DNA from: Candidatus Woesearchaeota archaeon B3_Woes
GTDB lineage: Archaea > Nanobdellota > Nanobdellia > Woesearchaeales > B3-WOES
Length of the DNA: 64,000 nt
NCBI GenBank assembly: GCA_005222965.1
Contig: NJBG01000001.1
Location: 435,061 to 499,060 of the forward strand
Reading direction: 5' to 3'
Of the stretch, positions 1-64,000 are shown piece by piece. The translations under genes and the position numbers were made by a program. How positions within the stretch are numbered: the first letter of the stretch is position 1; each line of letters starts with the position of its first letter. The notes below the pieces were generated by a model. That model saw nothing but the letters and a program-made list of their open reading frames with translations. It did no database searches and had not been told where the DNA came from.

Positions 1-68
1 TTTTTAACAAGTTCTTCTATGAGAAAACCACCCATAAAACCTGTTGCACCAGTAACAAATATTTTCAT
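1..68 (-). CDS. NAD-dependent epimerase/dehydratase (SDR family), N-terminal fragment; the gene continues beyond the window edge
   Basis: The reverse complement of 1-68 translates to MKIFVTGATGFMGGFLIEELVK, which carries a Rossmann GxxGxxG motif. The start codon is the reverse complement of 66-68 and overlaps the stop of the downstream GT4 gene (ATGA). Confidence 0.5.
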   Translation of the reverse strand, partial: MKIFVTGATGFMGGFLIEELVK

Positions 69-1204
69 TTTATATTTGATAACCCCCCTATAGTTTCAAC
101 CATTCTATTCCATGAAAATCTTTCTTTTTCTTTTTTTATATTTTGTTTAAATGGTTTTTCTTTTTCTTCCTTATAATATTTTACTATTTTATTTGCTAAT
201 TCAATTGAATTTTTTGGTGGAACTACAAATCCAGTCTTGTTGTTTTTTACTATTTCTGGTAATCCGCCCACGTTTGTTGTAATCACTGGTTTTCCAAAAC
301 CAAAAGCAATTTGAATTATACCACTATTTGTTGCAGAAAGATATGGTAAAACAACGAGATCTGACGCAGAATAATAATAACCAACCTCATTATCTGGAAT
401 ATATTTATCTACTACACGGATGTTCTTTTTTGCTCCTGTTTTTTTGATTCTTTCAATATATATTTTTTTATCTTTCCAAAACTCTCCCACAATCAGAAGT
501 GTCAAGTCTACTTCCTTCAAAATATGAGGCATTGCATCAATTAAGTACATCAAACCCTTGTAGTCTCTTACATAACCAAAGAAAAGTATTATTTTTCCAG
601 ATATCTTTATTTTTTTTTGAGCTTCTCTCTTACTTATCTCTTTAAATTTAAATTGAACGTCATACGAGGGATGTACTGTACTGATAATTGATTTTGAATT
701 TAAAGAGGGTAATAATTTTTGCAAATTTTGTTTTTCCTTATCTGCATGAACTACAAAAAAATTACCGTCTTTTAAAGCAAATTTTGATAAAATTTTATCA
801 ATTGTTGATTTTTCATGAGGAAGCACATTGTGACAAAGATAGATTATTTTAGAGTTTAGTTTCTTTTTAATATTCCATGTTAAGAATTTGTTTAAAAAAG
901 TGAAATAAGGTGTCCACCAATAAAATAAAATAAAATCAGGATTATATTCCTTTATTTTTTTAAAAGTAAAAAGCCAACTAAAAGGATTTAATGAATCTAA
1001 AAGTTCAATAATTTCAAAATTAGTTCTATTTTCAGCAGAAAGGTCTTTTTGGGATTTTCCTGGGTATATTAGTTTAGGATATAATCTTTTGAAAGATATG
1101 CATTTTAAATCGTGCTTTTTTGAAACAAAATTGCACAACCAGTTATTATAATGAGCAATTCCTCCTTTAAAAGGATATGCAGGACCTACTACACATATTT
1201 TCAT
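65..1204 (-). CDS. Glycosyltransferase family 4 (GT-B, group 1)
   Basis: 379 aa. N-terminus is MKICVVGPAYPFKGGIAHY. C-terminal GT4-like region has EFWKDKK, GYYYSASDLVVLPY and FGKPVITTNVGGLPEIV motifs. Confidence 0.75.
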   Translation of the reverse strand: MKICVVGPAYPFKGGIAHYNNWLCNFVSKKHDLKCISFKRLYPKLIYPGKSQKDLSAENRTNFEIIELLDSLNPFSWLFTFKKIKEYNPDFILFYWWTPYFTFLNKFLTWNIKKKLNSKIIYLCHNVLPHEKSTIDKILSKFALKDGNFFVVHADKEKQNLQKLLPSLNSKSIISTVHPSYDVQFKFKEISKREAQKKIKISGKIILFFGYVRDYKGLMYLIDAMPHILKEVDLTLLIVGEFWKDKKIYIERIKKTGAKKNIRVVDKYIPDNEVGYYYSASDLVVLPYLSATNSGIIQIAFGFGKPVITTNVGGLPEIVKNNKTGFVVPPKNSIELANKIVKYYKEEKEKPFKQNIKKEKERFSWNRMVETIGGLSNIK

Positions 1205-1343
1205 TTATTGTTTCCTCACGAAGTTTATTATAGTTATAACGAACATATCCTTTTTAAATATTTGTAATTGGGTTTTAAAGGTCATGTTCTTTATTCTCAT
1301 TTAAAGGAAGGATTTATAAATTATAATAGATACCATAATTAAA

Positions 1344-2477
1344 ATGATTTTTCAAGCAAAAACTATGTTTTCAGTATTAAAAGCATATTTTTTTAAAAAA
1401 GATAGCCCATGTATAGCAAATTGGATTATAACGAGTCAATGTAATTGTAAATGTCCTTTCTGTGAATTAGGGATAGAAAATAAATACAACCCTAAAGAAG
1501 AACTTTCTACCAAAAGATGTTTTGAAATAATTAAAGAAATGAAAAAAATGGGTATAAAAGTAGTAACTATAAGTGGGGGAGAATCATTTTTAAGAAAAGA
1601 TATATATTTAATATTAGAAGAACTTAATAAAAACGGTATAAAAATAGGAATAGTAACTAACGGCCTTTTATTAAATTCTCTTACGCAAGAAAAAATAAAT
1701 TTATTGAAAAAATATTTAGATACCTTGGTTATCTCACTAGATTCTCCTTTAGCTAAAGAACATAATAAGTTTAGAAGAACTCCTAGATTATTTGAACTAA
1801 TTATGAAAGGGATAGACAAATTACATGACAATGGTTTTTGGAACATAACTTTTGAATCAATAATAATGGGGGAGAACTATAAAAGAATCCCAGAGTTAAT
1901 AAAATTAACAAAAGAGAAAAAAATCAGGAGAATAATGTTCAGACCTATTAATATAATAAGTAATTTTCCTCAGTTATCTCCTCTAAATAATAAAAATGAA
2001 TTTGCAAACTATAATGTTGAAGATATTATAAAATACATTAATTTTGGGATTAAAGAAGCTAAAAAACTTAAAGTTAACACAGATCTTATGTTTAACAAAA
2101 AATGGATTATAGAATATTTTAAAAATTTAAAAGCAAAAAAAGGTTTTTTTCATGATAAGGTAATGTCAAATTATTTTTGCTTTATTCCTTTCTTATATGT
2201 AATCATTAATTACAATGGGGATCTTCTTCCTTGTCTATTATTAGAAGGGAAAGGCAATGTAAGAAACAAAAGTTTGATAGAGGAAAGAAAAAAAGCAAAT
2301 AATATTAGAAAACATTTAGCAAAAAGGAAATTCTATGGTGTTTGTAACTGTTGTTTTGATCAAGCCAACAACAACGTAAGATTTTCGAGTTTGTGTAGTC
2401 CAATAAGAAACTATAAAGCCTTGCCTGCTTTGATGTATGATATAAAATCGGTAGTTAAGAGGTATACTCTAAAATAA
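1344..2477 (+). CDS. Radical SAM protein with C-terminal SPASM/twitch-like Cys cluster
   Basis: CxxxCxxC motif in ITSQCNCKCPFCELG (C-x3-C-x2-C). GGE motif in ISGGESFLRKD. C-terminal GVCNCCFDQANNN...SLCSP matches an auxiliary cluster. Confidence 0.7.
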   Translation: MIFQAKTMFSVLKAYFFKKDSPCIANWIITSQCNCKCPFCELGIENKYNPKEELSTKRCFEIIKEMKKMGIKVVTISGGESFLRKDIYLILEELNKNGIKIGIVTNGLLLNSLTQEKINLLKKYLDTLVISLDSPLAKEHNKFRRTPRLFELIMKGIDKLHDNGFWNITFESIIMGENYKRIPELIKLTKEKKIRRIMFRPINIISNFPQLSPLNNKNEFANYNVEDIIKYINFGIKEAKKLKVNTDLMFNKKWIIEYFKNLKAKKGFFHDKVMSNYFCFIPFLYVIINYNGDLLPCLLLEGKGNVRNKSLIEERKKANNIRKHLAKRKFYGVCNCCFDQANNNVRFSSLCSPIRNYKALPALMYDIKSVVKRYTLK

Positions 2478-2525
2478 AAATCACATTTTATTAATATTTA
2501 TAAATAAACTTATATATCAAATAAA

Positions 2526-3548
2526 GTGGGTGGAGTTAGAATGAAGCCAAAGTTAAAAGATTATTTATCTGCTGGTATAGCTGCTTTAAAGGTTAAGTTT
2601 AATATAAAAGTTCCCTTAAGGGTTACTTACATCGTAACTAATAGTTGCAACCTTAGATGTAAGTATTGTTATGCTGATTCTTTTAGTAAAAAGAGTGATA
2701 TGAACACTTGTCAAGTTAAAAATATGATGAAAGAATTTAAAGATCTCGGTACCAAAATATGGAAATTTGGAGGGGGTGAACCACTTATTAGAAATGATAT
2801 AGAAGATCTTATTGAATATGGAAGAAAATTGGGTTTCATTATTAGCATAGATACTAATGGAACTTTAACTTCTAAAAAAATTCATATACTTAAAAAAGTA
2901 GATAATGTTCAGATAAGTATTGATGGTCCTAAGAAGATACATGACGCGATAAGAGGGGAGGGGGTTTTTAACAAATGTATTGAATCAATCAATATTCTAA
3001 ATAAGATTGGGATTAAACCTATGATAAATTGTGTGATATCTGACAAAAACATTGATTACATAGAAGAGATGGTGCTGTTGGCAAAAAAACATAACGCATA
3101 TATAAATTTTCAGACAGTAGTTCCTGTAACAAATAGGTCTAAAGAAATGATTTCTAAAAAACTTATAGAAAAAGACGTTTTTAATAAAATTATAGCTTTA
3201 AAGAAAAAATATGATTTTATTGCTGTTTCAGATGCAAGTTTGAAGAGATTTCGTGATTACTATTCCGGAAAAATTAAAAAATTTCAAAAGAAATGTCTTG
3301 CTGGGAAAATTTATTGTATTGTTTCTCCATCCGGAGAGGTTTCAAGATGTATAAGTGAATTAGGCACAAAGAAAATTTCAGGATTAGAAAAAGGATTTGG
3401 TAAGGCTTTTAAGAATTTAAGTAAAGATTATGGTTGTGATTGTACTTTTTGTAATTATTATGATTTATCTAATTTATATTCACTAAATCTTAAAAGAATT
3501 ATAAGGGCCTACAATAATTTAAGAAAGGGTAGGTGGATATACAACTAA
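2526..3548 (+). CDS. Radical SAM protein with C-terminal Cys cluster (SPASM/twitch-like)
   Basis: VTNSCNLRCKYCYA carries CxxxCxxC. GGGEPLIRND is the SAM-binding GGE motif. C-terminal CDCTFCNYY cluster. The true start may be the internal Met at 2541 (MKPKLKDY). Confidence 0.7.
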   Translation: MGGVRMKPKLKDYLSAGIAALKVKFNIKVPLRVTYIVTNSCNLRCKYCYADSFSKKSDMNTCQVKNMMKEFKDLGTKIWKFGGGEPLIRNDIEDLIEYGRKLGFIISIDTNGTLTSKKIHILKKVDNVQISIDGPKKIHDAIRGEGVFNKCIESINILNKIGIKPMINCVISDKNIDYIEEMVLLAKKHNAYINFQTVVPVTNRSKEMISKKLIEKDVFNKIIALKKKYDFIAVSDASLKRFRDYYSGKIKKFQKKCLAGKIYCIVSPSGEVSRCISELGTKKISGLEKGFGKAFKNLSKDYGCDCTFCNYYDLSNLYSLNLKRIIRAYNNLRKGRWIYN

Positions 3549-3551
3549 AAA

Positions 3552-4556
3552 ATGAATTATATTGTTTTTGGTGGAACCGGTTTCATTGGAAAGAATTTAG
3601 TTAAAGAACTATTGAAAGAAAAAGGGAAAATAACTTGTTTTGTAAGAAAGAGTAGTGATATTTCAGAATTAGAAAAGTTAAAAGTAAATTTGTTTTACGG
3701 AAATATAAATGATACTAATTCTATTAAAAAGTCTTTAAAAAATCAAGATGTAGTTTTTTATTTAATAGGTGCTGGTTCAATTTCTGCAACTTCAAAAAAA
3801 TCTTATAAAGTATATTATAAAACTAATGTTAAAGGCACGAAGAATTTTATTGAAGCATGCAAACGAGTTAAAAGTTTAAAAAGAATCATTTATTTTGGTA
3901 GTATTTCTTCTATGGGTGTATTTAAAGGAAAAATTTTAGATGAGAATTCAGAATGCAGACCACCTGCTCCTTATCAAAAAACAAAACTTATTGGAGAGAA
4001 TTTAATAAGAGAATTTGGAGAAAACAGTAAAATAATTGTTTCTGTTATTAGACCTTCTATGGTTTATGGTCCTGGTTCAATAGAAGGAGGAAATAAAGAT
4101 ATTTTTAGAATTGCTAAGTTTGCTAATAAATGCTTTTTTCCTTTGTTCAACAATGGTAAAAATTATGTACCCGCAATCCATGTAAAAGATGTTGTTAATG
4201 CTACAATTCTCGCTTCAAAGAAAGGGAAAAAAGGAGCCATATACCTAGTTAACAATGAAGAGAAAGTTACCATGAAAGACTTAGTAAAAATAGTTTCATC
4301 AGAACTCAAAAAGAAAGTTATTTTTCTAAGAATCCCCTTTGTAATAGTTATGATTATGGCTACTTTTTTTGAATTAATTTCTAAAATATTTAATTTTACA
4401 ATACCCTTAACAAGATATAGATTAAGATCTATGACAACCAGTAGATTATTTGACATAAGTAGTACAAAAAAAGATCTTGGATTTCGGCAAACCATCCCAC
4501 TTAAAACAGGAATTAAAGAAACAGTTAGATGGTACAAAGAACAAGGTTTTTTATAA
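3552..4556 (+). CDS. NAD-dependent nucleoside-diphosphate-sugar epimerase/dehydratase (extended SDR)
   Basis: N-terminus MNYIVFGGTGFIGKNLVKELL is a Rossmann fold. YxxxK-type catalytic region (PYQKTK). 334 aa, typical size for this family. Confidence 0.75.
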   Translation: MNYIVFGGTGFIGKNLVKELLKEKGKITCFVRKSSDISELEKLKVNLFYGNINDTNSIKKSLKNQDVVFYLIGAGSISATSKKSYKVYYKTNVKGTKNFIEACKRVKSLKRIIYFGSISSMGVFKGKILDENSECRPPAPYQKTKLIGENLIREFGENSKIIVSVIRPSMVYGPGSIEGGNKDIFRIAKFANKCFFPLFNNGKNYVPAIHVKDVVNATILASKKGKKGAIYLVNNEEKVTMKDLVKIVSSELKKKVIFLRIPFVIVMIMATFFELISKIFNFTIPLTRYRLRSMTTSRLFDISSTKKDLGFRQTIPLKTGIKETVRWYKEQGFL

Positions 4557-4560
4557 AGTA

Positions 4561-5745
4561 TTAATATTTTATGTAATAATAAAGAACTTTAATTAGTTCT
4601 ATTGGATTCATGATAGTATCTAAAAATGATTGACCTACCAAAGGACAATAACAATGTTTTTCTGAAACCCATTTTCTAATTTCTTTTGCGTTTTTTGAAT
4701 ACCACAATTTTTTAAAATTATAACCATAATCTCTAACGTTGCCCATGCTTTTCTTAAACGCTTGTACATTACATATCCATAAATCTCCCCAGGGGTTTAA
4801 ATGTGCATTAGATATTCCTGCATAGCATGTAGACATTCTTTTTCTGTTGATCATAGTTTTTGCTGCCCTTTTATAATAAACCAATCTCAAAGCTTGTGTA
4901 ATCTTACTTAATTTTCTCTTGTTTTTCATATCCTTGATTATTTCATTACAAATATTTTTTACGACTTTATCATACTCGCTACCAGATGGAGTAACTTTCA
5001 AATTATTTGTTACTTTTAAAAAACGTTTATCAGTCACGCTATCTTTCTTTTTTAAATCAACATTAAATAATTCCGCTCTTGTGTCTGCAATTTCATGTAA
5101 GAAATTATCTAATTTAAGATTTTTTTTAACGTAATCATTAATTTTAGGCAAGTCCTTTATATTATTCAAACTAATTGTTGTTCCTGCATCAAGATATAAA
5201 TTTTTATAATTATTTCTTAAGTCTACTAAATAATCATGTGTTTTTAGTAATTTCTTAAAATTGCCAAGTACCCCTCTTATTTCATCATGTTTACGTCCAA
5301 TTCCATCTAGAGATAGTTTAACTGTTAGATGAACTTGAGGTGGGATTTTTTTTAGAATCTCTTCTGTTATTTCTTTAATAGATCTTGGATCCAAACAATT
5401 TGTTGGAAAATGAATAACTTCTGGGTGAATGTATTTACATGCTAAATGACAGATATCAGGTAAATCTTTTCTTAATGTGGGTTCTCCTCCACAAATATTA
5501 AGAAGAAATATATCATCCATGTCTTGAAAAACTTTTTCTATTTCATTTAGTGTTAATTCTTCTTTTCTTTTTTTGGGATTTTTCTTATAAAGTTGCCAGA
5601 TATTACAAGTACTGCATCTAGATTGGCACATATTTGTAACACTAAAGTTAAGTAAGATAGGAAGAGGGGGTTTTACAAGACCATATGAAGCTAATTTATA
5701 CATTATTAATTTTGGAATAATTTTAGACCCATATTTAAGTATCAT
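4561..5745 (-). CDS. Radical SAM protein (third paralog-like rSAM in the cluster)
   Basis: VTNMCQSRCSTCNIW carries CxxxCxxC. ICGGEPTLRKD is the GGE motif. C-terminal Cys residues (CYAGISNAH...CNVQ...HCYCPLVGQ). Confidence 0.65.
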   Translation of the reverse strand: MILKYGSKIIPKLIMYKLASYGLVKPPLPILLNFSVTNMCQSRCSTCNIWQLYKKNPKKRKEELTLNEIEKVFQDMDDIFLLNICGGEPTLRKDLPDICHLACKYIHPEVIHFPTNCLDPRSIKEITEEILKKIPPQVHLTVKLSLDGIGRKHDEIRGVLGNFKKLLKTHDYLVDLRNNYKNLYLDAGTTISLNNIKDLPKINDYVKKNLKLDNFLHEIADTRAELFNVDLKKKDSVTDKRFLKVTNNLKVTPSGSEYDKVVKNICNEIIKDMKNKRKLSKITQALRLVYYKRAAKTMINRKRMSTCYAGISNAHLNPWGDLWICNVQAFKKSMGNVRDYGYNFKKLWYSKNAKEIRKWVSEKHCYCPLVGQSFLDTIMNPIELIKVLYYYIKY

Positions 5746-5749
5746 TGTT

Positions 5750-6913
5750 TCAAACCCTTATATTTTTCATTATTTCGTAATATTTTGATGTTACTTTATC
5801 CCAGCCAAAGGTTGAATTTTTCTTTATAGCATTTTTTGATAATTTATCTTGAAGATTTTTATCTTTTATTAATTTTATGATATTTTCACTTAACAATTTA
5901 ACATCACCTCCTTGAGAGAATATTGCTTCTTGTCCATCTTTTATAAATTCTCTAATTCCCCCAACAGGAGAAATAATAGTGGGTTTGCCAAATGCTAAAG
6001 CAACAAGCAATGGACCACTTATTGTTTGTTCAGTATTATGATAAGGTAAAACGCATATATCTGCAACATCAAAAAATTTGTAAACTTCTTGGTTTGGTAT
6101 GAATTTTGGGAAAAATTTAACAAAGTTTTCTAATCCATTTAGTTCTTTTTCATAAACTTCCATATTCTGCCATAGTTCCCCTGCTATTATCAACCTTATG
6201 TTTTTATCTTCCTTTATCACTTCGTGCATCGATTTTAGAAGATATTTTAAACCTTTGTATTCACGAATATAACCAAAAAACAAAATTATTTTTTCATTTT
6301 CGTTTAAATTAAATTCTTTCTTTAATTCTTTTTTATTTTTCTTTCTCCATTTTGTAAAAAAATCAAATGTTCCGTGAGGAACAACATGGATTTTGTTGGG
6401 GTTTTTTCTATATTCCTTTATCAATCTAAGTTTATTTTGCTCTGCATGAACAATAAAATGATCTACTAAGGAAAAAACTTTTTTTGTGAAAATTCTATCA
6501 AATATTGTTGACTCATGAGGTTCAATATTGTGGCAAGTTAGTATAACTTTTTTTTTTCTAAACACACTATTTAGTTTCAAAATTGTATATTGTAATGGGG
6601 CTAATAAAGGAGACACCCAATGCAAAAACATTATGTCTGCTTTTTTCATGATATTATATGTTTTTATCCATGTAAATGGATTGTACCATTTGATAAAATT
6701 GGTATATTTAGTTTCAAAATGTAACCCATTACCACTTTTAGAAGGTAGTTTTCCTTTATAAAGAAAGGGAGGATACAGTTTATCGAAACCAACAATATTC
6801 AAATTAACTTTATTTTTTAATTGGTTAGCTAACAATACACAGTATTGAACTATTCCTCCTTGAAAAGGGGGATTATGAGTTAACATACATACTTTTATTT
6901 TATTTTTGTCCAT
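5750..6913 (-). CDS. Glycosyltransferase family 4 (GT-B)
   Basis: 387 aa. MLTHNPPFQGGIVQY N-terminus. C-terminal region has GELWQNMEVYEKE, ICVLPYHNTEQTISGPLLVALAFGKPTIISPVGGIREFI (E-x7-E-like GT4 region). Confidence 0.75.
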   Translation of the reverse strand: MDKNKIKVCMLTHNPPFQGGIVQYCVLLANQLKNKVNLNIVGFDKLYPPFLYKGKLPSKSGNGLHFETKYTNFIKWYNPFTWIKTYNIMKKADIMFLHWVSPLLAPLQYTILKLNSVFRKKKVILTCHNIEPHESTIFDRIFTKKVFSLVDHFIVHAEQNKLRLIKEYRKNPNKIHVVPHGTFDFFTKWRKKNKKELKKEFNLNENEKIILFFGYIREYKGLKYLLKSMHEVIKEDKNIRLIIAGELWQNMEVYEKELNGLENFVKFFPKFIPNQEVYKFFDVADICVLPYHNTEQTISGPLLVALAFGKPTIISPVGGIREFIKDGQEAIFSQGGDVKLLSENIIKLIKDKNLQDKLSKNAIKKNSTFGWDKVTSKYYEIMKNIRV

Positions 6914-7145
6914 CTTCGTTATATTGCATATTAATAAATTTAAATAAATAAATTTAGCATTAATTTTAAGTAAAATAAAATTTTAGTTATATGAAATTCA
7001 ATAAAACTTCGCCCCACAACCTTTACTTTTATTAATTTTAAGTACTAAGTTTAAATATATAAAACTATCTTTTTGCAAAATATGCTTTCCTTTATTTGGT
7101 TTTTAAAAACACAAATTATTTAAAACTAAATAATATTCAAAAACA

Positions 7146-7895
7146 ATGGCTAAAATCGGTATTATTGGGGGGAGTGGGTTAGATAACCCAGACATTTTAG
7201 AAGATGCAAAAGATATTGAAGTAAATACGTCTTATGGTAAACCAAGTTCTAGTTTAAAGGTTGGTAAAATAAATGGGGTTGATATTGTATTATTGTCGAG
7301 ACATGGGAGAGAACACACCATCCCTCCGTCTCAAGTAAATTTTAGAGCAAATATTCAAGCATTAAAAGAACAAGGATGTACTCATATATTATCAACAACA
7401 GCCTGTGGTTCATTAAAAAAAGATATTGAAAGAGGAGATCTTATTATACTTGATCAGTTTATTGATTTCACAAAGCATAGATTCGCAACTTTCTACGAAA
7501 AATTTGAACAAAATAACCCCCAACATATACAAATGGCAGACCCTTTTTCATCGAAACTTAGAGAAAAACTTATTAAAACTTGCAAGGAATTGGGATTAAA
7601 ACATCATGAAAAAGGAACTGTAATAACTATTGAAGGTCCAAGATTTTCCACTAAAGCGGAGAGTAAGATGTTTCATATGTGGGGTGCAGATATAATAAAT
7701 ATGTCGATTGCACCAGAAGCGATTTTAGCAAAAGAGGCAGGCGTTCCTTATGCTTCTGTTGCTATGAGTACAGACTATGATTGCTTATTTGATGATGTTC
7801 CTTCTGTAACATGGGAAGAAGTATTAAAAGTTTTTAAGGAAAACGCACACAAAGTTACAAATTTACTTATTGCAACGATACCGAAGGTGAAATAA
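7146..7895 (+). CDS. mtnP: 5'-methylthioadenosine phosphorylase / purine nucleoside phosphorylase (PNP family 2)
   Basis: MAKIGIIGGSGLDNP N-terminus. PNP/MTAP motifs LSRHGREHTIPP, VITIEGPRFST and MSIAPEA. Confidence 0.8.
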   Translation: MAKIGIIGGSGLDNPDILEDAKDIEVNTSYGKPSSSLKVGKINGVDIVLLSRHGREHTIPPSQVNFRANIQALKEQGCTHILSTTACGSLKKDIERGDLIILDQFIDFTKHRFATFYEKFEQNNPQHIQMADPFSSKLREKLIKTCKELGLKHHEKGTVITIEGPRFSTKAESKMFHMWGADIINMSIAPEAILAKEAGVPYASVAMSTDYDCLFDDVPSVTWEEVLKVFKENAHKVTNLLIATIPKVK

Positions 7896-8429
7896 ATGCC
7901 ACATATCGTTAAATCAAAAATAAGAACAGTTCCACATTGGCCTAAAAAAGGGGTTATGTTTAGAGATATAACTACATTACTTAAAGATAGCGAAGGGTTT
8001 AATCGTATGGTTAATCTTCTTGTTGAAAGATATAAAGATATTGAAATTGAATCAGTTATAGGAATTGAATCAAGAGGATTTATTGTTGGTAGTGTTTTAG
8101 CTCATAAATTAAATGTAGGTTTTATTCCAATTAGAAAACCAAATAAATTGCCAGCAGAAACTATTTCAGAAGAATATGAATTAGAATATGGAAAAGATAA
8201 AATTGAGATTCATAAAGATGCAATTTCTCAAGGAAATAAAGTTTTACTTGTAGATGATTTGATTGCTACAGGAGGAACAGCATTAGCTGCATGTAACTTA
8301 ATTAAAAAACTTGGTGGAGAAATAGTTGAATGTTGTTTTATTATTGATTTACCAGATTTGGGTGGCAAGGAAAAATTAGAAAAAGATGGAAATAAGGTGT
8401 TTTCTTTAGTTGAATTTGAAGGCGAATAA
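7896..8429 (+). CDS. apt: Adenine phosphoribosyltransferase
   Basis: PRTase motif [42 protein letters not shown]. 177 aa. Start is adjacent to the mtnP stop (operon). Confidence 0.85.
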
Positions 8430-8439
8430 ATAACTTTTA

Positions 8440-9750
8440 TTATCTTCCTACACTTATATAGTTAAATCCCAGATCTGACATTTCTTTAGGATCGTAAATA
8501 TTCCTACCATCTATAATGTTGGGTTCTTTTAATGAATCCTTTATTTTTTCTTTATCAAGGGATCTAAACTCGTCCCATTCTGTTACTACAACTAAACAAG
8601 AACTGCCTTTTAATGCTTCATAAGGTGTTTTAAAATAATTTACTTTATTTAGAATTTTTTTTGTTTTTTCTTGAGCTTCTGGATCAAAAACGTTTATTAG
8701 AGCACCTTCTTTTTGTAATTGATCTATAACAACTAATGATGGTGCGCCTCTTATATCATCTGTTTTGGGTTTAAAGGATAAACCCCATATTGTTATTGTT
8801 TTGTCTTTTAAATTAGGTGTTAATTTTTTGATTTTTGATAACAATGATTTTTTTTGTTCGCAATTCACTTTGTCTACGGCTTCTAATATGCTAGTTTCAC
8901 ATTTATTTTGTTTTAATGTTTGTATTAAAGCTTGTACATCTTTAGGAAAACAACTACCTCCATATCCGACTCCTGCTTGTAAAAATCTAGGGCCAATTCT
9001 TGAATCTAAGCCCATACCCTGAGCAACTTTCTTAATATCTGCTCCAATTTTTTCTGATAAATGGGATAACTCATTCATAAAAGAGATTCTCGTTGCCAAC
9101 ATAGCATTTGAACCATATTTTATTAGTTCCGCACTTTTGATATCTGTATAGAATATGGGTTTTCCTGTTCTCGCCACAGGTTCATAGATTTTACCCATTA
9201 TACTTTTTGCTTTATCTGAATCAGAGCCTATTACAATTCGATCTGGAACCATAAAATCTTTTATTGAAGTTCCTTCTTTAAGAAATTCGGGATTAGATAC
9301 AACATCAAATTCAATTTGTTCTTTTTGATTTTTTTTTATAATATTCTTTACTAACTCTCCTGTTCCAACAGGAACTGTACTTTTATTAACTATAACTTTA
9401 TAATCATTCATATATTTTCCAATATCTTTAGCAACAGATGTAACAAAAATTAGATCAGCTTCATTATTTTTCCCAGTGGGGGTTCCAACAGCCACAAAAA
9501 TTACTTCAGAGGTTTTTATAGCATGTCGAGAGTCTGTTGTAAAAAAGATCCTCTTTTCATTAAGATTCCTATCAATAATTTCTTTTAAACCGGGTTCATA
9601 TATTGGAATTTTTCCTTTTTTAAGATTTTCAACTTTGTTTACATCTACATCTACGCAAATTACATCATTTCCTAGATCAGCTAAACAGGATCCAACAACT
9701 AACCCCACATATCCTGCCCCAAATACAGAGATTTTCATAATAAATAACAA
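8440..9750 (-). CDS. UDP-glucose/GDP-mannose 6-dehydrogenase family (nucleotide-sugar dehydrogenase)
   Basis: MKISVFGAGYVGLVVGSCLADLGNDVICVDVD is an NAD-binding Rossmann fold. GGSCFPKDV catalytic Cys motif. 436 aa. The true start is probably the internal Met (MKISVF) at about 9738. Confidence 0.8.
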   Translation of the reverse strand: MLFIMKISVFGAGYVGLVVGSCLADLGNDVICVDVDVNKVENLKKGKIPIYEPGLKEIIDRNLNEKRIFFTTDSRHAIKTSEVIFVAVGTPTGKNNEADLIFVTSVAKDIGKYMNDYKVIVNKSTVPVGTGELVKNIIKKNQKEQIEFDVVSNPEFLKEGTSIKDFMVPDRIVIGSDSDKAKSIMGKIYEPVARTGKPIFYTDIKSAELIKYGSNAMLATRISFMNELSHLSEKIGADIKKVAQGMGLDSRIGPRFLQAGVGYGGSCFPKDVQALIQTLKQNKCETSILEAVDKVNCEQKKSLLSKIKKLTPNLKDKTITIWGLSFKPKTDDIRGAPSLVVIDQLQKEGALINVFDPEAQEKTKKILNKVNYFKTPYEALKGSSCLVVVTEWDEFRSLDKEKIKDSLKEPNIIDGRNIYDPKEMSDLGFNYISVGR

Positions 9751-9800
9751 TAAAGAGCTATTTAAATAATTAATGAATTAAATAATCAAAATCATAACCT

Positions 9801-9808
9801 TTTTAAAC
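9801..9808 (+). promoter_or_regulatory. TATA-like box (ttttaaac) about 25 bp upstream of the 5S rRNA 5' end
   Basis: AT-rich hexamer at archaeal TATA spacing relative to the predicted 5S start at about 9829. Confidence 0.35.
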
Positions 9809-9828
9809 CGATTAATAATCATTCTGTT

Positions 9829-9938
9829 TGGACGGTCATAGCAGCCGGGTTCCACATGGTCTCATTTCGAACCCATAAGTTAAACCGGCTTACGTTCTTA
9901 GAAGTACTGCATTACGCGGGAACCTAAGAAAGCTGTCC
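9829..9938 (+). rRNA. rrf: 5S ribosomal RNA (stand-alone, not linked to 16S/23S in this window)
   Basis: GC-rich island in an AT-rich background. ggtctcatttcgaacccataagttaaaccggc matches the universal 5S loop B/C consensus (CCCATCCCGAACCCGGAAGTTAAGC). The 5' tggacgg pairs with the 3' ctgtcca to form the terminal helix I. Length is about 110 nt. Confidence 0.75.
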
Positions 9939-9942
9939 ATCT

Positions 9943-11055
9943 TTACTTTAATTCTAAAATAATCTTTTTGTCCTTAGAATTAACTTCTTTAATGATTTTA
10001 TGGTCTTTTAACTTTTCTTTAATTTCCTTCCAAGAGTGTTTTTTTGTTGCATTATTTATAGTTTCTAAAATTTCATTTATCAGTTTATGATTATTATATA
10101 TTTTTTCTGCTTTTTTCTCGTTTTCTTTTATGTTTTTTTCAACATCGTTTGTTTTTTCTTTTTGTTTTAATATAATCTTCTCTATTTTCCCTATCTTTTT
10201 CTCATAAATTTTTGTTTTTTCATCTTTAATTATAGAATTTAATGATTTGCTCATTACAAAATCAAGAGCAGAATTATAATTTTCAAATTTTTTACAATCA
10301 AGATTGTGATACAACTCCATAGGAAAAGGGATAATATCTAAAGGTTGTTTATTTTTATATATAATACAAGATTCTATTTTCTTTTCTATTAATTTTTTAA
10401 TTGATTTTATTATTAAATTTGTTTCTTTATCATCAGGTATCATTTTATTTTTATCAACACCAGATAACAAACAAACTTCTTCTGCATAAACTCCACCCAA
10501 CCCTATCTCGCTTGCTAATTTTTTAACCAATTGTTTTTTTATATTTAGTATTTCTTTTATTGTGCTTTTATCTAATTCAAAAAAATTAACTTTTTTTGGA
10601 GGTAAATTATATTTAACATTTGTCTTTAATTCTCTGTCTCTCCATTTGTGCCTCTTTAATAAACATAGGATCTTATTATCATTATCACACAAGATAATGT
10701 TTCCTTTATTAAACAATTCCACTATTAAATAATATTTTTCTTCTTTAGTTTCAAACAAAAACTTAATAATTCTCTCGGAATTAACCTGAGTAATTTGTTT
10801 TAATCTTGAATTTATCAAATATTTCCTTAGTGTCATACAAAAACCACTTGGTTTTATGGCAGATTTTTTTTCATTTGTTAAATAAATGAGATTAGGCAAA
10901 ATTCTCAATATCCTTTTTCCTTTTCCTTGAACAAAAAACCGCATTACTAACTCTTCTTTTTCTGGATTTGTAATAGAATCAACTTTAGAGTCAATTAAAC
11001 ATTGAAATTCCTTAATCAAATATCTTATTTCCAATGAACTTATTTCTTTCTTCAT
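9943..11055 (-). CDS. NFACT-N domain protein (Rqc2/Tae2/FbpA-like N-terminal module only; no NFACT-R/DUF814 part)
   Basis: N-terminus MKKEISSLEIRYLIKEF...KVDSI matches the conserved start of COG1293/NFACT proteins. HhH-like GLGGVYAEEVCLLSGV. The C-terminal half is K/E-rich coiled coil. Only 370 aa, versus more than 600 aa for full-length family members. Confidence 0.5.
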   Translation of the reverse strand: MKKEISSLEIRYLIKEFQCLIDSKVDSITNPEKEELVMRFFVQGKGKRILRILPNLIYLTNEKKSAIKPSGFCMTLRKYLINSRLKQITQVNSERIIKFLFETKEEKYYLIVELFNKGNIILCDNDNKILCLLKRHKWRDRELKTNVKYNLPPKKVNFFELDKSTIKEILNIKKQLVKKLASEIGLGGVYAEEVCLLSGVDKNKMIPDDKETNLIIKSIKKLIEKKIESCIIYKNKQPLDIIPFPMELYHNLDCKKFENYNSALDFVMSKSLNSIIKDEKTKIYEKKIGKIEKIILKQKEKTNDVEKNIKENEKKAEKIYNNHKLINEILETINNATKKHSWKEIKEKLKDHKIIKEVNSKDKKIILELK

Positions 11056-11519
11056 TTTATCCTAATATTTTTCACGTTAACTTTTTTACTAGTATCTACT
11101 TTAAGAACTTTATGTTTGTTCTCTTTTGCTTCATTTAAACAAATATCAAATATTTCACAATCCAAATTTTCTCTTATTTTAGATTTATTATATTTTCTCT
11201 TTTTTAATCTTTTTTCTAATGTTTTCAAATTACATTTGGTTATTATACATAAATCAACATATTTTTTAGGTAAATAATGGCTCAAATGACTATCTATCAC
11301 TAAATTTTTCTTAGTTTGAACCAATTTAATTAACAATTTGTTTAATTTTTTAACATCAACAACATAACATCTTTTCTTTCTGTCATATTTTTCGTCTAAT
11401 TTATTGTCTTTTATTAATTTATTGACATCAATATATTCATAAATGAACTGTTTTGACAATTTTTTAGCTAAAGTTGTCTTACCAGTACAAGGTGTTCCTG
11501 AAATGCAAATAACAGTCAT
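11052..11519 (-). CDS. Adenylate kinase-like NTPase (Fap7/AK6-like P-loop kinase)
   Basis: Walker A in ISGTPCTGKTTLAKKL. 155 aa, like archaeal Fap7 homologs. Overlaps the upstream gene by 4 nt. Confidence 0.55.
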   Translation of the reverse strand: MTVICISGTPCTGKTTLAKKLSKQFIYEYIDVNKLIKDNKLDEKYDRKKRCYVVDVKKLNKLLIKLVQTKKNLVIDSHLSHYLPKKYVDLCIITKCNLKTLEKRLKKRKYNKSKIRENLDCEIFDICLNEAKENKHKVLKVDTSKKVNVKNIRIK

Positions 11520-11592
11520 AGTTTTACACTTATTTGGAAATTATATAAAACTAACGAAAAAATTATATATCTCTTTTGATTAGTATAAATTT

Positions 11593-11991
11593 ATGCTACA
11601 AGAAATTTCTCTATCAACGTCAAAAAAACAAGAATTCGTTGACATAACATTAGATATAAATAATATTGTGAAAAAATCCAAGATTAAGGAGGGAATTTGT
11701 GTTGTTTACTGTCCACATACAACCACAGGAATAACAATCAATGAAAATGCAGACCCTTCTGTAAAAAAAGACATGATAAAAAAACTATCTCAACTTGTTC
11801 CAGAAAATGATGGTTATTCTCATACCGAAGGTAATTCAGATGCCCATATAAACTCTTCAATATTAGGTAATGAAAAATCAATAATTATTAAGAATAATGA
11901 ACTAATCCTAGGAACATGGCAAGGAATACTATTTTTTGAAGGAGATGGACCAAGAAAAAGAAGAGTATTAGTAAAAATAATTAAATCTTAA
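11593..11991 (+). CDS. YjbQ/UPF0047 family protein (secondary thiamine-phosphate synthase-like)
   Basis: CPHTTTGITINENADPSV...GNSDAHINSSILG...LGTWQGILFFEGDGPRKRRV matches the UPF0047 signature. Confidence 0.7.
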   Translation: MLQEISLSTSKKQEFVDITLDINNIVKKSKIKEGICVVYCPHTTTGITINENADPSVKKDMIKKLSQLVPENDGYSHTEGNSDAHINSSILGNEKSIIIKNNELILGTWQGILFFEGDGPRKRRVLVKIIKS

Positions 11992-11992
11992 A

Positions 11993-12448
11993 ATGGCTTT
12001 ATGCGATATGTGTGGAAAAGAAACAAGATTAAGAGCAGCACTAATCGAAGGAACTGAACTAAATGTTTGTGAAAAATGTGGTAAGTTTGGAAAAACAATA
12101 AGGAAAAATAATTATATTCATCAAACAAAAAAAACAAGAATAAAAGAGAAAGAAATCGAAGAGGAAGTCATAGAGAGAATTGTTAAAGATTATGGTAATT
12201 TGATTAAAGATGCTAGAGAAAAAATAAACCTAAAACAAGAGGATTTTGCTAAAAAAATAAACGAAAAGGTTTCATTAATACACAATATAGAATCAGGACA
12301 CCATGAACCAAATATTAAATTAGCACAAAAAATAGAGAAATTTCTAAAAATTAAATTAATTGAAGAGGGAAAATTAGAAAAAACAGAATTAAAAACAACC
12401 AAATCAGAAACATTAACAATTGGGGACTTGATTAAACTAAAAAAATAG
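11993..12448 (+). CDS. Archaeal multiprotein-bridging factor 1 (aMBF1): N-terminal Zn ribbon plus C-terminal XRE-type HTH
   Basis: CDMCGKE...CEKCGKFG is a C4 zinc ribbon. The HTH (LKQEDFAKKINEKVSLIHNIESG) is typical of aMBF1. Confidence 0.75.
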   Translation: MALCDMCGKETRLRAALIEGTELNVCEKCGKFGKTIRKNNYIHQTKKTRIKEKEIEEEVIERIVKDYGNLIKDAREKINLKQEDFAKKINEKVSLIHNIESGHHEPNIKLAQKIEKFLKIKLIEEGKLEKTELKTTKSETLTIGDLIKLKK

Positions 12449-12450
12449 AA

Positions 12451-13149
12451 TTATTTTACACACAGCTCTGGTTTTTCTTTATAATTTTTACATATTTCTT
12501 GAATTAAATCATCTTTGCCAATTAATTTGTCAAAAACAGAATCTTCTATAACTACAGAAGGTATTTTCGTAATATTATATGTTTGTTTTAATACCCCTAC
12601 CATGGGTTCGTTTCTGAAATCAGCATCTAAAGAAAATACCAAAAGCCTATCTTTTAATTTTTCTTTTAAATAGCTTAATACAGTTGATTGAGCACCACAC
12701 TCCACACATTCTTCATTCGAATAAAAATACAATACAGAGACATGTTCTGCTTGACAATTTTCCTTAATCTTTTGATTTAGTAACCAATACCTTATTTGAG
12801 CCAAAAGATATCCTCTTTTAAGCTCTGTATAGCTTTTTTTGCTTGTTTCTTGTATGTAAAAATCAACTTTTGATTGGGCCTTTCCTACATCATTTAAACT
12901 TGTTTCAAGAATTTTATTAAAAATATGGCAACTTACATTAGTTGCACTTAAATCTAAATAAAGTGATTGTAATTGTAAGCTTTCATAATCTATTTTTTGT
13001 TTATAAGATATTTCTTCTAAGTAGTCTGTTCTCTCTGCTGTTAAAGTGTATCCTACTAAGATGCCTATTAAAAAAATAAAAGAAGTTAATATTAAAGATA
13101 AAGCAAATCTCCTTTTGCTTATTACTCTCTCATAAGTCCCTTTTACCAT
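12451..13149 (-). CDS. Membrane-anchored thioredoxin-like (CxxC) protein, function unknown
   Basis: N-terminal TM (LSLILTSFIFLIGILVGYTL). C-terminal domain with a CVEC motif (SNEECVECGAQ) and alternating beta/alpha character. Last gene of the GT operon. Confidence 0.3.
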   Translation of the reverse strand: MVKGTYERVISKRRFALSLILTSFIFLIGILVGYTLTAERTDYLEEISYKQKIDYESLQLQSLYLDLSATNVSCHIFNKILETSLNDVGKAQSKVDFYIQETSKKSYTELKRGYLLAQIRYWLLNQKIKENCQAEHVSVLYFYSNEECVECGAQSTVLSYLKEKLKDRLLVFSLDADFRNEPMVGVLKQTYNITKIPSVVIEDSVFDKLIGKDDLIQEICKNYKEKPELCVK

Positions 13150-14384
13150 CTTTGTATTTTGCCTCTGATTAAATCAAATATAACTCCAATCCATATAACA
13201 CCAATCATAAAGGGGTAAAGGATAATATAAAAGAATATTGGTTTTTTATTGTGTCTTACTCTTTCGCCAGCTTTATGATGTGCTAAAACTAAAAATATTA
13301 AACCCAAGAATAAGATAACTAAACCATAAAACATGGGGGTAAAATTAAGATTAAGGATCGTATAATCTTTCACCCCTTTAGTAAACAAAGGGATAAAGTC
13401 GAAGTTTATATGGCTCAAATCATAAATTTTATCTATCAGGGGTTTTAGTAATTTCCAAAAAACCACTATTAAAAACAAAGTAACAGATATAAAAGCCGAT
13501 ATAAAAACCATAGGCATTTGTAAAACACCAAAATCTCCATAAGATCTGTTAAAAATCAATCTTCTATATTTAAAAATATTTATCAGACTTCCCTTGTACC
13601 ATCTATTTCTTTGTTTATAAAACTCTAAAAATGTACCGGGTGCTTTTGTAAGGATAGATGTTTCAAGGGTTTGAATAATTTCAAAATTTGCTTTTTGTAT
13701 CCTAATAGCGATTTCCAAATCCTCTACAAGGTTCTTTTCATCAAATCCCCCTAATCCAACAAGCACATCCTTTCTATAAACAGAAAAAGGTCCTGGTGTA
13801 ACATGTACACAATTTAAACGACTCATGACTCTTTTATAATAAAAATTAATTAAATATTCACAATGTTGTATTTGTCTCACAAGAGTTGATTTATGTTGTA
13901 CTTCAATAACAGGCAAAACAGCTGCAATATTTTTTTTATAAAAATGAGGGAGCAAAACCTGGAGCGCTTCTTTTTTAACAATAGAATCGGCATCTAAAGG
14001 CACAAAAAACTCTCCTTTAGCTCTTCTTAGAGCATTATTCATAGCAACGCCTTTTCCTTGATTTTTTTGGTTGATTAAAGTAATATTTCTATTTTTGTTT
14101 TCTTTAATTAGTTTTTCAACAACTTTTTTGGTGTTGTCCTTGCTTCCATCATTGACAACAATTATTTCTATTTTTTCTCTTGGATAATCCAAATCAATAA
14201 CAGATTGGATTGTTTCTTTTATATTTGATTCTTCATTATAAGCAGGCACACAAATAGTAACAAAAGGGAATTTCTTTAGTTTTCTTGGAGCCAACCTAAT
14301 TCCCTTTTCATATAATGTTAACAACCAAAAGATTACAAGATATAAAGAAATAAAATACGCTATAAGTATTATTGCTTTAATCAT
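13143..14384 (-). CDS. Processive family-2 glycosyltransferase (cellulose/chitin/hyaluronan synthase-like, membrane-integrated)
   Basis: N-terminal TM. GT-A motifs ICVPAYNEE, VVNDGSKDNT and DAD (PLDADSIV). Q(R)xRW motif in KQRNRWYKGS. C-terminal TM helices. Confidence 0.75.
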   Translation of the reverse strand: MIKAIILIAYFISLYLVIFWLLTLYEKGIRLAPRKLKKFPFVTICVPAYNEESNIKETIQSVIDLDYPREKIEIIVVNDGSKDNTKKVVEKLIKENKNRNITLINQKNQGKGVAMNNALRRAKGEFFVPLDADSIVKKEALQVLLPHFYKKNIAAVLPVIEVQHKSTLVRQIQHCEYLINFYYKRVMSRLNCVHVTPGPFSVYRKDVLVGLGGFDEKNLVEDLEIAIRIQKANFEIIQTLETSILTKAPGTFLEFYKQRNRWYKGSLINIFKYRRLIFNRSYGDFGVLQMPMVFISAFISVTLFLIVVFWKLLKPLIDKIYDLSHINFDFIPLFTKGVKDYTILNLNFTPMFYGLVILFLGLIFLVLAHHKAGERVRHNKKPIFFYIILYPFMIGVIWIGVIFDLIRGKIQRW

Positions 14385-14387
14385 TTT

Positions 14388-15842
14388 TTACCAAATGTTT
14401 TTCCATATTTCTACTTCGTTTTTGTAATACACACTTTTAAATGTTTGGTTATTTCTAAAAGCATACCATAATCCTTCTTTTTTGTCCCATATTTGACCCT
14501 TTTTCATCTTCTTATCAATAAATATGTATTTAACATTATATTTATTCATTAGTTTGCCTATTATTTCTGTATTTCTTGAATATAAGATGGTATTCGAATC
14601 TTCTAATTTTTGTTTCGCATTATTATAATTAAATAAACCATCTGTTATAACAGGCCTATCTGCCAAGTATTCAATCCAAAATCCTTTGCTATAATGTGAA
14701 AAAACAACATCCTCACTATCAGAATTATCATTTAACCATTCTAATGCTTTTTGTATATCTTCATCAGGTTCAGATACAGAAACTCTTCCAATATAAGAGA
14801 TAGATGAAAACAATAAACCATAGATTAAAAATAATAAAGTGAGTTTTTTTAAAGGTTTTATTTCCCATTTCCCTTTCACAATATATGCAAAAGCAATTCC
14901 TGCAAAAATAGAGAAAATAAAGTTAAGATAAATCATAGCATAATTAAAATGATAGCTAATAAATAATAAAAGCAACATTAAAATATAACTATTTTTCAAT
15001 TTCTGTTTATGCTTCCATGTAAAAGTTATTCCAACAATACCTAAAATTAATGTGAAAATACTTATCCCAACTTCTCCTCCTAAATCAGAAATAAAATCAG
15101 TTATTGTATTCCTTCCAACTAATTCTGTTTTAGAAGCAAAACCTCCATAAAAATAAAGAGGGGCATAATAAATCAATGCTAGAATTAATACAAAGGCCAA
15201 AATAATGTGGGCCTCTCTTTTTTTTGGAACTCCTATTTCTAGTAAAAATAAGAATAAAAATATGATTACAATAACATTAAGTAAATTAAAGATTGTTGCA
15301 ATTAAAAAAACTAACAAAGAATATATAAATAATTTATCAGATTTCAAAAAAAGGTATGTACCTAACAATAATAACATTATAGATATACAAAATTCATTTG
15401 AAGTACCAAATGTAAATATAAAAGCAGGAGATAGCAACAATACAACAAAAGTAAAAAATCTTTGATAAAGATTTATTTTCAATTTTTTAAGTATCAAATA
15501 AAAAAAGATTACTGAAAATAAACCAGTTATTAGTGATATAGCTATTAATGAATTTTCTGGTGTAAAAAAATAGAACAAAGAAGCCAGAACAATATGATAT
15601 GGTTTTGCAACATAATCTCTCCCATCAATTACTAGGTTATCTCTAAACTTTAATCCTTCTTCTAAAACTGTTTCAGATATTCTCATATCATAATATGATT
15701 TTTCTCCTAAAATAATGGGTCTTTCAGAAAGAACTCTTAGAACAGGAACAACAAGTGATGTCATTAATGTTAACAAAACAATGAATATCCACACATTTCT
15801 TGTTATAATATATTTTTTTATCATTTTTCTTCTATAACACAT
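14388..15842 (-). CDS. GT-C fold membrane glycosyltransferase (ArnT/PMT/STT3-like), paralog of the next gene
   Basis: About 11 predicted TM helices followed by a soluble C-terminal domain. The C-terminal domain resembles that of the 15821-17311 product (…LNDNSDSEDVVFS…YNVKYIFID versus …INENTGEKEVILS…YNIKYIYFS). Confidence 0.5.
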   Translation of the reverse strand: MCYRRKMIKKYIITRNVWIFIVLLTLMTSLVVPVLRVLSERPIILGEKSYYDMRISETVLEEGLKFRDNLVIDGRDYVAKPYHIVLASLFYFFTPENSLIAISLITGLFSVIFFYLILKKLKINLYQRFFTFVVLLLSPAFIFTFGTSNEFCISIMLLLLGTYLFLKSDKLFIYSLLVFLIATIFNLLNVIVIIFLFLFLLEIGVPKKREAHIILAFVLILALIYYAPLYFYGGFASKTELVGRNTITDFISDLGGEVGISIFTLILGIVGITFTWKHKQKLKNSYILMLLLLFISYHFNYAMIYLNFIFSIFAGIAFAYIVKGKWEIKPLKKLTLLFLIYGLLFSSISYIGRVSVSEPDEDIQKALEWLNDNSDSEDVVFSHYSKGFWIEYLADRPVITDGLFNYNNAKQKLEDSNTILYSRNTEIIGKLMNKYNVKYIFIDKKMKKGQIWDKKEGLWYAFRNNQTFKSVYYKNEVEIWKNIW

Positions 15843-17311
15843 AATGTTTTGTATATTTCCACATCTTTATTGATAAATACTCTTTCAAAACAATTTTCTT
15901 CTATATAAAATAATTTATCTATTTTATATTCTTCTTTTGCTCTCTTTGAAAAATAAATATACTTTATGTTATATTCGTTCAACAATCTTATTGCTTGTGT
16001 TTCGGAGGTTGTTCGATACATTTTATATACGTTTTCTACTCTTTGGTCTATGTCTTCTACAAACATAAAATTAGAATCAATAAAATTTCTTCTTTTTGCA
16101 ATTGTTGTTATCAAATGACCTTCACTTATAGTTGATAAGATCACCTCTTTCTCGCCTGTGTTCTCGTTTATCCAATTCAGCGCCTCTATCTCTTGATCAG
16201 AATATGATTGTTTTATTTTATTTGCAGCTAAAACCAAGGAAGGTATAACTGAGCTTATTAAGATTAATAAGAACAAAGATAGCGTAATTGTAAGTTTTAT
16301 TTTTTTGTTTCTTGTAAATTTGTACAAAGAAGGATATATTTTTGCAAATAAAAAAGACATCACAAAACCAACAAATATCAAAGCCAAATTTAATTCTATT
16401 AATCTTAACCACATCAAAAAGCTTACAACAATTGCAAAGCTTATTAACAGGTATATTTTTTTGTCTTTTTTTTCAAAGATATATTTATATATAGTATATA
16501 ATCCAAAAGCAAAAGGTAAAATCCCTATTAAATATATTGCTGTTAATATATTTACATCAATAAAATAGTTTTTTAATAATTCTTTTGGGATATTTTGCCA
16601 TAAAATAACAAAACCATGATTCAAAAATACATTCTTAAAAGATACAAATAAAGTCCATACTATTAAAAATGTTGAAAATAATATTGATTCTACTTCTATT
16701 TTAGAGCTTTTAATTTTTTCTAGGAAAAGGAATAGTAAATATATCAACAAAGCAAAAACAAGAAAAATTACAGAAGGTGTTGTGATTCTCAATATCAATA
16801 AAGAAGTTATAAAATAAGCAATATATCTTTTTTCTTTATTTATAATTCTAATCATACAATACAATGCAAAAAACAAAATAGGTAATACGAAAGAATAAAT
16901 GGATATGCTGTTTAATGTTTCAGCAAAAAATATTGGCATAAACCCCGCGATTAAAGCTGTAAAGAATTTGGTTGTTTTATCTTTTGTCAATTGCTCAGCA
17001 ATCAAATAAGCAAGAATAACCATCAAAGAAGCAAATAAATTAGGAAAAAATTTTCCTACAAAATCTATTGGAAATATAAAGTTTAGAGCAGCAAGAGTAT
17101 AATAAAATAAAGGAGGAAGATATAATGTTTTCCCACCATAACTTAAGTCATCTTTGGTCATTGGTAAAAAAGTTTCTTTTATATGTTCTACCTGTCTTAT
17201 GTTATAATACGCTTCATCAGAACTAAATGTTTGTGTTTGAAATGCAAAAAAAAGTCTTGTTCCTAGAACAATAAAAAAGATGATTCCTAAGATGATATAT
17301 TCTTTTTTCAT
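15821..17311 (-). CDS. GT-C fold membrane glycosyltransferase, ArnT/PMT_2-like (lipid-linked sugar to protein/lipid transferase)
   Basis: First extracytoplasmic loop has SDEAYYNIRQ, like the DE(G/A)RY(A)E motif of ArnT/PMT_2 family enzymes. More than 10 TM helices plus a C-terminal soluble domain. Confidence 0.55.
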   Translation of the reverse strand: MKKEYIILGIIFFIVLGTRLFFAFQTQTFSSDEAYYNIRQVEHIKETFLPMTKDDLSYGGKTLYLPPLFYYTLAALNFIFPIDFVGKFFPNLFASLMVILAYLIAEQLTKDKTTKFFTALIAGFMPIFFAETLNSISIYSFVLPILFFALYCMIRIINKEKRYIAYFITSLLILRITTPSVIFLVFALLIYLLFLFLEKIKSSKIEVESILFSTFLIVWTLFVSFKNVFLNHGFVILWQNIPKELLKNYFIDVNILTAIYLIGILPFAFGLYTIYKYIFEKKDKKIYLLISFAIVVSFLMWLRLIELNLALIFVGFVMSFLFAKIYPSLYKFTRNKKIKLTITLSLFLLILISSVIPSLVLAANKIKQSYSDQEIEALNWINENTGEKEVILSTISEGHLITTIAKRRNFIDSNFMFVEDIDQRVENVYKMYRTTSETQAIRLLNEYNIKYIYFSKRAKEEYKIDKLFYIEENCFERVFINKDVEIYKTLCVIEEK

Positions 17312-17392
17312 TAATAAAAGATTATGTTCAGAATTTAAATATTTACTTGTTTTTTAGCAACTTTTATTAAAATAAACATAATTCTCTCTTTT

Positions 17393-18091
17393 ATGAGGGT
17401 ACCAACTGGGTCTAAAATACTGGACAAGATGCTTGAAGGGGGGTATGAAAAAGATGTTATTACAACAATCTATGGACCAGCAGGTTCAGGAAAAACAGTT
17501 TTAGCTATGCTTTGTAGCATAAATATGGCCAGAACAGGCAAAAAAATAATATATATTGATACAGAAAACTCTTTTTCAATAGAAAGGTTGAAACAAATTG
17601 CTCCTGATTATAAAAAAATACTTGATAATATTGTTTTTTTAAAACCAATTTCTTTTGAAGAGCAAAAAAAAGATTTTGAAAAATTAAAAGATTTAGTAAA
17701 TGATAAGATTGGCTTAATTGTAGTAGATACAATAGCTATGTTATATAGACTAGAATTGGGCCAAAACGAGGAAGTCTATGACGTCAATAGAACATTAGGC
17801 AAACAAATCTCTTTTTTATCTGAAATTGCTCGTAAAAAAAACATTCCTATTTTGATTACTAACCAGGTTTATTCAAATTTTGAGGACAAAGGAAAGGTAA
17901 ATATTGTAGGAGGAGATATATTAAAATATGGAAGCAAATGCTTGATTGAGCTTCAAATAACTCCTCAAAACAATAGAAGAGTTATACTAAAAAAACACAG
18001 ATCACTTTCTCAAGAAAAGAGTATTTATCTAAAGATTGTTCAAACAGGGATAATAGGAACAAGAGAAGAAAGGGGATTTAAATTATTTTAA
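17393..18091 (+). CDS. radB: RadB (short archaeal RecA/Rad51 paralog)
   Basis: 232 aa, with no N-terminal HhH domain. Walker A YGPAGSGKTVLAM and Walker B IGLIVVDTIA. Confidence 0.75.
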   Translation: MRVPTGSKILDKMLEGGYEKDVITTIYGPAGSGKTVLAMLCSINMARTGKKIIYIDTENSFSIERLKQIAPDYKKILDNIVFLKPISFEEQKKDFEKLKDLVNDKIGLIVVDTIAMLYRLELGQNEEVYDVNRTLGKQISFLSEIARKKNIPILITNQVYSNFEDKGKVNIVGGDILKYGSKCLIELQITPQNNRRVILKKHRSLSQEKSIYLKIVQTGIIGTREERGFKLF

Positions 18092-18092
18092 T

Positions 18093-18695
18093 TTATTCCT
18101 CTGTAAAATCTTCAATCTTTTCTTTCATATCTTCTGGTTTTTTAATTAACCCTTTTTTAGTCAAATAGCCACTTGCTAATATCCAGAAAAACAAACCTAA
18201 AGATTTCTTTCCTTTATTATTACATGGAACAACTAAATCAATATTATTTGATTGATTGTTTGTATCACACAAAGCAATAATGGGGATTCCTATTTTTATT
18301 GAATCTTCTATTACATTTCTATCTGGCCAAGGGTCAGTTACTAAGACTACTTTTGGTTCAATAAAATTATCTAACATAGTATTAGTCAATACTCCAGGAG
18401 GATATCTTCCTGCAAAAAAATTACAACCAATTACTTTCCCAAAGGTTTTTACAGATTTCCATGCATTCTCCCTTCTACTAATAACCAAAATATCTTCTGG
18501 CTCAAACTGTGACAATAGATTTATTGCTGTTTTTATTCTCTCATCTATTTTTTGTAGATTTAAAACAGATAATCCATCGGGTCTTGTTTTATATATGAAT
18601 TTAGACATGTATTTTGTCTTAAATTTTGTACCAATATGTATACCTGCCTTTAGATAAGTATCTTGTGCAACTAAAAATTGTTGTTCTTTTGCCAT
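18093..18695 (-). CDS. rps2: 30S ribosomal protein S2 (uS2)
   Basis: LKAGIHIGTKFKT..., GLSVLNLQKIDERIKTA and LVTDPWPDRNVIEDSIKIGIPIIALCDTNN are canonical uS2 blocks. 200 aa. Confidence 0.8.
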   Translation of the reverse strand: MAKEQQFLVAQDTYLKAGIHIGTKFKTKYMSKFIYKTRPDGLSVLNLQKIDERIKTAINLLSQFEPEDILVISRRENAWKSVKTFGKVIGCNFFAGRYPPGVLTNTMLDNFIEPKVVLVTDPWPDRNVIEDSIKIGIPIIALCDTNNQSNNIDLVVPCNNKGKKSLGLFFWILASGYLTKKGLIKKPEDMKEKIEDFTEE

Positions 18696-18858
18696 TCTTA
18701 TTTAACCTCATTATTTTGTTTACCTTTTTTATAACCTCAGGTAACTATGTATATATCTTTTAGCCAAGATAAATACGTCGGTAATATTCAACATAAATTA
18801 AGTTCTATTTAAAAAGCTTTTGGTAAAAAGGTAATATAAAAAATAAAAGAAAAAGATA

Positions 18859-19950
18859 TTATTCAATATCTCTCAGTCCTTGTTCTTCAACAGCAAAATT
18901 GCATTCACCATCTGCTAGATTAGGGGCATCAACAAGCTTTGCTACTCTTGTTCCTTTTTTACCTTTTCTCAGATAAATTCTAAATGTAGATGCGTGTGCA
19001 ACTATATGGCCACCAATAGGTGCTGTAGGGTCACCAAAAAACTGATCAGGTTTAGACATAACTTGGTTTGTTACATAAACGCATAAGTTATTCATATCAG
19101 CTAATTTGCTAAGAACATGCATGTGTTTGTTTAATTTTTGTTGTCTCTCTGATAATGTCCCTCTTCCTATAAACTCTGCTCTAAAATGTGCAATTAATGA
19201 GTCTATAATAACGACCTTGACATTTAAGCCGTTTTTTTTAATCAAGTCTTCTACTTTTTCTGCCAACAACATTTGATGATCTGAATTATATGCTCTAGCA
19301 ACTTTGATGTTTTTTAAAACTTGTTCAGGATTAAGCCCTGCTCCTTTTGCTAATTGTATTATTCTTTCTGGTCTAAATGTATTTTCAGTATCAATATAAA
19401 CTGCTACTGCGCTTGGATCTTCTTTTTGACAATTTACAGCTAATAAGTGTCCTACTTGTGTTTTTCCAGATCCAAATTCGCCAAAACATTCTGTTATAGC
19501 TCCAGTTTCAAATCCTCCACCCACCAAAGTATCAAAGACTTTGCTTCCGGTGCTTATCCTTGTAACTGTATTTCTTTTTTCTAAGATATCTGCACCAGAT
19601 TCAAAGCCCATATCAAGATTTGATCTAGCAGATATAATCATTTTTTTAGCAGAAGCTTCTGAAACACCAGTTGCTTCGACTAATTGCCCTGGTGTTGCTA
19701 CTGCAATGCTCATTAAATCGTTGTAACCTACTGTTGATAATTTTTCAGCTGTAGCTGCACCTACTCCTGGTAAATCAGTTACAGTCATTTCTTTTGTTTT
19801 TTCCATTTTTGTTTCTTTTTTAGTTTTTTTGAGTTCTTTAGTTTCTTCTTGTGATAATTCATTATCTATAATTACTTCTTCTTTTGTGTCTGTCTGTGCA
19901 TCTATATTAGCATTTGGTTTTGATAATTTAAGTTTTTGCATTTTTATCAC
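18859..19950 (-). CDS. radA: DNA repair and recombination protein RadA, with an unusual ~55-aa Lys/Glu-rich N-terminal extension
   Basis: HhH domain (LPGVGAATAEKLSTVGY). Walker A GEFGSGKTQ. Subunit-interface Phe motif. Full RadA core of 363 aa. Confidence 0.9.
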   Translation of the reverse strand: MIKMQKLKLSKPNANIDAQTDTKEEVIIDNELSQEETKELKKTKKETKMEKTKEMTVTDLPGVGAATAEKLSTVGYNDLMSIAVATPGQLVEATGVSEASAKKMIISARSNLDMGFESGADILEKRNTVTRISTGSKVFDTLVGGGFETGAITECFGEFGSGKTQVGHLLAVNCQKEDPSAVAVYIDTENTFRPERIIQLAKGAGLNPEQVLKNIKVARAYNSDHQMLLAEKVEDLIKKNGLNVKVVIIDSLIAHFRAEFIGRGTLSERQQKLNKHMHVLSKLADMNNLCVYVTNQVMSKPDQFFGDPTAPIGGHIVAHASTFRIYLRKGKKGTRVAKLVDAPNLADGECNFAVEEQGLRDIE

Positions 19951-19954
19951 CTTT

Positions 19955-20269
19955 TTACATTACTATTTCTTCAACATCAATTTCCCCAGTAGGGGAAGCA
20001 TCTTGCTCTTTTATAACAAGATACTCATAAGCTTTGTTTAAGACTAAAGAAGCTTTAGGTAAGTCATTTAATCTTAAAGAATTAGTAGACTTCCAAGTGC
20101 CGTCTTTATCAGTATATCTCCTTTGTAGAGTTATGGTTCTAAACTCCACTTGGCTTCCATCCTTTTTGGATGTTCCACTATTTTTCCACACAGTTGCGCT
20201 TATAGCACCTGTGCTAAACTTTTTTTCTGGCTTATTGCCAGCCTTTTCTGTATTTTCCATACAAACCAC
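19955..20269 (-). CDS. Small protein, possibly a PC4/YdbC-like (DUF3276-like) ssDNA-binding protein, co-transcribed with radA
   Basis: 104 aa. KFSTGAISATVWKN...TITLQRRYTDKDGTWKSTNSLRLNDLPKA loosely resembles the PC4-fold pattern (…REY..K.G..KGISL…). Ends 5 nt before the radA start codon. Confidence 0.35.
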   Translation of the reverse strand: MVCMENTEKAGNKPEKKFSTGAISATVWKNSGTSKKDGSQVEFRTITLQRRYTDKDGTWKSTNSLRLNDLPKASLVLNKAYEYLVIKEQDASPTGEIDVEEIVM

Positions 20270-20428
20270 CTCTTGCTTTCGCGTTTTATTTCAAACTTCC
20301 CTTAATTATGAGCTAGTCAATGACTGCTCCAGGAAGCGAGGTCTGATGTTATTCAAAACATCTTAACTATAGTAAAGTATAGCTTATTTATATATGTTAG
20401 GTGTACATGGCAAATGGCAAGTGGTTTC

Positions 20429-20884
20429 TTATAAAGTTACTAAGAAATACACATCAGCAATTATCAACACAATAAATAGTATTGTTTCTGTTAAAGAACC
20501 AGTTTTAATGAATCCTTTTAATCTCTTTTTTAGAGGCCAAACCAACCGAACTCCTCTGACTGTAAAACAATCCAACAACAAATGGCTTAAATAACCAAAA
20601 GAAACAGATATTGCAACGTCTATATTTATCATAAATAACAAAAGATAAAGGATTATTGGTAAAAATATTGAATGCATTATTCCCCTATGACTAAAGAAAA
20701 ACTTGATTAACAATGCTAAAGGTTTTACTTTTTGTGAAACTTTACTTTTTAATTCATCAATATCTGGTGCAAGACCAAAAATCATAAACAATACAATAAA
20801 TAATATTTGATTTTGGATATCTAAATATTTGATAAGTAAAACTCCCATTAAGAAAGAAAATGCTAGATGTGTATAATATCTCAT
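20429..20884 (-). CDS. Membrane-bound metal-dependent hydrolase-like protein (YdjM/DUF457-like)
   Basis: Polytopic 151 aa. HRGIMHS and HLLLD His motifs in TM loops are typical of DUF457. Confidence 0.45.
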   Translation of the reverse strand: MRYYTHLAFSFLMGVLLIKYLDIQNQILFIVLFMIFGLAPDIDELKSKVSQKVKPLALLIKFFFSHRGIMHSIFLPIILYLLLFMINIDVAISVSFGYLSHLLLDCFTVRGVRLVWPLKKRLKGFIKTGSLTETILFIVLIIADVYFLVTL

Positions 20885-21879
20885 TCTACTTTTGCTAATC
20901 TTTCGATTTCTTCTTTTGGATCTGGATTTAAATCAACATCATTTGCTACAAATTCTAATCTATCGAACATTGTGTTTTTAGTTACCCTTCCGGTAATCTT
21001 TATTTGTTTTCCTAATAAATCGTTCTTCACAACTTCAAATTCCTGTGGGTTTGTTTTATAGTTTAGTAGTTGTTCTTTTGATTGACTAACTAATTTTTCA
21101 ACCTGGTCTCTAAAAAACACAGCCCTTATTGTTTCTGTTCCATCATCCAAAACAATATTCATTACATAAGAATAATCAGGATTCACATTTTTGTGTTCCT
21201 GACAAACAAAATTTCCTTCAAATGGTTTTGCTCTTTTTCCACAATCAGGACAAACCTCAAAAAATTTTGGTTCAAAACTTTGAACAACTGTTCCAAATAA
21301 AGTAACATTGCTGCTCTTTTCATCTAAATCAACTATATTTTTTCTTGATGGGTCTGGTCTAGCAGTCTCTACTATAGTTCCAATTGTTTCTCCTTCTGGA
21401 TTTACAGTAAGTGTACTTTTATCATTCATGTGAATTTCTTTTAAGTTATTGTTTTCTCTCGCATATCCTGATTTTACCCTTATAACGTCTCCATCTTCAA
21501 ATTGGGACATTTCATCAGCTTTAGAACCCCAACAAACTACCCTTATTGTTCCTGTTTCATCTCCAATGATAAAACTTCCAACCTTTCCTTCTCTTCCATT
21601 GGTATTAAACTCTCTTACATCAAATTTTCTTGTAACCTTTCCAACCGTTTCAATATCCCTCATACCAGAAAGGATGTTTTTGATTTGTAATTTTCCAGAA
21701 GTCTGTTCAAATAACTTAATTCCTAATTCATTTGCAACAATATAGGCTGCACCCTCTTTGCTCACTAAGCCAGATAATTGATCTAACTTAGTATCAATTT
21801 TACTTTTAATCTCTTCCTCAGAAAGGTTTGATTTTTCTTTTATTTTTGCAATTGCATCATCTAAAGGCATTGATATCAT
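20881..21879 (-). CDS. rpa: Replication protein A (RPA) with OB folds and an inserted C4 zinc ribbon
   Basis: OB-fold region (GKVTRKFDVREFNTNGREGKVGSFIIGDETGTIRVVCWG). Zn ribbon CPDCGKRAKPFEGNFVCQEH. Second OB (IRAVFFRDQVEKL). Confidence 0.75.
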   Translation of the reverse strand: MISMPLDDAIAKIKEKSNLSEEEIKSKIDTKLDQLSGLVSKEGAAYIVANELGIKLFEQTSGKLQIKNILSGMRDIETVGKVTRKFDVREFNTNGREGKVGSFIIGDETGTIRVVCWGSKADEMSQFEDGDVIRVKSGYARENNNLKEIHMNDKSTLTVNPEGETIGTIVETARPDPSRKNIVDLDEKSSNVTLFGTVVQSFEPKFFEVCPDCGKRAKPFEGNFVCQEHKNVNPDYSYVMNIVLDDGTETIRAVFFRDQVEKLVSQSKEQLLNYKTNPQEFEVVKNDLLGKQIKITGRVTKNTMFDRLEFVANDVDLNPDPKEEIERLAKVE

Positions 21880-21948
21880 TAATAACCACCAATAAAAGAA
21901 ATTGGGTTTTCATTTATATATATTTAGGTTTTGAAAAATAATAATAAA

Positions 21949-23451
21949 TTAAGTTAATGGTATTTCTCCCTTCTCAAAAACAGAACCAGTGTATAATCTG
22001 GCCTCTTCAGTATCCATAGTTGATTTTCCTTCTTCAGTTATATAACTCCACCCATCATGATACGCTCTTATTACTATTAAAACATTATCTGGTTTACCTG
22101 AATTTCTTAAATACTCTCTTGTTTTCTTAAAATAGAGGGCTCCTGCATAAATTTGCATATTTATATGTTCTCTTTCTTTGCTAGTAGATATTTCATTGTA
22201 AAAATAACTAGTATTATACTCATTAAAAGAAATTTTATATTCTTTTAAAGAAGGATATTTTTTTATTAAATCAGGATAGATATCTTTAACAGCTTCATGA
22301 AACATTTGCATTGCTCCATGTGCTCTTCCATCATATGCCTTATTCAAATATATTCCAAAATCAGATTCGGTTCCAAGAAGACCTAGTATAACTTTATAAT
22401 TAACATCTAGTTCTTTTGCTATATCATAAACATCTTTTAAATATATGTTTCCCTTTATTTCATTATCATTTGGTATTGGTGTTTCTCTTGAAAATCCAAA
22501 TTTAATTTTTTCAAATGCCTCTTCAGGAATATAATAAGTTGTAATGCTTATATCTTTCCAATCTTTTTCAATAGTATTGGGTAAATCTTCTTCATTTTTC
22601 AAGAAATAAGCAAAGTTAATATGTACTTTTCTTTTTAATAATCCTTGAAGAGTATAAATCCACACTTCTTTATTACTTGTAACATCAAATAAAGCAAAAT
22701 CATTTTCAAATTCTATAGACCATTTCCTAGATAACCCTTTAAAATATATTTGTGCTTCAATACATTCTCTAATGTTTTCTACATCTTTACACCAATTAAA
22801 TATAGATTTTGCTTCATTAACAGATTCTTGGAAATCATCAAAATTCGCATCTATTGCAAAAGAAGGGACGAACAAATAACTTCCAATTTTATCATTATTT
22901 TGGTTTATTATATCTAAAGATATATCTTTTATTGGCTCTCCAATAATCTTGTCCTCTTTTATTGTTAAAAAATAATTATCATCTGAGAAAATATTCTCTT
23001 CTGGATAATTTGTAAGATAGTTATTTAACTCTTTTTCAAACAATAATTTAAAGTTTAAGACAAGTTCTGGGTAACACTTTTTATCTTTTGTCTCCCAAAT
23101 TGAATGTATTTTATATCTTCCGCAACCGGTTTCTTGAAAAAATCCTCCTCGCTGACCAAATAAATAAAGAGACTGATCAACAGAATTTTTAGCTGATTGA
23201 TCTATGTAAAACAAAATGTTTTCTGATTCCTGGGCAGTTTCTAAAAGTTTTAACTGAGTTAAACCAATATTTTTATTTTCTCCTTTGATTTCATTTAATT
23301 GTGAAAACAAGAATAGTAAAGCTAGAGGAACAACAACTAATGCTAACAAAACAGCAAAATCTAATCCTTTTTTATTTGTTTTAAGCTTGTTTAAAATATT
23401 AAAAATTCTATATTTCTCTGAATTTTTATTTTTTATAAATTGATAGTTCAA
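21949..23451 (-). CDS. Membrane-anchored protein with a C-terminal lytic transglycosylase (SLT/GH23 lysozyme-like) domain
   Basis: N-terminal TM. C-terminal region has the three SLT signature blocks in order: GTESDF (catalytic E-S), GAMQM (GLMQ motif) and RAYHDGWS (AYNAG motif). Confidence 0.5.
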   Translation of the reverse strand: MNYQFIKNKNSEKYRIFNILNKLKTNKKGLDFAVLLALVVVPLALLFLFSQLNEIKGENKNIGLTQLKLLETAQESENILFYIDQSAKNSVDQSLYLFGQRGGFFQETGCGRYKIHSIWETKDKKCYPELVLNFKLLFEKELNNYLTNYPEENIFSDDNYFLTIKEDKIIGEPIKDISLDIINQNNDKIGSYLFVPSFAIDANFDDFQESVNEAKSIFNWCKDVENIRECIEAQIYFKGLSRKWSIEFENDFALFDVTSNKEVWIYTLQGLLKRKVHINFAYFLKNEEDLPNTIEKDWKDISITTYYIPEEAFEKIKFGFSRETPIPNDNEIKGNIYLKDVYDIAKELDVNYKVILGLLGTESDFGIYLNKAYDGRAHGAMQMFHEAVKDIYPDLIKKYPSLKEYKISFNEYNTSYFYNEISTSKEREHINMQIYAGALYFKKTREYLRNSGKPDNVLIVIRAYHDGWSYITEEGKSTMDTEEARLYTGSVFEKGEIPLT

Positions 23452-23878
23452 CTTCTATTGCCTCCTTGGTATACGATGGAATTAGAGTGGATGCTTCATA
23501 CTTCTTCTTTCCTTTCAATATTCCTTGAATAAAATTGTAATTTCCGGCTTTTTTGGTATTTTCAATAGAAAGATGCCAAATATAATTCTCTCCATAATAA
23601 GCCACTATAAAAATAGTTATATGTTTTTCCAAAGTGTAATATTCATCAGAAAGATAAGATTGTATAATCATATCTGATATTGCTCCGTCTGCTGTTTCTG
23701 TTCTTAATAAATTTAATAATAAAATATTATTATCTATGTTTTTTGGAATCTCTTTTACAGCAAAATTAATAGGTTTAAATACTTCACCATAAGCACTATA
23801 AAAAACAGTTATCTCTAATGTGATAATAGCTATAGACAATAACAATGTTAAAGCCTTTCCTATCCCTTTTTTATCCAT
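23426..23878 (-). CDS. Hypothetical protein with a class III (pilin-like) signal peptide
   Basis: MDKKG|IGKALTLLLSIAIITL N-terminus. Confidence 0.4.
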   Translation of the reverse strand: MDKKGIGKALTLLLSIAIITLEITVFYSAYGEVFKPINFAVKEIPKNIDNNILLLNLLRTETADGAISDMIIQSYLSDEYYTLEKHITIFIVAYYGENYIWHLSIENTKKAGNYNFIQGILKGKKKYEASTLIPSYTKEAIEVELSIYKK

Positions 23879-23880
23879 TT

Positions 23881-24390
23881 TTAATCAGGATACCTCTTTT
23901 TATGATATGCTAAATCAATTGTAAGTTTTGCTTGTTTAAATTCTTCTTCTGATTTTACTAAAACATAATATTCATTTACAACTCTATAAAATATTTTAGA
24001 AATATCATATCCTTCTTCATTATAATAAATGATTGCGTCTTGTTTTGTTTCATCAAAATAATCTAATTGTATTTTAATTCCAAATTCTTTTCCTATATAA
24101 TTTTCTCTGTCAAGAGCTGTTTGTAATGTTTGTTCATTAAATTTCAAAGGATCCATAATTCCAGTAAATAATCTTCCATGAATATCATCTCCATAAGATA
24201 AGGCATTAATAACTCTCTTTGAATAAGTATAATATTCAAGATTATGTGTAGAAGTTGTTTGGGATAATAGGGTATTTGCAGATGTGGCTATAATAATCAC
24301 TACAACAGCTGTCAAAGGTAAATAAAAAAACCAGTAAATCAAATCTTCTGATTTCCCTCTCTTATTTTTCAAAAGTTTATTCATTTTCAA
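23881..24390 (-). CDS. Hypothetical N-terminally anchored protein (island member)
   Basis: MKMNKLLKNKRGKSEDLIYWFFYLPLTAVVVIIIA. Overlaps neighbouring genes at both ends. Confidence 0.35.
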   Translation of the reverse strand: MKMNKLLKNKRGKSEDLIYWFFYLPLTAVVVIIIATSANTLLSQTTSTHNLEYYTYSKRVINALSYGDDIHGRLFTGIMDPLKFNEQTLQTALDRENYIGKEFGIKIQLDYFDETKQDAIIYYNEEGYDISKIFYRVVNEYYVLVKSEEEFKQAKLTIDLAYHKKRYPD

Positions 24391-25255
24391 AATATTCTAT
24401 TAAACCTTTATTTATTATATTTACAACGTTTTTTGGATAGTTTCTTGGTAAAATTATGGATAATGATGCTTCTTTTCCTTTAAACTGGAAATAAGATTTA
24501 TCTATAGGAATTGTATTCACAGATTTGATATTGGTTGCAAAAAGATTTGAAATAGAGCAAGACAATGTCTTACTGGATTTACTGAGAGTATGATAAAATA
24601 TTTTAAGTTCATCATCATTTTGTGAGGTTTTTAATTCAATTACAATATCAATATTATTTCTTATTTCATCAAAAGTATCAGCAGAAATATAAAAGGAATC
24701 ATGATTTGGATGCTGTGCTTCTAATGAATCTGTTATTTCCCTTAAAGATTCATCTGAAACCAAAAGGAAAGATGTAGATTCTAGACTTTTTGTTGGTTTC
24801 AAACTTGGACAAACAACAATATTTTCATTAAATTCTATATTATCTTTATAATCAACTTCGAATTTATTTCCTTGTTTCAAAAAAGCGATTGAAACAGGAA
24901 ATTCTCCTAATGTTTTTAATAATAAAGGAGAATTTTTATCATCTATAAAATAACTAGATAAAGGTAATTTGTCTTTTTCATAAACATTTACTACATTATC
25001 ATTAAATTGGAAGCTGAAATTTTTTGTGTCTTGTGCATATTTTAAAAAAACAGTTCCGGGCATGCTTTGTATAGTGTCAATAATCAAAGAAAGATCTGTT
25101 GATAAAAATTGTTTATCAAAATCTGTTTTGTCTTTCATTGTTGATATCATAGAAAAAAGCAGAAGACCCACAACCCCCAAAGCCAATACTGTATGAAAAA
25201 CAGGATCCATCATAATACTCACCAAATCCCCTTTTTTAGAACGATATAATTTCAT
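24377..25255 (-). CDS. Hypothetical N-terminally anchored protein (island member)
   Basis: MKLYRSKKGDLVSIMMDPVFHTVLALGVVGLLLF. 292 aa. Confidence 0.35.
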   Translation of the reverse strand: MKLYRSKKGDLVSIMMDPVFHTVLALGVVGLLLFSMISTMKDKTDFDKQFLSTDLSLIIDTIQSMPGTVFLKYAQDTKNFSFQFNDNVVNVYEKDKLPLSSYFIDDKNSPLLLKTLGEFPVSIAFLKQGNKFEVDYKDNIEFNENIVVCPSLKPTKSLESTSFLLVSDESLREITDSLEAQHPNHDSFYISADTFDEIRNNIDIVIELKTSQNDDELKIFYHTLSKSSKTLSCSISNLFATNIKSVNTIPIDKSYFQFKGKEASLSIILPRNYPKNVVNIINKGLIEYFENE

Positions 25256-25257
25256 TT

Positions 25258-25776
25258 TTATTTGTTATATTTAGGAGAGATAACTGCAATATTGTTATTT
25301 TTTTCTAAATTAACTACACTTACTTTTTCTTGATTCTCTATTTTTGGGTTTGTTGTTTGAAAACAAATGTTTCCCTCAACACATTTGCCTTCTTTTATTT
25401 TTCCACCATTTTTAAATTTTTCACACTTGTCTGGATTGGTTCCATAATTATATTCATTTTTTTCTCCATCTATTTTAAATAGGCATAAACAAGTTAAATC
25501 GCTGCAACTAATGTTGGATTGAAGAGATTCTTTTTCAAAAGCAACCAGATAATAAAACTGCCCTTTGATAGGCACACCTATAGATTCTTTATCGCTTAAA
25601 TCATTAATTTCAGCAATAATTCTTTCAAAATCAAAATCTCTCTGGTCTTTTGCTTCAGTAGTATAAGATCTGTAAAACATAGTAAGAATAACTATCATCG
25701 AAACGGCTAAAATTAAATGAGGTACAAGTTTAACAACCTCTTCTAATGTAATCTCTCCTCTTTTATCATTAAACAT
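25258..25776 (-). CDS. Hypothetical Cys-rich protein with a class III-like signal anchor
   Basis: MFNDKRG|EITLEEVVKLVPHLILAVSMIVIL. Mature part has 8 Cys. Confidence 0.35.
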   Translation of the reverse strand: MFNDKRGEITLEEVVKLVPHLILAVSMIVILTMFYRSYTTEAKDQRDFDFERIIAEINDLSDKESIGVPIKGQFYYLVAFEKESLQSNISCSDLTCLCLFKIDGEKNEYNYGTNPDKCEKFKNGGKIKEGKCVEGNICFQTTNPKIENQEKVSVVNLEKNNNIAVISPKYNK

Positions 25777-25815
25777 AAAAAGAAACGGAGTTTTGAGGTA
25801 TATATAGTTTTCTGT

Positions 25816-26112
25816 TTATTCTTTTTGTTCTTTACAACAAATTTTATCTTTATTAACACATTTTAAACTTGATTCTGTTGTCCAACTATCCCCCAACACA
25901 CTACAATCAGAACCAGAAATACATCTTGTATCGCTAAACAATGCGCCACATGTATCTCCTTTAACAGCTTTTTCAGATTCATCTGCGATATTAGTATATT
26001 TTTCCATAGTATTTCCTATTTGGGTTCTAAAAACAAATATAAGAATAACCAAAACAACTAAAGAAAGTATTGCCATAACTAATGTTTGCATTGCAATGCC
26101 TTTTTTATTCAT
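25816..26112 (-). CDS. Small 6-Cys pilin-like protein (class III signal peptide), paralog of the 32334-33121 trio
   Basis: Start re-assigned to the internal Met at 26112: MNKKG|IAMQTLVMAILSLVVLVIL. Mature domain Cys pattern C…C…C…C…CC ends KICCKEQKE. Confidence 0.5.
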   Translation of the reverse strand: MNKKGIAMQTLVMAILSLVVLVILIFVFRTQIGNTMEKYTNIADESEKAVKGDTCGALFSDTRCISGSDCSVLGDSWTTESSLKCVNKDKICCKEQKE

Positions 26113-26155
26113 ACAAAAATATAGATATTGTTCATATTTAAATATTTCTATATAA

Positions 26156-27424
26156 ATGAACAATTTTAAATATATCATTAATATTCTTTCTTACATTATG
26201 GGATTAGGACAATTAACAGAAAAAGTTTTTCAAGAATCAAGAATCGGAAGAAATCTAATGATATTAGGATTGGGTGGATTAAGTTTAATTGTTTCTCAAG
26301 CTTTAGCACGCAATACAAAAAAACAAGAAACACAAGATAAAGAAGTAATTGAATGGGTCTTACCTCAAGAAACATATAAAGTTGTTTTTCCTTTTAAAGA
26401 ACCAGAAACAAAATTTGAAAAAAGGATTTACAATCAATTGGGTGATGATGTCAAATATATGATGTGGAAAAGAAAATCAACTGATTTTAAAATGGCTTTG
26501 GCTTTATCAAATGTTATTAATAATCCAGGAATTAGTGCTTTTCAGAATGTAATAGATAAATTGATTGAACAGAGAAATCATACGGAATATGTTCCTCTAG
26601 AAGATATGGAAAAATATAACATAACTAAATCTAATTACCAAGGCACAATAGATCCTACTAGAACATTACCCCAGCCAGTTTTTTATCAACAAACCTGGTC
26701 TGGAGATATAATTCTTTTAGAAAAGGGAGATTTATTGCTACCTGAAACAAGCATTAGTGTTCCTCCAGGGATGGTTTATGTAAAAGGGGGCATTTTTGAT
26801 ATGGGGGATGTGATGGAAGATAATGAAATTTATGACGAAATACCTCTTCATAAAGAAGAAGTGGGAGATTTTTATATTGACATATATGAAGTGACTCAAG
26901 CCGAATTTACAAGAGTGATGGGATATATACCAGGCATAGGAAATAGTGAAGAATTACCAGCGGAAGGAATTCATTGGCCAGATGCAGATGAGTATTGTAG
27001 AAGAGTAGGCAAAAGATTACCAACAGAAGCAGAATGGGAATATGCTGCAAGAGAAAGAGGGGAAAAAGTTCGTTTTGGTAATGGTAAAAATATTATTGGT
27101 ATGGAAGACGCAAATTTTTGTTATGTTGGCCAATTTAGTAGGTTTTATCCTTATTATATCCCTAGTCGACATAGTGACCTGCGTTTTGGAGTAGTACCAG
27201 TTGGAAGTTATCCCCCAAATGCACTTGGTCTTTATGATATGACAGGTAATGTAGAGGAATGGGTATCGGATTGGTTTTATAATAGGTTCAATAAAAAAGT
27301 TTATGTATTAAAAGGCGGTTCTTATACTGGAAATCCTGCTGAAGTACGTGCAACATCTCATATGAGGGATACCGTAGTGGGAGTTAATTCTGAAGCAGGG
27401 TGCCGTTGTGTAAAAGACAGATAA
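26156..27424 (+). CDS. Secreted FGE-sulfatase (SUMF1/formylglycine-generating enzyme) domain protein
   Basis: Sec-type signal (RNLMILGLGGLSLIVSQALA|RN). FGE-domain blocks LPTEAEWEYAAR, GLYDMTGNVEEWVSDW, LKGGSY and terminal GCRCV. The true start may be an internal Met (26198). Confidence 0.7.
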   Translation: MNNFKYIINILSYIMGLGQLTEKVFQESRIGRNLMILGLGGLSLIVSQALARNTKKQETQDKEVIEWVLPQETYKVVFPFKEPETKFEKRIYNQLGDDVKYMMWKRKSTDFKMALALSNVINNPGISAFQNVIDKLIEQRNHTEYVPLEDMEKYNITKSNYQGTIDPTRTLPQPVFYQQTWSGDIILLEKGDLLLPETSISVPPGMVYVKGGIFDMGDVMEDNEIYDEIPLHKEEVGDFYIDIYEVTQAEFTRVMGYIPGIGNSEELPAEGIHWPDADEYCRRVGKRLPTEAEWEYAARERGEKVRFGNGKNIIGMEDANFCYVGQFSRFYPYYIPSRHSDLRFGVVPVGSYPPNALGLYDMTGNVEEWVSDWFYNRFNKKVYVLKGGSYTGNPAEVRATSHMRDTVVGVNSEAGCRCVKDR

Positions 27425-27472
27425 TAATATAAAACAATAAAATTTATATAACACTAAACTTCATAATCTTCT

Positions 27473-28126
27473 ATGGTTAATAAAAAAAGAGGTATTGTAT
27501 TAATTCTTGTTATTTTCGTAATTATAATTGTTGCATTATTAATAACATTACCTAAAAAAATAGTATATAGTAAAGATCCTCAAGATTGGATTGAGGAAGA
27601 AGGTATAACAAATATAATTGATGTTAAACATGCTACAGAAGGGAATGGCTATTTTAATACAAACAATCAGCAATATAAATATTTACAAGTTAATACTGCT
27701 TTTGGTTATGATGGTTTTTACAAAGGAGCATTCTTCAAAAACAAATATATTGATTCTTCTAATCAATTACATATAGAGATAACGCCTAACTTAAATCCTA
27801 ACGATGGTATTTTACAAGGAATTATTGTTGAAAAATTTGAAAACGGAAAACCAATATCTTATATATTCCTTGATGAAGATTGGAGAAAACAATTTAATGA
27901 TAATATAAATATTGTTTGGGGCCAAACCTATCAAAACTTTAAGAAATTTGAGTTTAATCAAATATCAACAGGAGTTTATATGGATAAAGTAGAAGATGAT
28001 TCTGATAGATTTTTTGAAGACTTTAACATACATGTTGGTGGTGTTTTGGTTGGAGATTTGAAAGTTTTTGGAGAAAACATATCTCAAATTGAAGAAGAAA
28101 ACGTTACACTAATCGCTATACACTAA
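27473..28126 (+). CDS. Hypothetical protein with an N-terminal class III-like signal anchor
   Basis: MVNKKRG|IVLILVIFVIIIVALLITL. 217 aa. Confidence 0.35.
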   Translation: MVNKKRGIVLILVIFVIIIVALLITLPKKIVYSKDPQDWIEEEGITNIIDVKHATEGNGYFNTNNQQYKYLQVNTAFGYDGFYKGAFFKNKYIDSSNQLHIEITPNLNPNDGILQGIIVEKFENGKPISYIFLDEDWRKQFNDNINIVWGQTYQNFKKFEFNQISTGVYMDKVEDDSDRFFEDFNIHVGGVLVGDLKVFGENISQIEEENVTLIAIH

Positions 28127-28135
28127 TCCACTAAA

Positions 28136-31063
28136 TTAGATAATCCTTCTCACAAACTTTTCACCAGGCACATCACTACCAGGCCATTTCTCTAACATTC
28201 CTATCATCACATCTACAGCAGCAAAAGCAGAACCAGAAGCCCATCTAACAGGAACTGTGCCTAGAAATCCAGTAAGAGTAGAAAGATAAATATCTGTAGC
28301 AACAAAAGTTGCTGAAATTGTTGTTCTAATATAGCCTGCTACTGGGAAATCATCATAACAATAACCTTCTTTTTTATCAATTTCTAGTTCTATACAATCA
28401 ATACTATAATGTATTTGATGGGGATCTTTAAATCTCCCTGAACTATCACATTTCTTAACAGCATTACTCTCGTCTATTATATTTTGATATTCATTAATAT
28501 ACTCTTTATTCAATTTGATTTGTTTTGAAAATGATTGGAATGATTTGCCTTGATTAACAATAATATAATTAAAAAGACCAACATCTCCATTTTTTCCATC
28601 CCCTACTTTATAATCAACATAACTATCTAGATTATCAAATCTTTCTTTTTCGTCTTCTGGAAGTCTTTGCCATCTTCTCTCATATTCTTCAACACGTTCT
28701 TCATAATCTTTTAAAGTAATAGTTCCTTTTTCTACATTCATTAAACCGCCACCAAAGTCAAAAATAGAAGCTTCCTTATCATTAGTACAATCACACTTTC
28801 TTTTTACAACTCTAAAATCAGTTTTACAAGGGCTCACTAAATACATTACATTAGATGGCCTTTCTTGATTTCTAATAAAGTATTTGGTTGCTTCTTCATT
28901 TAAGTTATAAGTAATCTTATCAGCTAATAATTTAGGTTGAGTTAAAGCAATATCATTTACACCAACAGGAGTCAATTTCTCATTTTTTGAATCCATAGAA
29001 TCTATTAAAACCGATAATAATACTGCAGTTGGAAGTGGGTGATTCTTAACCCATCTAGGAACACCAACAGTAACTGATTTAGCCATTGTTAAAGGGATAT
29101 ATCCTGGTCCTGTTACTGCTGCCCACTTTAATGAAGGGAAAGCTAAAGGTATTTGTTTTTTTCCAAGATCTAGAGCAGTAGCTAAAACAGTTCCTTTTTT
29201 CTCATAACCGATAGTTCCTTTTAACAAAATATTTCCTACATTTTGAGCTCCTTTGAGAAGAGATTTTTCAACTAACCTTTCGTCTACTTTTTGTAATGCA
29301 TTTAATTTTAGAAAAGCTGTTTCGCCAGCTTCTTTAAATAATACATCATCCACTTCAGTTGTTCCTTTTTTAAGTAATCCATTAAAAAATTGCCTATATG
29401 TTTGTTTTTTTAATAATGTTTCTTTTGCTTCTTTTGTTAATTCATTTTCAAAAATTTCTTTTACTCCTTTTATAGAACTCTTAATAAATACTCCTTCTTT
29501 AAGAGAGTCAATCCCTCCTCCCTTTACAATTTTTTCTGCTAATTCCCTTCTATATTCTTCTAAAGGCTTTTTCGCATCTATAAGATGTTGGGGTCTTCTA
29601 ATATTATTATTATTTAAAATTATATATATTTCACCAATTAGATCTTTTTCTAAGTTTTTGAATCTTTCAAATACTACTGATCCAGATCTTACTCCAAATT
29701 TTTTCGCAACAGCAGTTCCTATTTCTTTTGATGTTTCTCGACCAACACCATAAATCAATATTGTTTCTTCTTCTAATGCTAAACTTTTCATAATATTTTT
29801 TGTTGAAGCAAATTTAACTCTTTCAAAAAGATGTTTAGATCCTGATTTAATAGCAGTTTCTGCTGCTTCCTTGGCTAATTTTTCAGCTGCTTCTTCGCCT
29901 GCTTCTCCAGCTAATTTTTTAGATGCTTTTTCAGCTGCTTCTTTTGCGAGTTTGCCTTTACCCCCAGCAACATTTAAAGGGCCAGCAAGAGTAATATAAG
30001 AAATAGTAAAGAGATTAATCATATCAGACCATTCTTTATGCCAATAAGCTTCTGCTTCCTTAGGAAATTCTTCATAATAAACAAGATATTTTGGGTCTCC
30101 TAATGCTTGTAAAAATACTTTGTTGAAAATGGAATCACTAACATCTTGTGGAAGCTCAAAAGACTCCACAAAACAAGAGAACTCATCAACAGGATTATTT
30201 TTACTACATTCTTTTATATGAATCTTGTTTTGGAATATTGGTGTTTTATCATAATAAACACATCCTTGTCTATAAAAAGGTATTTCGTCTAATTCAACCT
30301 CTCCGAGATAGCGCTTAGCTTCTTTCCACTCCTGTTTCAACTCTATATCGTTTTCTTTATTTATTCTATTATCAAAGTATTTTTTAAGAGTATCTTTAGT
30401 AATTGGTGGATTAAACTTAGGTTTAAGAGGTTCCCACTTATTCGGACCCTTTAATTCACTAGCATCAAAACGAGCACAAAGTACATAATGGTCATTTAAT
30501 ACTGTTTTTTTTGATTTTACTAAACAATCTTTAACAGCATATCCTAATATTTCTATTACATTCTCTCTTTCTGTTGGTTCTTCTTCTGATTTATCCTTAA
30601 AACTCAAAAACTCAGAAGAAATACCACTGCAACTTACACTAGACTTTCCATATTCAATTGATTTTCTATCTCTCCTAGTAACAAGTTTTGAGAATAATGC
30701 AACAACTTTATTTTGTTCATCAGAAGGAACAGTATAACCAGATGGACAAACATCCCTGTTTTCATAATCAAACATACCAACAGCAACACTATTAAGTGAA
30801 CATTCCATAGCTTTCATAGAATTACTTACAATTCTTTCTTCTTCATTATAATGTTCCTCAGGAACATATGGTTCAAATTCCTCTTGTTCTTTCCATGGAA
30901 ACATCGATTCAGATGATTCTTCATCAAAAAACTTTTTCTTTGCAAAACCTACTCCTGGACCAATTACACCAATCACAACCGCACCAATCACAACCAAACC
31001 AAGAATTACAGAGATTAATGCAGACCAACCAATCATTCCTCTTTTTTGATTAAAAAATTTCAT
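28136..31063 (-). CDS. Large (975 aa) N-terminally anchored protein of unknown function
   Basis: MKFFNQKRG|MIGWSALISVILGLVVIGAVVIGVIG. Internal Ala/Glu/Lys-rich helical repeats (KLAKEAAEKASKKLAGEAGEEAAEKLAKEAAETAIK). No recognisable catalytic motif. Confidence 0.45.
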   Translation of the reverse strand: MKFFNQKRGMIGWSALISVILGLVVIGAVVIGVIGPGVGFAKKKFFDEESSESMFPWKEQEEFEPYVPEEHYNEEERIVSNSMKAMECSLNSVAVGMFDYENRDVCPSGYTVPSDEQNKVVALFSKLVTRRDRKSIEYGKSSVSCSGISSEFLSFKDKSEEEPTERENVIEILGYAVKDCLVKSKKTVLNDHYVLCARFDASELKGPNKWEPLKPKFNPPITKDTLKKYFDNRINKENDIELKQEWKEAKRYLGEVELDEIPFYRQGCVYYDKTPIFQNKIHIKECSKNNPVDEFSCFVESFELPQDVSDSIFNKVFLQALGDPKYLVYYEEFPKEAEAYWHKEWSDMINLFTISYITLAGPLNVAGGKGKLAKEAAEKASKKLAGEAGEEAAEKLAKEAAETAIKSGSKHLFERVKFASTKNIMKSLALEEETILIYGVGRETSKEIGTAVAKKFGVRSGSVVFERFKNLEKDLIGEIYIILNNNNIRRPQHLIDAKKPLEEYRRELAEKIVKGGGIDSLKEGVFIKSSIKGVKEIFENELTKEAKETLLKKQTYRQFFNGLLKKGTTEVDDVLFKEAGETAFLKLNALQKVDERLVEKSLLKGAQNVGNILLKGTIGYEKKGTVLATALDLGKKQIPLAFPSLKWAAVTGPGYIPLTMAKSVTVGVPRWVKNHPLPTAVLLSVLIDSMDSKNEKLTPVGVNDIALTQPKLLADKITYNLNEEATKYFIRNQERPSNVMYLVSPCKTDFRVVKRKCDCTNDKEASIFDFGGGLMNVEKGTITLKDYEERVEEYERRWQRLPEDEKERFDNLDSYVDYKVGDGKNGDVGLFNYIIVNQGKSFQSFSKQIKLNKEYINEYQNIIDESNAVKKCDSSGRFKDPHQIHYSIDCIELEIDKKEGYCYDDFPVAGYIRTTISATFVATDIYLSTLTGFLGTVPVRWASGSAFAAVDVMIGMLEKWPGSDVPGEKFVRRII

Positions 31064-31223
31064 TTTAAAAAATATTTCTTAAAAATTGAACTTTATCTAA
31101 TAAAAAATCTTTTGATTTAAAAGAAATGTAAATAAGTGCGAGTATAACGAATAAACCTATTATTAATCCAACTATAACAGACCAACCTGGTAATTCTCCT
31201 TTCTTAAAAAGATCTTTTCTCAT
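31056..31223 (-). CDS. Unannotated small ORF (~55 aa) with a pilin-like N-terminus
   Basis: Minus-strand translation gives MRKDLFKKG|ELPGWSVIVGLIIGLFVILALIYISFKSKDF… Its stop abuts the start of the 975-aa gene. Not in the ORF track (short). Confidence 0.25.
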
Positions 31224-32173
31224 CCTATTATATAAGTGCATTTTTCACTTACCTCGCTATAAGGCATTAAACTTAATACATTTACTGGTTTATGCACTTT
31301 GTCTTTGTTTATAATCCCTGTCCATTTCAAAAATGTTTCTCCATAGTTTACTAGCTTTAGAACATTAATACGTGCGTATACAATTGCTAATGGTTCATCA
31401 ACCTCATACAAATATTCTGGTGCGAATATTCCCTTATTAACATCATCTTTAGTATATTCATAAAAACTTCTTTGTTGTGGATCAATTATAACAGGATGTT
31501 TTTGCATCCATTCTGGTAAAGATGTTATTTCTCTTCCACTAAATTTTTCTTTTACTTTATCTTCAAATTTTATACGTGAACATAATAAACAAAAAGCAGG
31601 AGGTCCACTTGCTTCATAATTCCAAAATTGAAGACGGCTCAATACTTCTTTAGGAAGTGAACACTCTTTATTCTCAGGACAACCACATTTAAAATCTCCT
31701 TCCTTATTAGGTTCACACTCAATTAAACCCCACCACTCTTGAAAAACAGGCATTTGCCCCTTCCAAGCCACATCCCAACAACCCTTAATTTCATTTGCAA
31801 TAACCCTATTCATTTCAAATTCTAATAATTCTTCTTCACTATTTGAATGAAAACTAACATATTTTGAATCTTTATATTTTTCATTAAATTCATCAATCTC
31901 TTTTTGATTAGATTTCTTTTTATCTTCTAATTGTTCCAGAGTTATGTTTTTTCTTGTCATTTGACAATCTGGGGGTATTGTTTCTACACCTAAAACAGGA
32001 GACTTAGTAAGTGAACTCAATAAAAGGTTCCATTGACAATTTTTCTTTAGTGCTTCTTCTTCTAATACATTTCCCCATTCAATATAAACAAGAAGCAGCA
32101 CACCTAATGAAACCACAAGAACAATTAATGTTACGAGTATTGGTGAAAGATCTCCTTGTGCTTTTTTATTCAT
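31220..32173 (-). CDS. Cys-rich pilin-like protein (class III signal peptide)
   Basis: MNKKA|QGDLSPILVTLIVLVVSLGVLLLV. 317 aa, 12 Cys. Confidence 0.45.
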   Translation of the reverse strand: MNKKAQGDLSPILVTLIVLVVSLGVLLLVYIEWGNVLEEEALKKNCQWNLLLSSLTKSPVLGVETIPPDCQMTRKNITLEQLEDKKKSNQKEIDEFNEKYKDSKYVSFHSNSEEELLEFEMNRVIANEIKGCWDVAWKGQMPVFQEWWGLIECEPNKEGDFKCGCPENKECSLPKEVLSRLQFWNYEASGPPAFCLLCSRIKFEDKVKEKFSGREITSLPEWMQKHPVIIDPQQRSFYEYTKDDVNKGIFAPEYLYEVDEPLAIVYARINVLKLVNYGETFLKWTGIINKDKVHKPVNVLSLMPYSEVSEKCTYIIG

Positions 32174-32289
32174 GCAAACCCCTTCTCAACAACTTTTTTT
32201 AATATGTTCCAAAGCATGAGAAATACAACTAAAGCTATTATTAAAAAAATAAGGAAAACTAGTGCTTTTTTTGTACCTCCTTTTTTCAT
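32170..32289 (-). CDS. Unannotated tiny ORF (39 aa) with a pilin-like N-terminus
   Basis: MKKGG|TKKALVFLIFLIIALVVFLMLWNILKKVVEKGFA. Its stop overlaps the next start (ATGA). Confidence 0.25.
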   Translation of the reverse strand: MKKGGTKKALVFLIFLIIALVVFLMLWNILKKVVEKGFA

Positions 32290-32333
32290 AATAAATATAA
32301 TTTAAAGAACAAGATATATAAACTTTATGGTGG

Positions 32334-32570
32334 CTAGCTCCCCGCAGCCTTACCTATAGGAATACAGCAATCATCACATTCTTGTGTTTTTATAGTTGCT
32401 CCATAAGAACAAGGAGTTTTACACTCTCCTCCTTTTTCTGTACAACTGTCTAAACTAGTCTTAACGTCTCCAATTTTACCTGAAAACACAAAAAGAATAA
32501 CAGCCAGAACAATTAAAGCTAAAATTGATATAACAATCGTTTGTAAACTTAGTCCTTGTGCTTTTTTCAT
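32334..32570 (-). CDS. Small 6-Cys pilin-like protein (tandem paralog 1 of 3)
   Basis: MKKA|QGLSLQTIVISILALIVLAVILFVF. Mature about 50 aa with C…C…C…C…CC. Confidence 0.5.
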   Translation of the reverse strand: MKKAQGLSLQTIVISILALIVLAVILFVFSGKIGDVKTSLDSCTEKGGECKTPCSYGATIKTQECDDCCIPIGKAAGS

Positions 32571-32824
32571 TCTTGGTTCATACAGCAGTAGTTTCCACCA
32601 TCTGCTTTTCCATCTCCATCATCATCACAATTTATTATATATATGGGTGTTTCGTCTTTATTACAATCAGATGCACCACTAACACATTTACCATCACAAG
32701 AATCTATTCCTTTCTTAAAACTCCCCATTTTGCCGGATAAAAGAACAATTAGAATAACCAAAACAATAAGGACCAAGGCCGCTATTACTATTGTGTTCAA
32801 ACTTAGTCCTTGTGCTTTTTTCAT
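32567..32824 (-). CDS. Small 6-Cys pilin-like protein (tandem paralog 2 of 3)
   Basis: MKKA|QGLSLNTIVIAALVLIVLVIL. Has a DDDGDGKADGG loop and ends YCCMNQE. Confidence 0.5.
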   Translation of the reverse strand: MKKAQGLSLNTIVIAALVLIVLVILIVLLSGKMGSFKKGIDSCDGKCVSGASDCNKDETPIYIINCDDDGDGKADGGNYCCMNQE

Positions 32825-32839
32825 CTTAAAAAGAAAAAA

Positions 32840-33121
32840 TTATACAGAGATGCAACAAACCCCATCTACTGCTTGGCCTTCATTAACAGTTGAATCGCCA
32901 TCTAAATCGCAATCATAAGAAACTTCTCTTGTGTAATCTCCTTCACAACTGGTTCTTGAACAGAATCCACCCATTGTTTCACAATCTCCAGAACCCTCTC
33001 TGAATCCGCCCAACCTTCCCATAAATATAACTGCTAATATAACCATAACTAATAATGCTAATGCTGCTATTATTATAACATTAAGACTTAGTCCTTGTGC
33101 TTTTTTTCTCATAAGTTTCAC
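32840..33121 (-). CDS. Small 6-Cys pilin-like protein (tandem paralog 3 of 3)
   Basis: MKLMRKKA|QGLSLNVIIIAALALLVMVIL. Has a DCDLDGDSTVNEG loop and ends VCCISV. Confidence 0.5.
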   Translation of the reverse strand: MKLMRKKAQGLSLNVIIIAALALLVMVILAVIFMGRLGGFREGSGDCETMGGFCSRTSCEGDYTREVSYDCDLDGDSTVNEGQAVDGVCCISV

Positions 33122-33187
33122 CTCTTTGGATTAAACTGATACTATTAATTGTATTGATTTATGTTATATTTAAATCTTACTATTAAA

Positions 33188-33673
33188 TTATCCATAAATA
33201 TCCAATGTAATAGTCATAACACCAGCGTCTGTTTGTAAAAATTGGGTTTTTCTTTCTCTTTCTCTTACTGTCCTTTCTTTTCCTGCTTCAACAACAACCT
33301 TTCCAGGAACACTAGCTTTAAGATAATAATCTTTTACTAAACTTATGTTAAGAATAGTTTCTGTTAAATTATTTATTGTTTGAGTTGCATACCCTTGTGA
33401 ATCAGAAGGTGAACCAGGACAAGTTATGCTTGGATTATCCTTACTAGCATCACTTAATAATTCACCTATAGATATATCATTACATTCTGTATTAGTATTC
33501 AACAAAGTATTTAGCATATTTGCTGCTAATTGGGTTTCTGAATACTCTTTTCTATAAGTTTGTGGTGCTTTAAACAAGGTAAATCTTAATGCAAACATTA
33601 AACCAACCATCAATAATACAACTACAATTGCCAACCCCATTATTTCCATCTGCGCTTTTTTGTTTTTTCTCAT
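33188..33673 (-). CDS. Pilin-like protein (class III signal peptide)
   Basis: Start re-assigned to the internal Met at 33673: MRKNKKA|QMEIMGLAIVVVLLMVGLMF. Confidence 0.45.
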   Translation of the reverse strand: MRKNKKAQMEIMGLAIVVVLLMVGLMFALRFTLFKAPQTYRKEYSETQLAANMLNTLLNTNTECNDISIGELLSDASKDNPSITCPGSPSDSQGYATQTINNLTETILNISLVKDYYLKASVPGKVVVEAGKERTVRERERKTQFLQTDAGVMTITLDIYG

Positions 33674-33776
33674 TTTATCCGAATATTCTGTGAGGATATT
33701 TGAAAACACTTGAAAATCATTTGGATTTTCAGTGCACCAAAAATCTTTGATTTTTGTGTGTCTTTGATTTTCATTT

Positions 33777-34247
33777 TTAGCTTACTGTATAATATTTAAT
33801 CTCTAACATTCCAAATGAATTAGTTCTTGTTGTAGCATTATAAAGGAGGATAGGAATTGAGGTTTTATAAACAGATCCGCTCCTTGTTCTATTATAGATA
33901 TTCCATTCCTTGTTTGAAGGATATATCTCCTTAACAGTTATATCGCTATAATAAAAAAAAGGGTAATAGACATTATTTTTGTCTGGTAAAGTCATAAAAG
34001 CACTTAATTTATACATATCAAAACAGTTATCTTTTATTATGTTTTTAGATGAACACTGTAGTTCTGGCAAAAAAGAGATTGCTTGACTAACCTTTATTGA
34101 TTCAAGTTCTTGTATTTTTGCTATTTTCTGTCCCTGACTAAATCCACTTGTTCTTATATAAAAAGTAAAACCAATTACTATAATTACAAAAAAGATAAGC
34201 ATTATTGCAATTGTTTCCATCATTTGGATTTGTGATTTCTTTTTCAT
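33777..34247 (-). CDS. Pilin-like protein (class III signal peptide)
   Basis: Start re-assigned to Met at 34247: MKKKS|QIQMMETIAIMLIFFVIIVIGF. This removes the overlap with the upstream gene. Confidence 0.45.
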   Translation of the reverse strand: MKKKSQIQMMETIAIMLIFFVIIVIGFTFYIRTSGFSQGQKIAKIQELESIKVSQAISFLPELQCSSKNIIKDNCFDMYKLSAFMTLPDKNNVYYPFFYYSDITVKEIYPSNKEWNIYNRTRSGSVYKTSIPILLYNATTRTNSFGMLEIKYYTVS

Positions 34248-34249
34248 TT

Positions 34250-35296
34250 TTAATAAACAGCAGGGCACGAATTTGCCAAAGTAATACCATTATTTGTGCT
34301 TAAACTATCTGCCCATATTCTAACATTAGGGTAACTTTGTTCAGATGCAGCAGTTGCTATGTCTCCTATGTCATTTAAAGCATTGTCAAGACTATTATAA
34401 CAAACTCCACTAACATAACCATCTCTTAATGTTGTAGTTCTATCTTCATAAACTTTTGTAATGTTTTGTAATCTGTAAAATGCATTGTTCATCCCGCAAT
34501 CATAGATTTCTTTATTTTCAGAAAAAACAGCTGCTAAAAGAGATGCCTTACCAACATAATATGTAGATTCTGACACCCAACTTGCCTCATTATAATTAAA
34601 AAATTCTAAGCCTCCATTACAATCCATTCTTTCGTCTGCAGGATCACTCACACAACCGGGCGTTATATAAACTGCACTTATGTCTTCCTCTTTTGTGTCT
34701 CCAAAAGTGGAACCAGGGTTAAAAGTTACAGGATCACTAAAATATATTACTCTTACTTTATAATTATTTTTATCCCCGCTAACTGATCCTTTTTCTTTAC
34801 TGATAAAAAGTTTAGATTGGCCATCTTTAACAATATATTTTGGAGGCAATAAATCAAAAAGAGCATTTGCTAAATCAGTCACATCATCATCAATTATATA
34901 TCTGACTTCTGGGCTTGTTACATATAAAAAATTAGTAACTCTATAAGGTACACTCCAATCATGCGCATAAACAGAAACAGTATTTCTATCAGATTCTATT
35001 GAATCTGGAGCAAAAGCATATGGAAATCTTGCTGCAAATTGATTTCCTACTCTAAACCCTTCACAACCAAACTGAATCTTTTTGTTTGGAATCTCAACCA
35101 CAGAAGAGGTTCCAGTACTTACATATGAACTACTGAATATGGATTGTAAATCTGTTTGAATTGTGCTGGATATGCTGTCTTCAGAAAACTCTTTTTGTTT
35201 TTGGACAATTGAAATAAAAAACATCAAGATTATTCCGCCAATTATTAAAATCATTATCCAATTAAACTGAAATGAAATTTGAGATTTCTTAAACAT
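34250..35296 (-). CDS. Pilin-like protein (class III signal peptide), 348 aa
   Basis: MFKKS|QISFQFNWIMILIIGGIILMFF. Confidence 0.45.
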   Translation of the reverse strand: MFKKSQISFQFNWIMILIIGGIILMFFISIVQKQKEFSEDSISSTIQTDLQSIFSSSYVSTGTSSVVEIPNKKIQFGCEGFRVGNQFAARFPYAFAPDSIESDRNTVSVYAHDWSVPYRVTNFLYVTSPEVRYIIDDDVTDLANALFDLLPPKYIVKDGQSKLFISKEKGSVSGDKNNYKVRVIYFSDPVTFNPGSTFGDTKEEDISAVYITPGCVSDPADERMDCNGGLEFFNYNEASWVSESTYYVGKASLLAAVFSENKEIYDCGMNNAFYRLQNITKVYEDRTTTLRDGYVSGVCYNSLDNALNDIGDIATAASEQSYPNVRIWADSLSTNNGITLANSCPAVY

Positions 35297-35305
35297 CTTT
35301 TTATT

Positions 35306-35806
35306 TTACGACCATTCAGAAACCCAAACATGATTTCCCATGCTCTCTAATTTTAATGTCACTTTTCCATTTACTACTTCAACACATTCTTCCTGATCTG
35401 CTCCATCTTCAACCTTAATATCTCCAACATAGAAACTTACATCCCCTGGTGGAGCTAAAAACATATTTTTATCCTCTGCTCCGTTATTTATATGCCCATT
35501 TATCAATGGATATTGTGTTGAGATAGCAGCAGATGGAAAAGAAGGATATGATTCAACAAAACAAATATGATCATAATTTCCAGGAACCGTCAAAACCTTT
35601 TTTTTAATGGTTCCTTTTGAATCTGCCTCAATCTTTTCAACTTCGTTTTTTATATCACTTTCTATCTGTAAATAAGATATTTCCTCGCTTCTATCATTAA
35701 AATAGTTTATTGCTTTATATCCATACAACAAAGTCATAGAAAACACAACCATTGCAAGAACATACATAAATACCTGACCAGCCATCTGTGATTTTTTGTT
35801 TTTCAT
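35306..35806 (-). CDS. Pilin-like protein (class III signal peptide)
   Basis: MKNKKS|QMAGQVFMYVLAMVVFSM. Its start overlaps the stop of the giant gene (ATGA). Confidence 0.45.
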   Translation of the reverse strand: MKNKKSQMAGQVFMYVLAMVVFSMTLLYGYKAINYFNDRSEEISYLQIESDIKNEVEKIEADSKGTIKKKVLTVPGNYDHICFVESYPSFPSAAISTQYPLINGHINNGAEDKNMFLAPPGDVSFYVGDIKVEDGADQEECVEVVNGKVTLKLESMGNHVWVSEWS

Positions 35807-38800
35807 TTTTTGCCTTTTGGTTTTTTCTTAGTGCCTTCTTTAATCTCTTTTAATGTTTCAAAAACATCTCCACTTGATTTTTTACCTTTGGTTATTCCTT
35901 TTAATTGTGATAAAGCGTCTCCTTTTGTTTTTTTCTGAACTTTTGAAAGAGATACCCACTCTTTTGTTGGTTTAGAAGGTTTAACAATTCTTTTTGTCTC
36001 TCTTCCCCTTCTTTGTAATCCTCTTCGTCTTTCTTGTGGTTTAGATGTTCCAGTTTCAAAACTTGAAAAGACCCCTCTTCTCTTTTCTTCTCTTTTCTTC
36101 TTGCTTTTTGCAATTAAATTTTTCAATTGTTTATCTATTTTGATTGGTTTGATAATAGAAGGGTGTGGTTTTCTAACTGAAGTAATTGTGTGTGTCTGAG
36201 TGGGGGTTTTAGGAGGTTTTTTGCCTTGTTTTCTCATATAATCTACATACATTGGATATCCAAAATAAACTCCTACTGAAATCAAGATAATCAAAAATAC
36301 TATCCAGAAAAAAGTCCACCACACTGAACCAGGTTTTGAGTTAGCATCTAATGGGTCTGTCCCTTTTTCTATTTCTTTTTTATCAACAAAACCATCTCCA
36401 TCTGTATCTGAATTAAGTGGGCTTGTTCCTGCTCTGTCTTCTTCAAAATTACTTAGACCATCATTATCAGCATCTTCATCACCATCTAAAATACCATCTC
36501 CATCGCTATCAGGAGAATAAGGGTCTAAATTATACATTTGTTCAAATTCATTACTTAAACCATCTCCATCAATATCATCATCACAAGCATCACCTAATCC
36601 ATCACCGTCCATATCTAATTGATCTAAATTTGATTCATATGGGCAATTATCATCTTGGTTTAATATTCCATCTCCATCGCTATCTGATTTACAAATTCCC
36701 CCAATACATCTCAAATCACTCAAACAATCATCATCTATATCACAAAAATCCCCTTCTTCACATCCTTCACAAGAACCCCCGCAATCCACTCCTGTTTCTC
36801 CGCTATCTAAAATATTATTATGACATTTATCTGGTGGAGAACATTTACCTGTCACAACATTACAATAACCAGACTTACAATTGCTGTCTTTATTCTCACA
36901 TTCTTCTCCATTCTCGCACTTTGGACAATTGCCTCCACAATCTATGTCTGATTCAATACTATTTTCTACCTTATCATAACAGGTTGGGTCTGCACAATAT
37001 CCTTCAATACAAAAACCAGATACACAATCCATGTTTTCATTACATTGAGGTTGTTCAATCTGACACATACTAAGATCATATTCACAATCACTATCACAGT
37101 CTAACGAACCATTAATAAAATCACTATCATAATCATTACAATCATTAAAATCACCCAAATCCCAACCATCACATGCTTCTCCTGCATTAATTTCATCATT
37201 ACCACATTCTCCTTCAGTTCCCCCTTTACACTCGTTTTCATCAAAAGTGCAATCATTATTACATGCTAGCTCTCCTTCATAAAATCCCCTGCTAGAACAG
37301 GTAGCATTTCTCAAATCACCAATATCACATTCTTCAGTTGAATCTGCTGCACCATCTCCACATTCGCTTCCTTCTCCGCCAGTACATGAACTTGTATCAA
37401 ATATACAATCATTACAGGTTAATTCTCCTCCTGTAAACTCATCAAAACTAGAACACTCTTTATCTCCTATTTCGTCGCCTTCGCATTGTTCTCCTGTATT
37501 AATATCTATTACACCATCACCACAGTAACTTCCTTCTCCGCCTGTACATGAACTTGTATCAAATATACAATCATTATTACAACCTAAAATTCCTCCTGTG
37601 AAATCTGCTATATCAAAGCAAGTGGTGTCTCCTTTGTTCTCACCATCGCATTGTTCTCCTGTATTAATTTCTCCATCTCCACAATATCCAGAAGTTCCTC
37701 CTTCACATAATATTGTTTTTAATTCGCAGTTATCGCATATTAAAGTTCCTCCTGTGAAATCATCAAAATCTCTACAGTCGGTTTCTCCTTTGTTCTCGCC
37801 GTCGCATTGTTCTCCTGCGCTTGCATCTACTATCCCATCACCACAGTAACTTCCTTCTCCACCTGTACACAAACTTATATCAAACACACAATCGCTAGCG
37901 CAAGTTAAGATTCCACCTGTAAAATAAAAATCAGAGCATTCATTAAGGTCTTCTGCCCATTCTGCGTCTCCGTCGCATTGTTCTCCTGCATCAATAATAT
38001 TATTATTACAGTATCCTGAATCAGGACCACAAGGAGCACAACTTCCTCCGCAATCTACTCCTGTTTCGTCTTCATTTTTTATACTATCATCACAATGAGC
38101 AGGTTTAGCACTAATATCAATAGTTATACCATCACTTGACATAACATCTCCTTCTAAACCATATGCGTTTTCTGGCTTTACATCAAACTGATATTTTTGT
38201 TTATCTGCAAGATTTATATCATCTACAACTATCCACTCATCTTCTGTTGTTTCATCAAGCCAATCAAATACAAAACTATCTGTTGCTCCAAATTCTTTTA
38301 ATCTATAATAATACTGCGCAATTCTTGTATCAAGATCTTCTCCCAACCATTTAACTCTTAATCTAGTATGTTTCCATGTAATTTCTGGGTTTGGTTCATT
38401 GCTTGAATCATCAACATAATTCATTTTAGGAGGAGTTACGTCAACACTAAAACCTATTTCATAAGGGATAGATGGTAACCAACTAATTTGCCTGCTATCA
38501 TAACACTTTACATAATATCTATAATCTCCATTGCCCGGAACACTAATTGTTGCTTTGTGGTCTAAAGTGGTCTGTTTTGTAAAAGGCAGCCAAGTAGAAA
38601 TTGGAGAAGATTGATCTGTAGTATATTTACAATTAGTATCTAGGTTAACTTTCGCTCTTAAATCTATTTCATTAGTTGTAAAGTAAGGATTAGTCATACT
38701 AACGACAGATAAAGGAGCACTATCACTCACCTTAAAAGATATTGGCATTGTGCTTATGAGTTCTGCCATATTCATACATTCTACCATATAAGTTCTCATA

Positions 38801-41739
38801 ACATTTCCATAAGGCGGGTAAACCTCTTGGCTATGTGTTGTTTCAAATCTTTCACTATCATATCCAGGAAAGGATCCTTCATCTTCATGACCACTATAAG
38901 TACATATTGTTTTATCATCTGTAGTAATTTTTAAACTTGTAAAAGGAGGATCAGTAGCAACAAGCGCCGGATCTGCTCCTGTAAAAGGGACATATGTTGG
39001 AGGAGATGTATCAACAGATAAATCAAATTCTTTAGATGTGATTGAATTATAATAAACATCTTTACAATTCACATACAAAATATGTTGTATGCCTTCGTAT
39101 ATTCCTGAGATATGTTCGCTATGAACCACACTATTTGTCGTATCAAGTTGTAATGAATGGGCATAATCTGCTGCTTCATTATCTAAAGCATACTTACATA
39201 TTGCAGTGTTATCTGTTTTTAATTCCAATGTAAAGGATGAAGTTGGTGAAACTCCATATGAAGGTTTAACTAATGTTATATCTAAAGATGTTGAATCAGC
39301 ATTTACTTCAAAACTTCCATACTCAAGTATGTTATTTTTTGCATAATCACTAGCATCTACTTCTAAATTATATACTCCATCTATAAATTGCATAGAATCT
39401 ATTTGAAATACTTTGTTGTCTGTTGTTTTAAAATTGGATGTTATGTCTATGCCATCCATCAAAACCTGGTTTAACAAAGAGGGTTCATCAAATACTAAAA
39501 TTACAGTAGGGGTAGAAGAGTTAACTGTTTCATCATTTGGTTGAATACTAAGACTAGGAGATTTTGTGTCTACAACAAAAGTAAACTGTTTGTTAGAGCT
39601 CATCTTCCTTCCAAATCTGTTTTCAGCATTAAATTCATATTTATAGGTGTCATCTGGAAGATAAGACATATCAGTCAGAATATCTCCTATCTTTATTTCA
39701 TGATTTTGCTGGGAAGATGTCATTAAAGTCAACAAAATTGGATTAGTTGCTCTGTCTTCTAACCGATGATATGAGAGCCTTGCATTATTAGAAAAATTAA
39801 TTTGTATTATTGGTAATGGATTGTTTGTATAATATACACTATTTATGTAGTTTGAATCTTTAATATAATAAGCATAAGCATTGGGTCTAATGTCTGTTGA
39901 TGCTGCAAAAGACATATCCTTAACCAAACCTATGTTTTTTGAGGGATCTTCTGAATAATATTTAAGAATAGTATTTCCAGGTATTAAAGTGAGTGAATCT
40001 GATTCACAAGAACCTGCACAAAGTTTTAATGTTCCTTCATACTCTCCAACAGCTAAATTTCTATAAGTTGTTATTTTAAAATCTCCTGTCCTAGGCATAC
40101 AGGCACTTGAAGTATCTACACAATAATATGTTTTATAATCTACTGATCCTTTTGGTACAGCAGATTCTTCTATTTTAATTTTATCAATAATCTCTATGTT
40201 AAAGCCGTTTACAACCCCATCATTATCTTTTATTGTAGTAATTGTTGTTTCTGGTCTAAAATAATCTTTTTCACAATCTGGGTCTAAACTTCCTTCACAA
40301 TCTGGTAATGCAATCCCGTCTGCATCTTTTACACAATTTCCTTCTGTCCATCTACAAACATTGATTCCACAAGAATCTCCGCTAACATCGACAAATTCAT
40401 TAAGATTGTTTAATGATGCTGGAGAAGAAATAACACTACAATCTAATTGTGTGGTATATACCGGACAGCCCACGCTTCCACAGCTATTGCATGTTCCTCC
40501 TGCCTCAAAACAAGGATATTTATCAGTTGATAATGCCATTAACCTTTCTTCTGTAAAAATATCAAAAACAGAATTATATGCGCCATAATTAATATTCTCC
40601 ATACCATCAGATCCTTCTTGGTAACAGAATTGACAATTATCTGACTCATCATCAACACATACACCAATACCTAGTTCATCATAAATTGGTTCCCACCTGC
40701 AGGATGTTGCTGGATCCTGGACAGCCCCAACCATGCAATTGTCTTTTTCGCATGTTTCTTGAGATTTATAATCATAACAACCCATTGCGTCTCCCCCGCA
40801 ATTATAACAAGCATCGACATTTGTTGAAGACCTATCTAAAAAACAGTATTTATAATTAGATTCTGTTCCTTCACAAAGTTCTCGAGTTAAATAATACATT
40901 CCAAATGGATTTCCAAGGTCTTCATTGCAATCTGTCTCTTCAATACAAGTTCCACTTACGCATATATAATTTTCCTGACAAGCTGTTTCGCTATTAAGAG
41001 AATTGTGAATACTGCAAGAATATGGTTCATTACCAACACAAAATGTTGAAGGGGTAGTCAATCCTTCGCATTCAGAATCTCCAGAATAAATATTTACAGC
41101 TCCACTATCTTTTGAACTTTGGTATTGATAATTTCCTTGAATAACATACCTATATGTTGTTTCCCAGCTTATAGATATATCTGTATATGTTTTCTGGGTT
41201 GTTTCGCCTATTATTGAAAATTCAGTACAATCAGATCCGCTACATCTCATTATTGCATAATTAACTGCTGGACAATTATAATTATCCTCCCATGTAAGAG
41301 TTATTTGTCTAAATCCTCTATCCTCTCCTCTTATGATGTTGGTTGGTTTTATATTAAGATCAGGATCACTGCATCCCTCCCCTCCTGCCGCTAGAGAGCA
41401 AGATCCAACACAACATTGTTGACTTGAAGAGCATGCCCCCCCTTCTGGATTTGAAGAACAAGCTTCATAATCAGAACATGAACCAGGTCTACAAGTATTA
41501 CAAAGAGATAATCCACATGTTGTTGCGCATTCTTCATCACTACCTGCCGCCCCTTCAACTATTGTTCCACTACTCCACGCACATAGTTGAGCAATCTCTC
41601 CATTAGGGATCTGATAAGCTGTTTTTGGTAAACAACAACATGAAGGATAAGAAGCACCTTTAACAAAAAATACACTAAAGAGAAGAGTAGTTAAAAAAAT
41701 TAATCCTATTATTATTGTTATTTTTAATTTTTTGTTCAT
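35803..41739 (-). CDS. Giant (1978 aa) Cys-rich surface protein: signal peptide, Cys-rich/FN3-like and beta-sandwich modules, tandem CGDG…EQCD repeats, thrombospondin type-3 Ca-binding repeats, C-terminal TM anchor and polybasic cytoplasmic tail
   Basis: N-terminal signal MNKKLKITIIIGLIFLTTLLFSVFFVKG. At least five tandem modules of the form CGDG(x5-6)GEQCDGENKG(x)T(x)C(x)DF(x)DFTGG(x)L(x)C(x3)C(x)FDTS(x)CTGGEGS. TSP3-like DSDGDGILNQDDNCP…DMDGDGLGDACDDDIDGDGLSNEFE…DSDGDGILDGDEDADNDGLSNFEED…DTDGDGFVDKKE. TM VWWTFFWIVFLIILISVGVYFGY. About 150-aa K/R-rich tail. Confidence 0.7.
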   Translation of the reverse strand: MNKKLKITIIIGLIFLTTLLFSVFFVKGASYPSCCCLPKTAYQIPNGEIAQLCAWSSGTIVEGAAGSDEECATTCGLSLCNTCRPGSCSDYEACSSNPEGGACSSSQQCCVGSCSLAAGGEGCSDPDLNIKPTNIIRGEDRGFRQITLTWEDNYNCPAVNYAIMRCSGSDCTEFSIIGETTQKTYTDISISWETTYRYVIQGNYQYQSSKDSGAVNIYSGDSECEGLTTPSTFCVGNEPYSCSIHNSLNSETACQENYICVSGTCIEETDCNEDLGNPFGMYYLTRELCEGTESNYKYCFLDRSSTNVDACYNCGGDAMGCYDYKSQETCEKDNCMVGAVQDPATSCRWEPIYDELGIGVCVDDESDNCQFCYQEGSDGMENINYGAYNSVFDIFTEERLMALSTDKYPCFEAGGTCNSCGSVGCPVYTTQLDCSVISSPASLNNLNEFVDVSGDSCGINVCRWTEGNCVKDADGIALPDCEGSLDPDCEKDYFRPETTITTIKDNDGVVNGFNIEIIDKIKIEESAVPKGSVDYKTYYCVDTSSACMPRTGDFKITTYRNLAVGEYEGTLKLCAGSCESDSLTLIPGNTILKYYSEDPSKNIGLVKDMSFAASTDIRPNAYAYYIKDSNYINSVYYTNNPLPIIQINFSNNARLSYHRLEDRATNPILLTLMTSSQQNHEIKIGDILTDMSYLPDDTYKYEFNAENRFGRKMSSNKQFTFVVDTKSPSLSIQPNDETVNSSTPTVILVFDEPSLLNQVLMDGIDITSNFKTTDNKVFQIDSMQFIDGVYNLEVDASDYAKNNILEYGSFEVNADSTSLDITLVKPSYGVSPTSSFTLELKTDNTAICKYALDNEAADYAHSLQLDTTNSVVHSEHISGIYEGIQHILYVNCKDVYYNSITSKEFDLSVDTSPPTYVPFTGADPALVATDPPFTSLKITTDDKTICTYSGHEDEGSFPGYDSERFETTHSQEVYPPYGNVMRTYMVECMNMAELISTMPISFKVSDSAPLSVVSMTNPYFTTNEIDLRAKVNLDTNCKYTTDQSSPISTWLPFTKQTTLDHKATISVPGNGDYRYYVKCYDSRQISWLPSIPYEIGFSVDVTPPKMNYVDDSSNEPNPEITWKHTRLRVKWLGEDLDTRIAQYYYRLKEFGATDSFVFDWLDETTEDEWIVVDDINLADKQKYQFDVKPENAYGLEGDVMSSDGITIDISAKPAHCDDSIKNEDETGVDCGGSCAPCGPDSGYCNNNIIDAGEQCDGDAEWAEDLNECSDFYFTGGILTCASDCVFDISLCTGGEGSYCGDGIVDASAGEQCDGENKGETDCRDFDDFTGGTLICDNCELKTILCEGGTSGYCGDGEINTGEQCDGENKGDTTCFDIADFTGGILGCNNDCIFDTSSCTGGEGSYCGDGVIDINTGEQCEGDEIGDKECSSFDEFTGGELTCNDCIFDTSSCTGGEGSECGDGAADSTEECDIGDLRNATCSSRGFYEGELACNNDCTFDENECKGGTEGECGNDEINAGEACDGWDLGDFNDCNDYDSDFINGSLDCDSDCEYDLSMCQIEQPQCNENMDCVSGFCIEGYCADPTCYDKVENSIESDIDCGGNCPKCENGEECENKDSNCKSGYCNVVTGKCSPPDKCHNNILDSGETGVDCGGSCEGCEEGDFCDIDDDCLSDLRCIGGICKSDSDGDGILNQDDNCPYESNLDQLDMDGDGLGDACDDDIDGDGLSNEFEQMYNLDPYSPDSDGDGILDGDEDADNDGLSNFEEDRAGTSPLNSDTDGDGFVDKKEIEKGTDPLDANSKPGSVWWTFFWIVFLIILISVGVYFGYPMYVDYMRKQGKKPPKTPTQTHTITSVRKPHPSIIKPIKIDKQLKNLIAKSKKKREEKRRGVFSSFETGTSKPQERRRGLQRRGRETKRIVKPSKPTKEWVSLSKVQKKTKGDALSQLKGITKGKKSSGDVFETLKEIKEGTKKKPKGKK
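37190..38040. repeat. Imperfect tandem DNA repeats (~165 bp period, ~5 copies) encoding the CGDG…EQCD Cys-rich modules of the giant surface protein
   Basis: Near-identical strings recur at about 37355, 37520 and 37850 (…caccacagtaacttccttctcc[ga]cctgtaca[tc][ga]aactt[ga]tatcaaa[tc]a[tc]acaatc…). Confidence 0.7.
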
Positions 41740-41740
41740 T

Positions 41741-43105
41741 CTAACATCCTGTACCTGTTATAGTAAAATCAATATATTGCCAATCCCTTGATTTGTCAAA
41801 TCCAGGAACACACGAATATGGTGAATAATGATTATCTGAAACACAAATTTCTACTGTAAACGACCCACCAATCCCATTTCCTACAGGCGGATAAGATTCG
41901 CAATATTGGCTTATAATAGTTTTACTAAAAGAAGTGTTTCTTGCTAAACCTAAATCTAAAGAGGTGTAGTATACAGTTATGCTCTTTTCATCAGGGTCAG
42001 TAACATTAACCATATCACTAAAATAAGTTTCATTTAAAACTTCTCCAACCCCTATTGTTTTAGGAGAAGTTATATTTTCTAAAACAGGGTATCTGTTTTG
42101 TCTTGCAAATTGAAAGATAAAAGGGGTGTTTGAAAAATTATCTTCTATTTTGATGATATTATCCTCAAAAGGGGATATCTCATTACCGCCTTGTCCATGT
42201 CTCAAAATAGTAAGAATCATATTGCCATCAATTAATCCCAATGAATCTATTGTAACGTCATAACTTTCATTATTTTTATCAAAATCAAGCAAAGTATTTG
42301 CTATTTCATGTAATTTTTTTAATCTAACTTTTGTGTCATAATAAAATTCATCCACTCTTATCTGCTTTTTTGTTGTCGGATCAACAATATTCAAAGGGTA
42401 GTTTATTATTGTAATTATTGTTTCTTCGGTTGTATTAACACTAACACTTAAAGTTCCATTTAATTCTATCTTAAACCCTTCATCTTCAAAAATTGATAAG
42501 TCAATGCAATTTTCAAACGTGTTGTTGATATAAACCTTTAATTGATTATACATGCTTCCTCCTCCATCTAATTCTGGTAAATAAGTCATATCCCCAAAAC
42601 ACCCTTTTTTTAGTGTACAATTCCTTTCACTAGGCTTTGGAAAACCCATCCAAGGATACTCTCCTCCTTTAAAATTTCCTACTAAAACTTCAGAAATATT
42701 GTTTTTGCAAGTTATACCAGATCCACCTAAACAATTATAACTTTCGCTTGATGACCTTTTCAAACCATAACTTACATTAAGTTTTGTATCTCCTTGTACA
42801 AGAGTAAGAGAAAAATTAGCAGGTCTAGGAATATCAATGCCTCCTTGATAATCATATATTACTCCCCCTTGGTTTCCTAATAATTTCATTCCGTCTTTTG
42901 CAACCTTTCCCAAACACGCTGTTACATAAGATCTTATGCTGGCTATGTCAAAAGTTGTTTCTTGATGTACTAATGCTTCTTTTCTTGTTTTGTGTCCTGT
43001 TGTTTGCTTTCCAGCATAAAAAACAAGCCCCATAACAATCAAAAAAACAAAACCAATTAACATAAAGAAGGTTAATTGTCCTTTTTTTGAAAATTTTTCT
43101 TTCAT
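41741..43105 (-). CDS. Class III signal peptide protein with a large extracellular domain unusually dense in N-glycosylation sequons
   Basis: MKEKFSKKG|QLTFFMLIGFVFLIVMGLVF. At least 12 N-x-S/T sequons (NVS, NIS, NCT, NNT, NGT, NTT, NES, NFS, NIT, NET, NVT, NTS). Overlaps the upstream gene by 4 nt. Confidence 0.5.
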   Translation of the reverse strand: MKEKFSKKGQLTFFMLIGFVFLIVMGLVFYAGKQTTGHKTRKEALVHQETTFDIASIRSYVTACLGKVAKDGMKLLGNQGGVIYDYQGGIDIPRPANFSLTLVQGDTKLNVSYGLKRSSSESYNCLGGSGITCKNNISEVLVGNFKGGEYPWMGFPKPSERNCTLKKGCFGDMTYLPELDGGGSMYNQLKVYINNTFENCIDLSIFEDEGFKIELNGTLSVSVNTTEETIITIINYPLNIVDPTTKKQIRVDEFYYDTKVRLKKLHEIANTLLDFDKNNESYDVTIDSLGLIDGNMILTILRHGQGGNEISPFEDNIIKIEDNFSNTPFIFQFARQNRYPVLENITSPKTIGVGEVLNETYFSDMVNVTDPDEKSITVYYTSLDLGLARNTSFSKTIISQYCESYPPVGNGIGGSFTVEICVSDNHYSPYSCVPGFDKSRDWQYIDFTITGTGC

Positions 43106-46100
43106 TTTATTCTTAATTTGGGTCCTAAATCGTTTAATAGCTCATAATAACCTTGGGTTAAACCGCCAGTAAAAACATAATTAACATTTCCTTGTTTTAC
43201 ACAATCAAAAGGCACTAAAACAGGATTAGCAACTTTATAATTTTCAATCATAACACATAGATTTGTATTAAAATTAGTATATGTTGCAGACATGTATTTT
43301 TTATTCTTTATTTCTTCTGTTATGATATAAATTGATTTTTCTCCTTTTTTGTGTAAATATATCTTATTAAAATTACTAGTTTCATTAACAAATCCATAAT
43401 CATATGAAAGGCGTATATTTTGTAAATAATAAAGTGTTGGCTCAAATAAATTTCTTATATAAGCTGCTTCTCCTCCTGTCAGAACATCACTTATAGATGG
43501 CTCGTTTCTAGTATAAATTACTGATTTGATTTTATTATTATAATATACTCCACCACCACAAACTTCAAAAGTACTTGAATCCAATACGCTGCTGCAATCC
43601 CTGTTAGTTCCGCCTATTGCTTCTAATATAGAGTAAGAAGATGCGTCTACGTCATGGTTAATAGAAGCTCCAATTATGACTTTATTTTCATCATATTTCA
43701 AAACACATAAATTATTAATACAAGGGACTATGTTTCCTTTTCCAATATTACATGTATATCCTCCTGTTTGGAAATAATTTACAGTAGGATACCATTCATT
43801 TATAGAATACCCATAAAAGTTTAATACTTTATCATAGCTATCACAAAATAAGCTATATTCGTTTGAACTACTTCCAATATCCATTAATTGTCTTATTAAT
43901 AAAGCGGTTCTTGATGTCCATTCTCCATTTCTGCAATAATGGTCTCCGATAAATTCTCCATCATTTATGCATCTGACTTCATTAAGAGGGTAATGAGTAA
44001 CGCTTGTTGCGTCCTCAACAGTTTTATCAAAACTTAGTTCATCTGGGTTTACAAGACATTGGGTATCATCTAAACAATAACCACTATCTGTTTTATCCCA
44101 TGTATATGCTTCTTTTAAACTTCCTACACATTTCCCTCCTATAACCTTCATCTTCGGTTTACTGCAACAAGCATAAGAAGCATATGCTCCTTTTGTAAAA
44201 TATTCTTCTGGGTCATCTCCGCAACAAGCTCCATCTCCTGCATCACCTGTTAAACCCCAAGGTGGATGTCCTAAGGCCTCTTCTTCTGAAATATTTACTA
44301 TCGCCTTACAAACACCAAGATCAGTATCAGATCCATACCATTGCCCCATAGCACACAGGTGAACATCTGGAAATTCTCCATGCAAATCACCACTTGCAAC
44401 ACATTCACCATCTATAACACAATAAAGTTCGTCTGGACAACACGCTCTATTAAAAGGTGGAGTTGTTTGATCAAAAGTTGGATTTGTTTGATATTCGTCT
44501 GTACAATCACTCTCTCCGTCATCATTAACTCCGCAGGTTCTATTCCTAATTGGAGATAGATACCCTTCAGGAGAACAATCTAAATCAGAACAATCAATAG
44601 TACCATCACAATCATTATCATATCCATCAAAACAAAAATCTTCTTCTATTGGTATTCGGATGTTTATTGGACCTTCATCAATTCCACTTATAACACCATC
44701 AAGCCAATCTAATTTAGGAGTATTTGGATCACAATCACAAAAAGGACTTGATGATAAACCTGGATTTATATAATAAGGGTTGAAATTCATAGTGGAATCG
44801 ATGCTTTCAGATGTGCCATTATCCATACAATCCAAATATGTAGAACCTAGATGACAAGATTCAGCATGATAAAGATTAGAAGGTTGAATACCATATCCAT
44901 CTTCATCATCATCAATACAAGAAGTAACACATCTTCCTTCTCCATCACAATGTTTTCCATCTCCTTTTTCTTCATTAGGAGTAAACTCATTACAATCCCA
45001 TATTGCTGTATAATACGGATATTCCTCTCCAGCCACAAGATAAGAATAATCTTCTGCCTCTTCTTCTGAAAAGATCTTGGGATCATCTACAGAATATTCT
45101 CCAGCAGGCAAATTTTGAGCGAGACATCCTCCTCTACAAGTATAATGTTGACAAACAGGATCAGGGTCGCAACTTGCTACGTCTTTTTGCCTGGTGGCTT
45201 TTTCAACGTCTTCTGGTTCTAATTCTTTTGTTTCATTAATAAAATCTCCATCACAATACATGTCGCCAGCCCACGGGTCTAATGGTTGACAACGTTTTTC
45301 TCCTTCTCTATTATATTGAACACAATGTCCTTTGCCATCTCCTTCTGCGTCCCATGCAAAACATTCTTCATCTTCGCTACATTCATCATTAATTGCTAAT
45401 CCTCCTTTAACAGAGCAACAAACTTCATACTTATAATCAGAATCATCAAAACAACTTGCAAAATGAGCATTATTTACATATTCTCCATCAATCTCTCCTG
45501 CTAAAGAAAACATACAAAAATATGAATTCTCCCCGTTTGAATCTTCTAAAGCGTCACATTCCTGGTCTGTATTTGTAACCTGACAATCCAAGTCAACATC
45601 TAAATCTGTTGTTAAACAAACTTCATAAGAATAATCCCCTCTCCAATAAGTAGACCCATGTGCATTATCCCTATCTGATAAAGAAATTATATGTCCATCA
45701 AGACCACAAGCAGTATAGTCCTCATTCCTGCTTATAGATTCAAAACCAGAAATATTACAACATATATTATTTTTATTGCTCCCAAAATAAGAATCACTAC
45801 CAGATGCATGAGCATTATAAGGCGGATCTGATAAACTAATAATAAAATGTTCACCAGTTTCACAATTATCTCTTACAACACATCTGCCAGCGGCTTTTGA
45901 ACCATCTTTAGTATACTCACAACCTTTTCCATTTATCTTATCCACCTCCCCATCACAATCATTATCATATCCATCACAGCTCTTTTCTGACTCTTGATAC
46001 TTGTCATTGTGTTGATAATAAGTTGAAGAATCACATCCTGGCCACACACCATTAGTACATGTTTCCTGTGCTCCAACACAAACGCCGTTTAAAGCTTTCG

Positions 46101-46458
46101 AATCAGTCTTACTACAAAGTCTTTGATCTCCAGAAGAACAAACAGAAAGTTTACAGTAAGGCGCTTTTTCGGGACAGACCGCATCAGTTAATTCGTTACA
46201 GTATTTTATTTGTATACAGTAAGTAGAGGCTACCTCTTCGCCGAGTGTTGTCTTACAAACCTCAGTATCACTTGACCCACAAAAAAAGGAGGGAGCTGAA
46301 GGAGCACAACCATCAGGACAACCACCAGGCTCCATTGTATGATAGGAACAGTAGAGTGGGTAGTCACCTACACAATCTCCAACAACACCCTCACCAACAA
46401 CCACAAAACTAACCAAAACAACAAAAATCAAAAAGATTGGTTTTAATTTGGGTTTCAT
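43102..46458 (-). CDS. Giant (1118 aa) secreted Cys-rich protein with MopE-type (CDGxDNDCDG) putative metal-binding motifs
   Basis: Sec signal MKPKLKPIFLIFVVLVSFVVVGEG. CDGYDNDCDGEVDK and CFDGYDNDCDGTIDC match the PF11617-type Cu-binding motif. More than 90 Cys. No C-terminal TM. Confidence 0.65.
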   Translation of the reverse strand: MKPKLKPIFLIFVVLVSFVVVGEGVVGDCVGDYPLYCSYHTMEPGGCPDGCAPSAPSFFCGSSDTEVCKTTLGEEVASTYCIQIKYCNELTDAVCPEKAPYCKLSVCSSGDQRLCSKTDSKALNGVCVGAQETCTNGVWPGCDSSTYYQHNDKYQESEKSCDGYDNDCDGEVDKINGKGCEYTKDGSKAAGRCVVRDNCETGEHFIISLSDPPYNAHASGSDSYFGSNKNNICCNISGFESISRNEDYTACGLDGHIISLSDRDNAHGSTYWRGDYSYEVCLTTDLDVDLDCQVTNTDQECDALEDSNGENSYFCMFSLAGEIDGEYVNNAHFASCFDDSDYKYEVCCSVKGGLAINDECSEDEECFAWDAEGDGKGHCVQYNREGEKRCQPLDPWAGDMYCDGDFINETKELEPEDVEKATRQKDVASCDPDPVCQHYTCRGGCLAQNLPAGEYSVDDPKIFSEEEAEDYSYLVAGEEYPYYTAIWDCNEFTPNEEKGDGKHCDGEGRCVTSCIDDDEDGYGIQPSNLYHAESCHLGSTYLDCMDNGTSESIDSTMNFNPYYINPGLSSSPFCDCDPNTPKLDWLDGVISGIDEGPINIRIPIEEDFCFDGYDNDCDGTIDCSDLDCSPEGYLSPIRNRTCGVNDDGESDCTDEYQTNPTFDQTTPPFNRACCPDELYCVIDGECVASGDLHGEFPDVHLCAMGQWYGSDTDLGVCKAIVNISEEEALGHPPWGLTGDAGDGACCGDDPEEYFTKGAYASYACCSKPKMKVIGGKCVGSLKEAYTWDKTDSGYCLDDTQCLVNPDELSFDKTVEDATSVTHYPLNEVRCINDGEFIGDHYCRNGEWTSRTALLIRQLMDIGSSSNEYSLFCDSYDKVLNFYGYSINEWYPTVNYFQTGGYTCNIGKGNIVPCINNLCVLKYDENKVIIGASINHDVDASSYSILEAIGGTNRDCSSVLDSSTFEVCGGGVYYNNKIKSVIYTRNEPSISDVLTGGEAAYIRNLFEPTLYYLQNIRLSYDYGFVNETSNFNKIYLHKKGEKSIYIITEEIKNKKYMSATYTNFNTNLCVMIENYKVANPVLVPFDCVKQGNVNYVFTGGLTQGYYELLNDLGPKLRIK

Positions 46459-46514
46459 TTTTTATTGATTGCTTGTTTTTTGTTTATTGTTCCTTTCTCA
46501 TTTCCTATAAAAGA

Positions 46515-47057
46515 TTAATCAACACAAGTCGCACCACATTTTATAGCTCCGTCGTAGCCTCCATCATTTTGGGCAAGAGTTTTAAGAGTCCATTCTCCAT
46601 TAAACTCACCATCAACCTGGCATGAATATTCCTCATTGTTCATATTCTCTACTTCGTCGAGTCCAACATACGATAAAAAACAAAACTTATGAGTTCCTAA
46701 TTCGTCTGTTGTCTCCTTTGTCACATCTACGGCGAAATCTCCTTTGTATGCAGTTACCCATTCTCCAGTTGTGGATTTTACTGCTCCTCCGAAATCAAGA
46801 GTCCCTTCAACATCTAAATCCCCTGCAATATTTAAATTACCCACCAAACCCCCAGTAATCTCTAAATCATCATCTATTTTTACAGAATTTGCATCTGTTC
46901 TACTTGTTATTGTGTTTGTATATACTGGATCATGATAAGCACCGCCTGTTGGAAAACCATCAGCTATTACTAACCCAATCAATAATAAACAAACCAAGCC
47001 AGTTAAATAATACAAATGCTTTTTCTTAATGTTAATTTCAATTTTCATTTTATACAC
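46515..47057 (-). CDS. Secreted or anchored protein with short repetitive G-rich beta-strand motifs, first gene of the island operon
   Basis: N-terminal anchor YLTGLVCLLLIGLVIADG. Repeats ITGGLVGNLNIAGDLDVEGTLDFGG. 180 aa. Confidence 0.4.
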   Translation of the reverse strand: MYKMKIEINIKKKHLYYLTGLVCLLLIGLVIADGFPTGGAYHDPVYTNTITSRTDANSVKIDDDLEITGGLVGNLNIAGDLDVEGTLDFGGAVKSTTGEWVTAYKGDFAVDVTKETTDELGTHKFCFLSYVGLDEVENMNNEEYSCQVDGEFNGEWTLKTLAQNDGGYDGAIKCGATCVD

Positions 47058-47062
47058 CTCAT

Positions 47063-47200
47063 TTATTTTCTATTATCTTTTTTGATTTTTTCACCTAAAG
47101 CCTCATTAATATATTTGATTAAAGTTTTATTTTGCAGAAGAGCGTTTAATTTGGCTTTTTTATGCAACTCGTTCTCAATTTCAATATTAATTCGAGTCAT
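47063..47200 (-). CDS. Unannotated small ribbon-helix-helix (CopG/Arc-like) putative transcription regulator
   Basis: 45 aa: MTRINIEIENELHKKAKLNALLQNKTLIKYINEALGEKIKKDNRK. Predicted beta-strand (RINIEIE) followed by two helices. Lies directly upstream of the island operon. Not in the ORF track. Confidence 0.35.
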   Translation of the reverse strand: MTRINIEIENELHKKAKLNALLQNKTLIKYINEALGEKIKKDNRK

Positions 47201-47330
47201 TTATACCATTACTGATTTTTTACTATTTAAATCATTAGTTAACTAAGTTCATTTAATTATATTAACTAACTAATATAACTTACTTCTAGAATTAATAATA
47301 TATAAAAGTTGCTATTTCTTAAGAAAAAAA

Positions 47331-47909
47331 CTAAAAATTATCTATTTCAGAAGAAGTTAATTTAAGTGTTGAAAACAAAGCCAACAAATCATTAAAAGCC
47401 CTCATTTCATAAGGTTTTGAAGCAAAAGAACCAACAACAACTTTAGTTTTGTACTTTCTGCATAACTTAATATTAGATTCAATTCTGCCTAGCAAAACAT
47501 TCCTTTGTCTATCATCAGCATTTAACAAAGAACTAAAAGAAAAAGCAATTTTAATGTTGTTTTTGGCTGCTAAAGTACACATAATATGATTTAAACCAGA
47601 TCTTCTCTGATGAATAAAATCTTTCTTATTATCTAATTCAAAACCAAAGACAATCAAATCTTTGTTTTTCTCTATAACATTTCTGGTATTTTCTCTGCAT
47701 TTAACCAAAACAAAATCAGATAATTTGTTCTTAGGAACTTTCTTCTCATCAACCAAAACACCATATTTTATATCAAAACCAGAATATTTCTTTTTCTTTG
47801 AATTAAAATCTTTTAGAGAATAAACAAAACATAAAGAATTATAACCTAATTTACCAGCCATTTCAATAAATTCTTTTTCGTTCCCATCAGGAAAAACAAA
47901 ATCTATCAT
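47331..47909 (-). CDS. rnp3: RNase P protein component 3 (Rpp30/Rnp3)
   Basis: C-terminal half (NHIMCTLAAKNNIKIAFSFSSLLNADDRQRNVLLGRIESNIKLCRKYKTKVVVGSFASKPYEMRAFNDLLAL) aligns block-for-block with archaeal Rpp30 (…[69 protein letters not shown]). Confidence 0.65.
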   Translation of the reverse strand: MIDFVFPDGNEKEFIEMAGKLGYNSLCFVYSLKDFNSKKKKYSGFDIKYGVLVDEKKVPKNKLSDFVLVKCRENTRNVIEKNKDLIVFGFELDNKKDFIHQRRSGLNHIMCTLAAKNNIKIAFSFSSLLNADDRQRNVLLGRIESNIKLCRKYKTKVVVGSFASKPYEMRAFNDLLALFSTLKLTSSEIDNF

Positions 47910-47950
47910 AAGACTAACATAAATTAAGAATTATTTAAATATATTGAAAA

Positions 47951-48526
47951 TTAAACTATTTTTACTTTAATTGTATCAGAACTAATCTTCCCAGAAGGAT
48001 TCATCACTTCAAAATTTATAGTTTCCTGTAAAGAGCAGCCAGGCAAAAATACACTACGCAAAATTATTTTATCTTTATTTTCTCTAACGTTTATACAAAT
48101 CTGACCACTATGCTTCCATCTCATCTCACTATAGTCATATTTGCTGTCTCTAAAATATTTGTTCAGATCAATAATTGAATGCCCGTTCTTCTCTATTTTC
48201 AAAGGAGAAACCTTAGATAAGCTTAATTTTATATCTCCACTTGTTTTTGGAGAAAAAAACTCTTTATCGCCATCTTTAAAAAAACTAAAATATGCTAAAG
48301 AACCAAATACCAATAATAAAACAACACCAATTGTAACATCCTTAAGAATTATCTTTTCTATGCCCTTTGCTTCTTTTTTAGATTTAAAAACACCCGCTTT
48401 CTCAATTAACTCGTCTATAATCTCTTGTTGATAACCTGCTTCTGATAAAACCTTCTTTATTCTGCCAGCATCTGCGCCTTTAGAGGCTTGTTTTTTGATA
48501 TATTTGATTGTTTCTGAATAACCCAT
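47951..48526 (-). CDS. Hypothetical single-pass membrane protein
   Basis: TM IGVVLLLVFGSLAYFSFF. 191 aa. No recognised motif. Confidence 0.35.
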   Translation of the reverse strand: MGYSETIKYIKKQASKGADAGRIKKVLSEAGYQQEIIDELIEKAGVFKSKKEAKGIEKIILKDVTIGVVLLLVFGSLAYFSFFKDGDKEFFSPKTSGDIKLSLSKVSPLKIEKNGHSIIDLNKYFRDSKYDYSEMRWKHSGQICINVRENKDKIILRSVFLPGCSLQETINFEVMNPSGKISSDTIKVKIV

Positions 48527-48602
48527 ATTAGAATACTAATTAAACCCTTATTTTAATCTTTCTATTATTTAGTATCAGGCACAGATACCAAAGTTAAAAA
48601 AA

Positions 48603-49445
48603 CTAGTTTAGTTTTTTTATTATATGACATGAACCACACACACCAGAACTAGAGGGTTCTCCACACACTGTACAACTTAACAAACCAGTGTTTATATTGT
48701 GTTGTTTTTTTAGTTTGGGTGAAATTTCTAAAAAATTATCAACAATATTCTCTTTAACATCTCGACTATTAGGTAAACCATTTAATAAATCCCTGACTTT
48801 ATTACGATATGAATTAACAATACAAGGACACCTATCATACAAAACTTCAAACTTAAGAATCTGAGAATATTTTTTAATATCTTCTTCAAAACAAAAATAA
48901 AGTGGTTTAACACGGGGAGTAAATTTTTTATCTTTAACATTACCAGACACAGGACCTAAGCGAGATTGTAAAGACATTGTATTACGAAAGAAGTTCATTA
49001 AGATGGCTTGTGCTTCATCATCTAAATTGTGTCCTGTAACAATCTTATCAAATCCCAATTCTCGTGATTTTTTATTCAACATAGATCTTCTCAAAACACC
49101 GCAAATTGAACAAGAATTAACTTTAGGATCTTTTAACCTCAATATATGTTCAATATTACATTTGTTATAACCAAAATCTTCTCTAAAACTGGTCTCATGA
49201 AGTTTTATATTATGAACAGAACAAAATTTTCTTATATTTTCTAAATTTATTTTACTATAGTTGCCAATCTCCAAATCAACAATTAAACCTTCGACATTAT
49301 AACCAAACTTATTAAGCAAGTATAATGCGACTGTAGAGTCCTTACCACCAGAACACGCCACTAAAATTCTGTCTTTTTTACTGAATAATTTATTATCTTT
49401 AATTGTCTTTTTTACTCTATTCTCAAATTCAACAATAAATTTCAT
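48603..49445 (-). CDS. tRNA 2-thiolation PP-loop ATPase (TtuA/NcsA/Ctu1 family)
   Basis: PP-loop SGGKDS. CxxC pairs (CSICGVLRR; CPC; C-terminal CTVCGEPSSSGVCGSCH zinc/Fe-S ligands). Confidence 0.7.
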   Translation of the reverse strand: MKFIVEFENRVKKTIKDNKLFSKKDRILVACSGGKDSTVALYLLNKFGYNVEGLIVDLEIGNYSKINLENIRKFCSVHNIKLHETSFREDFGYNKCNIEHILRLKDPKVNSCSICGVLRRSMLNKKSRELGFDKIVTGHNLDDEAQAILMNFFRNTMSLQSRLGPVSGNVKDKKFTPRVKPLYFCFEEDIKKYSQILKFEVLYDRCPCIVNSYRNKVRDLLNGLPNSRDVKENIVDNFLEISPKLKKQHNINTGLLSCTVCGEPSSSGVCGSCHIIKKLN

Positions 49446-49466
49446 TATAAAAAGAACATTATTAAT

Positions 49467-49982
49467 TTATTTAAAATCTTCTAAAACTCTGTCTAAAATT
49501 GCTTTATCATTATCCCATGTTAATTTAGATCTAACAGAATCACCATCCGCCCACAAATAAGTGCTGTGTTCTTTATCATCTCCTTGTGGCATGTGTATAG
49601 GGATATTCATGTTTGATTCCACCAGGTAAATAGAATGAATATTTAATTTGTCTCCGACCCCCACAAACTCTTTTTTAAGGTTATCTAGTTTTTTTATAAT
49701 TTTGAATTTTTGCAGGCCTGTTTCTTCTATTATCTCTCTTTTAACAGCATCTTCTTCTGTCTCCCCTTTATTTATCCCTCCTTTAACAAACTCCCACCCT
49801 TCCCAATTTTTACTTCTTTTCAGGATTAAAAAATAAGGTGTATGCATCTTATCATAAACAACAGCTGTAACCGCTTTTCTTATTTCCCTATTGTCTTGAG
49901 TAGTTTCTTCCATCTTCAATATCCTTAAACTTATTTTTTTAAGGTCTTTTATAAAGCTTTCTTTTAGGAATAACATAACCAA
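49467..49982 (-). CDS. Nudix hydrolase
   Basis: Nudix box GGINKGETEEDAVKREIIEETGL (G-x5-E-x7-REuxEExGu). The real start may be an internal Met. Confidence 0.7.
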   Translation of the reverse strand: MVMLFLKESFIKDLKKISLRILKMEETTQDNREIRKAVTAVVYDKMHTPYFLILKRSKNWEGWEFVKGGINKGETEEDAVKREIIEETGLQKFKIIKKLDNLKKEFVGVGDKLNIHSIYLVESNMNIPIHMPQGDDKEHSTYLWADGDSVRSKLTWDNDKAILDRVLEDFK

Positions 49983-50130
49983 ATGAAAGTATTTAAATAC
50001 TTTTCGTCATTTATAAACTTTATAAATAAAAAGACTTATAAAAAACCAAATAACTCTTAAAACAACACACAAATCATATTTATTGACTAAACTTAAAATA
50101 TTAATTAAATAAACGGGGGTTAATAATAAA

Positions 50131-50757
50131 ATGGTAAAGAAAAAAACAACTAAATCTGTGAAGAAAACTAAAAAAGCACCAAATAAACAAAAAAAAGATA
50201 ATAAAGACGTAAAAAAAGAAATAGAGATTGTTAATATCGTTGTAAGTACTTCTCTAGAACATGATATCCCTTTAGAAAAGATGGCGGCAACCCTGCCAAA
50301 TACAGAATATAATCCAGAGCAGTTTCCCGGGTTAGTTATAAGAATAAAAGATCCAAAAACCTCTGCATTAATATTTAGCTCTGGAAAGGTTGTTTGTACA
50401 GGGGCAAGAACAATACCAGATGTGCATGCTTCCTTAAAGAAAATTGTAAAAGCCTTAGAAAAGATTAAAATAAAGATTAAAATAACACCAGAAATAACAA
50501 TACAAAATATTGTTGCGTCTGGTTCAATAGGAATGGTATTAAATCTAAATGTATTGGCTATGAGGCTTAATAATGTGGAATATGAACCAGAACAATTTCC
50601 TGGGTTAGTTTACAAATTAATGAGCCAAGAAATAAAAGCAACTTTCTTGTTATTTAGCAACGGAAAGATTGTTTGTACAGGAACCAAATCAGAAGAAGAA
50701 GTTCATAAGGCTTTAGATAAATTAATTGTAAATCTGAAAAAAGTAAAAACCAGATAA
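50131..50757 (+). CDS. tbp: TATA-box binding protein with a Lys-rich N-terminal extension
   Basis: Two TBP repeats (IVNIVVSTSLEHDIPLEKMA…EQFPGLVIRIKDPKTSALIFSSGKVVCTGA and IQNIVASGSIGMVLNLNVLA…EQFPGLVYKLMSQEIKATFLLFSNGKIVCTG). N-terminus MVKKKTTKSVKKTKKAPNKQKKDNKDVKK. Confidence 0.9.
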   Translation: MVKKKTTKSVKKTKKAPNKQKKDNKDVKKEIEIVNIVVSTSLEHDIPLEKMAATLPNTEYNPEQFPGLVIRIKDPKTSALIFSSGKVVCTGARTIPDVHASLKKIVKALEKIKIKIKITPEITIQNIVASGSIGMVLNLNVLAMRLNNVEYEPEQFPGLVYKLMSQEIKATFLLFSNGKIVCTGTKSEEEVHKALDKLIVNLKKVKTR

Positions 50758-50774
50758 ATTAAATTTATTAAGTA

Positions 50775-52811
50775 GTGTGGGGGCAATTGATGAATGTAGA
50801 AGAACAAGTTAAAAGATTTCAGAATTTTCTAGAAAAGAATTATAAAGCCCAGTTAGCTGAGAAAACAAGAAAAGGCGAAAGATATCTAGAAATTGATTTT
50901 TCTCTTCTGACAAAATTTGATCCTGAAATAGCAGAATTAATTTTAGAAGACCCAGAAGATCTAATAAAAGCCTTTGAACTCGGTGTTGAACAATTTGACA
51001 TCAACAAAGAAGCAAAGAGTATAAAAATCAGATTAACAAACATCCCAGAATCACAAAGAATCAATATTAATGAAATAAGGAGTAAACATTTAAACAAACT
51101 TTTCTTAATTGAAGGAGTAGTACGGCAAAAATCAGATGTACGCCCGCAAGTAACTTCAGCAAAATTCGAATGCCCCCAATGCGGAAACATAATTTCTGTT
51201 TTGCAATTAGACAGTGTATTTAAAGAGCCCACAAAATGTGGTTGTGGTAGAAAAGGGAAATTCAGATTGATTAGTAAAGAATTAGTAGATGCACAAGGCC
51301 TAACACTAGAAGAACCCCCAGAAAGCCTAGAAGGCCAAGGACAACCAAAAAGAATGAATGTTCTTCTTAAAAATGATTTAGTAAGTCCAATATCTGAAAG
51401 AAAAAGTGCTCCTGGTTCAAAAGTTAGGGTTATTGGTTCTATTAAAGAGGTGCCAATTACATCAAAAAGCGGAGGGAAATTAACAAGATTTGATTTATTG
51501 ATAGAAGCGAATAATGTTGAAGCATCTGAAGAAAGTTTCTATGATTTTCAGATATCAAAAGAAGACGAAGAAGAAATAAAAGAGCTTTCTAAAGACCCCG
51601 AACTTTATAAAAAATTAGTTGATTCGATAGCCCCTTCTATATTTGGTTATGATACAATAAAAGAATCATTACTATTGCAGTTAATGGGTGGGGTTAGAAA
51701 AGTTCGAAAAGATAAAATTGTTAGTAGAGGGGATGTACATATACTTTTAGTAGGAGACCCGGGAGCTGGAAAATCTGCTCTTGTAAGAAGAATACACGAC
51801 GTCTCTCCTAAAGGAATCTATGTTGCAGGCAGAGGGGCGAGCGCAGCAGGACTAACAGCATCTGTTGTTAAAGATGAGTTTTTAAGAGGTTTTGCAGTAG
51901 AAGCAGGAGCAATGGTGTTGAGTTCTGGAGGAATTTGTTGTATAGATGAAATGGATAAAATTTCAGAGGACGATAGAGCAGCAATGCATGAAGCAATGGA
52001 AAATCAAACAGTTAGTATTTCAAAAGCAAATATTCAAGCCACTTTAATAGCCAGAACAACCGTCTTGGCGGCTGCTAATCCTAAATTTGGAAGATTTGAC
52101 CCTTATGAAATTGTGGCCAAACAAATAGATATGCCCCCCACATTAATAAACAGGTTTGATCTAATATTCCCAATCAAAGATTTACCAGAAGAAATAAAAG
52201 ACAATAAACTAGCAACACACATGCTCAGATTACATCAAGACCCCCAGGCAATAGAAGAAAAAATTCCTACTCCTATGCTTAAAAAATATATTGCTTATGC
52301 ACGACAGAAAGTAAGCCCGAAATTAACAGATTCTGCTTTAAATGAAATCAGAGAGTATTATGTAAAGATGAGGATGATGGGTTCTTCGGACGAATCTTCA
52401 ATAAAAGCTGTTCCAATTTCACCAAGACAATTAGAAGCATTAGTAAGAATGGCAGAAGCAGCGGCAAGAGCGAGACTAGCTGATAAAGTGGTCAAAAAAG
52501 ATGCAATAAGGGCCATAAGTTTATTGGAATACTGCTTAAATCAGGTTGGGTTTGATAAAGAAACCGGAAAGATTGATATTGATAGAATAACAACAGGAGT
52601 AAGTGCTTCTCAAAGAAGCCACATATCCATAGTAAAAGAAATAATTAATGATTTAGAAAACAAAATTGGAAAAACCATTCCAATAGAAGATATAACAGAA
52701 GAAGCTGGTAACAAGGGTGTTGATTCTGATAAAGTTGATGAAATAATTGAAAGGTTAAAAAGAGCAGGAGATATTTTCGAACCAAGACATGGTTTTATAA
52801 GTAGAATTTGA
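50775..52811 (+). CDS. mcm: MCM replicative helicase
   Basis: C4 Zn finger CPQCGN…CGCG. Walker A GDPGAGKS. Walker B CCIDEMDK. Arginine finger and winged-helix C-terminus. 678 aa. Confidence 0.9.
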   Translation: MWGQLMNVEEQVKRFQNFLEKNYKAQLAEKTRKGERYLEIDFSLLTKFDPEIAELILEDPEDLIKAFELGVEQFDINKEAKSIKIRLTNIPESQRININEIRSKHLNKLFLIEGVVRQKSDVRPQVTSAKFECPQCGNIISVLQLDSVFKEPTKCGCGRKGKFRLISKELVDAQGLTLEEPPESLEGQGQPKRMNVLLKNDLVSPISERKSAPGSKVRVIGSIKEVPITSKSGGKLTRFDLLIEANNVEASEESFYDFQISKEDEEEIKELSKDPELYKKLVDSIAPSIFGYDTIKESLLLQLMGGVRKVRKDKIVSRGDVHILLVGDPGAGKSALVRRIHDVSPKGIYVAGRGASAAGLTASVVKDEFLRGFAVEAGAMVLSSGGICCIDEMDKISEDDRAAMHEAMENQTVSISKANIQATLIARTTVLAAANPKFGRFDPYEIVAKQIDMPPTLINRFDLIFPIKDLPEEIKDNKLATHMLRLHQDPQAIEEKIPTPMLKKYIAYARQKVSPKLTDSALNEIREYYVKMRMMGSSDESSIKAVPISPRQLEALVRMAEAAARARLADKVVKKDAIRAISLLEYCLNQVGFDKETGKIDIDRITTGVSASQRSHISIVKEIINDLENKIGKTIPIEDITEEAGNKGVDSDKVDEIIERLKRAGDIFEPRHGFISRI

Positions 52812-53479
52812 GAGAAAAAAGTACCATGAATGGGAATACTCAATCACAAAAAAGAAATGTAGCATATAAAGTAATGGTTAAAGATATTCTTAAAAGCAAC
52901 TATGTTAAAGTAGAAGGATGGACCCCGAATTACCTTGTCTTGGGGGATGGAAAACAAATTTCAAGAGTTAATCTCATTGGAACAATAATTGACAAGCCTT
53001 TAACAGAAAACCCAGGATACCAAAACATAGTTATTGATGATGGTTCTGGGAACATTGGTATTAGAACTTTCGAAGAAAAAGGCATTCTTAATAATTTTAA
53101 TATTGGCGATTCTATTTTAATAATTGGGCGGCCGCGTGAATTTGGAAAAGAAAAGTATGTTATCCCAGAAATAATTAAGAAAATAGAAAACAAAAGATGG
53201 ATAGAATTAAGAAAATTAGAAATGGGAGTGTCTTTTTCTAAAGAACAAAAAAAGGAACAACCCTCAAAAGTCGATGTTTATGATTTGGAAGAAGATATAG
53301 TTGTAGAAGACAGCAATCTTTTTGCATTAATAAAAAAACTAGACAAAGGGGAAGGGGCAGATTTTAATGAAATTGTAGAAAAATCCAATAACCAAGAAGC
53401 AGAAAAAATAATTAACAATATGATAAAACAAGGAGAGTTATTTGAGATCAACCCAGGAAAAATTAAAATTTTAGAATAA
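52808..53479 (+). CDS. RPA32/Stn1-like OB-fold protein with C-terminal winged helix (putative ssDNA-binding subunit)
   Basis: ISRVNLIGTIIDK…IVIDDGSGNIGIRTFEE resembles the RPA32 OB core (DDxTG). C-terminal wH-like LFALIKKLDKGEGADFNEIVEK. Start overlaps the MCM stop by 4 nt. Confidence 0.4.
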   Translation: MREKSTMNGNTQSQKRNVAYKVMVKDILKSNYVKVEGWTPNYLVLGDGKQISRVNLIGTIIDKPLTENPGYQNIVIDDGSGNIGIRTFEEKGILNNFNIGDSILIIGRPREFGKEKYVIPEIIKKIENKRWIELRKLEMGVSFSKEQKKEQPSKVDVYDLEEDIVVEDSNLFALIKKLDKGEGADFNEIVEKSNNQEAEKIINNMIKQGELFEINPGKIKILE

Positions 53480-54295
53480 AATTGGTGTAATAAATACTTC
53501 TACAAGTGCCGCAACAAACAACAACAGTATTGCTATTAAAATCATATCAAACGAATTTACCAGAACTTTTCTAAATTGTTTTGTTCCTCCTTCGTGTTTG
53601 ATTACAGCAATAGAAATTATTCCTCCTGCCAAACCAGCAGCAAAATAAGCGCTTATTTCAAACACACCGTGTGTCATATACCTCAAAACAGCCAAGGGGA
53701 AGACGGAAAAATAATTAGTTATTTTTGCTATATTTGTTTTTATTAAGTTTCCTATCGCAACCCCAATCACAGAAGCATTCCATGTTAAGATAAAGATGGC
53801 TCCTGCTCCATAAAAAAAAGCAAACAGCAAACAAAACATGAGAACTTTCATGTTATTTGAAAAAATCCTTAAAAACAAATTAAAAGACCCTATTGCTTTC
53901 CCAGTCAGGGGATTATTTATTTTCTCAATAGTATCTGTTTGGATATTAAACAAAGTTTGATGTATTGAAGAAGGAAATACAACATACCAAACAGCAACCG
54001 ACAACATTATTCCTAAAAATAAAAAGATTAAAAAGATTAAAACTTTAGAATGTTCCTTCATAAGGACAAATTCTTTTTTTATTTTGAGGTCTATCTCTTC
54101 TTCTATTTTAATTGTTTTATAGATAAAAGGCACACAGGCCATAACAGTCAAGAAAACCATAACAAGACTTGCGTATTCTTCAAATACCCATAAAGAAAGA
54201 AATATTGCAATTGAATTATACAAAAAACCTACAAAAAACATTTCCCAAGGGTGTTTTTTAGCAGTAAAAGGGTTTATTAGGCTCTCTAATACCAT
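53471..54295 (-). CDS. Polytopic membrane protein (SpoIIM/DUF95-like)
   Basis: About 6 TM helices with a pattern like archaeal 'stage II sporulation protein M' homologs. No catalytic motif. Confidence 0.3.
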   Translation of the reverse strand: MVLESLINPFTAKKHPWEMFFVGFLYNSIAIFLSLWVFEEYASLVMVFLTVMACVPFIYKTIKIEEEIDLKIKKEFVLMKEHSKVLIFLIFLFLGIMLSVAVWYVVFPSSIHQTLFNIQTDTIEKINNPLTGKAIGSFNLFLRIFSNNMKVLMFCLLFAFFYGAGAIFILTWNASVIGVAIGNLIKTNIAKITNYFSVFPLAVLRYMTHGVFEISAYFAAGLAGGIISIAVIKHEGGTKQFRKVLVNSFDMILIAILLLFVAALVEVFITPILF

Positions 54296-54383
54296 ATTAT
54301 ATTTCTACTAATTGTAGTTTATATAATTTTTGTTTCGAGATTTAGAAATATTTATAAAACCATTTATATTAATTTCTATCCTT

Positions 54384-54794
54384 ATGGATTATCAAAAACT
54401 ATTGGAAAAGGCAAAAAAAGAAATGCCGGAATCTGTTCATGAAAAAGAGAGGTTTGAAATACCTCCTGTAAAAGGACACATCCAAGGCACAAAAACAATA
54501 ATTGTTAATCTGCAACAAATATCTCAACACTTGCATAGACCAATAGAACACGTCTTAAAATATTTATTAAAGGAATTGGCTACTCCTGGCGAAATTAAAA
54601 AAAATGATTCTGTAATCTTTGGGAGAAAGATATCTTCCTCTGATTTTAATAATAAAATAAAACAATATGCTGATGATTTTGTTTTTTGTAAAGAATGTGG
54701 AAAACCAGACACTGAATTTTTAAAAGAAAACAACTTAATGTTTGTAAAATGTATGGTTTGTGGAGCAAAGAACCCTATAAAATTTAAAATTTAA
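54384..54794 (+). CDS. eif2b: Translation initiation factor 2 subunit beta (aIF2-beta)
   Basis: Start re-assigned to the internal Met (MDYQKLLEKAKKEMPE). eIF2beta/eIF5 core (IQGTKTIIVNLQQISQHLHRPIEHVLKYLLKELAT). C4 zinc ribbon CKECGKPDTEF…CMVCGAKNPI. Confidence 0.75.
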   Translation: MDYQKLLEKAKKEMPESVHEKERFEIPPVKGHIQGTKTIIVNLQQISQHLHRPIEHVLKYLLKELATPGEIKKNDSVIFGRKISSSDFNNKIKQYADDFVFCKECGKPDTEFLKENNLMFVKCMVCGAKNPIKFKI

Positions 54795-54795
54795 A

Positions 54796-55095
54796 ATGAT
54801 AGTAAAAACCCACCAAACAGAAGACAAAAGAATTCTTCTAGTGGTTTGTGATAATGAAATTCTTGGAAAGAAATTTGAAGAGGGGAACAAGCAACTAGAT
54901 CTTACATCTGATTTTTATAAAGGCATAGAAAAAACAGAGTTGGAAGTTTGTGATTTGATGAGAAATTGTGATATGATTAATTTAGTTGGAGAAAAGGTAA
55001 TAAATCTTGCTATAAAAGAAGGAGTTATTGATTCAGAACATGTAAAAAAAATCTCAGATATCCCTTATGCTCAGGTCGTTATACAAGGACTCTAA
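54796..55095 (+). CDS. Small conserved archaeal protein (DUF424-like?)
   Basis: 99 aa, immediately after aIF2-beta with a 1-nt gap. No motif. Assigned by context and size only. Confidence 0.25.
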   Translation: MIVKTHQTEDKRILLVVCDNEILGKKFEEGNKQLDLTSDFYKGIEKTELEVCDLMRNCDMINLVGEKVINLAIKEGVIDSEHVKKISDIPYAQVVIQGL

Positions 55096-58000
55096 CCAAA
55101 CCATTTGCCTAATCCTTCTTGTTTCTCTTTTTCCTTACCAAACATACCTTCTATCCTTCTTTGTAATAAAGTTAAACTCTGTTTTAAATAAACAGGAACA
55201 TTATATTTTTCAGCTAAACTAATAGAGGGTTCTAAATATTTTATAACGCTTCCTTTTGATATTGTAAAAATAATTTTTCCCCCGCATTTTGAACATTTTC
55301 CAATCAAAGGGGGCCTCCTAAACTTTTCATTGCATTTAACACATCTAAATTTCTGCATTGAAAACTTCCTCAAATTTCCTTTAGTATCTTTAATAAAATG
55401 CTTTTCGATTACTAGTCTTGCTTCATCAGATTCATCTACTGCAATTATCTTTTCGCCTAAATCCATTTGGCCTTTCAATTTATCTTCCATTGAGGGGATT
55501 GTTTTGTAAGCAGAACAAACTACCCCATCATTTATATTTGAAGTATCGTGAGTAAATCCAACATCACCATAACTTATATCATTTTGTATGTTTTTTATAA
55601 GTTGTTTGACTTCAACATCCCATGGTTGTTTATATTCTAAACATGCTTCATAAAAATCAAGAGGATACGTCCATGCGATATCTAAATCAAAAACCATATC
55701 ATCAACTTCTGTTGGAATTAATTTAGACGTTAAAACCAAAGGGGCGTCTTGTGATGATCCCCGATGTGAAGGTAAGTAAGATCTTGAAAAATTAATTAAA
55801 GCATCCATTAATAAAATTATACTTGCCTCATCCCCATCACAATCTCTCCGTGTTGCTGCATGTATCAAAGGATGGGCAAAAAAACCTTGCGTCTTTGAAA
55901 ATCCAATTATCCTTGTGAGTATGGCAGCAGAAGTGTGTGGTGCCAATGCCAAAGCAAGATGCCCAATTAAATTTTTTTTTTTATTAAAATTATAAAAAGA
56001 TTTTAAACCATACATTCTCTCGAGAGCATCATCAATAAAATTTGCTACATTAAACAAAATTTCATCTGCTCCTTTGTCTGGTGATTCAGGGCAAGCAGGT
56101 AAAATAATATCTTGGGGTTTTAGCTCTATTGTTTGTTCATCGTTGGTTAATTCGCTGCCTTTAGTGTCTTTTGTATAACTTAATTCTTTTAGTTTTTCAA
56201 TGCTTGTTCCAATCTCTTTTGGTTTAAAATGAGTTATGGGCATCTGGGTCATATCATATCTTGTTGTTCCGTCTTTATTAACATAAATATTATGTTTTGC
56301 TCTTAAAATTCCTTTCATTAAATTTTCAGGAGTATGATCTTTATTAGAAGTTCCTCTAACGCCTTTTATCAAATCAGGATAGTTTTTCATTTTTAATTTC
56401 TTTAAAGATTTGTTAAAGTAATCTTTTATATCAAAATCTTTAGTTACAAAAGGCATGTTTTTTCCGTGTTGGCATTCTTCTTTAGAAGTAACTCCGCATA
56501 TTTTACAATGATACATTTGTTTTGTTGGTTTTCCACAATCTAAACAAACCTTAGATATTGTTTCTTTATTGCATTTAGAACAAACAAATATAGGAAAATC
56601 TGCACGAATGGTCCCTACATCCAAAGCAGACTGAAAACACCGAAGACGCCCGCCTTCTTCTCCTACCGGAAACAAAACTTGAGGGCTCCCTGTTAATTCT
56701 CTTATCTTTGCTTTTTCTGGGCGCCCCATTCTCGCCCCAATAAACAAACCAGATTTGTCCCTTATTTTGACTTTTGAAATAATATTAATAATCTCTAAGA
56801 TTGGTTTGTCTTTGTTTTGATTTATCTTTTGTTTAATCTCTTTGATATCTTCTTTTGAAATTATACCTAAACTAATCATAAATGGTTTAGCGTGGTTTTT
56901 CTCAATAACAATAAATTCTTTATTGATAAATAAATGAGGCAACCCTATTTTTTCTAATGTCTCTTTTCCTTTTTCGTCTGATTTTAATATTATTTTCTCT
57001 ATGTTATTCCCATCTGCCACAATATCTGAAGACTCTATCAAATCCAACAAATATAATAAATCCTCAGCAGATATAGAATCAAAATGGAGTGTAAAAAAAG
57101 GGTGTAAAGGAATCTGCAGTTTTTCTGATATAGATATTGCAGCACCAGGTGATATTTTTGTTGTTAGGGGGTTTTTTAATAAAACAGAAAGAGCGTCTTT
57201 AGGTATATTGATTAACTCAGATAATTTATCTAAATTAAGACTCCCGAACATATTAACTGTCGCTTTTTCAAGTTCTTGAACCCACCACTCTTCACAATAG
57301 CCAGGGGGAGCTAAAACATGGGCCCTATTAAAAAAATCCCCATAACTAATTAGAATGTCTCCTAAAAACAAGATCTTCTTTATTTTGTCTTTAACTTCTT
57401 TTAATTGTTGTTTGTTCTCTATTCTCAAAACGCTTCCGTCTTCTACCTTTACAATTGGCCCTTCTATAGTATCACAAGGAGAAACAGTACATCCCTTGCC
57501 TGGCCTTTCTACTTTTAATTGGGTTCCCGTAGCAATATAGTCATTCATTACGCCCATTGTGAGGGGATTTATATTACATGCAGAATAACCAGATGTTCTT
57601 GATCTCCCATACCTCATCCTCAGGCCCCCTTTCCTCATAGGGTATGTTAAGATAGGTCTTCCTGCTGGAAGGTCTTTTATAAAAGTGAAGTCTGGGTTTA
57701 TTTTGGTTTCTTCTTTTGTTTCTCCTTTTGATTTTATTCTTTTTTGTAATTTAACAAAATCATTTAGAAAATTCCATTGTTCTAAATCAAACTCTTTTCC
57801 CCATTTAGAAAGTTGTTTCCATAGTTTTGGTGCCTTTTGTGCTATCCCTTCTCCTATTACCAAACACACCCCGTTTCTTATTCGATTTGTTTCAACTCTA
57901 TTCAAATCTTTATAATTTGATACTTCTATTTTTTCAGAAGGGTCTCCTGCAATCTGAACAGGAATATGTTGTGTTAAAAATTTTATCTCCTCTTCAGAAG

Positions 58001-58607
58001 GAAGATATTGGAGGTTTGTAATACGTTCATGGTAATCATATAATTCAGTTATATATCTTTTAATTTCTTGTTCGGTTGGATCATAAACCTCAAAACCCAT
58101 CTTTTTTCTTATATAATCTGCTATCAAAACAGAAACAGATGCTCCTGTTCCTCCTGCGCTCCTTATTGGTCCAGAAAAATATAATTTAAAATAATCTTTT
58201 CCATCCTTCCTTTTTTCTATTTGTAATTTAGTAAACCCCTCTAAAGGGCTTGCAACCGTTCCAAGAGTATGATAAGCAAAACCAACCCTTATTCCCACTT
58301 CCATTGCTTCTGTTTTGTCTTTAAACTTGCAAAATTTCTCTTTTGCTACTTCCTCTGCAATAAGAAGAGAAACTCTCCAATCAAGAACACCATATTTTTT
58401 TTCTAATTCTCTTAATCTCTTAGCAACGCCTTTATCAACAATTTGGGGTGCAACAGTGGAAATAATTCCTTCTACCCTCTCTGCCATGTCTTTAGCTACA
58501 GGAATCTCTACTTTCGGCTGGGGGTCGTGTCCTTTTTTTCTAGCTTCTGTTGCTGCTTTATACGCTTGTTTTAATTTTTTGTCTATTTCTTCAAAATATT
58601 CTTTCAT
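55092..58607 (-). CDS. DNA polymerase II (PolD) large subunit DP2
   Basis: 1171 aa. Central and C-terminal Zn fingers ([42 protein letters not shown]). Conserved DP2 catalytic-core blocks. No intein. Confidence 0.9.
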   Translation of the reverse strand: [1171 protein letters not shown]

Positions 58608-58611
58608 AAAA

Positions 58612-60180
58612 CTAAAACCTCATTATTTTCATATCTCTCGTCTTTAGATTTACAATAGGAACTCTGCAAGGTTCTGGATGATGTCCTACTTTCTCTTGAA
58701 AAGGCGTTTTAGACTGCCAACAGCTTCCACAAATTAAAGTAATGTTTTTGTAACTTGAAACAGAAGATTTATGGATATGTCCTGTAACAAAAAAATCAGG
58801 AATTTTATCTATAACTAAATTATCTTGGTTGGCGTCTGGAACATATAAAGTGGAAGTGTGGGTTGGCGCAAGATGTCTTCTTTTCAATAAAAATTTCATA
58901 ATAAGGTCTGCTCTATCATACCCTCCATTCATTCTTATTCCATCTACATTTGCAACATAATAATCAAAACTAAATCCATGATATAACAAAACATCAAAAC
59001 CAGAAAAATTATCAGAAGAGTGTATATTAACCATTGATGGGTTGCTTACCATATGTATATTTGGTAATTCCCATAACGATTTTGCAAAATCTTGGTATAA
59101 TTGGGGTTGTGGTTCTGCAATCCTCATTGCATCATGATTGCCGGGACAAACAATTAAATTTATGTTTGAAGGTATTTCTTTTAAGTATTTGGCGCATTCA
59201 TCATATTGTTTATAAATATCGTTTATAACAAGTTCCTCTTCTTGACCAGGGTATATCCCACATCCGTCAACAAGGTCTCCAACAATAAAAATATATTTTG
59301 TTTTTTTAGCAATTTCTTTTTGTTTTTCAGAACCAACCTCTCCTTTAATCCATTTGAGGAATTTCTGCATGTTTTCTTCTAAAAAATTGTCTGAGCCGAC
59401 ATGTAAATCTGACAAAAACAAAGCAAAAACCTCTTCATCTGCATTTTTTATCTCCTTATTTGAAGGTATTTCTGGCCATACAACATTATTTGCAAACACA
59501 ATATTCTCTCCGTTTACTCCCACAACCCCTATTATTTCATCTGCAACAATGTCTCTTGCTAATTTGAAAAGATCTGGTTTATTTTTATTAATTAAAACAT
59601 TTATAGAATCTGTCCGATCTTCCACAGTCAGGATTATATTGCCATTCTTAGTAATTTTTTTATCTCCAACAATGGCTATCAAAGATAGATTGTCTTTGTC
59701 TTGTTTTTGTTTTATTCTTTTAATAGATAATAAGTTTTGTAATTCCACCCTATTCTTTAATATTTTTTCAATACTATCGAATCTTTTATTAAACAAATAT
59801 ACAAAATCTTGGACTTCTCTTTTTTTAGATTCTTCATCATAAGAAAATATTATTTTAACATCTTTGTTCCCAATTGGTTTTTCTTCTTCGTTTCCATTCA
59901 TATATTCTGTGAATTTATCATATAGTTTGTCGTTCCCTTTTTTTGCTAAGACTACCGACTTATCATATTCCTTCCAATTGATGTCTTTTCTCGTTGATAC
60001 TAAAAATTCTTCTAGGTGTTGATCTAATATTAGAAAAGAATCAGAATCAATTTTATTTTTTATATTCTCATAAAATTGGTTTAAATCGACATCATTTTCA
60101 GCTAATTTCTCTATAATCTGTTTGCTAATTAGAATACTCTTATCTAAAAAAAACTTTATTATTTCTTTTTTGTCTTTCAT
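58612..60180 (-). CDS. DNA polymerase II (PolD) small subunit DP1 (calcineurin-like phosphoesterase, proofreading exonuclease)
   Basis: Metallophosphatase motifs FLSDLHVGS, IFIVGDLVD, PGNHD and HGF…GHIH. N-terminal OB domain. 522 aa. Confidence 0.85.
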   Translation of the reverse strand: MKDKKEIIKFFLDKSILISKQIIEKLAENDVDLNQFYENIKNKIDSDSFLILDQHLEEFLVSTRKDINWKEYDKSVVLAKKGNDKLYDKFTEYMNGNEEEKPIGNKDVKIIFSYDEESKKREVQDFVYLFNKRFDSIEKILKNRVELQNLLSIKRIKQKQDKDNLSLIAIVGDKKITKNGNIILTVEDRTDSINVLINKNKPDLFKLARDIVADEIIGVVGVNGENIVFANNVVWPEIPSNKEIKNADEEVFALFLSDLHVGSDNFLEENMQKFLKWIKGEVGSEKQKEIAKKTKYIFIVGDLVDGCGIYPGQEEELVINDIYKQYDECAKYLKEIPSNINLIVCPGNHDAMRIAEPQPQLYQDFAKSLWELPNIHMVSNPSMVNIHSSDNFSGFDVLLYHGFSFDYYVANVDGIRMNGGYDRADLIMKFLLKRRHLAPTHTSTLYVPDANQDNLVIDKIPDFFVTGHIHKSSVSSYKNITLICGSCWQSKTPFQEKVGHHPEPCRVPIVNLKTRDMKIMRF

Positions 60181-60205
60181 TTTTAGGTAAGAAGGTTTGA
60201 TTAAC

Positions 60206-61417
60206 TTAAGAGATATCCAAACCTTCCTCTAATATTTGTTTTATTTTTTTATTTGTGGTTTCAGGAGTAGATAAAGTGATTTCTCTTGTTCTTCCATATC
60301 TTCCTTTACTAATAACCCTTGCATTAATAATACCCATCATATCCATTTCAGCAATCAGATCCCCTATTCGTCTTTGGGTAAGTGGTTTAAGATTTATTTG
60401 ACTACATAAATTTTTATACGTATCATATATCTGTCCTGTTAAAATAACCTCATTATTTTTTGAATTTATAAGCAACATAGAGTATAAGGTTGCTTGTGAT
60501 TGTTTTGGTTGTGTTGTGATTATATCAAATACTCTGTCTTTCTCTATCTTTTCTTCTGCCTCATCAATGTGTTTGATATTAACGCTTTTAGATCCTTCTC
60601 TTTCTGCAACCTCTCCTGCTACTCTTAATAAATCTAAAGCTCTTCTTGCATCTCCATGTTCCTTTGCAGAATATGCAGCACATTTTTCAACAACCCCTTG
60701 TTTTAAAACGTTTTTCTTAAATGCTTTGTTTGATCTTTTTCTTAATATGTCCTGCAATTGAAGAGCGTTATAAGGTGGAAACAATATATCTTCCTCGGAT
60801 AATCTGCTTTTTACTCTGGGATCAATATTATCAATAAAACGGGAGTTATTAGATATTCCTACAATGGAAATTTGTGAATTTTTAAGTTCTTCATTTATAC
60901 TTATAAGATTATAAAGAATATCGTCCCCTGTTTTATTAACTAATTGGTCTATTTCATCTAAAACTATCAATAAAAACTTCTCTTTTTTATCAACAGCATC
61001 AACAAATATTCTATACACCCCATCTGTGGGGAGGCCAGTATCTGGTATTTTCTTGCCCATCTCCCTACCAAGCTGCGCAATAATTCTATATTCTGTATCT
61101 GCAACCCTTTTTAATTTACAATTCACATATATTACTGTTATGGGTTTATCTGCTTTTTCTGCTGCTTCTTTTAATTGATTTGTGATATGTTTTATAGAAA
61201 CAGTTTTTCCTGTTCCGGTCTTGCCATATATAAAAAGATTAGACGGCCTTTCTAACTTCATTACAGGGGCCAATATGTTTTGTATTTTCTCGATTTGTTC
61301 TCCTCTATGTTCAATAGTATCAGGCAAATAAGATATTTGTAATATTTTTTTATTGGTAAATATTTCCTCTTTTTTTAAGAAATTTTCAAAGAAATTTGAT
61401 GAATTTTGTTTTTTCAT
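60206..61417 (-). CDS. cdc6: Orc1/Cdc6 origin-recognition and initiator protein
   Basis: AAA+ Walker A YGKTGTGKTV. Walker B LIVLDEID. Sensor motifs. C-terminal winged helix. Confidence 0.9.
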   Translation of the reverse strand: MKKQNSSNFFENFLKKEEIFTNKKILQISYLPDTIEHRGEQIEKIQNILAPVMKLERPSNLFIYGKTGTGKTVSIKHITNQLKEAAEKADKPITVIYVNCKLKRVADTEYRIIAQLGREMGKKIPDTGLPTDGVYRIFVDAVDKKEKFLLIVLDEIDQLVNKTGDDILYNLISINEELKNSQISIVGISNNSRFIDNIDPRVKSRLSEEDILFPPYNALQLQDILRKRSNKAFKKNVLKQGVVEKCAAYSAKEHGDARRALDLLRVAGEVAEREGSKSVNIKHIDEAEEKIEKDRVFDIITTQPKQSQATLYSMLLINSKNNEVILTGQIYDTYKNLCSQINLKPLTQRRIGDLIAEMDMMGIINARVISKGRYGRTREITLSTPETTNKKIKQILEEGLDIS

Positions 61418-61471
61418 AGAATATTGTTGTTTTTATTTCCTATATAAGGATTATTGAACTATAAAATACAT

Positions 61472-61499
61472 ACCCCTTTACTTCTATTGGAGATAGTGG
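61472..61499 (-). promoter_or_regulatory. ORB-like element (inverted orientation)
   Basis: accccttta-cttctattggaga is a reverse-complement match to the archaeal ORB consensus TTCCAGTGGAAAcgAAAGGGGT (GGGGT tract plus TCCA-n-TGGA core). Confidence 0.45.
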
Positions 61500-61797
61500 T
61501 TCAAAAAATGGGTGTTTTGCTTAAATAATCTATTTATTTTATTCATTGTTTTTCTATGTATTTAAACATATATTATAAAAAACATATTTTTTTAAATAAC
61601 TATTTTAAAATATAAAACGAATAATATATATTTATTCTCTCTTATTATTATTTTCAATATTGAAAACAATATTATATTATAATATACATATAAGATTATA
61701 ATTATTCAAAATATACTTAATAAAATACATATCAAAAAACCAATAATAGAAAAGATATATACAAAAAACACCAAAAAACCAATTTTTTGATAAAAAA

Positions 61798-61820
61798 TCT
61801 TCCACACGCAACAAAGGGGT
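61798..61820 (+). promoter_or_regulatory. ORB-like element (forward orientation)
   Basis: cTTCCACACGCAACAAAGGGGT against consensus TTCCAGTGGAAACGAAAGGGGT. Confidence 0.5.
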
Positions 61821-61905
61821 AACAATCATAGAAAAACCCTTTTTATCACTTTAGAATAACAACAAAATAGAAAGATTTAAATACTGTATACCCATCTTCT
61901 TTCTT

Positions 61906-61915
61906 GAAAAGGGGT
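61906..61915 (+). promoter_or_regulatory. Mini-ORB-like G-string (GAAAAGGGGT)
   Basis: Third copy of the AAAGGGGT tract, 90 bp downstream of the forward ORB. It lacks the TTCCA half-site. Confidence 0.3.
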
Positions 61916-61949
61916 TCTGATAATTTAAACAACGTTTGGGGGAATAAAG

Positions 61950-62762
61950 ATGATCGCACAAAAGAATTTTTTATCAAAATTAAGAGATTTTGGCCTAAAT
62001 ACTTATGAAAGTAAGCTTTGGACTGCTTTGTTGTCTAGAGGGGTTTCAACAGCAGGAGAACTATCAAATATAGCAAACGTACCAAGATCTAGAACCTATG
62101 ATGTACTAGAAAGTTTAGAAAAAAAAGGTTTTATTATATTAAATGTAGGAAAACCAATAAAATATCTTGCAGTTCCTCCTGAAGAGGTTGTCGAAAGAGT
62201 AAAAAAGAAAGTAAAAGAAGAATCAGATACAAAAACAATTTTACTCGAAGAACTTAAAAATTCCACAATTCTTGAAGAACTTAATATTATTCACAAACAA
62301 GGTTCCTCTGAAATTGAACCATCAGACCTGGTGGGATATTTTAAAGGGAAAAAAACCATTTACAACAATATCGAATTAATGATAAGAGAAGCAAAAACTT
62401 CTGTTCTCCTTATGACAAATGAAGAAGGAATTAAAACACAAAAACACATATTATTAGATGTTTTATCAAAAAATAAAGATAAAAAAATTGATGTAAAAAT
62501 AGCTGCACCAATAACCAAAGAAAACATAAAAGAAGCAAAAGAACTTTCAAGATTCGCAGAAATAAGAAACACAAAAAATAAATCAAGGTTTTGTATTATA
62601 GATGGCGAAAAAATTATATTTATGCTTTTAGATGATACAAATCTAGATCCAAACTATGACTGTGCAGTATGGGCAGAATCTAAACCATTCTTAACATCAT
62701 TAAGAGATTTGTTTGAATCAAACTGGCCAAACCTAGAACCTTTAAACAAAATAAAAATTTAA
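61950..62762 (+). CDS. TrmB-family transcriptional regulator
   Basis: N-terminal wHTH LGLNTYESKLWTALLSRGVSTAGELSNIANVPRSRTYDVLESLEKKGFI. 270 aa with a C-terminal effector-like domain. Confidence 0.75.
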   Translation: MIAQKNFLSKLRDFGLNTYESKLWTALLSRGVSTAGELSNIANVPRSRTYDVLESLEKKGFIILNVGKPIKYLAVPPEEVVERVKKKVKEESDTKTILLEELKNSTILEELNIIHKQGSSEIEPSDLVGYFKGKKTIYNNIELMIREAKTSVLLMTNEEGIKTQKHILLDVLSKNKDKKIDVKIAAPITKENIKEAKELSRFAEIRNTKNKSRFCIIDGEKIIFMLLDDTNLDPNYDCAVWAESKPFLTSLRDLFESNWPNLEPLNKIKI

Positions 62763-62875
62763 TTTTGATTTATAAACTAATTTTTATTCTTTTTTAATAA
62801 TCAAAAGAAAACCTTTAAATAATAGTTATTCTATATTAGAGACAACACAATCCAATTATCAAAAAGAGGTGAAAA

Positions 62876-63109
62876 ATGGCATTAAATTTAGAAGGAGTAA
62901 TTCTTAGTATCATAATCGGTACTTTAGCAGCTATAGTATACAGTTTAAGGGTTCTTGTATTAATGGAGAGAAGAGTATCAAGAATTGAAGGCCATATAGA
63001 AACAATTGCTGCAAAAATATTAAGAGAAGAACTTAGAATAGAAAAAGCCCTTAAAATTAGGAAAACAACAACAAAAAAAGCAGCCAAAAGGAAGAAAAAG
63101 AAAAAATAA
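62876..63109 (+). CDS. Small membrane protein with a basic C-terminal tail
   Basis: 77 aa. TM ILSIIIGTLAAIVYSL, then a helical and K-rich tail (KKAAKRKKKKK). Confidence 0.3.
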   Translation: MALNLEGVILSIIIGTLAAIVYSLRVLVLMERRVSRIEGHIETIAAKILREELRIEKALKIRKTTTKKAAKRKKKKK

Positions 63110-63139
63110 TTCTTCTTAATTTTTCATAAATTATATAAT

Positions 63140-64000
63140 ATGAAATTTGATAAAATAGTTAGGGATATAAAAGATTTAAAGATTCAATCAGCAGAGAACA
63201 TAGCAAAACACGCTGTCTTGGCTTTAAAAGATTATTCTAATAACATAGATACAATCACCAAAACAAAATTCATAGATGAATTAGAAAAAGCCAAAACGAT
63301 ATTGTTTCAAACAAGACCTACAGAACCTTGTATGAGAAATGCTTTAAATTTTGTTACTCATGATTTAGATGCTTCTTCTTTGAATAAACTCCAAAAAAAA
63401 CTCAATTTAAGGATAAAACAAGCACTATTTCATTTAGAATCTACTGAAAACACTATTGCAAAAATTGGTGCCAGGAAAATAAAAAACAAACAAATAATAT
63501 TTACACATTGCCATTCCTCAACTATTATGGCCATACTAAAAAAAGCAAAAAAACAAAACAAAACTTTTGAAGTACACAACACAGAAACAAGACCAAAATT
63601 TCAGGGAAGGATAACAGCTTTAGAATTAAATAAAGAAAAAATACCTATAACACACTATATAGACTCTGCAGCAAGACTAGCAATAAAAAAAGCAGATATA
63701 ATGATTATAGGATGCGATGCAATAGATTCAGAAGGAAAATGTTACAATAAAATGGGGTCTGAAATGTTTGCCGAAATAGCAGATAAATTTGATGTCCCTC
63801 TTTATATTGCCACAGATTCTTGGAAATTTGATCCCAAAACTATTTTTGGATTTAATGAAGAAATAGAAAAAAGAAGCAGAGATGAAGTATGGGTTAATGC
63901 CCCTAAAAAAATAAAAATAGAGAATTACGCTTTTGAAAAAATTAAACCAACTTTAATCTCAGGAATTATATCAGAAATAGGTATTTTCAAACCACAATTA
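63140..64000 (+). CDS. eIF-2B alpha/beta/delta family protein (translation initiation factor eIF2B subunit / ribose-1,5-bisphosphate isomerase-like), 3'-truncated by the window end
   Basis: ATG at 63140. Translation MKFDKIVRDIKDLKIQSAENIAKHAVLAL…IFTHCHSSTIMAIL…IGCDAIDSEGKCYNKMGSEMFAEIADKFDVPLYIATDSWKF matches conserved eIF2B-family blocks. No stop before 64000. Confidence 0.65.
   Translation, partial: MKFDKIVRDIKDLKIQSAENIAKHAVLALKDYSNNIDTITKTKFIDELEKAKTILFQTRPTEPCMRNALNFVTHDLDASSLNKLQKKLNLRIKQALFHLESTENTIAKIGARKIKNKQIIFTHCHSSTIMAILKKAKKQNKTFEVHNTETRPKFQGRITALELNKEKIPITHYIDSAARLAIKKADIMIIGCDAIDSEGKCYNKMGSEMFAEIADKFDVPLYIATDSWKFDPKTIFGFNEEIEKRSRDEVWVNAPKKIKIENYAFEKIKPTLISGIISEIGIFKPQL

Follow-up and report, generated by a model that had tools for sequence, protein, structure and literature searches.

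A candidate sugar-tailoring cassette of glycosyltransferases, radical SAM enzymes and SDR proteins in Ca. Woesearchaeota archaeon B3_Woes

Gene Content of the Locus

The window, the whole stretch of DNA that was analyzed, covers 64 kb of Ca. Woesearchaeota archaeon B3_Woes; its left edge truncates a cluster in which three radical SAM (rSAM) genes lie between two GT4 glycosyltransferase genes and beside an SDR gene, an arrangement described in an earlier note on this DNA and recovered here with every open reading frame in place. At the edge, a second SDR gene (positions 1 to 68, minus strand; MKIFVTGATGFMGGF..., MKIFVTGATGFMGGFLIEELVKK...) starts at an ATG at position 68 and continues beyond the window, with about 22 codons visible; a GxxGxxG Rossmann motif opens its product. 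Its ATG overlaps the stop codon of the upstream glycosyltransferase gene GT4b (65 to 1204, minus strand; Pfam Glycos_transf_1, 94.5 bits) in the sequence ATGA, an overlap that indicates translational coupling of the two genes. A divergent intergenic region with the presumptive promoter (1205 to 1343) contains small ORFs that are AT-rich and unconserved, without a credible peptide gene, and leads to rSAM1 (1344 to 2477, plus strand) and rSAM2 (2526 to 3548, plus strand; the true start of rSAM2 is possibly the ATG at 2541). Only 3 nt separate the rSAM2 stop from the start of an extended SDR gene (3552 to 4556, plus strand). On the opposite strand, rSAM3 (4561 to 5745, minus strand) and GT4a (5750 to 6913, minus strand) are separated by a gap of 4 nt; judging from this spacing, they are co-transcribed. 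The genes for MTAP (7146 to 7895), APRT (7896 to 8429) and UDP-glucose 6-dehydrogenase (UGDH; 8440 to 9750, minus strand; TIGR03026, 468.9 bits; cutoff 189.8) follow. Since rSAM1, rSAM2 and rSAM3 are the only rSAM genes within the 64 kb window, and since they are also found linked in other genomes, their grouping is not a product of chance.

Radical SAM Cores and C-Terminal Cysteine Modules

By motifs and Pfam score, all three proteins are members of the radical SAM superfamily (Radical_SAM, PF04055: 97.3 bits for rSAM1, 86.7 for rSAM2 and 44.2 for rSAM3; cutoff 29.5). The CX3CX2C motif begins at residue 33 in rSAM1, 41 in rSAM2 and 40 in rSAM3; the CxxxCxxC and GGE motifs that the earlier note had read in each protein are present, and the three core cysteines (C41/C45/C48 in rSAM2) and GGE are invariant in each of the three family alignments. 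None of the three showed a B12-binding domain in a Pfam profile search, in agreement with the first reading of the sequence. The N-terminal helices of the rSAM proteins are not amphipathic, which counts against the function proposed below.

The extra C-terminal cysteine clusters noticed earlier are real and conserved; they do not amount to full SPASM domains. A full SPASM domain was defined as CX9-15GX4C ... CX2CX5CX3C ... C, with seven cysteines and two [4Fe-4S] clusters, and a twitch domain as a truncated version in which CX9-15GX4C flanks a beta-hairpin and downstream cysteines complete one cluster. Four C-terminal cysteines are invariant or nearly so in each family (C279/C297/C334/C337 in rSAM1, C257/C275/C304/C306 in rSAM2, and C307/C325/C365/C367 in rSAM3), and the CX2CX5CX3C block is missing, which does not fit a full SPASM domain. 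The twitch pattern was found in all three proteins when the auxiliary cysteines were compared with SPASM/twitch domains: CX12GX4C (CX17C) surrounds a predicted beta-hairpin and is followed by CX1-2C. In the AF2 models, the hairpin lies between the first two auxiliary cysteines (E313-316/E321-323 in rSAM3, E285-288/E293-295 in rSAM1), followed by helices and then CX1-2C. The Pfam SPASM profile (cutoff 21.5) matched rSAM1 with 24.0 bits, fell below its cutoff for rSAM3 (20.6 bits), and gave no match for rSAM2. These sequence and model features fit C-terminal modules of the twitch type, each predicted to bind one cluster. Twitch enzymes with one cluster, among them BtrN, MoaA and SpeY, have small-molecule substrates. 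To regard peptides as the normal substrates of SPASM/twitch enzymes was thus an overstatement, and the locus is less anomalous than the earlier note had implied.

Peptide Substrates

The observation that the cluster lacks a precursor peptide gene was upheld: neither of the two intergenic gaps contains a credible precursor ORF, the translations look random, and the small ORFs around rSAM3 form no conserved family across 88 surveyed loci. The Pfam profile search gave no match to PqqD, and because CX3CX2C begins at residues 33 to 41, there is no room for an N-terminal RRE. Homolog neighborhoods were also examined for peptide substrates and sulfatases, and neither was seen. It is consequently very improbable that the rSAM proteins function in peptide or protein maturation, whether by cross-linking or oxidizing a RiPP (sactipeptide- or ranthipeptide-like), by making a mycofactocin-like cofactor, or by acting on a protein in the manner of anSME. 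Their best NCBIfam matches do include maturases of the MftC, StsB, WgkB, PapB and SkfB types, the GT2 portions of fusion proteins discussed below resemble MftF, and a protein with an FGE-sulfatase domain is encoded 20 kb away; yet the maturase models reach only 53.6 to 122.1 bits against cutoffs of 265 to 650, and peptidases, ABC exporters and sulfatases occur in no neighborhood listing. RiPP maturases (sactisynthase, ranthipeptide maturase, MftC, PqqE; best models 53.6 to 111.3 bits) were rejected on these grounds, and anSME on the lack of a sulfatase and on the prediction of one auxiliary cluster instead of two.

Neighborhood Conservation and Fusion Proteins

The rSAM3 family is large and uncharacterized (at least 1,771 representatives at 50% identity, E <= 1e-30), and rSAM3-type cassettes with GT4 and reductase genes are widespread in anaerobic archaea and bacteria. 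The rSAM1 family is narrow and found mostly in Woesearchaeota-type archaea; the rSAM2 family is very narrow, with only six homologs at an identity of at least 58%. Both are narrow archaeal additions to the rSAM3 cassette. The same cassette is present around an independently found rSAM2 homolog (L169), together with a Wzx-type flippase and a heparinase II/III-fold protein.

A survey covered 88 rSAM3 loci, some of them on near-duplicate contigs that enter the counts. In 29 of the 42 evaluable loci, rSAM3 has a GT4 gene as its immediate neighbor (within 150 bp). In a set of 13 loci, the genes found within 6 kb of rSAM3 were GT4 (12/13), SDR (10/13), GT2 (7/13), flippase-like (6/13), B12-rSAM (5/13) and PMT_2 (4/13). 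A GT4b-type gene adjoins rSAM3 or lies near it in L001, L003, L086, L091, L094, L097, L101 and L104, and members of the SDR subfamily of the window stand beside rSAM3 in other loci (39 ORFs; local HMM, at least 280 bits). The GT4-rSAM3 pair occurs with an SDR gene in Woesearchaeota, in Planctomycetota, and in a bacterial genome of 4.1 Mb; on one related contig (P0003), GT4, rSAM3, rSAM1, rSAM2, SDR and flippase-like genes overlap or are tightly spaced on a single strand. The conserved core consists of GT4a, rSAM3 and the HpnA/3beta-HSD-like SDR; in this Woesearchaeota lineage it is enlarged by the twitch-type enzymes rSAM1 and rSAM2 and by one more gene each of the GT4 and SDR kinds.

The GT2 proteins in related loci have their best matches in AglJ, dolichyl-P hexose transferase, PpgS and ArnC; a membrane protein scores above the TIGR00374 cutoff for flippase-like proteins. 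GT2, flippase and GT-C genes are all present in relatives (for example L001, L084, L086, L130, L165 and L169). At phmmer sensitivity, none of the flippase-like, GT-C and Dol-P-hexose-synthase genes was found in the 64 kb window, and therefore a lipid-linked route in B3_Woes rests on its relatives and on the left flank beyond the window, which could hold such genes.

Fusion proteins link the same functions. P0340 joins an LPG_synthase_TM-like domain to a genuine rSAM3 (40% identity along its full length); other fusions combine an rSAM with GT2 (P0424, P0442, P0455, P0480), with GT4 (P0451), with a PTPS_related membrane domain (P0429), and with a FAD_binding_6 reductase domain (P0345).

The membrane domain of P0340 is also compatible with remodeling of a lipid head group, in which a lipid is glycosylated and its sugar then converted, perhaps to a cyclitol through contraction of the ring, so that the end product is a membrane glycolipid. 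In hopanoid synthesis, HpnI, HpnK and HpnJ make the BHT cyclitol ether, and Cds is the archaeal calditol synthase. HpnJ and Cds are precedents for rSAM enzymes acting on lipid-bound hexoses (review, PMC13459092). HpnA is the best NCBIfam match of the SDR, the B12-rSAMs of related archaeal loci match HpnJ best and over their full length (283-290 bits), and flippase-like (HpnL-like fold) and YdjC (HpnK-like) genes are found in related loci. The Hpn scores nevertheless remain far under their cutoffs; HpnJ (TIGR03471) was rejected for the B12-rSAMs of related loci (147.5-290.4 bits against 577.6), and for the rSAM proteins of the window, which lack a B12-binding domain and have no HpnJ-like gene among their neighbors in the window. 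The AglJ/Dol-P-hexose-synthase-like GT2, PMT_2 GT-C and Wzx-type flippase neighbors suggest an external acceptor instead, and DPANN archaea usually lack lipid synthesis of their own. We regard head-group remodeling as improbable.

Partner Genes and Nucleotide Sugars

The gene between rSAM2 and rSAM3 had been called an SDR sugar epimerase; it does encode an SDR (Pfam Epimerase 121.2 bits, 3Beta_HSD 97.9 bits), but its family matches lead with HpnA, OleD and SdmB/3beta-HSD-like proteins, not with GalE. Its best NCBIfam match, HpnA (TIGR03466), gives 138.2 bits where the cutoff is 367.65, and no locus listing contains a squalene-hopene cyclase; an identification as HpnA was rejected. We presume that this conserved partner of rSAM3 is a keto-reductase or an epimerase. 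GT4a (Pfam Glycos_transf_1 99.6 bits, Glyco_transf_4 37.7 bits) matched TIGR04157 best among NCBIfam models (104.8 bits), and MshA and BshA among PDB structures.

The PDB matches of the SDR are mostly nucleotide-sugar enzymes, and its solved relatives are UDP-GlcA 4-epimerases (6zl6; MoeE5, 6kv9) and dTDP-glucose 4,6-dehydratases. These matches fit a soluble NDP-sugar pathway equally well, in which the rSAM and SDR proteins would modify an NDP-sugar, such as UDP-glucuronate from UGDH, before the GT4 proteins transfer it; the action of DesII on TDP-sugars provides a precedent. UGDH adjoins the cluster and might possibly supply UDP-glucuronate; its tie to the cluster is weak, as just four other loci (L097, L101, L104 and L126) have it no farther than 10 kb from rSAM3. 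The lack of flippase and GT-C genes in the window would suit such a pathway as well. Against it, fusions to a polytopic flippase-like domain and to the PTPS_related membrane domain place rSAM3-family enzymes at the membrane; a glycosyltransferase is the most tightly linked partner, often with overlapping or fused genes; no nucleotidyltransferase is consistently present; and the leading SDR family matches (HpnA, OleD, SdmB) are lipid-associated and do not include RmlB. On this evidence a soluble pathway appears rather unlikely. The functional link to MTAP and APRT that had been proposed for the rSAM proteins was not supported: neither gene is near rSAM3 in any other locus of the 88-locus survey, and their proximity is incidental.

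Proposed Function

It is reasonably probable that the cassette tailors a glycoconjugate, that is, a glycosyl residue on a surface glycan or glycolipid that is probably lipid-linked, and does not mature a peptide. The proposal of the earlier note that radical chemistry acts here on a sugar or glycan gains support from synteny with GT4, SDR, GT2, flippase-like and GT-C genes in archaea and bacteria, from the rSAM3-family fusions to glycosyltransferases (GT2, GT4) and to a flippase-like membrane domain, and from the missing peptide, RRE and sulfatase components. The domain identities and the conservation of the cluster ligands are likewise established, while the lipid-linked substrate, the oxidation or epimerization chemistry and the sequence of steps are inferred. 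By analogy with characterized enzymes, GT4 would transfer a sugar derived from a nucleotide sugar to a membrane acceptor, probably one linked to polyprenyl or dolichyl phosphate. rSAM3 would split SAM at its CX3CX2C cluster and take a hydrogen atom from the lipid-bound sugar, and its auxiliary [4Fe-4S] cluster, predicted to be fully Cys-ligated, would accept an electron. This reaction would yield a keto-sugar, in the manner of BtrN, SpeY or anSME, or a decarboxylation product as with BlsE if the residue is a uronate; the SDR would then reduce a keto intermediate to an epimerized or otherwise remodeled sugar. rSAM1 and rSAM2 may add further, lineage-specific radical steps, and in relatives the Dol-P-hexose-synthase-like GT2, the flippase-like protein and PMT_2 (GT-C) may carry the product to an extracytoplasmic acceptor.

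As a more specific and tentative version, possible rather than probable, the rSAM3 family would be the obligate, O2-independent partner of GT4 and a dedicated SDR in epimerizing or otherwise remodeling a lipid-linked sugar at the membrane by oxidation and re-reduction, and thus a radical SAM counterpart of DprE1/DprE2. If this holds, anaerobic bacteria, DPANN and other archaea would share an unrecognized, widespread route to unusual sugars of surface glycans and glycolipids, and the Woesearchaeota version would accumulate three radical steps of this kind.

Comparison With Known Systems

Of all PDB chains, rSAM1 and rSAM3 are structurally most similar to BlsE (7vob), the cytosylglucuronate (glucuronide) decarboxylase of the blasticidin S pathway; identity to the cassette rSAM proteins is just 12-16%, and membership in the BlsE family (TIGR04466) was rejected for rSAM1 (53.8 bits; cutoff 400). 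One [4Fe-4S] cluster was described for BlsE (PMC3715490), whereas the cassette rSAM proteins have four additional conserved cysteines; the substrate of BlsE is a soluble nucleoside antibiotic intermediate, and BlsE lacks a context of glycosyltransferase and flippase genes. The cassette enzymes resemble BtrN, SpeY and anSME in that their radical SAM core is followed by a C-terminal beta-hairpin module for a fully Cys-ligated auxiliary [4Fe-4S] cluster, here a predicted one. BtrN and SpeY convert a C-OH group of a sugar or cyclitol to a ketone, and anSME is a SPASM enzyme. The ligand pattern CX17-18C...CX2C of the cassette proteins resembles that of BtrN, which Grell and coworkers are said to have described in 2015.

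The hopanoid HpnA/I/J/K/L module and Cds share the combination of glycosyltransferase and rSAM, which there acts on a lipid-bound hexose (PMC13459092). An HpnA-like SDR is present in the window, and an HpnJ-like B12-rSAM, a flippase-like protein and YdjC in related loci; the cassette differs from Hpn in its scores well below equivalog cutoffs, in lacking a squalene-hopene cyclase and, in the window, an HpnJ-like gene, and in rSAM1 to rSAM3 being of the twitch type, unlike the B12-type HpnJ.

Finally, the GT2, flippase-like and GT-C genes of related loci recall three-component polyprenyl-phosphate-sugar systems (GtrA/B/V, ArnC/E/F/T, and GT136 pentofuranose transfer), although the window itself has none of these components, and those systems have no counterpart of GT4, the tightest partner in the cassette. 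Three-component glycosylation of this type has been linked in concept to epimerization of the DprE1/DprE2 type (PMC11127046). If an oxidase and an SDR reductase were paired on a lipid-linked sugar, they would be analogous to DprE1/DprE2; the oxidase of that pair is a flavoenzyme, whereas in the cassette a radical SAM enzyme that works without oxygen would take this part.

Gene Order and Domain Identities

The three radical SAM proteins of the window, which has a GC content of approximately 27%, are encoded at 1344-2477 (rSAM1, + strand), 2526-3548 (rSAM2, +) and 4561-5745 (rSAM3, -); all three exceed the Pfam Radical_SAM cutoff, and no other radical SAM gene occurs in the 64 kb. They share just 27-29% pairwise identity, restricted to the core domain. 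Two GT4-type glycosyltransferases (Pfam Glycos_transf_1), GT4b (65-1204, -) and GT4a (5750-6913, -), flank the cluster, and an extended short-chain reductase of the Pfam Epimerase/3Beta_HSD group (SDR; 3552-4556, +) lies between rSAM2 and rSAM3. Genes for MTA phosphorylase (MTAP; 7146-7895, +), APRT (7896-8429, +) and the nucleotide-sugar dehydrogenase UGDH (UDP-glucose 6-dehydrogenase; 8440-9750, -) follow, each passing its curated NCBIfam cutoff. The ORF list agrees exactly with the positions that the earlier note had claimed for the radical SAM genes. At position 68 on the - strand a second SDR gene (MKIFVTGATGFMGGFLIEELVKK...) begins, its start overlapping the GT4b stop codon (ATGA); it is cut off by the left edge, so that the cluster extends past the window. 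rSAM2 was called from a GTG at 2526, and homolog alignments start near the ATG at 2541 (MKPKLKDY...); judged from these alignments, the real start may lie 15 nt downstream of the call.

The closest solved structures to the SDR are the oxidoreductase 3wj7, UDP-GlcA 4-epimerases, NSDHL and dTDP-glucose dehydratases; those closest to GT4a are MshA and BshA. A hydrophobic segment at approximately residues 253-270 of the SDR recurs in orthologs, is only moderately hydrophobic in most, and is taken as weak evidence.

Radical SAM Motifs and the Auxiliary Cysteine Module

Alignments of the rSAM1, rSAM2 and rSAM3 families show that each keeps the CX3CX2C motif, a GGE motif and four C-terminal cysteines: C279 (in at least 90% of sequences), C297, C334 and C337 in rSAM1; C257, C275, C304 and C306 in rSAM2; and C307, C325, C365 and C367 in rSAM3. 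The first pair is spaced CX12GX4C, as is typical for SPASM and twitch modules. Confident AlphaFold models of rSAM1 (pLDDT 91.6, pTM 0.91) and rSAM3 (pLDDT 88.2, pTM 0.90) place a beta-hairpin between the first two auxiliary cysteines, followed by helices that bear the CX1-2C pair; the CX2CX5CX3C block is absent from the alignments of all three families. Because of the four auxiliary cysteines, the hairpin and the missing block, the three proteins are of the twitch type, with one predicted auxiliary cluster, and not two-cluster SPASM proteins; Pfam SPASM matches are marginal (24.0 bits for rSAM1, 20.6 bits for rSAM3 and no match for rSAM2, against a cutoff of 21.5). Of the earlier SPASM/twitch assignment the twitch half stands, whereas the SPASM half falls with only four conserved cysteines per family. 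The cluster of radical SAM genes amid glycan genes is real, but its anomaly had been overstated, since small molecules are frequent substrates of twitch enzymes. In dehydrogenase-type twitch/SPASM enzymes (BtrN, SpeY, anSME), the four-cysteine auxiliary site is tied to electron transfer.

Pfam detects no B12-binding domain in rSAM1, rSAM2 or rSAM3, as the first reading of the sequence had indicated; no N-terminal RRE is present in the three proteins, whose SAM-cluster motif starts at residues 33-41, and none of them scores near the cutoff of any NCBIfam model. A role of the N-terminal helices as membrane anchors was considered and set aside, as they are not amphipathic. rSAM3 carries a low-confidence insertion at residues ~229-250 (pLDDT <50 at 229-237), found only in Woesearchaeota-type and other close archaeal members and absent in bacterial orthologs; in one rSAM3-family protein of 745 aa (P0476), an intein separates the radical SAM core from the C-terminal cysteine module.

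Search for a Peptide Substrate

Only two gaps in the cluster (1205-1343 and 6914-7145) could hold a peptide gene, and neither contains a credible one; their small ORFs resemble random AT-rich sequence. When all short ORFs located up to 5 kb from rSAM3 were pooled from 88 loci and clustered, no conserved small-ORF family emerged; the biggest cluster came from three closely related contigs and had the appearance of gene fragments. None of the neighborhood listings contains a peptidase, an RRE protein, an ABC exporter or a sulfatase. The earlier observation that no precursor peptide accompanies these genes is thereby extended to the neighborhoods of homologs, where a peptide substrate or a sulfatase would have spoken for a different function. 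A mycofactocin-like cofactor was considered and rejected, with scores far under the cutoff and no equivalents of MftA/B/D/E. Next to the radical SAM cluster no sulfatase gene was found; an FGE-sulfatase (SUMF1-like) domain (152.9 bits) occurs in a protein of 422 aa encoded 20 kb away, at 26156-27424 (+).

Family Sizes and Conserved Neighborhoods

The rSAM1 family is narrow (~19 sequences at 46-100% identity, after which matches fall to 35%), and rSAM2 has even fewer relatives (6 sequences at ≥58% identity). The rSAM3 family is large: an indexed search returned 714 matches, the best 120 of which were all at least 41% identical and came from archaea, Planctomycetota, Deltaproteobacteria and Thermodesulfobacteriota, and an exhaustive profile search recovered 1,771 representatives (50%-identity clusters) at E ≤ 1e-30. 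Homologs of rSAM1 and rSAM3 come in several cases from a shared source, and locus L170 shows one such pair directly; rSAM1 appears to travel with rSAM3. On one contig of a relative (P0003), genes for GT4, rSAM3, rSAM1, rSAM2, SDR and LPG_synthase_TM overlap or are closely spaced on one strand.

Local HMMs were built and run on 88 rSAM3 loci; since near-duplicate contigs were included, the following counts are indicative rather than exact. A GT4 gene lies within 150 bp of rSAM3 in 29 of 42 evaluable loci; within 6 kb, GT4 genes occur in 12 of 13 loci, cassette-type SDRs in 10, GT2 in seven, flippase-like proteins in six, B12-binding radical SAM proteins (B12-rSAMs) in five and PMT_2 in four. 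The recurring cassette is a GT4-rSAM3-SDR core, to which rSAM1 and rSAM2 are archaeal additions; the prevailing bacterial order is (PMT_2)-GT2-GT4-rSAM3-(DUF218)-SDR-(methyltransferase). Six archaeal loci (L001, L003, L086, L093, L169, L170) bring in B12-rSAMs, DUF362/ferredoxin proteins and methyltransferases, with GT2, PMT_2, a Wzx-type flippase and a heparinase II/III-fold protein as further extras. In L001, L093, L169 and L170, up to three DUF362 genes are interleaved with the radical SAM genes, and one carries a fused 2x[4Fe-4S] ferredoxin domain. Perhaps these proteins serve as dedicated electron donors; the window itself contains no DUF362 gene.

UGDH recurs near rSAM3 in four loci. MTAP and APRT, whose adjacency had been read as meaningful for the radical SAM enzymes, are not found near rSAM3 in any other locus; their position is incidental, and they were rejected as members of the system. 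In a 4.1 Mb bacterial genome (locus L084), a 120-aa prepilin-type N_methyl protein (7459-7821) is encoded between PMT_2 (GT-C) and GT2-GT4-rSAM3, and could be a glycosylation target in that organism.

Fusion Proteins and Accessory Genes

Multi-domain proteins of the rSAM3 family were collected from the exhaustive search, and their domains assigned by Pfam. In P0340, an LPG_synthase_TM-like polytopic domain is joined to a genuine rSAM3, 40% identical along its whole length and with the signature motifs preserved. Radical SAM domains are also fused to GT2 (P0424, P0442, P0455, P0480), to GT4 (P0451), to a PTPS_related membrane domain (P0429) and to a ferredoxin-reductase-type FAD domain (P0345); the glycosyltransferase-fused proteins are remoter relatives of rSAM3 (28-31% identity). 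These fusions link the family to glycosyltransferases, the membrane and an electron-donor module.

The best matches of the GT2 proteins of related loci are polyprenyl-phosphate-sugar synthases (AglJ, dolichyl-phosphate hexose transferase, PpgS and ArnC), and a membrane protein of these loci clears the TIGR00374 "flippase-like" cutoff. At phmmer sensitivity, no flippase-like, GT-C or B12-rSAM gene was found in the 64 kb window. Its only other GT2 (13143-14384) was rejected as the missing Dol-P-sugar synthase, being of the processive type and located in a separate operon past housekeeping genes.

Other Features of the Window

The operon of this GT2 (13143-17311, -) encodes the 413-aa enzyme, with Glyco_tranf_2_3, GT21 and chitin-synthase-like matches, followed by proteins of 484 and 496 aa without Pfam match, and may constitute a polysaccharide synthase system of its own. 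Several very large proteins are encoded in a row at 35803-46458 (-): the first, of 1,978 aa, contains three CxxxCxxC motifs as well as thrombospondin type-3 repeats, and proteins of 454 and 1,118 aa, both without Pfam match, follow; a separate 975-aa ORF without match is found at 28136-31063. All of these are likely surface proteins and candidate targets of glycosylation. Archaeal replication genes are grouped at 50775-61417: MCM (50775-52811), PolD large subunit DP2 (55092-58607), a DP1-like small subunit (58612-60180) and Cdc6/Orc1 (60206-61417). There may be a replication origin at about 61.4-62 kb. At 17393-19950, the gene for ribosomal protein S2 is flanked by two RadA/Rad51-family genes, one for a short paralog of 232 aa, the other for a full-length RadA of 363 aa that has an HhH domain.

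Proposed Function and Significance

Synteny, fusions and the lack of a peptide gene support, with the corrections made here, the earlier proposal of radical chemistry on a sugar or glycan rather than a peptide. A role of the system in tailoring a sugar within a glycoconjugate pathway is reasonably probable; the particular oxidation and epimerization steps sketched here are put forward far more tentatively. The GT4 would attach a sugar to a membrane-bound acceptor, probably one linked to polyprenyl phosphate, and rSAM3 would take a hydrogen atom from that sugar, which would be oxidized with the auxiliary cluster as electron sink or, if a uronate, decarboxylated. The conserved SDR could then reduce the keto intermediate to an epimerized or remodeled residue, and rSAM1 and rSAM2 might contribute lineage-specific steps; the synthesis, flipping and transfer of lipid-linked sugars would fall, in relatives, to GT2, flippase-like and GT-C proteins.

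Almost all known sugar-modifying radical SAM enzymes come from antibiotic pathways (BtrN, DesII, BlsE, AprD4). The cassette would belong to the known sugar-tailoring radical SAM enzymes, as an uncharacterized form in an unusual setting, primary glycoconjugate assembly, and with a very large family. A large conserved family in cell-surface glycan or glycolipid assembly would carry radical carbohydrate chemistry into the primary envelope biogenesis of anaerobes, including the DPANN archaea, which are little understood and whose surfaces mediate host attachment. The GT4-rSAM-SDR core is compact and occurs in bacteria that are perhaps cultivable; the question is therefore directly testable, and the fusion proteins offer ready hypotheses on partners and location. 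As a caution, automatic annotation of SPASM/twitch proteins as peptide maturases is unsafe.

Comparison with Known Systems

No description of the cassette was found in the literature searched. Foldseek returned superfamily-level matches only, with peptide and sugar enzymes mixed. BlsE, which decarboxylates the glucuronide of cytosylglucuronic acid, is described with a single [4Fe-4S] cluster (PMC3715490), whereas rSAM1, rSAM2 and rSAM3 keep a four-cysteine auxiliary site; when the family profile was compared with PDB sequences, the alignment ended before the BlsE C-terminus. HpnJ, the proposed ring-contraction enzyme for hopanoid-bound glucosamine (review PMC13459092), is the best full-length match of the B12-rSAMs of related loci (283-290 bits, cutoff 578), and the best NCBIfam match of the window SDR is HpnA (138 bits against a cutoff of 368), with all scores far below the cutoffs. 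Because of the best matches of the accessory genes and the match between SDR and HpnA, the cassette resembles two known systems without being a member of either: the three-component glycosylation system based on polyprenyl-phosphate sugars (concept in PMC11127046) and the portion of the hopanoid side-chain pathway that tailors the sugar.

Follow-up and report, generated by a model that had tools for sequence, protein, structure and literature searches.

A conserved, unannotated Woesearchaeota gene cluster of pilin-like proteins, probably an apparatus for gripping and breaching a host

Gene content and packing of the cluster

In the window surveyed here, a stretch of 64,000 nucleotides from Candidatus Woesearchaeota archaeon B3_Woes, 24 genes lie between those for RPA (20881-21879) and RNase P p30 (47331-47909). 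Woesearchaeota are tiny, uncultured archaea that are probably host-dependent. Twenty-two of the 24 genes, spread over 21949-47200, are on the minus strand, to which all coordinates below refer unless the plus strand is given. The nearly uniform orientation and ATGA coupling described in an earlier note on this DNA were both observed, with five stop/start overlaps of this kind (g21/g20, g19/g18, g13/g12, a 39-aa ORF/g11 and g11/g10), a single ATGAATAA overlap between g4 and g3, and intergenic gaps of only 1-2 nt at several gene pairs. The small RHH regulator placed at the head of the cluster also holds as a putative assignment: the 45-aa protein (47063-47200) matches the RHH parts of Pfam HicB (1.7e-4) and ParD (3.7e-3), and ParD in the PDB (0.044), and one relative has a 46-aa gene in this position. 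Judging by its translation, g22 (177 aa, 46515-47048) starts with a signal or anchor and has Cys in its C-terminal part; a profile search gave a sub-threshold bactofilin match and nothing else.

Two giant Cys-rich proteins are encoded by the cluster. The g21 protein (1118 aa, 43102-46458) carries a Sec-type signal, no further TM segment and 76 Cys; its N-terminal region is variable, and its C-terminal ~330 aa form a conserved domain found in 14 loci (family f12, HMM 1.6e-72). Its previous description as a secreted MopE-motif protein stands as to size and secretion, but the MopE score, 23.3 bits against a cut-off of 27, is weak, and no match to Pfam or PDB reached cut-off. The g19 protein (1978 aa, 35803-41739) appears, as proposed before, to be an anchored, adhesin-like type I membrane protein. 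It has a Sec signal and 118 Cys and contains Ig-like as well as Cys-rich regions, together with Cys repeats and calcium-binding TSP3 repeats. There is also a TM helix (residues 1802-1834) with a basic cytoplasmic tail, and homologues occur in 56 of the 80 related loci.

Four core pilin-like proteins are encoded by g18 (166 aa, 35306-35806, found in 53 loci), g17 (348 aa, 34250-35296), g16 (156 aa, 33777-34247) and g15 (161 aa, 33188-33673, found in 68 loci). The first three have KKS↓Q and the last KKA↓QMEIMGL, the arrow marking the putative cleavage site. The cluster's most conserved marker is g17, with 74 protein clusters, 233 stretches in species-representative genomes and 2137 representatives. 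Also pilin-like is g20 (454 aa, 41741-43105, KKG↓Q; family f7, HMM 5.7e-75), whose N-terminal module has a paralogue in g1, the latter matching a g20-family member at 5.6e-5. In the AF2 models of g17 (pLDDT 93, pTM 0.86, helix 3-57) and g16 (pLDDT 88.5, helix 2-58, then a beta domain), the predicted N-terminal helices of ~55 residues reach well beyond a TM span, giving a modelled lollipop architecture like that of type IV pilins. Structure prediction, suggested earlier as a check, thus yielded confident helix-plus-globular models, but fold comparison of the AlphaFold models matched the globular parts to no solved pilin.

The tandem paralogues g14, g13 and g12 (32334-33112) encode small pilin-like proteins of 78-90 aa beginning MKKA↓QGLSLN, each combining a hydrophobic helix of ~30 residues with a six-Cys knob. 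Their family has 111 members in 52 loci, with 1-3 tandem copies per locus, and the three are candidate major subunits. A fourth small Cys-rich pilin-like protein, g6 (25816-26112, MNKKG↓IAMQ), clusters with this family and heads the tail module, and relatives have a small pilin at the equivalent position. The family of g11 (317 aa, 31220-32173, KKA↓QGD, 10 Cys) has 65 members in 49 loci, often as two tandem copies. It is coupled to two class III-like mini-proteins that are hardly more than one TM helix, namely the unannotated 39-aa ORF (32170-32289, MKKGGTKKA↓LVFLIF) and g10 (52 aa, 31065-31223, KKG↓ELPGW); at the first of these positions relatives have ORFs of 40-55 aa that share its features, and at the second ORFs of ~50 aa.

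A class III-like N-terminus is also found in g9 (975 aa, 28136-31063, KRG↓MIGW), partial homologues of which (994-1490 aa) adjoin homologues of g8 in four loci. Its partner g8 (217 aa, 27473-28126, plus strand) begins with KRG↓IVL and has a family HMM match of 3.1e-55. The FGE-sulfatase domain reported previously in a secreted protein is solid (Pfam 1.6e-44) and belongs to g7 (422 aa, 26156-27424, plus strand), which is membrane-anchored or secreted and, since no homologue was found in the 80 related loci, appears to be a lineage-specific insertion.

Prepilin-type N-termini and assembly machinery

A strict in-house rule ([KR][GAS] among the first 45 residues, followed by a 20-residue stretch with no charge and at least 12 strongly hydrophobic positions) picked out 15 of 23 cluster ORFs compared with 2 of 42 other ORFs of the window (Fisher p = 2e-7). 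As g2, g5 and g15 fit the class III pattern by eye and the unannotated 39-aa ORF belongs with them, the total is 19 rather than the 18 or so counted in the earlier note, whose quoted N-terminal strings were all correct. These 19 proteins have a short basic leader, [KR]-[G/A/S] and ~20 hydrophobic residues. Across related loci the motif was found in 448 of 696 in-cluster proteins versus 28 of 312 outside (p = 1e-66).

Residues at -1/+1 were counted across 80 related loci by scoring whatever followed the last K/R, without presupposing the motif. G/A/S occupied this place in g15 (69/69), g17 (77/78), the small pilins (99/106), g20 (14/16) and g18 (44/52), and Q occurred at +1 in g15 (69/69), the small pilins (77/106), g18 (39/52) and g20 (14/16). 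Sec-type proteins of the same loci gave 2/35 and 0/9 in the same test. Both the small residue and the subsequent Q are kept down to ~30% identity. On these sequence grounds, the N-termini are genuine conserved class III signals of the K-K-[A/S]↓Q flavour, as had been claimed, and not generic membrane anchors. Q at +1 is a hallmark and a requirement of EppA substrates, the Methanococcus pilins (PMC4371748), which the cluster proteins resemble in this respect. None of the pilin models in Pfam/NCBIfam (PF04021, PF07790, TIGR02537 and others) matched the window proteins or 150 relatives, and no curated family covers these proteins, in agreement with the previous view that the composition is not that of a described system.

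The apparent lack of an assembly ATPase, platform or peptidase was also borne out. Profile searches of the 64-kb window gave no T2SSE, T2SSF or A24 peptidase, and none of the three components turned up in 160 loci within ~10 kb of the cluster. Of the two options offered before, that the machinery is encoded elsewhere or that the apparatus is structurally novel, the former explains the absent ATPase most simply: one study (PMC11606122) found flaI, flaJ and flaK in the majority of its Woesearchaeota MAGs, and pilin genes are known to be unlinked in Haloferax (pilA1-6).

The tail module and its murein hydrolase domains

Class III-like N-termini are found in g5 (172 aa, 25258-25776, KRG↓E; family f16, HMM 7.2e-12) and g3 (167 aa, 23881-24384, KRG↓K; families f17 and f9, HMM 3.9e-17 and 2.2e-12). 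The g2 protein (150 aa, 23426-23878, KKG↓I) matched none of the relatives' families; at the equivalent position relatives have a ~170-aa pilin-like gene. The pilin-like g4 (292 aa, 24377-25255; family HMMs 1e-22) has a degenerate Amidase_3-like domain. In the columns where relatives have DPGHGG, H and E motifs, the window copy has CPSL, K and I, and judging from this alignment the domain is catalytically dead, its catalytic and zinc-binding residues having been lost.

The modular pilin-like g1 (500 aa, 21949-23451; family HMMs 4.6e-43, 7.2e-35 and 4.1e-26), the cluster's final gene, starts with the signal KKG↓LDF and combines a conserved N-module (residues ~26-240) with a divergent SLT-like C-terminal domain (residues ~341-487, bases ~21991-22431). 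Pfam and PDB phmmer did not recognise this C-terminus, but it aligned with the SLT domains at the same position in relatives over all three SLT motifs, ES, GxMQ and AYxxG (hhalign E = 4.6e-4, probability 33%). The transglycosylase assignment of the earlier note is therefore tentative, resting on a weak profile match. In relatives, the N-module of g1 is joined to interchangeable SLT (1.1e-29), VanY/M15 or 3D domains. Among 139 downstream proteins, five matched SLT, four Amidase_3 (best 1.4e-16), three VanY/M15, two 3D and one Muramidase, and one related locus has a Peptidase_M23 gene at its corresponding end. Pilin-like N-termini are thus fused to murein hydrolases, and the hydrolase proteins inspected start with MNKKA↓, MKNKKA↓, MNKKG↓ or MKKRG↓. 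For functional proteins bearing class III signals the Sulfolobus bindosome (PMC3047682) offers a precedent.

These modules, which the earlier note touched on only briefly, are the strongest functional clue. Since they are carried by pilin-like proteins of the cluster, they point to bacterial rather than archaeal hosts, thereby refining the proposed cell-cell attachment role, which fits the cluster content. Lytic-transglycosylase proteins of Woese- and Pacearchaeota have already been tied to possible bacterial hosts (Castelle et al., 2021).

A putative filament system and its alternatives

The cluster probably encodes a conserved apparatus for gripping and breaching a host. Its best explanation, which we hold to be slightly better than an even bet, is a Woesearchaeales version of the type IV filament system built for attachment to bacterial hosts. 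Cleavage, polymerisation, subunit roles and the bacterial identity of the host, as we infer them, would be as follows. About 19 proteins would be made as precursors with class III signal peptides, and, once inserted into the membrane, would be cleaved by a prepilin peptidase after [KR]-[G/A/S], leaving a new N-terminus that is usually glutamine, as in EppA-dependent Methanococcus pilins. The hydrophobic N-terminal helices would be drawn out of the membrane and assembled into a filament, or into a short pseudopilus, by an ATPase and a membrane platform whose genes lie elsewhere. The shaft would consist of the small six-Cys proteins g12-g14 and g6, and the invariably co-ordered g18-g17-g16-g15, plus g20 and g11, would serve as minor or tip subunits. 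Adhesion would come from the two giant proteins with Cys and calcium repeats, of which g19 is anchored in the membrane and g21 secreted. In the tail module, murein-binding or -cutting modules on pilin-like stalks (the dead Amidase_3-like g4 and the SLT-like g1) would hold and locally open the peptidoglycan wall of the bacterial host.

The pilin fold and filament formation are putative, and several points count against this reading, among them the lack of any match to pilin models and of assembly components close to the cluster in 160 loci. Members of 975, 500 and 454 aa far exceed ordinary pilins, two others amount to hardly more than one TM helix, g19 cannot ride on a filament tip because it is anchored through its own C-terminal TM helix, and DPANN genomes lack type IV pilus components according to one preprint. 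In the B3_Woes window, the dead amidase module and the weak SLT match also count against it.

The class III proteins might instead be processed and assemble only into a short envelope-spanning stalk, comparable to type II secretion pseudopili or the Sulfolobus bindosome, with the job of presenting or pushing out the hydrolases and the secreted Cys-rich protein rather than acting as a long adhesive pilus. This is unlikely, though the many different 'minor' subunits alongside only small putative major subunits speak for it. The enzymes with class III signals also recall the sugar-binding proteins of the bindosome, which carry such signals too (PMC3047682). A 612-aa protein in one relative's cluster has a precomputed Pfam T2SSG match, and marginal BasB matches were obtained for one g16 sequence and one relative (1.2e-3 and 7.2e-4), but the latter cover the N-terminal helix only and fall far under the curated cut-off. 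Furthermore, no BasE/F-like ATPase or membrane pair was found nearby, and a filament shaft would more typically have the 3-4 small-pilin paralogues seen here in tandem.

It is quite improbable that the N-termini are uncleaved type II anchors following the positive-inside rule, which would join the giant adhesins in a surface complex tethered to the membrane, with no prepilin processing or ATPase-driven polymerisation. Such anchors would accord with the absence of machinery near the cluster in 160 loci, of any pilin family or fold match, with the heterogeneous protein sizes and with tiny members that are essentially a single TM helix. A generic anchor, however, does not call for a small residue behind the final K/R or for the invariant Q that comes next, two features conserved to ~30% identity here and absent from the Sec-type proteins of the same loci; nor would it explain predicted helices of ~55 residues, longer than a TM span.

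That the hydrolases and pilin-like proteins remodel the cell's own envelope, for instance in division or appendage passage, is very doubtful. Bacterial filament systems commonly have their own lytic transglycosylase, an analogue being the dedicated enzymes of bacterial secretion systems and pili, and the locus is conserved, single-copy and chromosomal beside housekeeping genes. Murein is normally absent from Archaea (PMC8204110), so the SLT, Amidase_3, VanY/M15, 3D and M23 domains would have no substrate in their own envelope, and giant Cys- and TSP3-rich adhesin-like proteins would be unexpected in a housekeeping role.

Carriage as mobile-element or provirus cargo, a true genomic island, is effectively refuted: a long region coded on a single strand, dense in hypothetical proteins and with a small RHH gene at one end, might suggest it, but the GC equals that of the flanks, the RPA flank recurs in many relatives, 233 matching stretches occur in a one-genome-per-species collection, no relative was found on IMG/VR viral contigs, and neither integrase nor tRNA was seen among the ORFs. 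The term "island" used in the earlier note is thus misleading, as the cluster, with the GC of its flanks, is core and syntenic in relatives. It is vertically inherited between the same housekeeping genes in many Woesearchaeales, being carried by OZ246410.1 and JACJVW010000001.1 as well as B3_Woes, and loci from genomes and metagenomes repeat the order g20-g19-g18-g17-g16-g15, small pilins, g11 and, further on, hydrolase and RPA.

Gene order and conservation of the cluster

The genes treated here lie between those for RPA (20881-21879) and RNase P p30 (47331-47909) and are numbered g1 to g22 upward from the RPA side. The minus strand holds 22 of the 24 genes between these bounds, and packing is tight: genes overlap by ATGA at five junctions and by ATGAATAA at one, and several others are only 1-2 nt apart. 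An ORF of 39 aa (MKKGGTKKALVFLIF...; 32170-32289, minus strand) was found by reading the 160-bp 'gap' between g12 and g11; it is ATGA-coupled to g11 and absent from the ORF lists, which hold ORFs of at least 40 aa. Mini-ORFs of 40-55 aa with like features occur in relatives at this position and again after g11. Candidate TATA-like boxes are present upstream of g14 and of the 39-aa ORF. Two cluster proteins are 100% identical to CEE44_02525 and CEE44_02450, hypothetical proteins from the 1,000,545-bp contig of B3_Woes.

An earlier note had called the region an 'island', a label that proved wrong, as it is a conserved cluster with a constant gene order and the same GC content as its flanks (about 30% for the window). 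The gene content of the window is archaeal and includes RadA, RadB, RPA, RNase P p30 and SpoIIM, together with PolD, Orc1/Cdc6 and MCM, identified by eye. The family of g17, one of the pilin-like proteins, comprises 74 protein clusters and has 233 matching stretches in species-representative genomes. Among 1.84 billion proteins it has 2137 representatives (50% identity), all unannotated, and nearly all of its named records are from Woesearchaeota, Nanoarchaeota or Nanoarchaeia.

The order that is constant in relatives runs (g21-like) - g20 - g19 (giant protein) - g18 - g17 - g16 - g15 - one to three small pilins, then mini-ORF - g11 - mini-ORF - f10 or g9 - small pilin - f8/f16 - g4 - f9/f17, and ends with a gene of ~170 aa, a terminal hydrolase gene and RPA (f-numbers denote protein families clustered from the relatives' loci). 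Compared with the window, the family HMMs of the relatives placed g1 in f13/f33/f34 (4.6e-43), g3 in f17/f9, g4 in f11/f14, g5 in f16, g20 in f7 and g21 in f12. A metagenome scan seeded with a small pilin (a narrow alignment) returned only the same cluster in the same gene order. The sole small-pilin homologue found outside the cluster context (L161, Ga0257125_1000017, 9950-10282) sits at the end of a contig, preceded by genes that by eye resemble a glycine cleavage system and by a gene for a 553-aa protein, with no ATPase near it.

In many distant relatives (e.g. loci L015, L036, L044, L095, L099 and L112) an RPA-like ssDNA-binding gene follows directly after the terminal hydrolase gene. This junction is an unusually stable join of a surface-structure cluster and a replication gene. 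The FGE-sulfatase-domain protein g7 (26156-27424, plus strand) stands beside the g9/g8 pair, on the strand opposite to the rest of the cluster; no homologue was found in any of 80 genome loci, and it appears to be a lineage-specific insertion. A close syntenic relative on a 292,190-bp contig (JGI sample 3300072015) also carries an opposite-strand gene inside the cluster, encoding 612 aa, with a precomputed Pfam match to T2SSG, the bacterial major pseudopilin domain.

Several records bearing the archaeal cluster have titles at odds with their content, including L039 (JAFCCF010000001.1), L040 (CAYFEZ010000037.1) and many CA*-prefixed loci among L005-L084. The titles include 'Candidatus Aminicenantes bacterium', 'uncultured Dehalococcoidales bacterium' and, very often, 'uncultured Methanosarcinales archaeon'; these contigs are probably mis-binned or mislabelled MAGs.

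Class III signals and putative pilin-type folds

In nineteen cluster products the N-terminus is a short basic leader, followed by [KR]-[G/A/S] and a stretch of about 20 hydrophobic residues. The earlier note had put the number of such class III N-termini at about 18; the N-termini are real and all the strings quoted for them are correct, but the count is 19 once the 39-aa ORF is included. A strict rule flagged 15 of 23 cluster ORFs compared with 2 of 42 elsewhere in the window (Fisher p = 2e-7), neither of the latter being convincing, while three further cluster proteins and the 39-aa ORF satisfy the motif by eye. When the same rule was applied to all loci, 448/696 in-cluster proteins were flagged against 28/312 outside (p = 1e-66).

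Residues at the putative cleavage site were tallied in 80 loci from one-genome-per-species archaeal assemblies, whose ORFs were clustered into families, by recording, with no motif assumed beforehand, the residue that comes after the final K/R ahead of the hydrophobic segment. G, A or S was found at -1 in all 69 members of the g15 family, 77 of 78 of g17, 99 of 106 small pilins, 44 of 52 of g18 and 14 of 16 of g20. The Sec-type controls g19 and f19 had such residues in only 2/35 and 0/9, respectively. At +1, glutamine was present in 69/69 (g15), 77/106 (small pilins), 39/52 (g18) and 14/16 (g20), and was not conserved in g17. Nine window proteins have this glutamine. The K-K-[A/S]|Q motif as a peculiarity of the B3_Woes genome was excluded, +1 glutamine being family-wide in g15, g16, g18, g20 and the small pilins; S/A-Q is lineage-specific only in g17, most relatives of which carry G there. 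None of the 1446 ORFs of the loci has an N-terminal bacterial-type prepilin motif (G-[FM]-T-L-I-E).

The EppA-dependent pilins of Methanococcus are processed at RAQI, KGQV, KGQL and KGQI, and EppA requires the +1 glutamine (PMC4371748). Because a basic residue, a small residue and glutamine make up exactly such an EppA-dependent site, and are here both enriched and conserved, the signal-peptide part of the earlier interpretation stands, with the Sec-type controls lacking the motif.

Public gene models of g17 (34250-35296), both for B3_Woes and for homologues P0001-P0006, P0052, P0054 and P0055, begin at an internal Met. The NCBI model of B3_Woes has 334 aa compared with 348 aa here, so that the K-K-S|Q signal and some of the hydrophobic helix are missing; class III signals are therefore concealed by automatic annotation.

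No Pfam or NCBIfam pilin or archaellin model matched any window protein or 150 relatives, and PF04021 (Class_IIIsignal, QxSxExxxL) had no hit in the window (E <= 0.1) or in the 150 relatives (E <= 0.01). Profile searches against PDB sequences likewise returned nothing meaningful for g17, g1, g20, the C-terminal domain of g21 or the small pilins. The structure prediction proposed for the mature domains did give confident AlphaFold2 models for g17 (pLDDT 93, pTM 0.86; helix 3-57, a beta domain and a C-terminal four-helix bundle) and g16 (pLDDT 88.5; helix 2-58 followed by six strands). Both models thus have the kind of architecture expected of a pilin, an N-terminal helix of about 50 residues with a globular, beta-rich head; no pilin family model matches them.

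The small pilins, g12, g13 and g14 (in tandem, 32334-33112) and g6, consist of a hydrophobic helix of ~30 residues (QGLSLNxIIIAAIALxVLV) and a six-cysteine knob, and relatives have one to three tandem copies. Both the architecture and the tandem copies would suit a major shaft subunit.

Giant proteins, murein hydrolase modules and assembly machinery

The giant protein g19 (1978 aa, 118 cysteines) starts with a Sec signal and contains Ig-like and Cys-repeat regions as well as TSP3 repeats of the calcium-binding type, followed by a transmembrane helix (1802-1834) and a basic cytoplasmic tail; it is therefore cell-anchored and not tip-borne. The second, g21 (1118 aa, 76 cysteines), is conserved only over its C-terminal ~330 residues. 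It had been described as a secreted MopE-motif protein; it is indeed secreted and Cys-rich, but the MopE-motif match falls below threshold.

The last gene of the cluster, g1 (21949-23451), is a member of a family whose N-module, pilin-like and spanning residues ~26-240 in g1, is conserved while the C-termini vary; in relatives these C-termini are SLT (PF01464; 1.1e-29, 6.3e-29), VanY/Peptidase_M15 or 3D domains. Among 139 proteins downstream of the core, there were matches to SLT (5), Amidase_3 (4), M15/VanY (3), 3D (2) and Muramidase (1), with Peptidase_M23 in one further locus, and the hydrolase proteins inspected in relatives have class III-like N-termini. Loci with such modules include L044 and L054 (SLT), L031 and L015 (Amidase_3) and L083 (VanY). 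A homologue search with g1 itself gave five close relatives among the matches listed; neither the whole protein nor its C-terminal 171 aa matched Pfam, and phmmer found no PDB match. With hhalign the C-terminus of g1 gave a weak alignment to the SLT domains of relatives (E = 4.6e-4, probability 33%) that takes in the ES, GxMQ and AYxxG motifs, TESDF, AHGAMQM and RAYHDG pairing with QESNF, AAGLMQL and AAYNWG. The SLT-like transglycosylase of the earlier note is without a match to an SLT model, but on this alignment the C-terminus is probably a divergent SLT domain.

The g4 family is Amidase_3-like, with DPGHGG, H and E present in L015, L016, L031 and L036. Four downstream proteins of relatives match Pfam Amidase_3, whereas g4 itself does not, and the window copy has CPSL, K and I at the zinc-ligand and catalytic-Glu columns. 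Judging from these substitutions, g4 may serve murein binding only, its metal-binding and catalytic residues having been lost.

No T2SSE, T2SSF or A24 peptidase was found in the window, which covers 64 kb of the 1.0-Mb contig, as the earlier note had observed of the assembly ATPase, platform and peptidase, and the observation holds across 160 related loci, none of which has an ATPase or platform within about 10 kb either side of the cluster. No secretion-type ATPase was found among the recurrent families or Walker A proteins of the genome loci, nor in the metagenome loci. Physical separation of the cluster from assembly machinery is thus a conserved feature. In Haloferax, pilA1-6 are unlinked to pilB/pilC (PMC4371748), and one study found flaB/H/I/J/K in the majority of its Woesearchaeota MAGs (PMC11606122); machinery that is not linked therefore need not be absent. 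The literature is in disagreement, with flaI/J/K in most Woesearchaeota MAGs on the one hand and, in a groundwater preprint, type IV pilus components 'missing' from DPANN on the other. In one study, pili in cryo-TEM images served to distinguish CPR bacteria from DPANN, on the assumption that DPANN lack type IV pilus components.

Interpretation and relation to known systems

The reading we favour, with somewhat better than an even chance of being right, is a lineage-specific type IV filament subunit locus, combining Q(+1) EppA-like signals, giant adhesins and murein-directed modular pilin-like proteins, which would serve attachment to a bacterial host and local breaching of its wall, with the machinery encoded elsewhere. 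A close variant of this filament reading, to which we give a modest chance, is a short pseudopilus or a bindosome-like display platform. The Sulfolobus bindosome (PMC3047682) shares with the cluster class III signals on non-filament proteins and a surface assembly with small pilin-like helpers, but its cargo consists of ABC-transporter sugar-binding proteins and its locus includes BasEF (ATPase and membrane protein). The matches to BasB here are marginal and confined to the N-terminal helix (1.2e-3, at 18.8 bits where the cut-off is 230, and 7.2e-4), and BasA/B/C homology together with a linked BasE/F pair was not found, there being no ATPase near the cluster. An uncleaved anchor complex is somewhat less probable still; the conserved -1 and +1 residues disfavour it. 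Self-directed envelope remodelling, in which the hydrolase modules would act on the archaeon's own envelope, is very unlikely; murein is normally absent from Archaea (PMC8204110), so the target of these modules would lie outside the cell, on a bacterial partner. A provirus or mobile island, the least credible reading of all, was rejected on the flank-like GC, the 233 stretches in species representatives, the synteny and the lack of any relative of the cluster among IMG/VR viral contigs.

Within the filament reading, several known systems offer parallels. In the Epd (EppA-dependent) system of type IV-like pili the major pilin gene is unlinked to the ATPase. Both the Epd pili of Methanococcus maripaludis and, with its candidate subunits, the cluster combine several minor pilins with a small major pilin, and the class III signals of both place a conserved glutamine at +1, behind a basic residue and a small -1 residue (PMC4371748). 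There is no sequence similarity between them (PF04021/DUF361 is without a match here), and the cluster has about 19 subunits compared with about 5-9 in Epd, giant adhesins and murein-hydrolase modules being its additions. The Epd locus also has its own peptidase, platform and ATPase, whereas the cluster has none of them.

Bacterial minor-pilin operons with a tip adhesin include FimU-PilVWX-PilY1-PilE of type IVa pili and, in type II secretion, GspH-I-J-K plus GspG. The cluster follows a like logic: small pilin-like genes in a set order, four in number (g18-g17-g16-g15) and with one member enlarged, have a very large adhesin that is no pilin on one side and the putative major-subunit genes directly after them. 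No homology was detected, however; the signal of the cluster is archaeal-type, without G|FTLIE, its g19 adhesin has its own transmembrane anchor, and a second, hydrolase-bearing module is present. Modular type IV pilins, such as PilB and PilC of Streptococcus sanguinis, carry a functional module grafted on a pilin moiety. Similarly, g1 and g4 appear to have a pilin-type N-terminus, a scaffold and an enzyme module that is swapped between relatives. The known modules are adhesive (vWA, lectin), whereas in this archaeon they are of the murein hydrolase type, and the sequence of the pilin moiety shows no relation to those pilins.

Castelle et al. (2021; PMC8204110) inferred bacterial hosts from isolated lytic-transglycosylase proteins of Woese- and Pacearchaeota. 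Their large murein-like lytic-transglycosylase proteins and 'Module 98' come from the same organisms, and the paper reports a like enzyme domain as well as 51 lineage-specific families, mostly of unknown function. The word 'pili' is absent from the main text, and neither class III signals nor the order of the genes nor any apparatus linked to them was found to be mentioned. No paper in the searchable literature was found to describe these genes as a pilin-like cluster. Among episymbiotic Patescibacteria, the ultrasmall Saccharibacteria bind their hosts by type IV pili (PMC11623550); those pili are bacterial, with canonical recognisable pilins and full machinery, and were shown experimentally, whereas the system encoded by the cluster is inferred.

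Few uncultured archaea are as abundant as Woesearchaeales. Sediments, groundwater and lakes everywhere harbour Woesearchaeota and their relatives, none of which is in culture or has a known host, and whether any DPANN archaeon lives on bacteria is an open question (PMC8204110). The cluster offers a concrete, conserved and testable set of about 20 genes, with g17 usable as a marker gene. It also marks an annotation blind spot, as these families have no Pfam or NCBIfam model and public gene models often drop the signal peptide. A bolder and distinctly doubtful proposal is that Woesearchaeales possess a dedicated, lineage-wide nanomachine derived from a type IV filament, its subunits tipped with interchangeable murein hydrolases and giant adhesins, that binds and perforates bacterial walls. 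If true, this would be the apparatus of a cross-domain parasitism of archaeon on bacterium. As no ATPase is linked to the cluster in any of the loci covered, a non-canonical assembly route might apply to such a nanomachine.

Elsewhere in the window, a block at 65-6913, annotated by eye, has three radical-SAM-like proteins with CxxxCxxC (1344-2477, 2526-3548 and 4561-5745) interleaved with two mutually paralogous glycosyltransferase-like genes (65-1204 and 5750-6913) and an NAD-epimerase-like gene (3552-4556), a gene content that may represent a surface-glycan or modified-sugar pathway. The minus-strand stretch 12451-17311 encodes a family 2 glycosyltransferase (13143-14384; Pfam 1.2e-36) with a 232-aa protein before it and a pair of large polytopic membrane proteins (14388-15842 and 15821-17311) after it; Pfam gave no match for the 232-aa protein or either membrane protein. 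The cumulative GC skew reaches its minimum at 60-62 kb (about 60200-62000), next to the Orc1/Cdc6-like gene (60206-61417) and an intergenic region of ~500 bp, with PolD and MCM nearby, and this stretch is a possible replication origin.

What the first reader, a model, noticed from the sequence alone, without database searches (positions are those of the whole stretch)
35803..41739. 1978-aa membrane-anchored giant protein combining myxobacterial-type Cys-rich repeats, TSP type-3 Ca-binding repeats and a 150-aa polybasic cytoplasmic tail
The architecture is signal peptide, then about 1300 aa of Cys-rich/FN3-like and beta-sandwich modules, then at least five tandem CGDG(x6)GEQCDGENKG…FTGG…C…FDTS.CTGGEGS modules. 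The DNA of these modules is itself a ~165-bp tandem repeat at about 37190-38040. Next come CGG.C..C modules, then DxDxDGxxDxxD thrombospondin type-3 repeats (DSDGDGILNQDDNCP…DMDGDGLGDACDDDIDGDGLSNEFE…DTDGDGFVDKKE). A single C-terminal TM and a K/R-rich tail (RKQGKKPPKTPTQ…KKKREEKRRG…KKKPKGKK) follow. This is the architecture of a calcium-dependent adhesin projecting from the cell. The CGDG…EQCD module resembles the Myxococcales Cys-rich repeat (TIGR02232-like) and is unusual in an archaeon. The repeat DNA makes the gene recombination-prone, with possible length variation.
Basis: partly seen in the sequence, partly recalled or inferred. Interest (0 to 1): 0.7.

Follow-up and report, generated by a model that had tools for sequence, protein, structure and literature searches.

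The report
Giant anchored stalk protein in a pilin-like cluster
This is a real 1978-residue calcium-binding, disulfide-rich surface protein of a tiny symbiotic-type archaeon (Woesearchaeota), and it is the conserved centrepiece of a lineage-wide, unannotated gene cluster of pilus-type proteins that is a good candidate for the cell's attachment apparatus.

Summary
ORF 35803-41739 (-) encodes 1978 aa: signal peptide, Cys-rich head, FN3-like domain, a family-specific Cys-rich domain, about seven beta-sandwich domains, six 50-55-aa six-Cys repeats, DCGGxC knots, six TSP type-3 motifs (above Pfam cut-offs), one TM helix and a 150-aa tail of net charge +34.

It is identical to a "hypothetical protein" of Ca. 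Woesearchaeota archaeon B3_Woes.

The gene is the core of a tightly packed operon: a 1118-aa secreted Cys-rich protein, a 454-aa pilin-like protein, the giant, four pilin-like proteins, then small pilins. This order recurs in 49 of 57 evaluable species-level genomes, nearly all labelled Woesearchaeota or Nanoarchaeota.

The Cys repeat is a long variant of the myxobacterial DUF4215/TIGR02232 superfamily. It falls below those models' thresholds but is clearly homologous to proteins that carry them. It is an optional spacer of 0, 2, 4, 6, 12 or 18 units.

Best reading: a membrane-anchored, Ca2+-binding stalk/adhesin that works with a type-IV-pilus-like appendage. Function is inferred.

This is a new variant of a known kind, the large C-terminally anchored proteins of archaeal pilus loci.

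The parts
35803..41739 (-). Complete CDS of the giant protein (1978 aa plus stop)
   Evidence: It is 100 % identical to NCBI CEE44_02535, Ca. Woesearchaeota archaeon B3_Woes.
41656..41739 (-). Sec-type signal peptide (aa 1-28, MNKKLKITIIIGLIFLTTLLFSVFFVKG)
   Evidence: Hydropathy peak of 2.62 at aa 7-25. It lacks the [KR][GAS]Q motif of the neighbouring genes.
41365..41655 (-). N-terminal Cys-rich head (aa 29-125, begins CCC)
   Evidence: Cys positions. Cys are nearly invariant across the family. Confidence in the AF2 model is low to medium here.
41074..41364 (-). FN3-like beta-sandwich domain (aa ~126-222)
   Evidence: AF2 strands at model residues 105-191, pLDDT 83-92.
40249..41073 (-). Family-specific Cys-rich alpha/beta domain (aa ~223-497). 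It is the most conserved part, including the CYDYK[ST]xx[AS]C signature.
   Evidence: Invariant Cys and motifs in alignment A1. This is where the core matched in 165+ representatives begins. The signature was the pattern used to find 128 genomic relatives.
38095..40248 (-). Array of about seven Ig/FN3-like beta-sandwich domains (aa ~498-1215)
   Evidence: AF2 pLDDT mostly 80-95, all-beta. Foldseek matches Ig/FN3 arrays. Big_13 scores 27.8 bits. Weak titin FN3 profile hit.
37054..38013 (-). Six tandem 50-55-aa six-Cys repeats, CG[DN]G..GE.CDG..C..GG.L.C..C.FD.S.C (aa 1243-1562). This is a variable-length spacer.
   Evidence: AF2 model pLDDT 85.4. Copy number varies from 0 to 18 in orthologues.
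36688..37053 (-). Cys-knot / DCGGxCxxC modules (aa 1563-1684). A first DCGG module lies at aa 1216-1242 (window 38014-38094).
   Evidence: Motif positions. Nearly invariant Cys columns across the family. Sub-threshold TIGR04201 Myxo_Cys_RPT, 15 bits against 25.
36340..36687 (-). Thrombospondin type-3 calcium-binding repeats next to the membrane (aa 1685-1800, six DxDxDG motifs)
   Evidence: Pfam TSP3_bac 62.1 bits and TSP_3 46.5 bits. PDB hits to COMP and TSP-1/-2.
36256..36324 (-). Single transmembrane helix (aa ~1806-1828, VWWTFFWIVFLIILISVGVYFGY)
   Evidence: Hydropathy 2.43. Conserved in 58 of 66 species-level orthologues.
35806..36255 (-). Polybasic cytoplasmic tail (aa 1829-1978) with conserved short motifs RRGVFSSF and D(A/V)(L/F)..LK.I
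   Evidence: Net charge +34. Motif conservation across 36 family members.
43102..46458 (-). Cluster gene A: 1118-aa secreted Cys-rich protein (6.8 % Cys, no TM anchor). Its stop overlaps the start of B by 4 nt.
   Evidence: Orthologues occupy the same position in L001, L003 and L004. No detectable similarity to the giant.
41741..43105 (-). Cluster gene B: 454-aa protein with a class-III-like N-terminus (..SKKGQLTFFMLIGFVFLIV..)
   Evidence: Orthologues in L001, L003 and L004 at E 3e-16 to 3e-106.
35306..35806 (-). Cluster gene D: 166-aa pilin-like protein (MKNKKSQMAGQVFMYVLAMVVF..). Its start overlaps the giant's stop by 4 nt.
34250..35296 (-). Cluster gene E: 348-aa pilin-like protein (MFKKSQISFQFNWIMILIIGG..)
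33777..34268 (-). Cluster gene F: ~156-aa pilin-like protein. The likely true start is MKKKSQIQMMETIAIML at 34247.
   Evidence: Invariant K-x-Q....ET.A N-terminus in alignment A3. Faint N-terminal hit to the bindosome protein BasB, E 0.0012.
33188..33709 (-). Cluster gene G: ~160-aa pilin-like protein (..MRKNKKAQMEIMGLAIVVVLL..)
32334..33121 (-). Three tandem small (78, 85 and 93 aa) putative major pilins: M.KKAQGLSLN + hydrophobic helix + small Cys-rich head ending in CC
   Evidence: and alignment A4. Small class-III ORFs follow the cluster in 36 of 57 loci.
31220..32173 (-). 317-aa protein with a class-III-like N-terminus (MNKKAQGDLSPILVTLIVLVV..), the last gene of the run
   Evidence: Weak orthologue in L003.

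Best explanation
The gene encodes a type-I membrane protein. A Sec signal peptide exports about 1780 residues, a single C-terminal helix holds the protein in the cytoplasmic membrane, and a 150-residue polybasic tail stays inside the cell.

The outside part is a long, strongly acidic stalk stiffened by disulfides. From the membrane outward it runs: TSP type-3 calcium-binding repeats, Cys knots, an optional spacer of 53-aa Cys repeats (six here), about seven Ig/FN3-like domains, and a conserved Cys-rich head.

The protein is the conserved large subunit of a Woesearchaeal gene cluster that also encodes a second large secreted Cys-rich protein, five larger proteins with type-IV-pilin-like (class III) N-termini, and several small putative major pilins.

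Most likely, the giant is a calcium-dependent surface anchor or adhesin that works together with this pilus-like appendage. It holds or presents the appendage, or the partner surface, some distance from the membrane. The number of Cys repeats would set the reach. The conserved tail motifs would dock it to a cytoplasmic or membrane-face partner.

Shown: architecture, topology signals, TSP3 membership, family, synteny and repeat-number variation.
Inferred: calcium binding in vivo, adhesion, physical association with the pilins, and the role of the tail.
For: Architecture.

Family: 36 full-length relatives share signal peptide, ectodomain, DCGG modules, TSP3, TM and a K/R tail of 21-42 %. There are 165 cluster representatives at E<=1e-30 and 438 at E<=1e-10. 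128 species-level genomes carry a relative, nearly all labelled Woesearchaeota, Nanoarchaeota or Nanoarchaeia.

Operon: genes abut or overlap (4-nt overlaps at A/B and giant/D, a 1-nt gap between B and the giant).

Synteny: the order A-B-giant-D-E-F-G with orthologues by BLASTP (E 1e-10 to 1e-118) holds in loci whose giants are only 28-51 % identical. Of 57 evaluable loci, 49 have all four size-matched downstream ORFs, and 44 have a class-III-like N-terminus on at least 3 of the 4.

N-termini: the [KR][GAS]Q + ~20 hydrophobic residue pattern is conserved in the orthologues.

Spacer behaviour: units always sit at the same architectural position, in 0, 2, 4, 6, 12 or 18 copies. P0002 and P0003 are 89-92 % identical in the flanks but 51 % identical in the repeat block, with 6 and 4 units.

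Precedent: archaeal type IV pilus loci that combine minor pilins, a large secreted putative adhesin and a large Cys-containing protein anchored by a C-terminal TM are described in PMC4858521. Divergent DPANN pilins are noted in PMC6393860.
Against: No pilus ATPase, TadC-like platform or prepilin peptidase was seen in the scanned parts of the window or among the precomputed Pfam hits within 10 kb of six homologous loci. Window bases 1-12 kb were read by eye only.

The pilin-like status of the neighbours rests on an N-terminal sequence pattern. Pfam, NCBIfam and PDB-sequence searches give no significant pilin hit. My class-III detector is crude.

No recognisable ligand-binding (lectin, integrin-like or similar) domain was found. 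The head domain has no known relative.

There are no expression, localisation or binding data. The stable position next to housekeeping genes (RNase P p30, RPA, RadA) fits a core envelope role as well as it fits adhesion.
Confidence: 0.55

Rival explanations
1. It is the main envelope (S-layer or canopy) protein of these archaea, or its membrane anchor. On this reading it is a structural coat subunit rather than an adhesin, and the pilin-like neighbours are only co-located surface genes.
For: It has a C-terminal TM anchor and many Ig-like domains, as predicted for archaeal and DPANN S-layer-like proteins (bioRxiv 10.1101/2023.10.27.564410; PMC4858521 calls such proteins 'S-layer-like'). The family is present in at least 128 species-level genomes. 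It sits in a stable position beside housekeeping genes. No S-layer protein has been determined for DPANN.
Against: The protein is very long and thin. Both models have low pTM (0.39 and 0.33) despite high pLDDT, which fits beads on a string. Stalk length is freely variable at 0-18 repeats, which is hard to reconcile with a fixed lattice. N-glycosylation sequons are depleted here, 4 against 18.5 expected, P = 6e-5, although this is not true of the whole family. The tight, translationally coupled order with pilin-like genes is conserved across deep divergence.
Confidence: 0.2
2. It is a stand-alone calcium-dependent adhesin. It would act on its own, like bacterial giant repeat adhesins, with no functional link to the neighbouring genes.
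For: TSP3 repeats, Ig-like arrays and a variable repeat spacer are typical of giant adhesins. Foldseek hits include the neck of the Aureispira grappling-hook protein GhpA.
Against: Gene order with A, B and D-G is conserved in 49 of 57 loci, with overlapping stop and start codons. That is not expected for an independent gene.
Confidence: 0.12
3. It is a PilY1/PilC-like pilus-tip adhesin. On this reading it is carried to the tip of the fibre by the four minor-pilin-like proteins and released from the membrane.
For: It is encoded in the middle of a set of four to five minor-pilin-like genes and has calcium-binding motifs, as PilY1 does in bacterial minor-pilin operons. Makarova et al. propose such tip adhesins for Methanococcus loci.
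Against: It has a conserved C-terminal TM helix plus a 100-270-aa cytoplasmic tail with conserved motifs, which argues for permanent membrane anchoring. It has no PilY1/PilC or DUF2341 domain. The unanchored protein A is a better candidate for a tip component.
Confidence: 0.06
4. The ORF is an assembly artefact or pseudogene created by mis-assembled repeats.
For: The gene contains internal repeats.
Against: The repeats are only 50-76 % identical at the DNA level, so they are easy to assemble. The ORF is uninterrupted for 5.9 kb. Orthologues of the same architecture come from many independent assemblies.
Confidence: 0.01

Closest known systems
Large C-terminally anchored, Cys-containing 'S-layer-like' proteins encoded in archaeal type IV pilus loci (Makarova et al. 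2016, PMC4858521; e.g. arCOG05471 in Thermoproteales)
   Same: A large secreted protein with a single C-terminal TM and conserved cysteines. It is encoded together with a second large signal-peptide protein (adhesin or minor pilin) and several small divergent pilins.
   Different: No sequence relationship was shown. This family belongs to DPANN (Woesearchaeota/Nanoarchaeota). It is 1400-3100 aa long and has TSP3 repeats, an optional myxobacterial-type Cys-repeat spacer and a long polybasic tail with conserved motifs. No ATPase or TadC gene lies adjacent.
Thrombospondin / COMP type-3 repeats and bacterial TSP3 repeats (Pfam PF02412, PF18884)
   Same: The DxDxDGxxDxxD motifs score above the Pfam cut-offs and align to COMP and TSP-1/-2.
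   Different: Only about 115 aa of the 1978 belong to this family. Here the repeats sit directly next to the membrane anchor of an archaeal protein.
Myxococcus cysteine-rich repeat (TIGR02232) / DUF4215 (PF13948)
   Same: It shares the CGDG..GE.CD(D/G) N-terminal half. The closest relatives of the repeat block often carry PF13948 and are from Myxococcota/Polyangia. Long and short units coexist in P0054 and P0105.
   Different: The unit is about 53 aa with six Cys and a distinct C-terminal half (..GG.L.C..C.FD.S.C). It scores below the TIGR02232 cut-off and gives no PF13948 hit. No solved structure resembles the confident AF2 model.
PilY1/PilC tip adhesins of bacterial type IVa pili
   Same: A large calcium-binding non-pilin protein encoded inside a set of about four minor-pilin genes.
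   Different: There is no homology, no beta-propeller and no DUF2341 domain. This protein has a TM anchor and a cytoplasmic tail.
Giant bacterial repeat adhesins (e.g. SiiE, GhpA grappling hook)
   Same: Long strings of Ig-like domains with Ca2+-binding elements and a variable repeat number. There are weak profile and Foldseek matches.
   Different: Those proteins are secreted by T1SS or T9SS and are not anchored by a C-terminal TM helix. There is no specific sequence relationship.

Membership tests
Thrombospondin type-3 repeat (Pfam TSP_3 PF02412 / TSP3_bac PF18884) | HMM score above the curated gathering cut-off (25 bits) | tested here: met
   On aa 1680-1805, TSP3_bac scores 62.1 bits and TSP_3 46.5 bits. 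On the whole protein they score 37.2 and 29.0 bits.
Thrombospondin type-3 repeat (Pfam TSP_3 PF02412 / TSP3_bac PF18884) | Repeated DxDxDGxxDxxD calcium-coordinating motifs | tested here: met
   Six motifs between aa 1686 and 1790. The segment aligns to COMP and TSP-2 type-3 repeats.
Thrombospondin type-3 repeat (Pfam TSP_3 PF02412 / TSP3_bac PF18884) | Actual Ca2+ binding | not testable with these tools
   Needs ITC or 45Ca overlay on the recombinant segment.
Myxococcus cysteine-rich repeat TIGR02232 | HMM score at or above the curated cut-off (20.8 bits) over the 38-position model | tested here: not met
   15.4 bits, E 0.012. It matches model positions 3-20 only, in 4 stretches. The whole-protein scan gave no hit at E<=1.
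DUF4215 (Pfam PF13948) | HMM hit to PF13948 | tested here: not met
   No hit at E<=10 for the repeat block or for a single unit.
DUF4215 / TIGR02232 superfamily (homology in the wider sense) | Significant sequence similarity to proteins that are members | tested here: met
   257 relatives at E<=1e-3. Many carry precomputed PF13948 or the JGI name 'cysteine-rich repeat protein'. Long and short units lie side by side in P0054 and P0105.
Archaeal type IV pilus (T4P-like) locus | Neighbouring genes encode proteins with class III signal peptides (charged N-terminus, [KR][GAS] cleavage motif, ~20 hydrophobic residues) | tested here: inconclusive
   The pattern is present and conserved in B, D, E, F, G, three small ORFs and the 317-aa ORF, and in at least 3 of 4 downstream slots in 44 of 57 loci. 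No pilin HMM or PDB hit supports it. The only trace is a faint BasB hit at E 0.0012.
Archaeal type IV pilus (T4P-like) locus | Assembly ATPase (PilB/ArlI), TadC/ArlJ platform and prepilin peptidase in the genome, often nearby | tested here: not met
   None was found in window 12-28 kb, 28-47 kb or 46-54 kb by Pfam. No GxGDxKL peptidase motif occurs anywhere in the window. None appears in the 10-kb flanks of six homologous loci. The rest of the genome could not be examined, and such genes are often encoded in trans (PMC4858521).
Archaeal type IV pilus (T4P-like) locus | Accessory large proteins: one anchored by a C-terminal TM with conserved Cys, and one large secreted protein | tested here: met
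   These are the giant (TM plus 118 Cys) and protein A (1118 aa, 6.8 % Cys, no TM). Compare.
Archaeal S-layer protein | C-terminal membrane anchor and multiple Ig-like domains | tested here: met
Archaeal S-layer protein | Many N-glycosylation sequons | tested here: not met
   The ectodomain has 4 N-x-S/T sequons against 18.5 expected (P = 6e-5). The family as a whole is neutral, 692 observed against 697 expected.
Archaeal S-layer protein | Among the most abundant proteins; forms a 2-D lattice | not testable with these tools
   Needs expression data and cryo-ET.
PilY1 / PilC pilus-tip adhesin | PilY1/PilC C-terminal beta-propeller or DUF2341 domain; soluble after export | tested here: not met
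   There are no such Pfam hits. The protein has a TM helix and a cytoplasmic tail.

The most novel reading that the evidence does not exclude
The cluster A-B-giant-D-E-F-G plus small pilins could encode a previously undescribed, lineage-defining attachment organelle of Woesearchaeota/Nanoarchaeota. In it the giant would be a trans-membrane coupler. Its adjustable-length, Ca2+-stiffened stalk would engage the pilus-like fibre or the host surface outside. Its conserved polybasic tail motifs would connect that contact to a cytoplasmic partner, possibly nucleic acid, because five of the 36 relatives compared add an Ada-like zinc module to the tail. This would link host attachment to signalling or to uptake of host-derived DNA or nucleotides.
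Probability: 0.12. Interest if true: 0.8.

Novelty: new variant of a known kind. Interest (0 to 1): 0.55.

Why it matters
Woesearchaeota and related DPANN archaea are abundant, uncultivated, small-genome organisms thought to live attached to other cells. How they attach is unknown, and no DPANN S-layer or adhesin has been determined experimentally.

This analysis turns a single 'hypothetical protein' into a defined, widely conserved gene cluster. At least 128 species-level genomes carry a relative of the giant, and the cluster order was confirmed in 49 of 57 evaluable loci.

It gives a clear architecture, a searchable signature (CYDYK[ST]xx[AS]C) and testable predictions: surface location, Ca2+ dependence, association with pilin-like proteins, and stalk length set by repeat number.

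It also defines a long six-Cys variant of the myxobacterial DUF4215/TIGR02232 repeat. No current Pfam or NCBIfam model captures this variant, and no solved structure resembles the confident model.

Tried and rejected
- Pfam and NCBIfam scans of the N-terminal 500 aa, the aa 820-1216 segments, the Cys-knot region and the tail gave nothing significant.
- Pfam and NCBIfam scans of the neighbours gave no pilin, ATPase or peptidase hit.
- PDB sequence searches with profiles of protein F and of the small pilins gave only noise.
- Foldseek of the N-terminal model returned only generic Ig/FN3 arrays.
- A profile search with the cytoplasmic tail, looking for other proteins that share its motifs, returned one 96-aa fragment, so that idea could not be tested.
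- Protein A is not a paralogue of the giant.
- A motif search for a prepilin peptidase in the window found nothing. A candidate membrane protein upstream in L004 has no Pfam hit.
- Sequon depletion looked like a family trait that would argue against an S-layer role, but it is lineage-specific.
- Literature searches found no paper on this family or on genome B3_Woes.
- The 'recombination-prone tandem DNA repeat' idea is rejected for this gene as it stands now.

Full report
**Observation.** It is 100 % identical to the NCBI 'hypothetical protein CEE44_02535' of Candidatus Woesearchaeota archaeon B3_Woes, which lies on a 1.0-Mb contig. The window is archaeal and AT-rich, with GC about 0.24-0.37. 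It carries RadA, RPA, ribosomal protein S2 and RNase P p30 and a 5S rRNA gene. ORFs whose N-termini look like MCM, PolD and Orc1 were read by eye and not HMM-tested.

**Anatomy of the protein.**
- It starts with a Sec-type signal peptide. Then come a Cys-rich head that begins CCC, an FN3-like domain, and a Cys-rich alpha/beta domain at aa ~223-497. That domain is the best-conserved part of the family.
- About seven beta-sandwich domains follow. The AlphaFold2 model of aa 28-1215, built from 27 family sequences, has mean pLDDT 80.5 and is all-beta from about aa 497. Foldseek returns only generic Ig/FN3 arrays such as leptin receptor, MDGA1, titin and the GhpA neck.
- After a first DCGGxCxxC module come six tandem units of 50-55 aa with six Cys each, at aa 1243-1562.
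- Two more DCGG/Cys-knot modules follow, then six DxDxDG motifs. These are genuine thrombospondin type-3 repeats: TSP3_bac 62.1 bits and TSP_3 46.5 bits against cut-offs of 25, with PDB hits to COMP and TSP-1/-2 at E 7e-13 to 3e-8.
- The TSP3 block abuts the only TM helix (aa ~1806-1828). A 150-aa tail with 47 K+R (net +34) follows. The ectodomain has net charge -228.

**The Cys repeat.**
- At the DNA level the repeat is real but old. Spacing is 156-165 nt, pairwise identity is 50-76 %, and the longest shared exact word is 33 nt. TRF does not call it.
- Against curated models it fails. It gives no PF13948 hit, and TIGR02232 scores only 15.4 bits (cut-off 20.8), confined to model positions 3-20 of 38.
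- A search with the repeat block nevertheless finds 257 relatives, the best at E 1.7e-54. Many carry PF13948 or JGI's name 'cysteine-rich repeat protein'. Named sources are mostly Myxococcales, Polyangia or Myxococcota, with Gemmatimonadetes, Proteobacteria and one Pacearchaeota.
- Their sequences show the same ~53-aa unit, CG[DN]G..GE.CDG..C..GG.L.C..C.FD.S.C. In P0054 and P0105 this long unit sits beside the short canonical unit.

**The family.**
- The full protein has 36 long relatives (1409-3119 aa). Those that carry a name are all Woesearchaeota or Nanoarchaeota.
- All share the plan of ectodomain, DCGG modules, a single C-terminal TM and a 99-269-aa tail with 21-42 % K+R, and all but two have TSP3-like motifs.
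- An exhaustive HMMER search with aa 28-1215 gives 981 representatives at E<=1e-3, 438 at E<=1e-10 and 165 at E<=1e-30. Most align over query aa ~237-1214.
- In one-genome-per-species GTDB contigs, 128 stretches encode a relative. The titles are almost all Woesearchaeota, Nanoarchaeota or Nanoarchaeia. The rest are placeholder 'uncultured Methanosarcinales ... binchicken' names, one Binatia and one Aenigmatarchaeota.
- Of 66 species-level ORFs of at least 1350 aa, 58 have the TM plus K/R tail, and 59 have a TSP3 motif within 250 aa of the TM.
- The repeat block is optional and always sits at the same place. Copy number is 0 in 51, 2 in one, 4 in one, 6 in ten and 18 in three of those 66. The first set of relatives also includes 12 units (P0023) and 18 units (P0011).
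- P0002 and P0003 are 89-92 % identical on either side of the block. Within it they are 51 % identical, with 6 and 4 units. The block therefore turns over much faster than the rest. This confirms the predicted length variation on an evolutionary scale.

**Context, the main new point.**
- The giant lies in an uninterrupted minus-strand run from 46458 to 31220. Stops and starts abut or overlap: 4 nt at A/B and at giant/D, and a 1-nt gap between B and the giant.
- Upstream are A (1118 aa, signal peptide, 6.8 % Cys, no anchor) and B (454 aa).
- Downstream are D (166 aa), E (348 aa), F (~156 aa) and G (~160 aa). Then come three small ORFs (93, 85 and 78 aa), a 39-aa ORF and a 317-aa ORF.
- B, D, E, F, G, the three small ORFs and the 317-aa ORF all begin with a few basic residues, then [KR][GAS]Q, then about 20 hydrophobic residues. 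This is the pattern of archaeal class III (type IV prepilin) signal peptides.
- The same gene order, with BLASTP-supported orthologues of A, B, D, E, F and G, occurs around giants that are only 28-51 % identical (L001, L003 and L004). The same size pattern occurs in L005 and L006.
- Systematically, 49 of 57 evaluable species-level loci have all four size-matched downstream ORFs. In 44 of them at least three of the four carry the class-III-like N-terminus. In 36, small class-III ORFs follow.
- Even the flanking RNase P p30 gene is shared, by the window, L003 and L005. So is a second pilin-like run next to RPA/RadA, seen in the window, L001 and L004.

**Limits of the pilus assignment.**
- No pilin HMM or solved pilin matches these neighbours. 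The only trace is a faint N-terminal match of F to the Sulfolobus bindosome protein BasB, at E 0.0012.
- No ATPase, TadC or prepilin peptidase is present in the scanned parts of the window or in the flanks of six loci.
- Makarova et al. note that archaeal pilins evolve very fast, that pilin sets are often encoded apart from the ATPase/TadC module, and that DPANN pilins escape similarity searches (PMC4858521; PMC6393860).
- The same 2016 survey describes loci with small minor pilins, a large signal-peptide protein ('adhesin or minor pilin') and a large Cys-containing protein anchored by a C-terminal TM ('S-layer-like'). That is the closest known kind.

**The tail.**
- An alignment of 36 tails shows two short conserved motifs within otherwise low-complexity basic sequence. 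One is a basic stretch ending R-K-G-(V/L)-F-S-x-F. The other, in one or two copies, is (D/E)(D/E)(V/I)F-x-K-L-K-x-I-x-K.
- Five members append a module of about 55 aa, YHK.GC...C.VCFP, that scores just under the Ada_Zn_binding cut-off: 21.2 bits against 23, E 2.9e-4.
- This suggests a specific intracellular partner, possibly nucleic acid, but it is only a hint. A profile search for the tail motifs elsewhere failed.

**Mechanism.**
- Best-supported reading, confidence about 0.55: the giant is a membrane-anchored, calcium-binding, disulfide-stabilised stalk. It is the large subunit of a conserved Woesearchaeal pilus-like surface apparatus. It acts as an anchor or adhesin whose reach is set by the number of Cys repeats, and its tail docks to something inside the cell.
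- Rivals: an S-layer or canopy protein (0.2), a stand-alone adhesin (0.12), a PilY1-like tip adhesin (0.06), and an artefact (0.01).
- Sequon depletion in this protein (4 against 18.5 expected) argues mildly against a classical glycosylated S-layer role, but it is lineage-specific.

**Novelty.** I found no publication on this family or on this genome. The kind, a large anchored protein in an archaeal pilus locus, is known. What is new is the combination: lineage-wide conservation in DPANN, the fixed gene order, TSP3 repeats at the membrane, the myxobacterial-type variable spacer and the long motif-bearing basic tail. I rate it a new variant of a known kind, with interest 0.55.

Noticed in passing
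window 21949-26178 (-), next to RPA 20881-21879, YdjM 20429-20884 and RadA 18859-19950: There is a second run of ORFs with class-III-like N-termini (e.g. MNKKGIAMQTLVMAILSLVVLVIL at 25816-26178). It is syntenic with similar runs next to RPA/RadA in L001 and L004. In L006 the corresponding run is followed by a PF01464 SLT (lytic transglycosylase) protein. The 500-aa ORF 21949-23451 has an SLT-like 'GTESDFG' stretch by eye but no Pfam hit.
   Followed up: partly
relatives P0005, P0007, P0008, P0009, P0010 (C-termini); not in the window protein: These family members extend the cytoplasmic tail with a ~55-aa Cys module, YHK.GCITIK...C.VCFP. It scores just below the Pfam Ada_Zn_binding cut-off (21.2 bits against 23, E 2.9e-4), hinting at nucleic-acid contact.
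   Followed up: partly
window 36325-41655 (ectodomain of the giant): N-x-S/T sequons are strongly depleted here (4 observed, 18.5 expected, P = 6e-5). The same holds in P0003, P0011, P0012 and P0026. Other family members are up to 2.3-fold enriched, and the family total is neutral. N-glycosylation of this protein therefore appears to differ between lineages.
   Followed up: partly
relatives P0011, P0023 and loci: Repeat copy numbers cluster at 6, 12 and 18, with rare cases of 2 and 4. This suggests that a six-unit block is itself the unit of duplication.
   Followed up: no
L007, L010, L013 and about 25 other loci; L042; L068: Many contigs carrying this Woesearchaeal cluster are titled 'uncultured Methanosarcinales archaeon ... 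binchicken'. One is titled Candidatus Binatia bacterium and one Aenigmatarchaeota. These are probably placeholder or mis-binned taxonomic labels.
   Followed up: no
window 43102-46458 (-): Protein A has sub-threshold hits to Cu-binding_MopE (23.3 bits against 27) and to the NCBIfam 'acidic double-disulfide repeat' (21 bits against 41). This is another bacterial-type Cys-repeat flavour in the same operon.
   Followed up: no
window 47331-47909 (-); L003 5259-5804; L005 1-93: An RNase P p30 gene lies just upstream of the cluster in the window and in two distant relatives. The cluster therefore sits in a stable, vertically inherited neighbourhood rather than a mobile island.
   Followed up: partly
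window 9828-9941 (+): A 5S rRNA gene (74.3 bits) stands alone, with no other rRNA or tRNA gene detected in the 64-kb window.
   Followed up: no
window 14388-17311 (-): Two adjacent ~490-aa polytopic membrane proteins give a weak AglB core-domain hit (21.9 bits against 27). They are possible oligosaccharyltransferase-like genes and are relevant to the glycosylation question.
   Followed up: no
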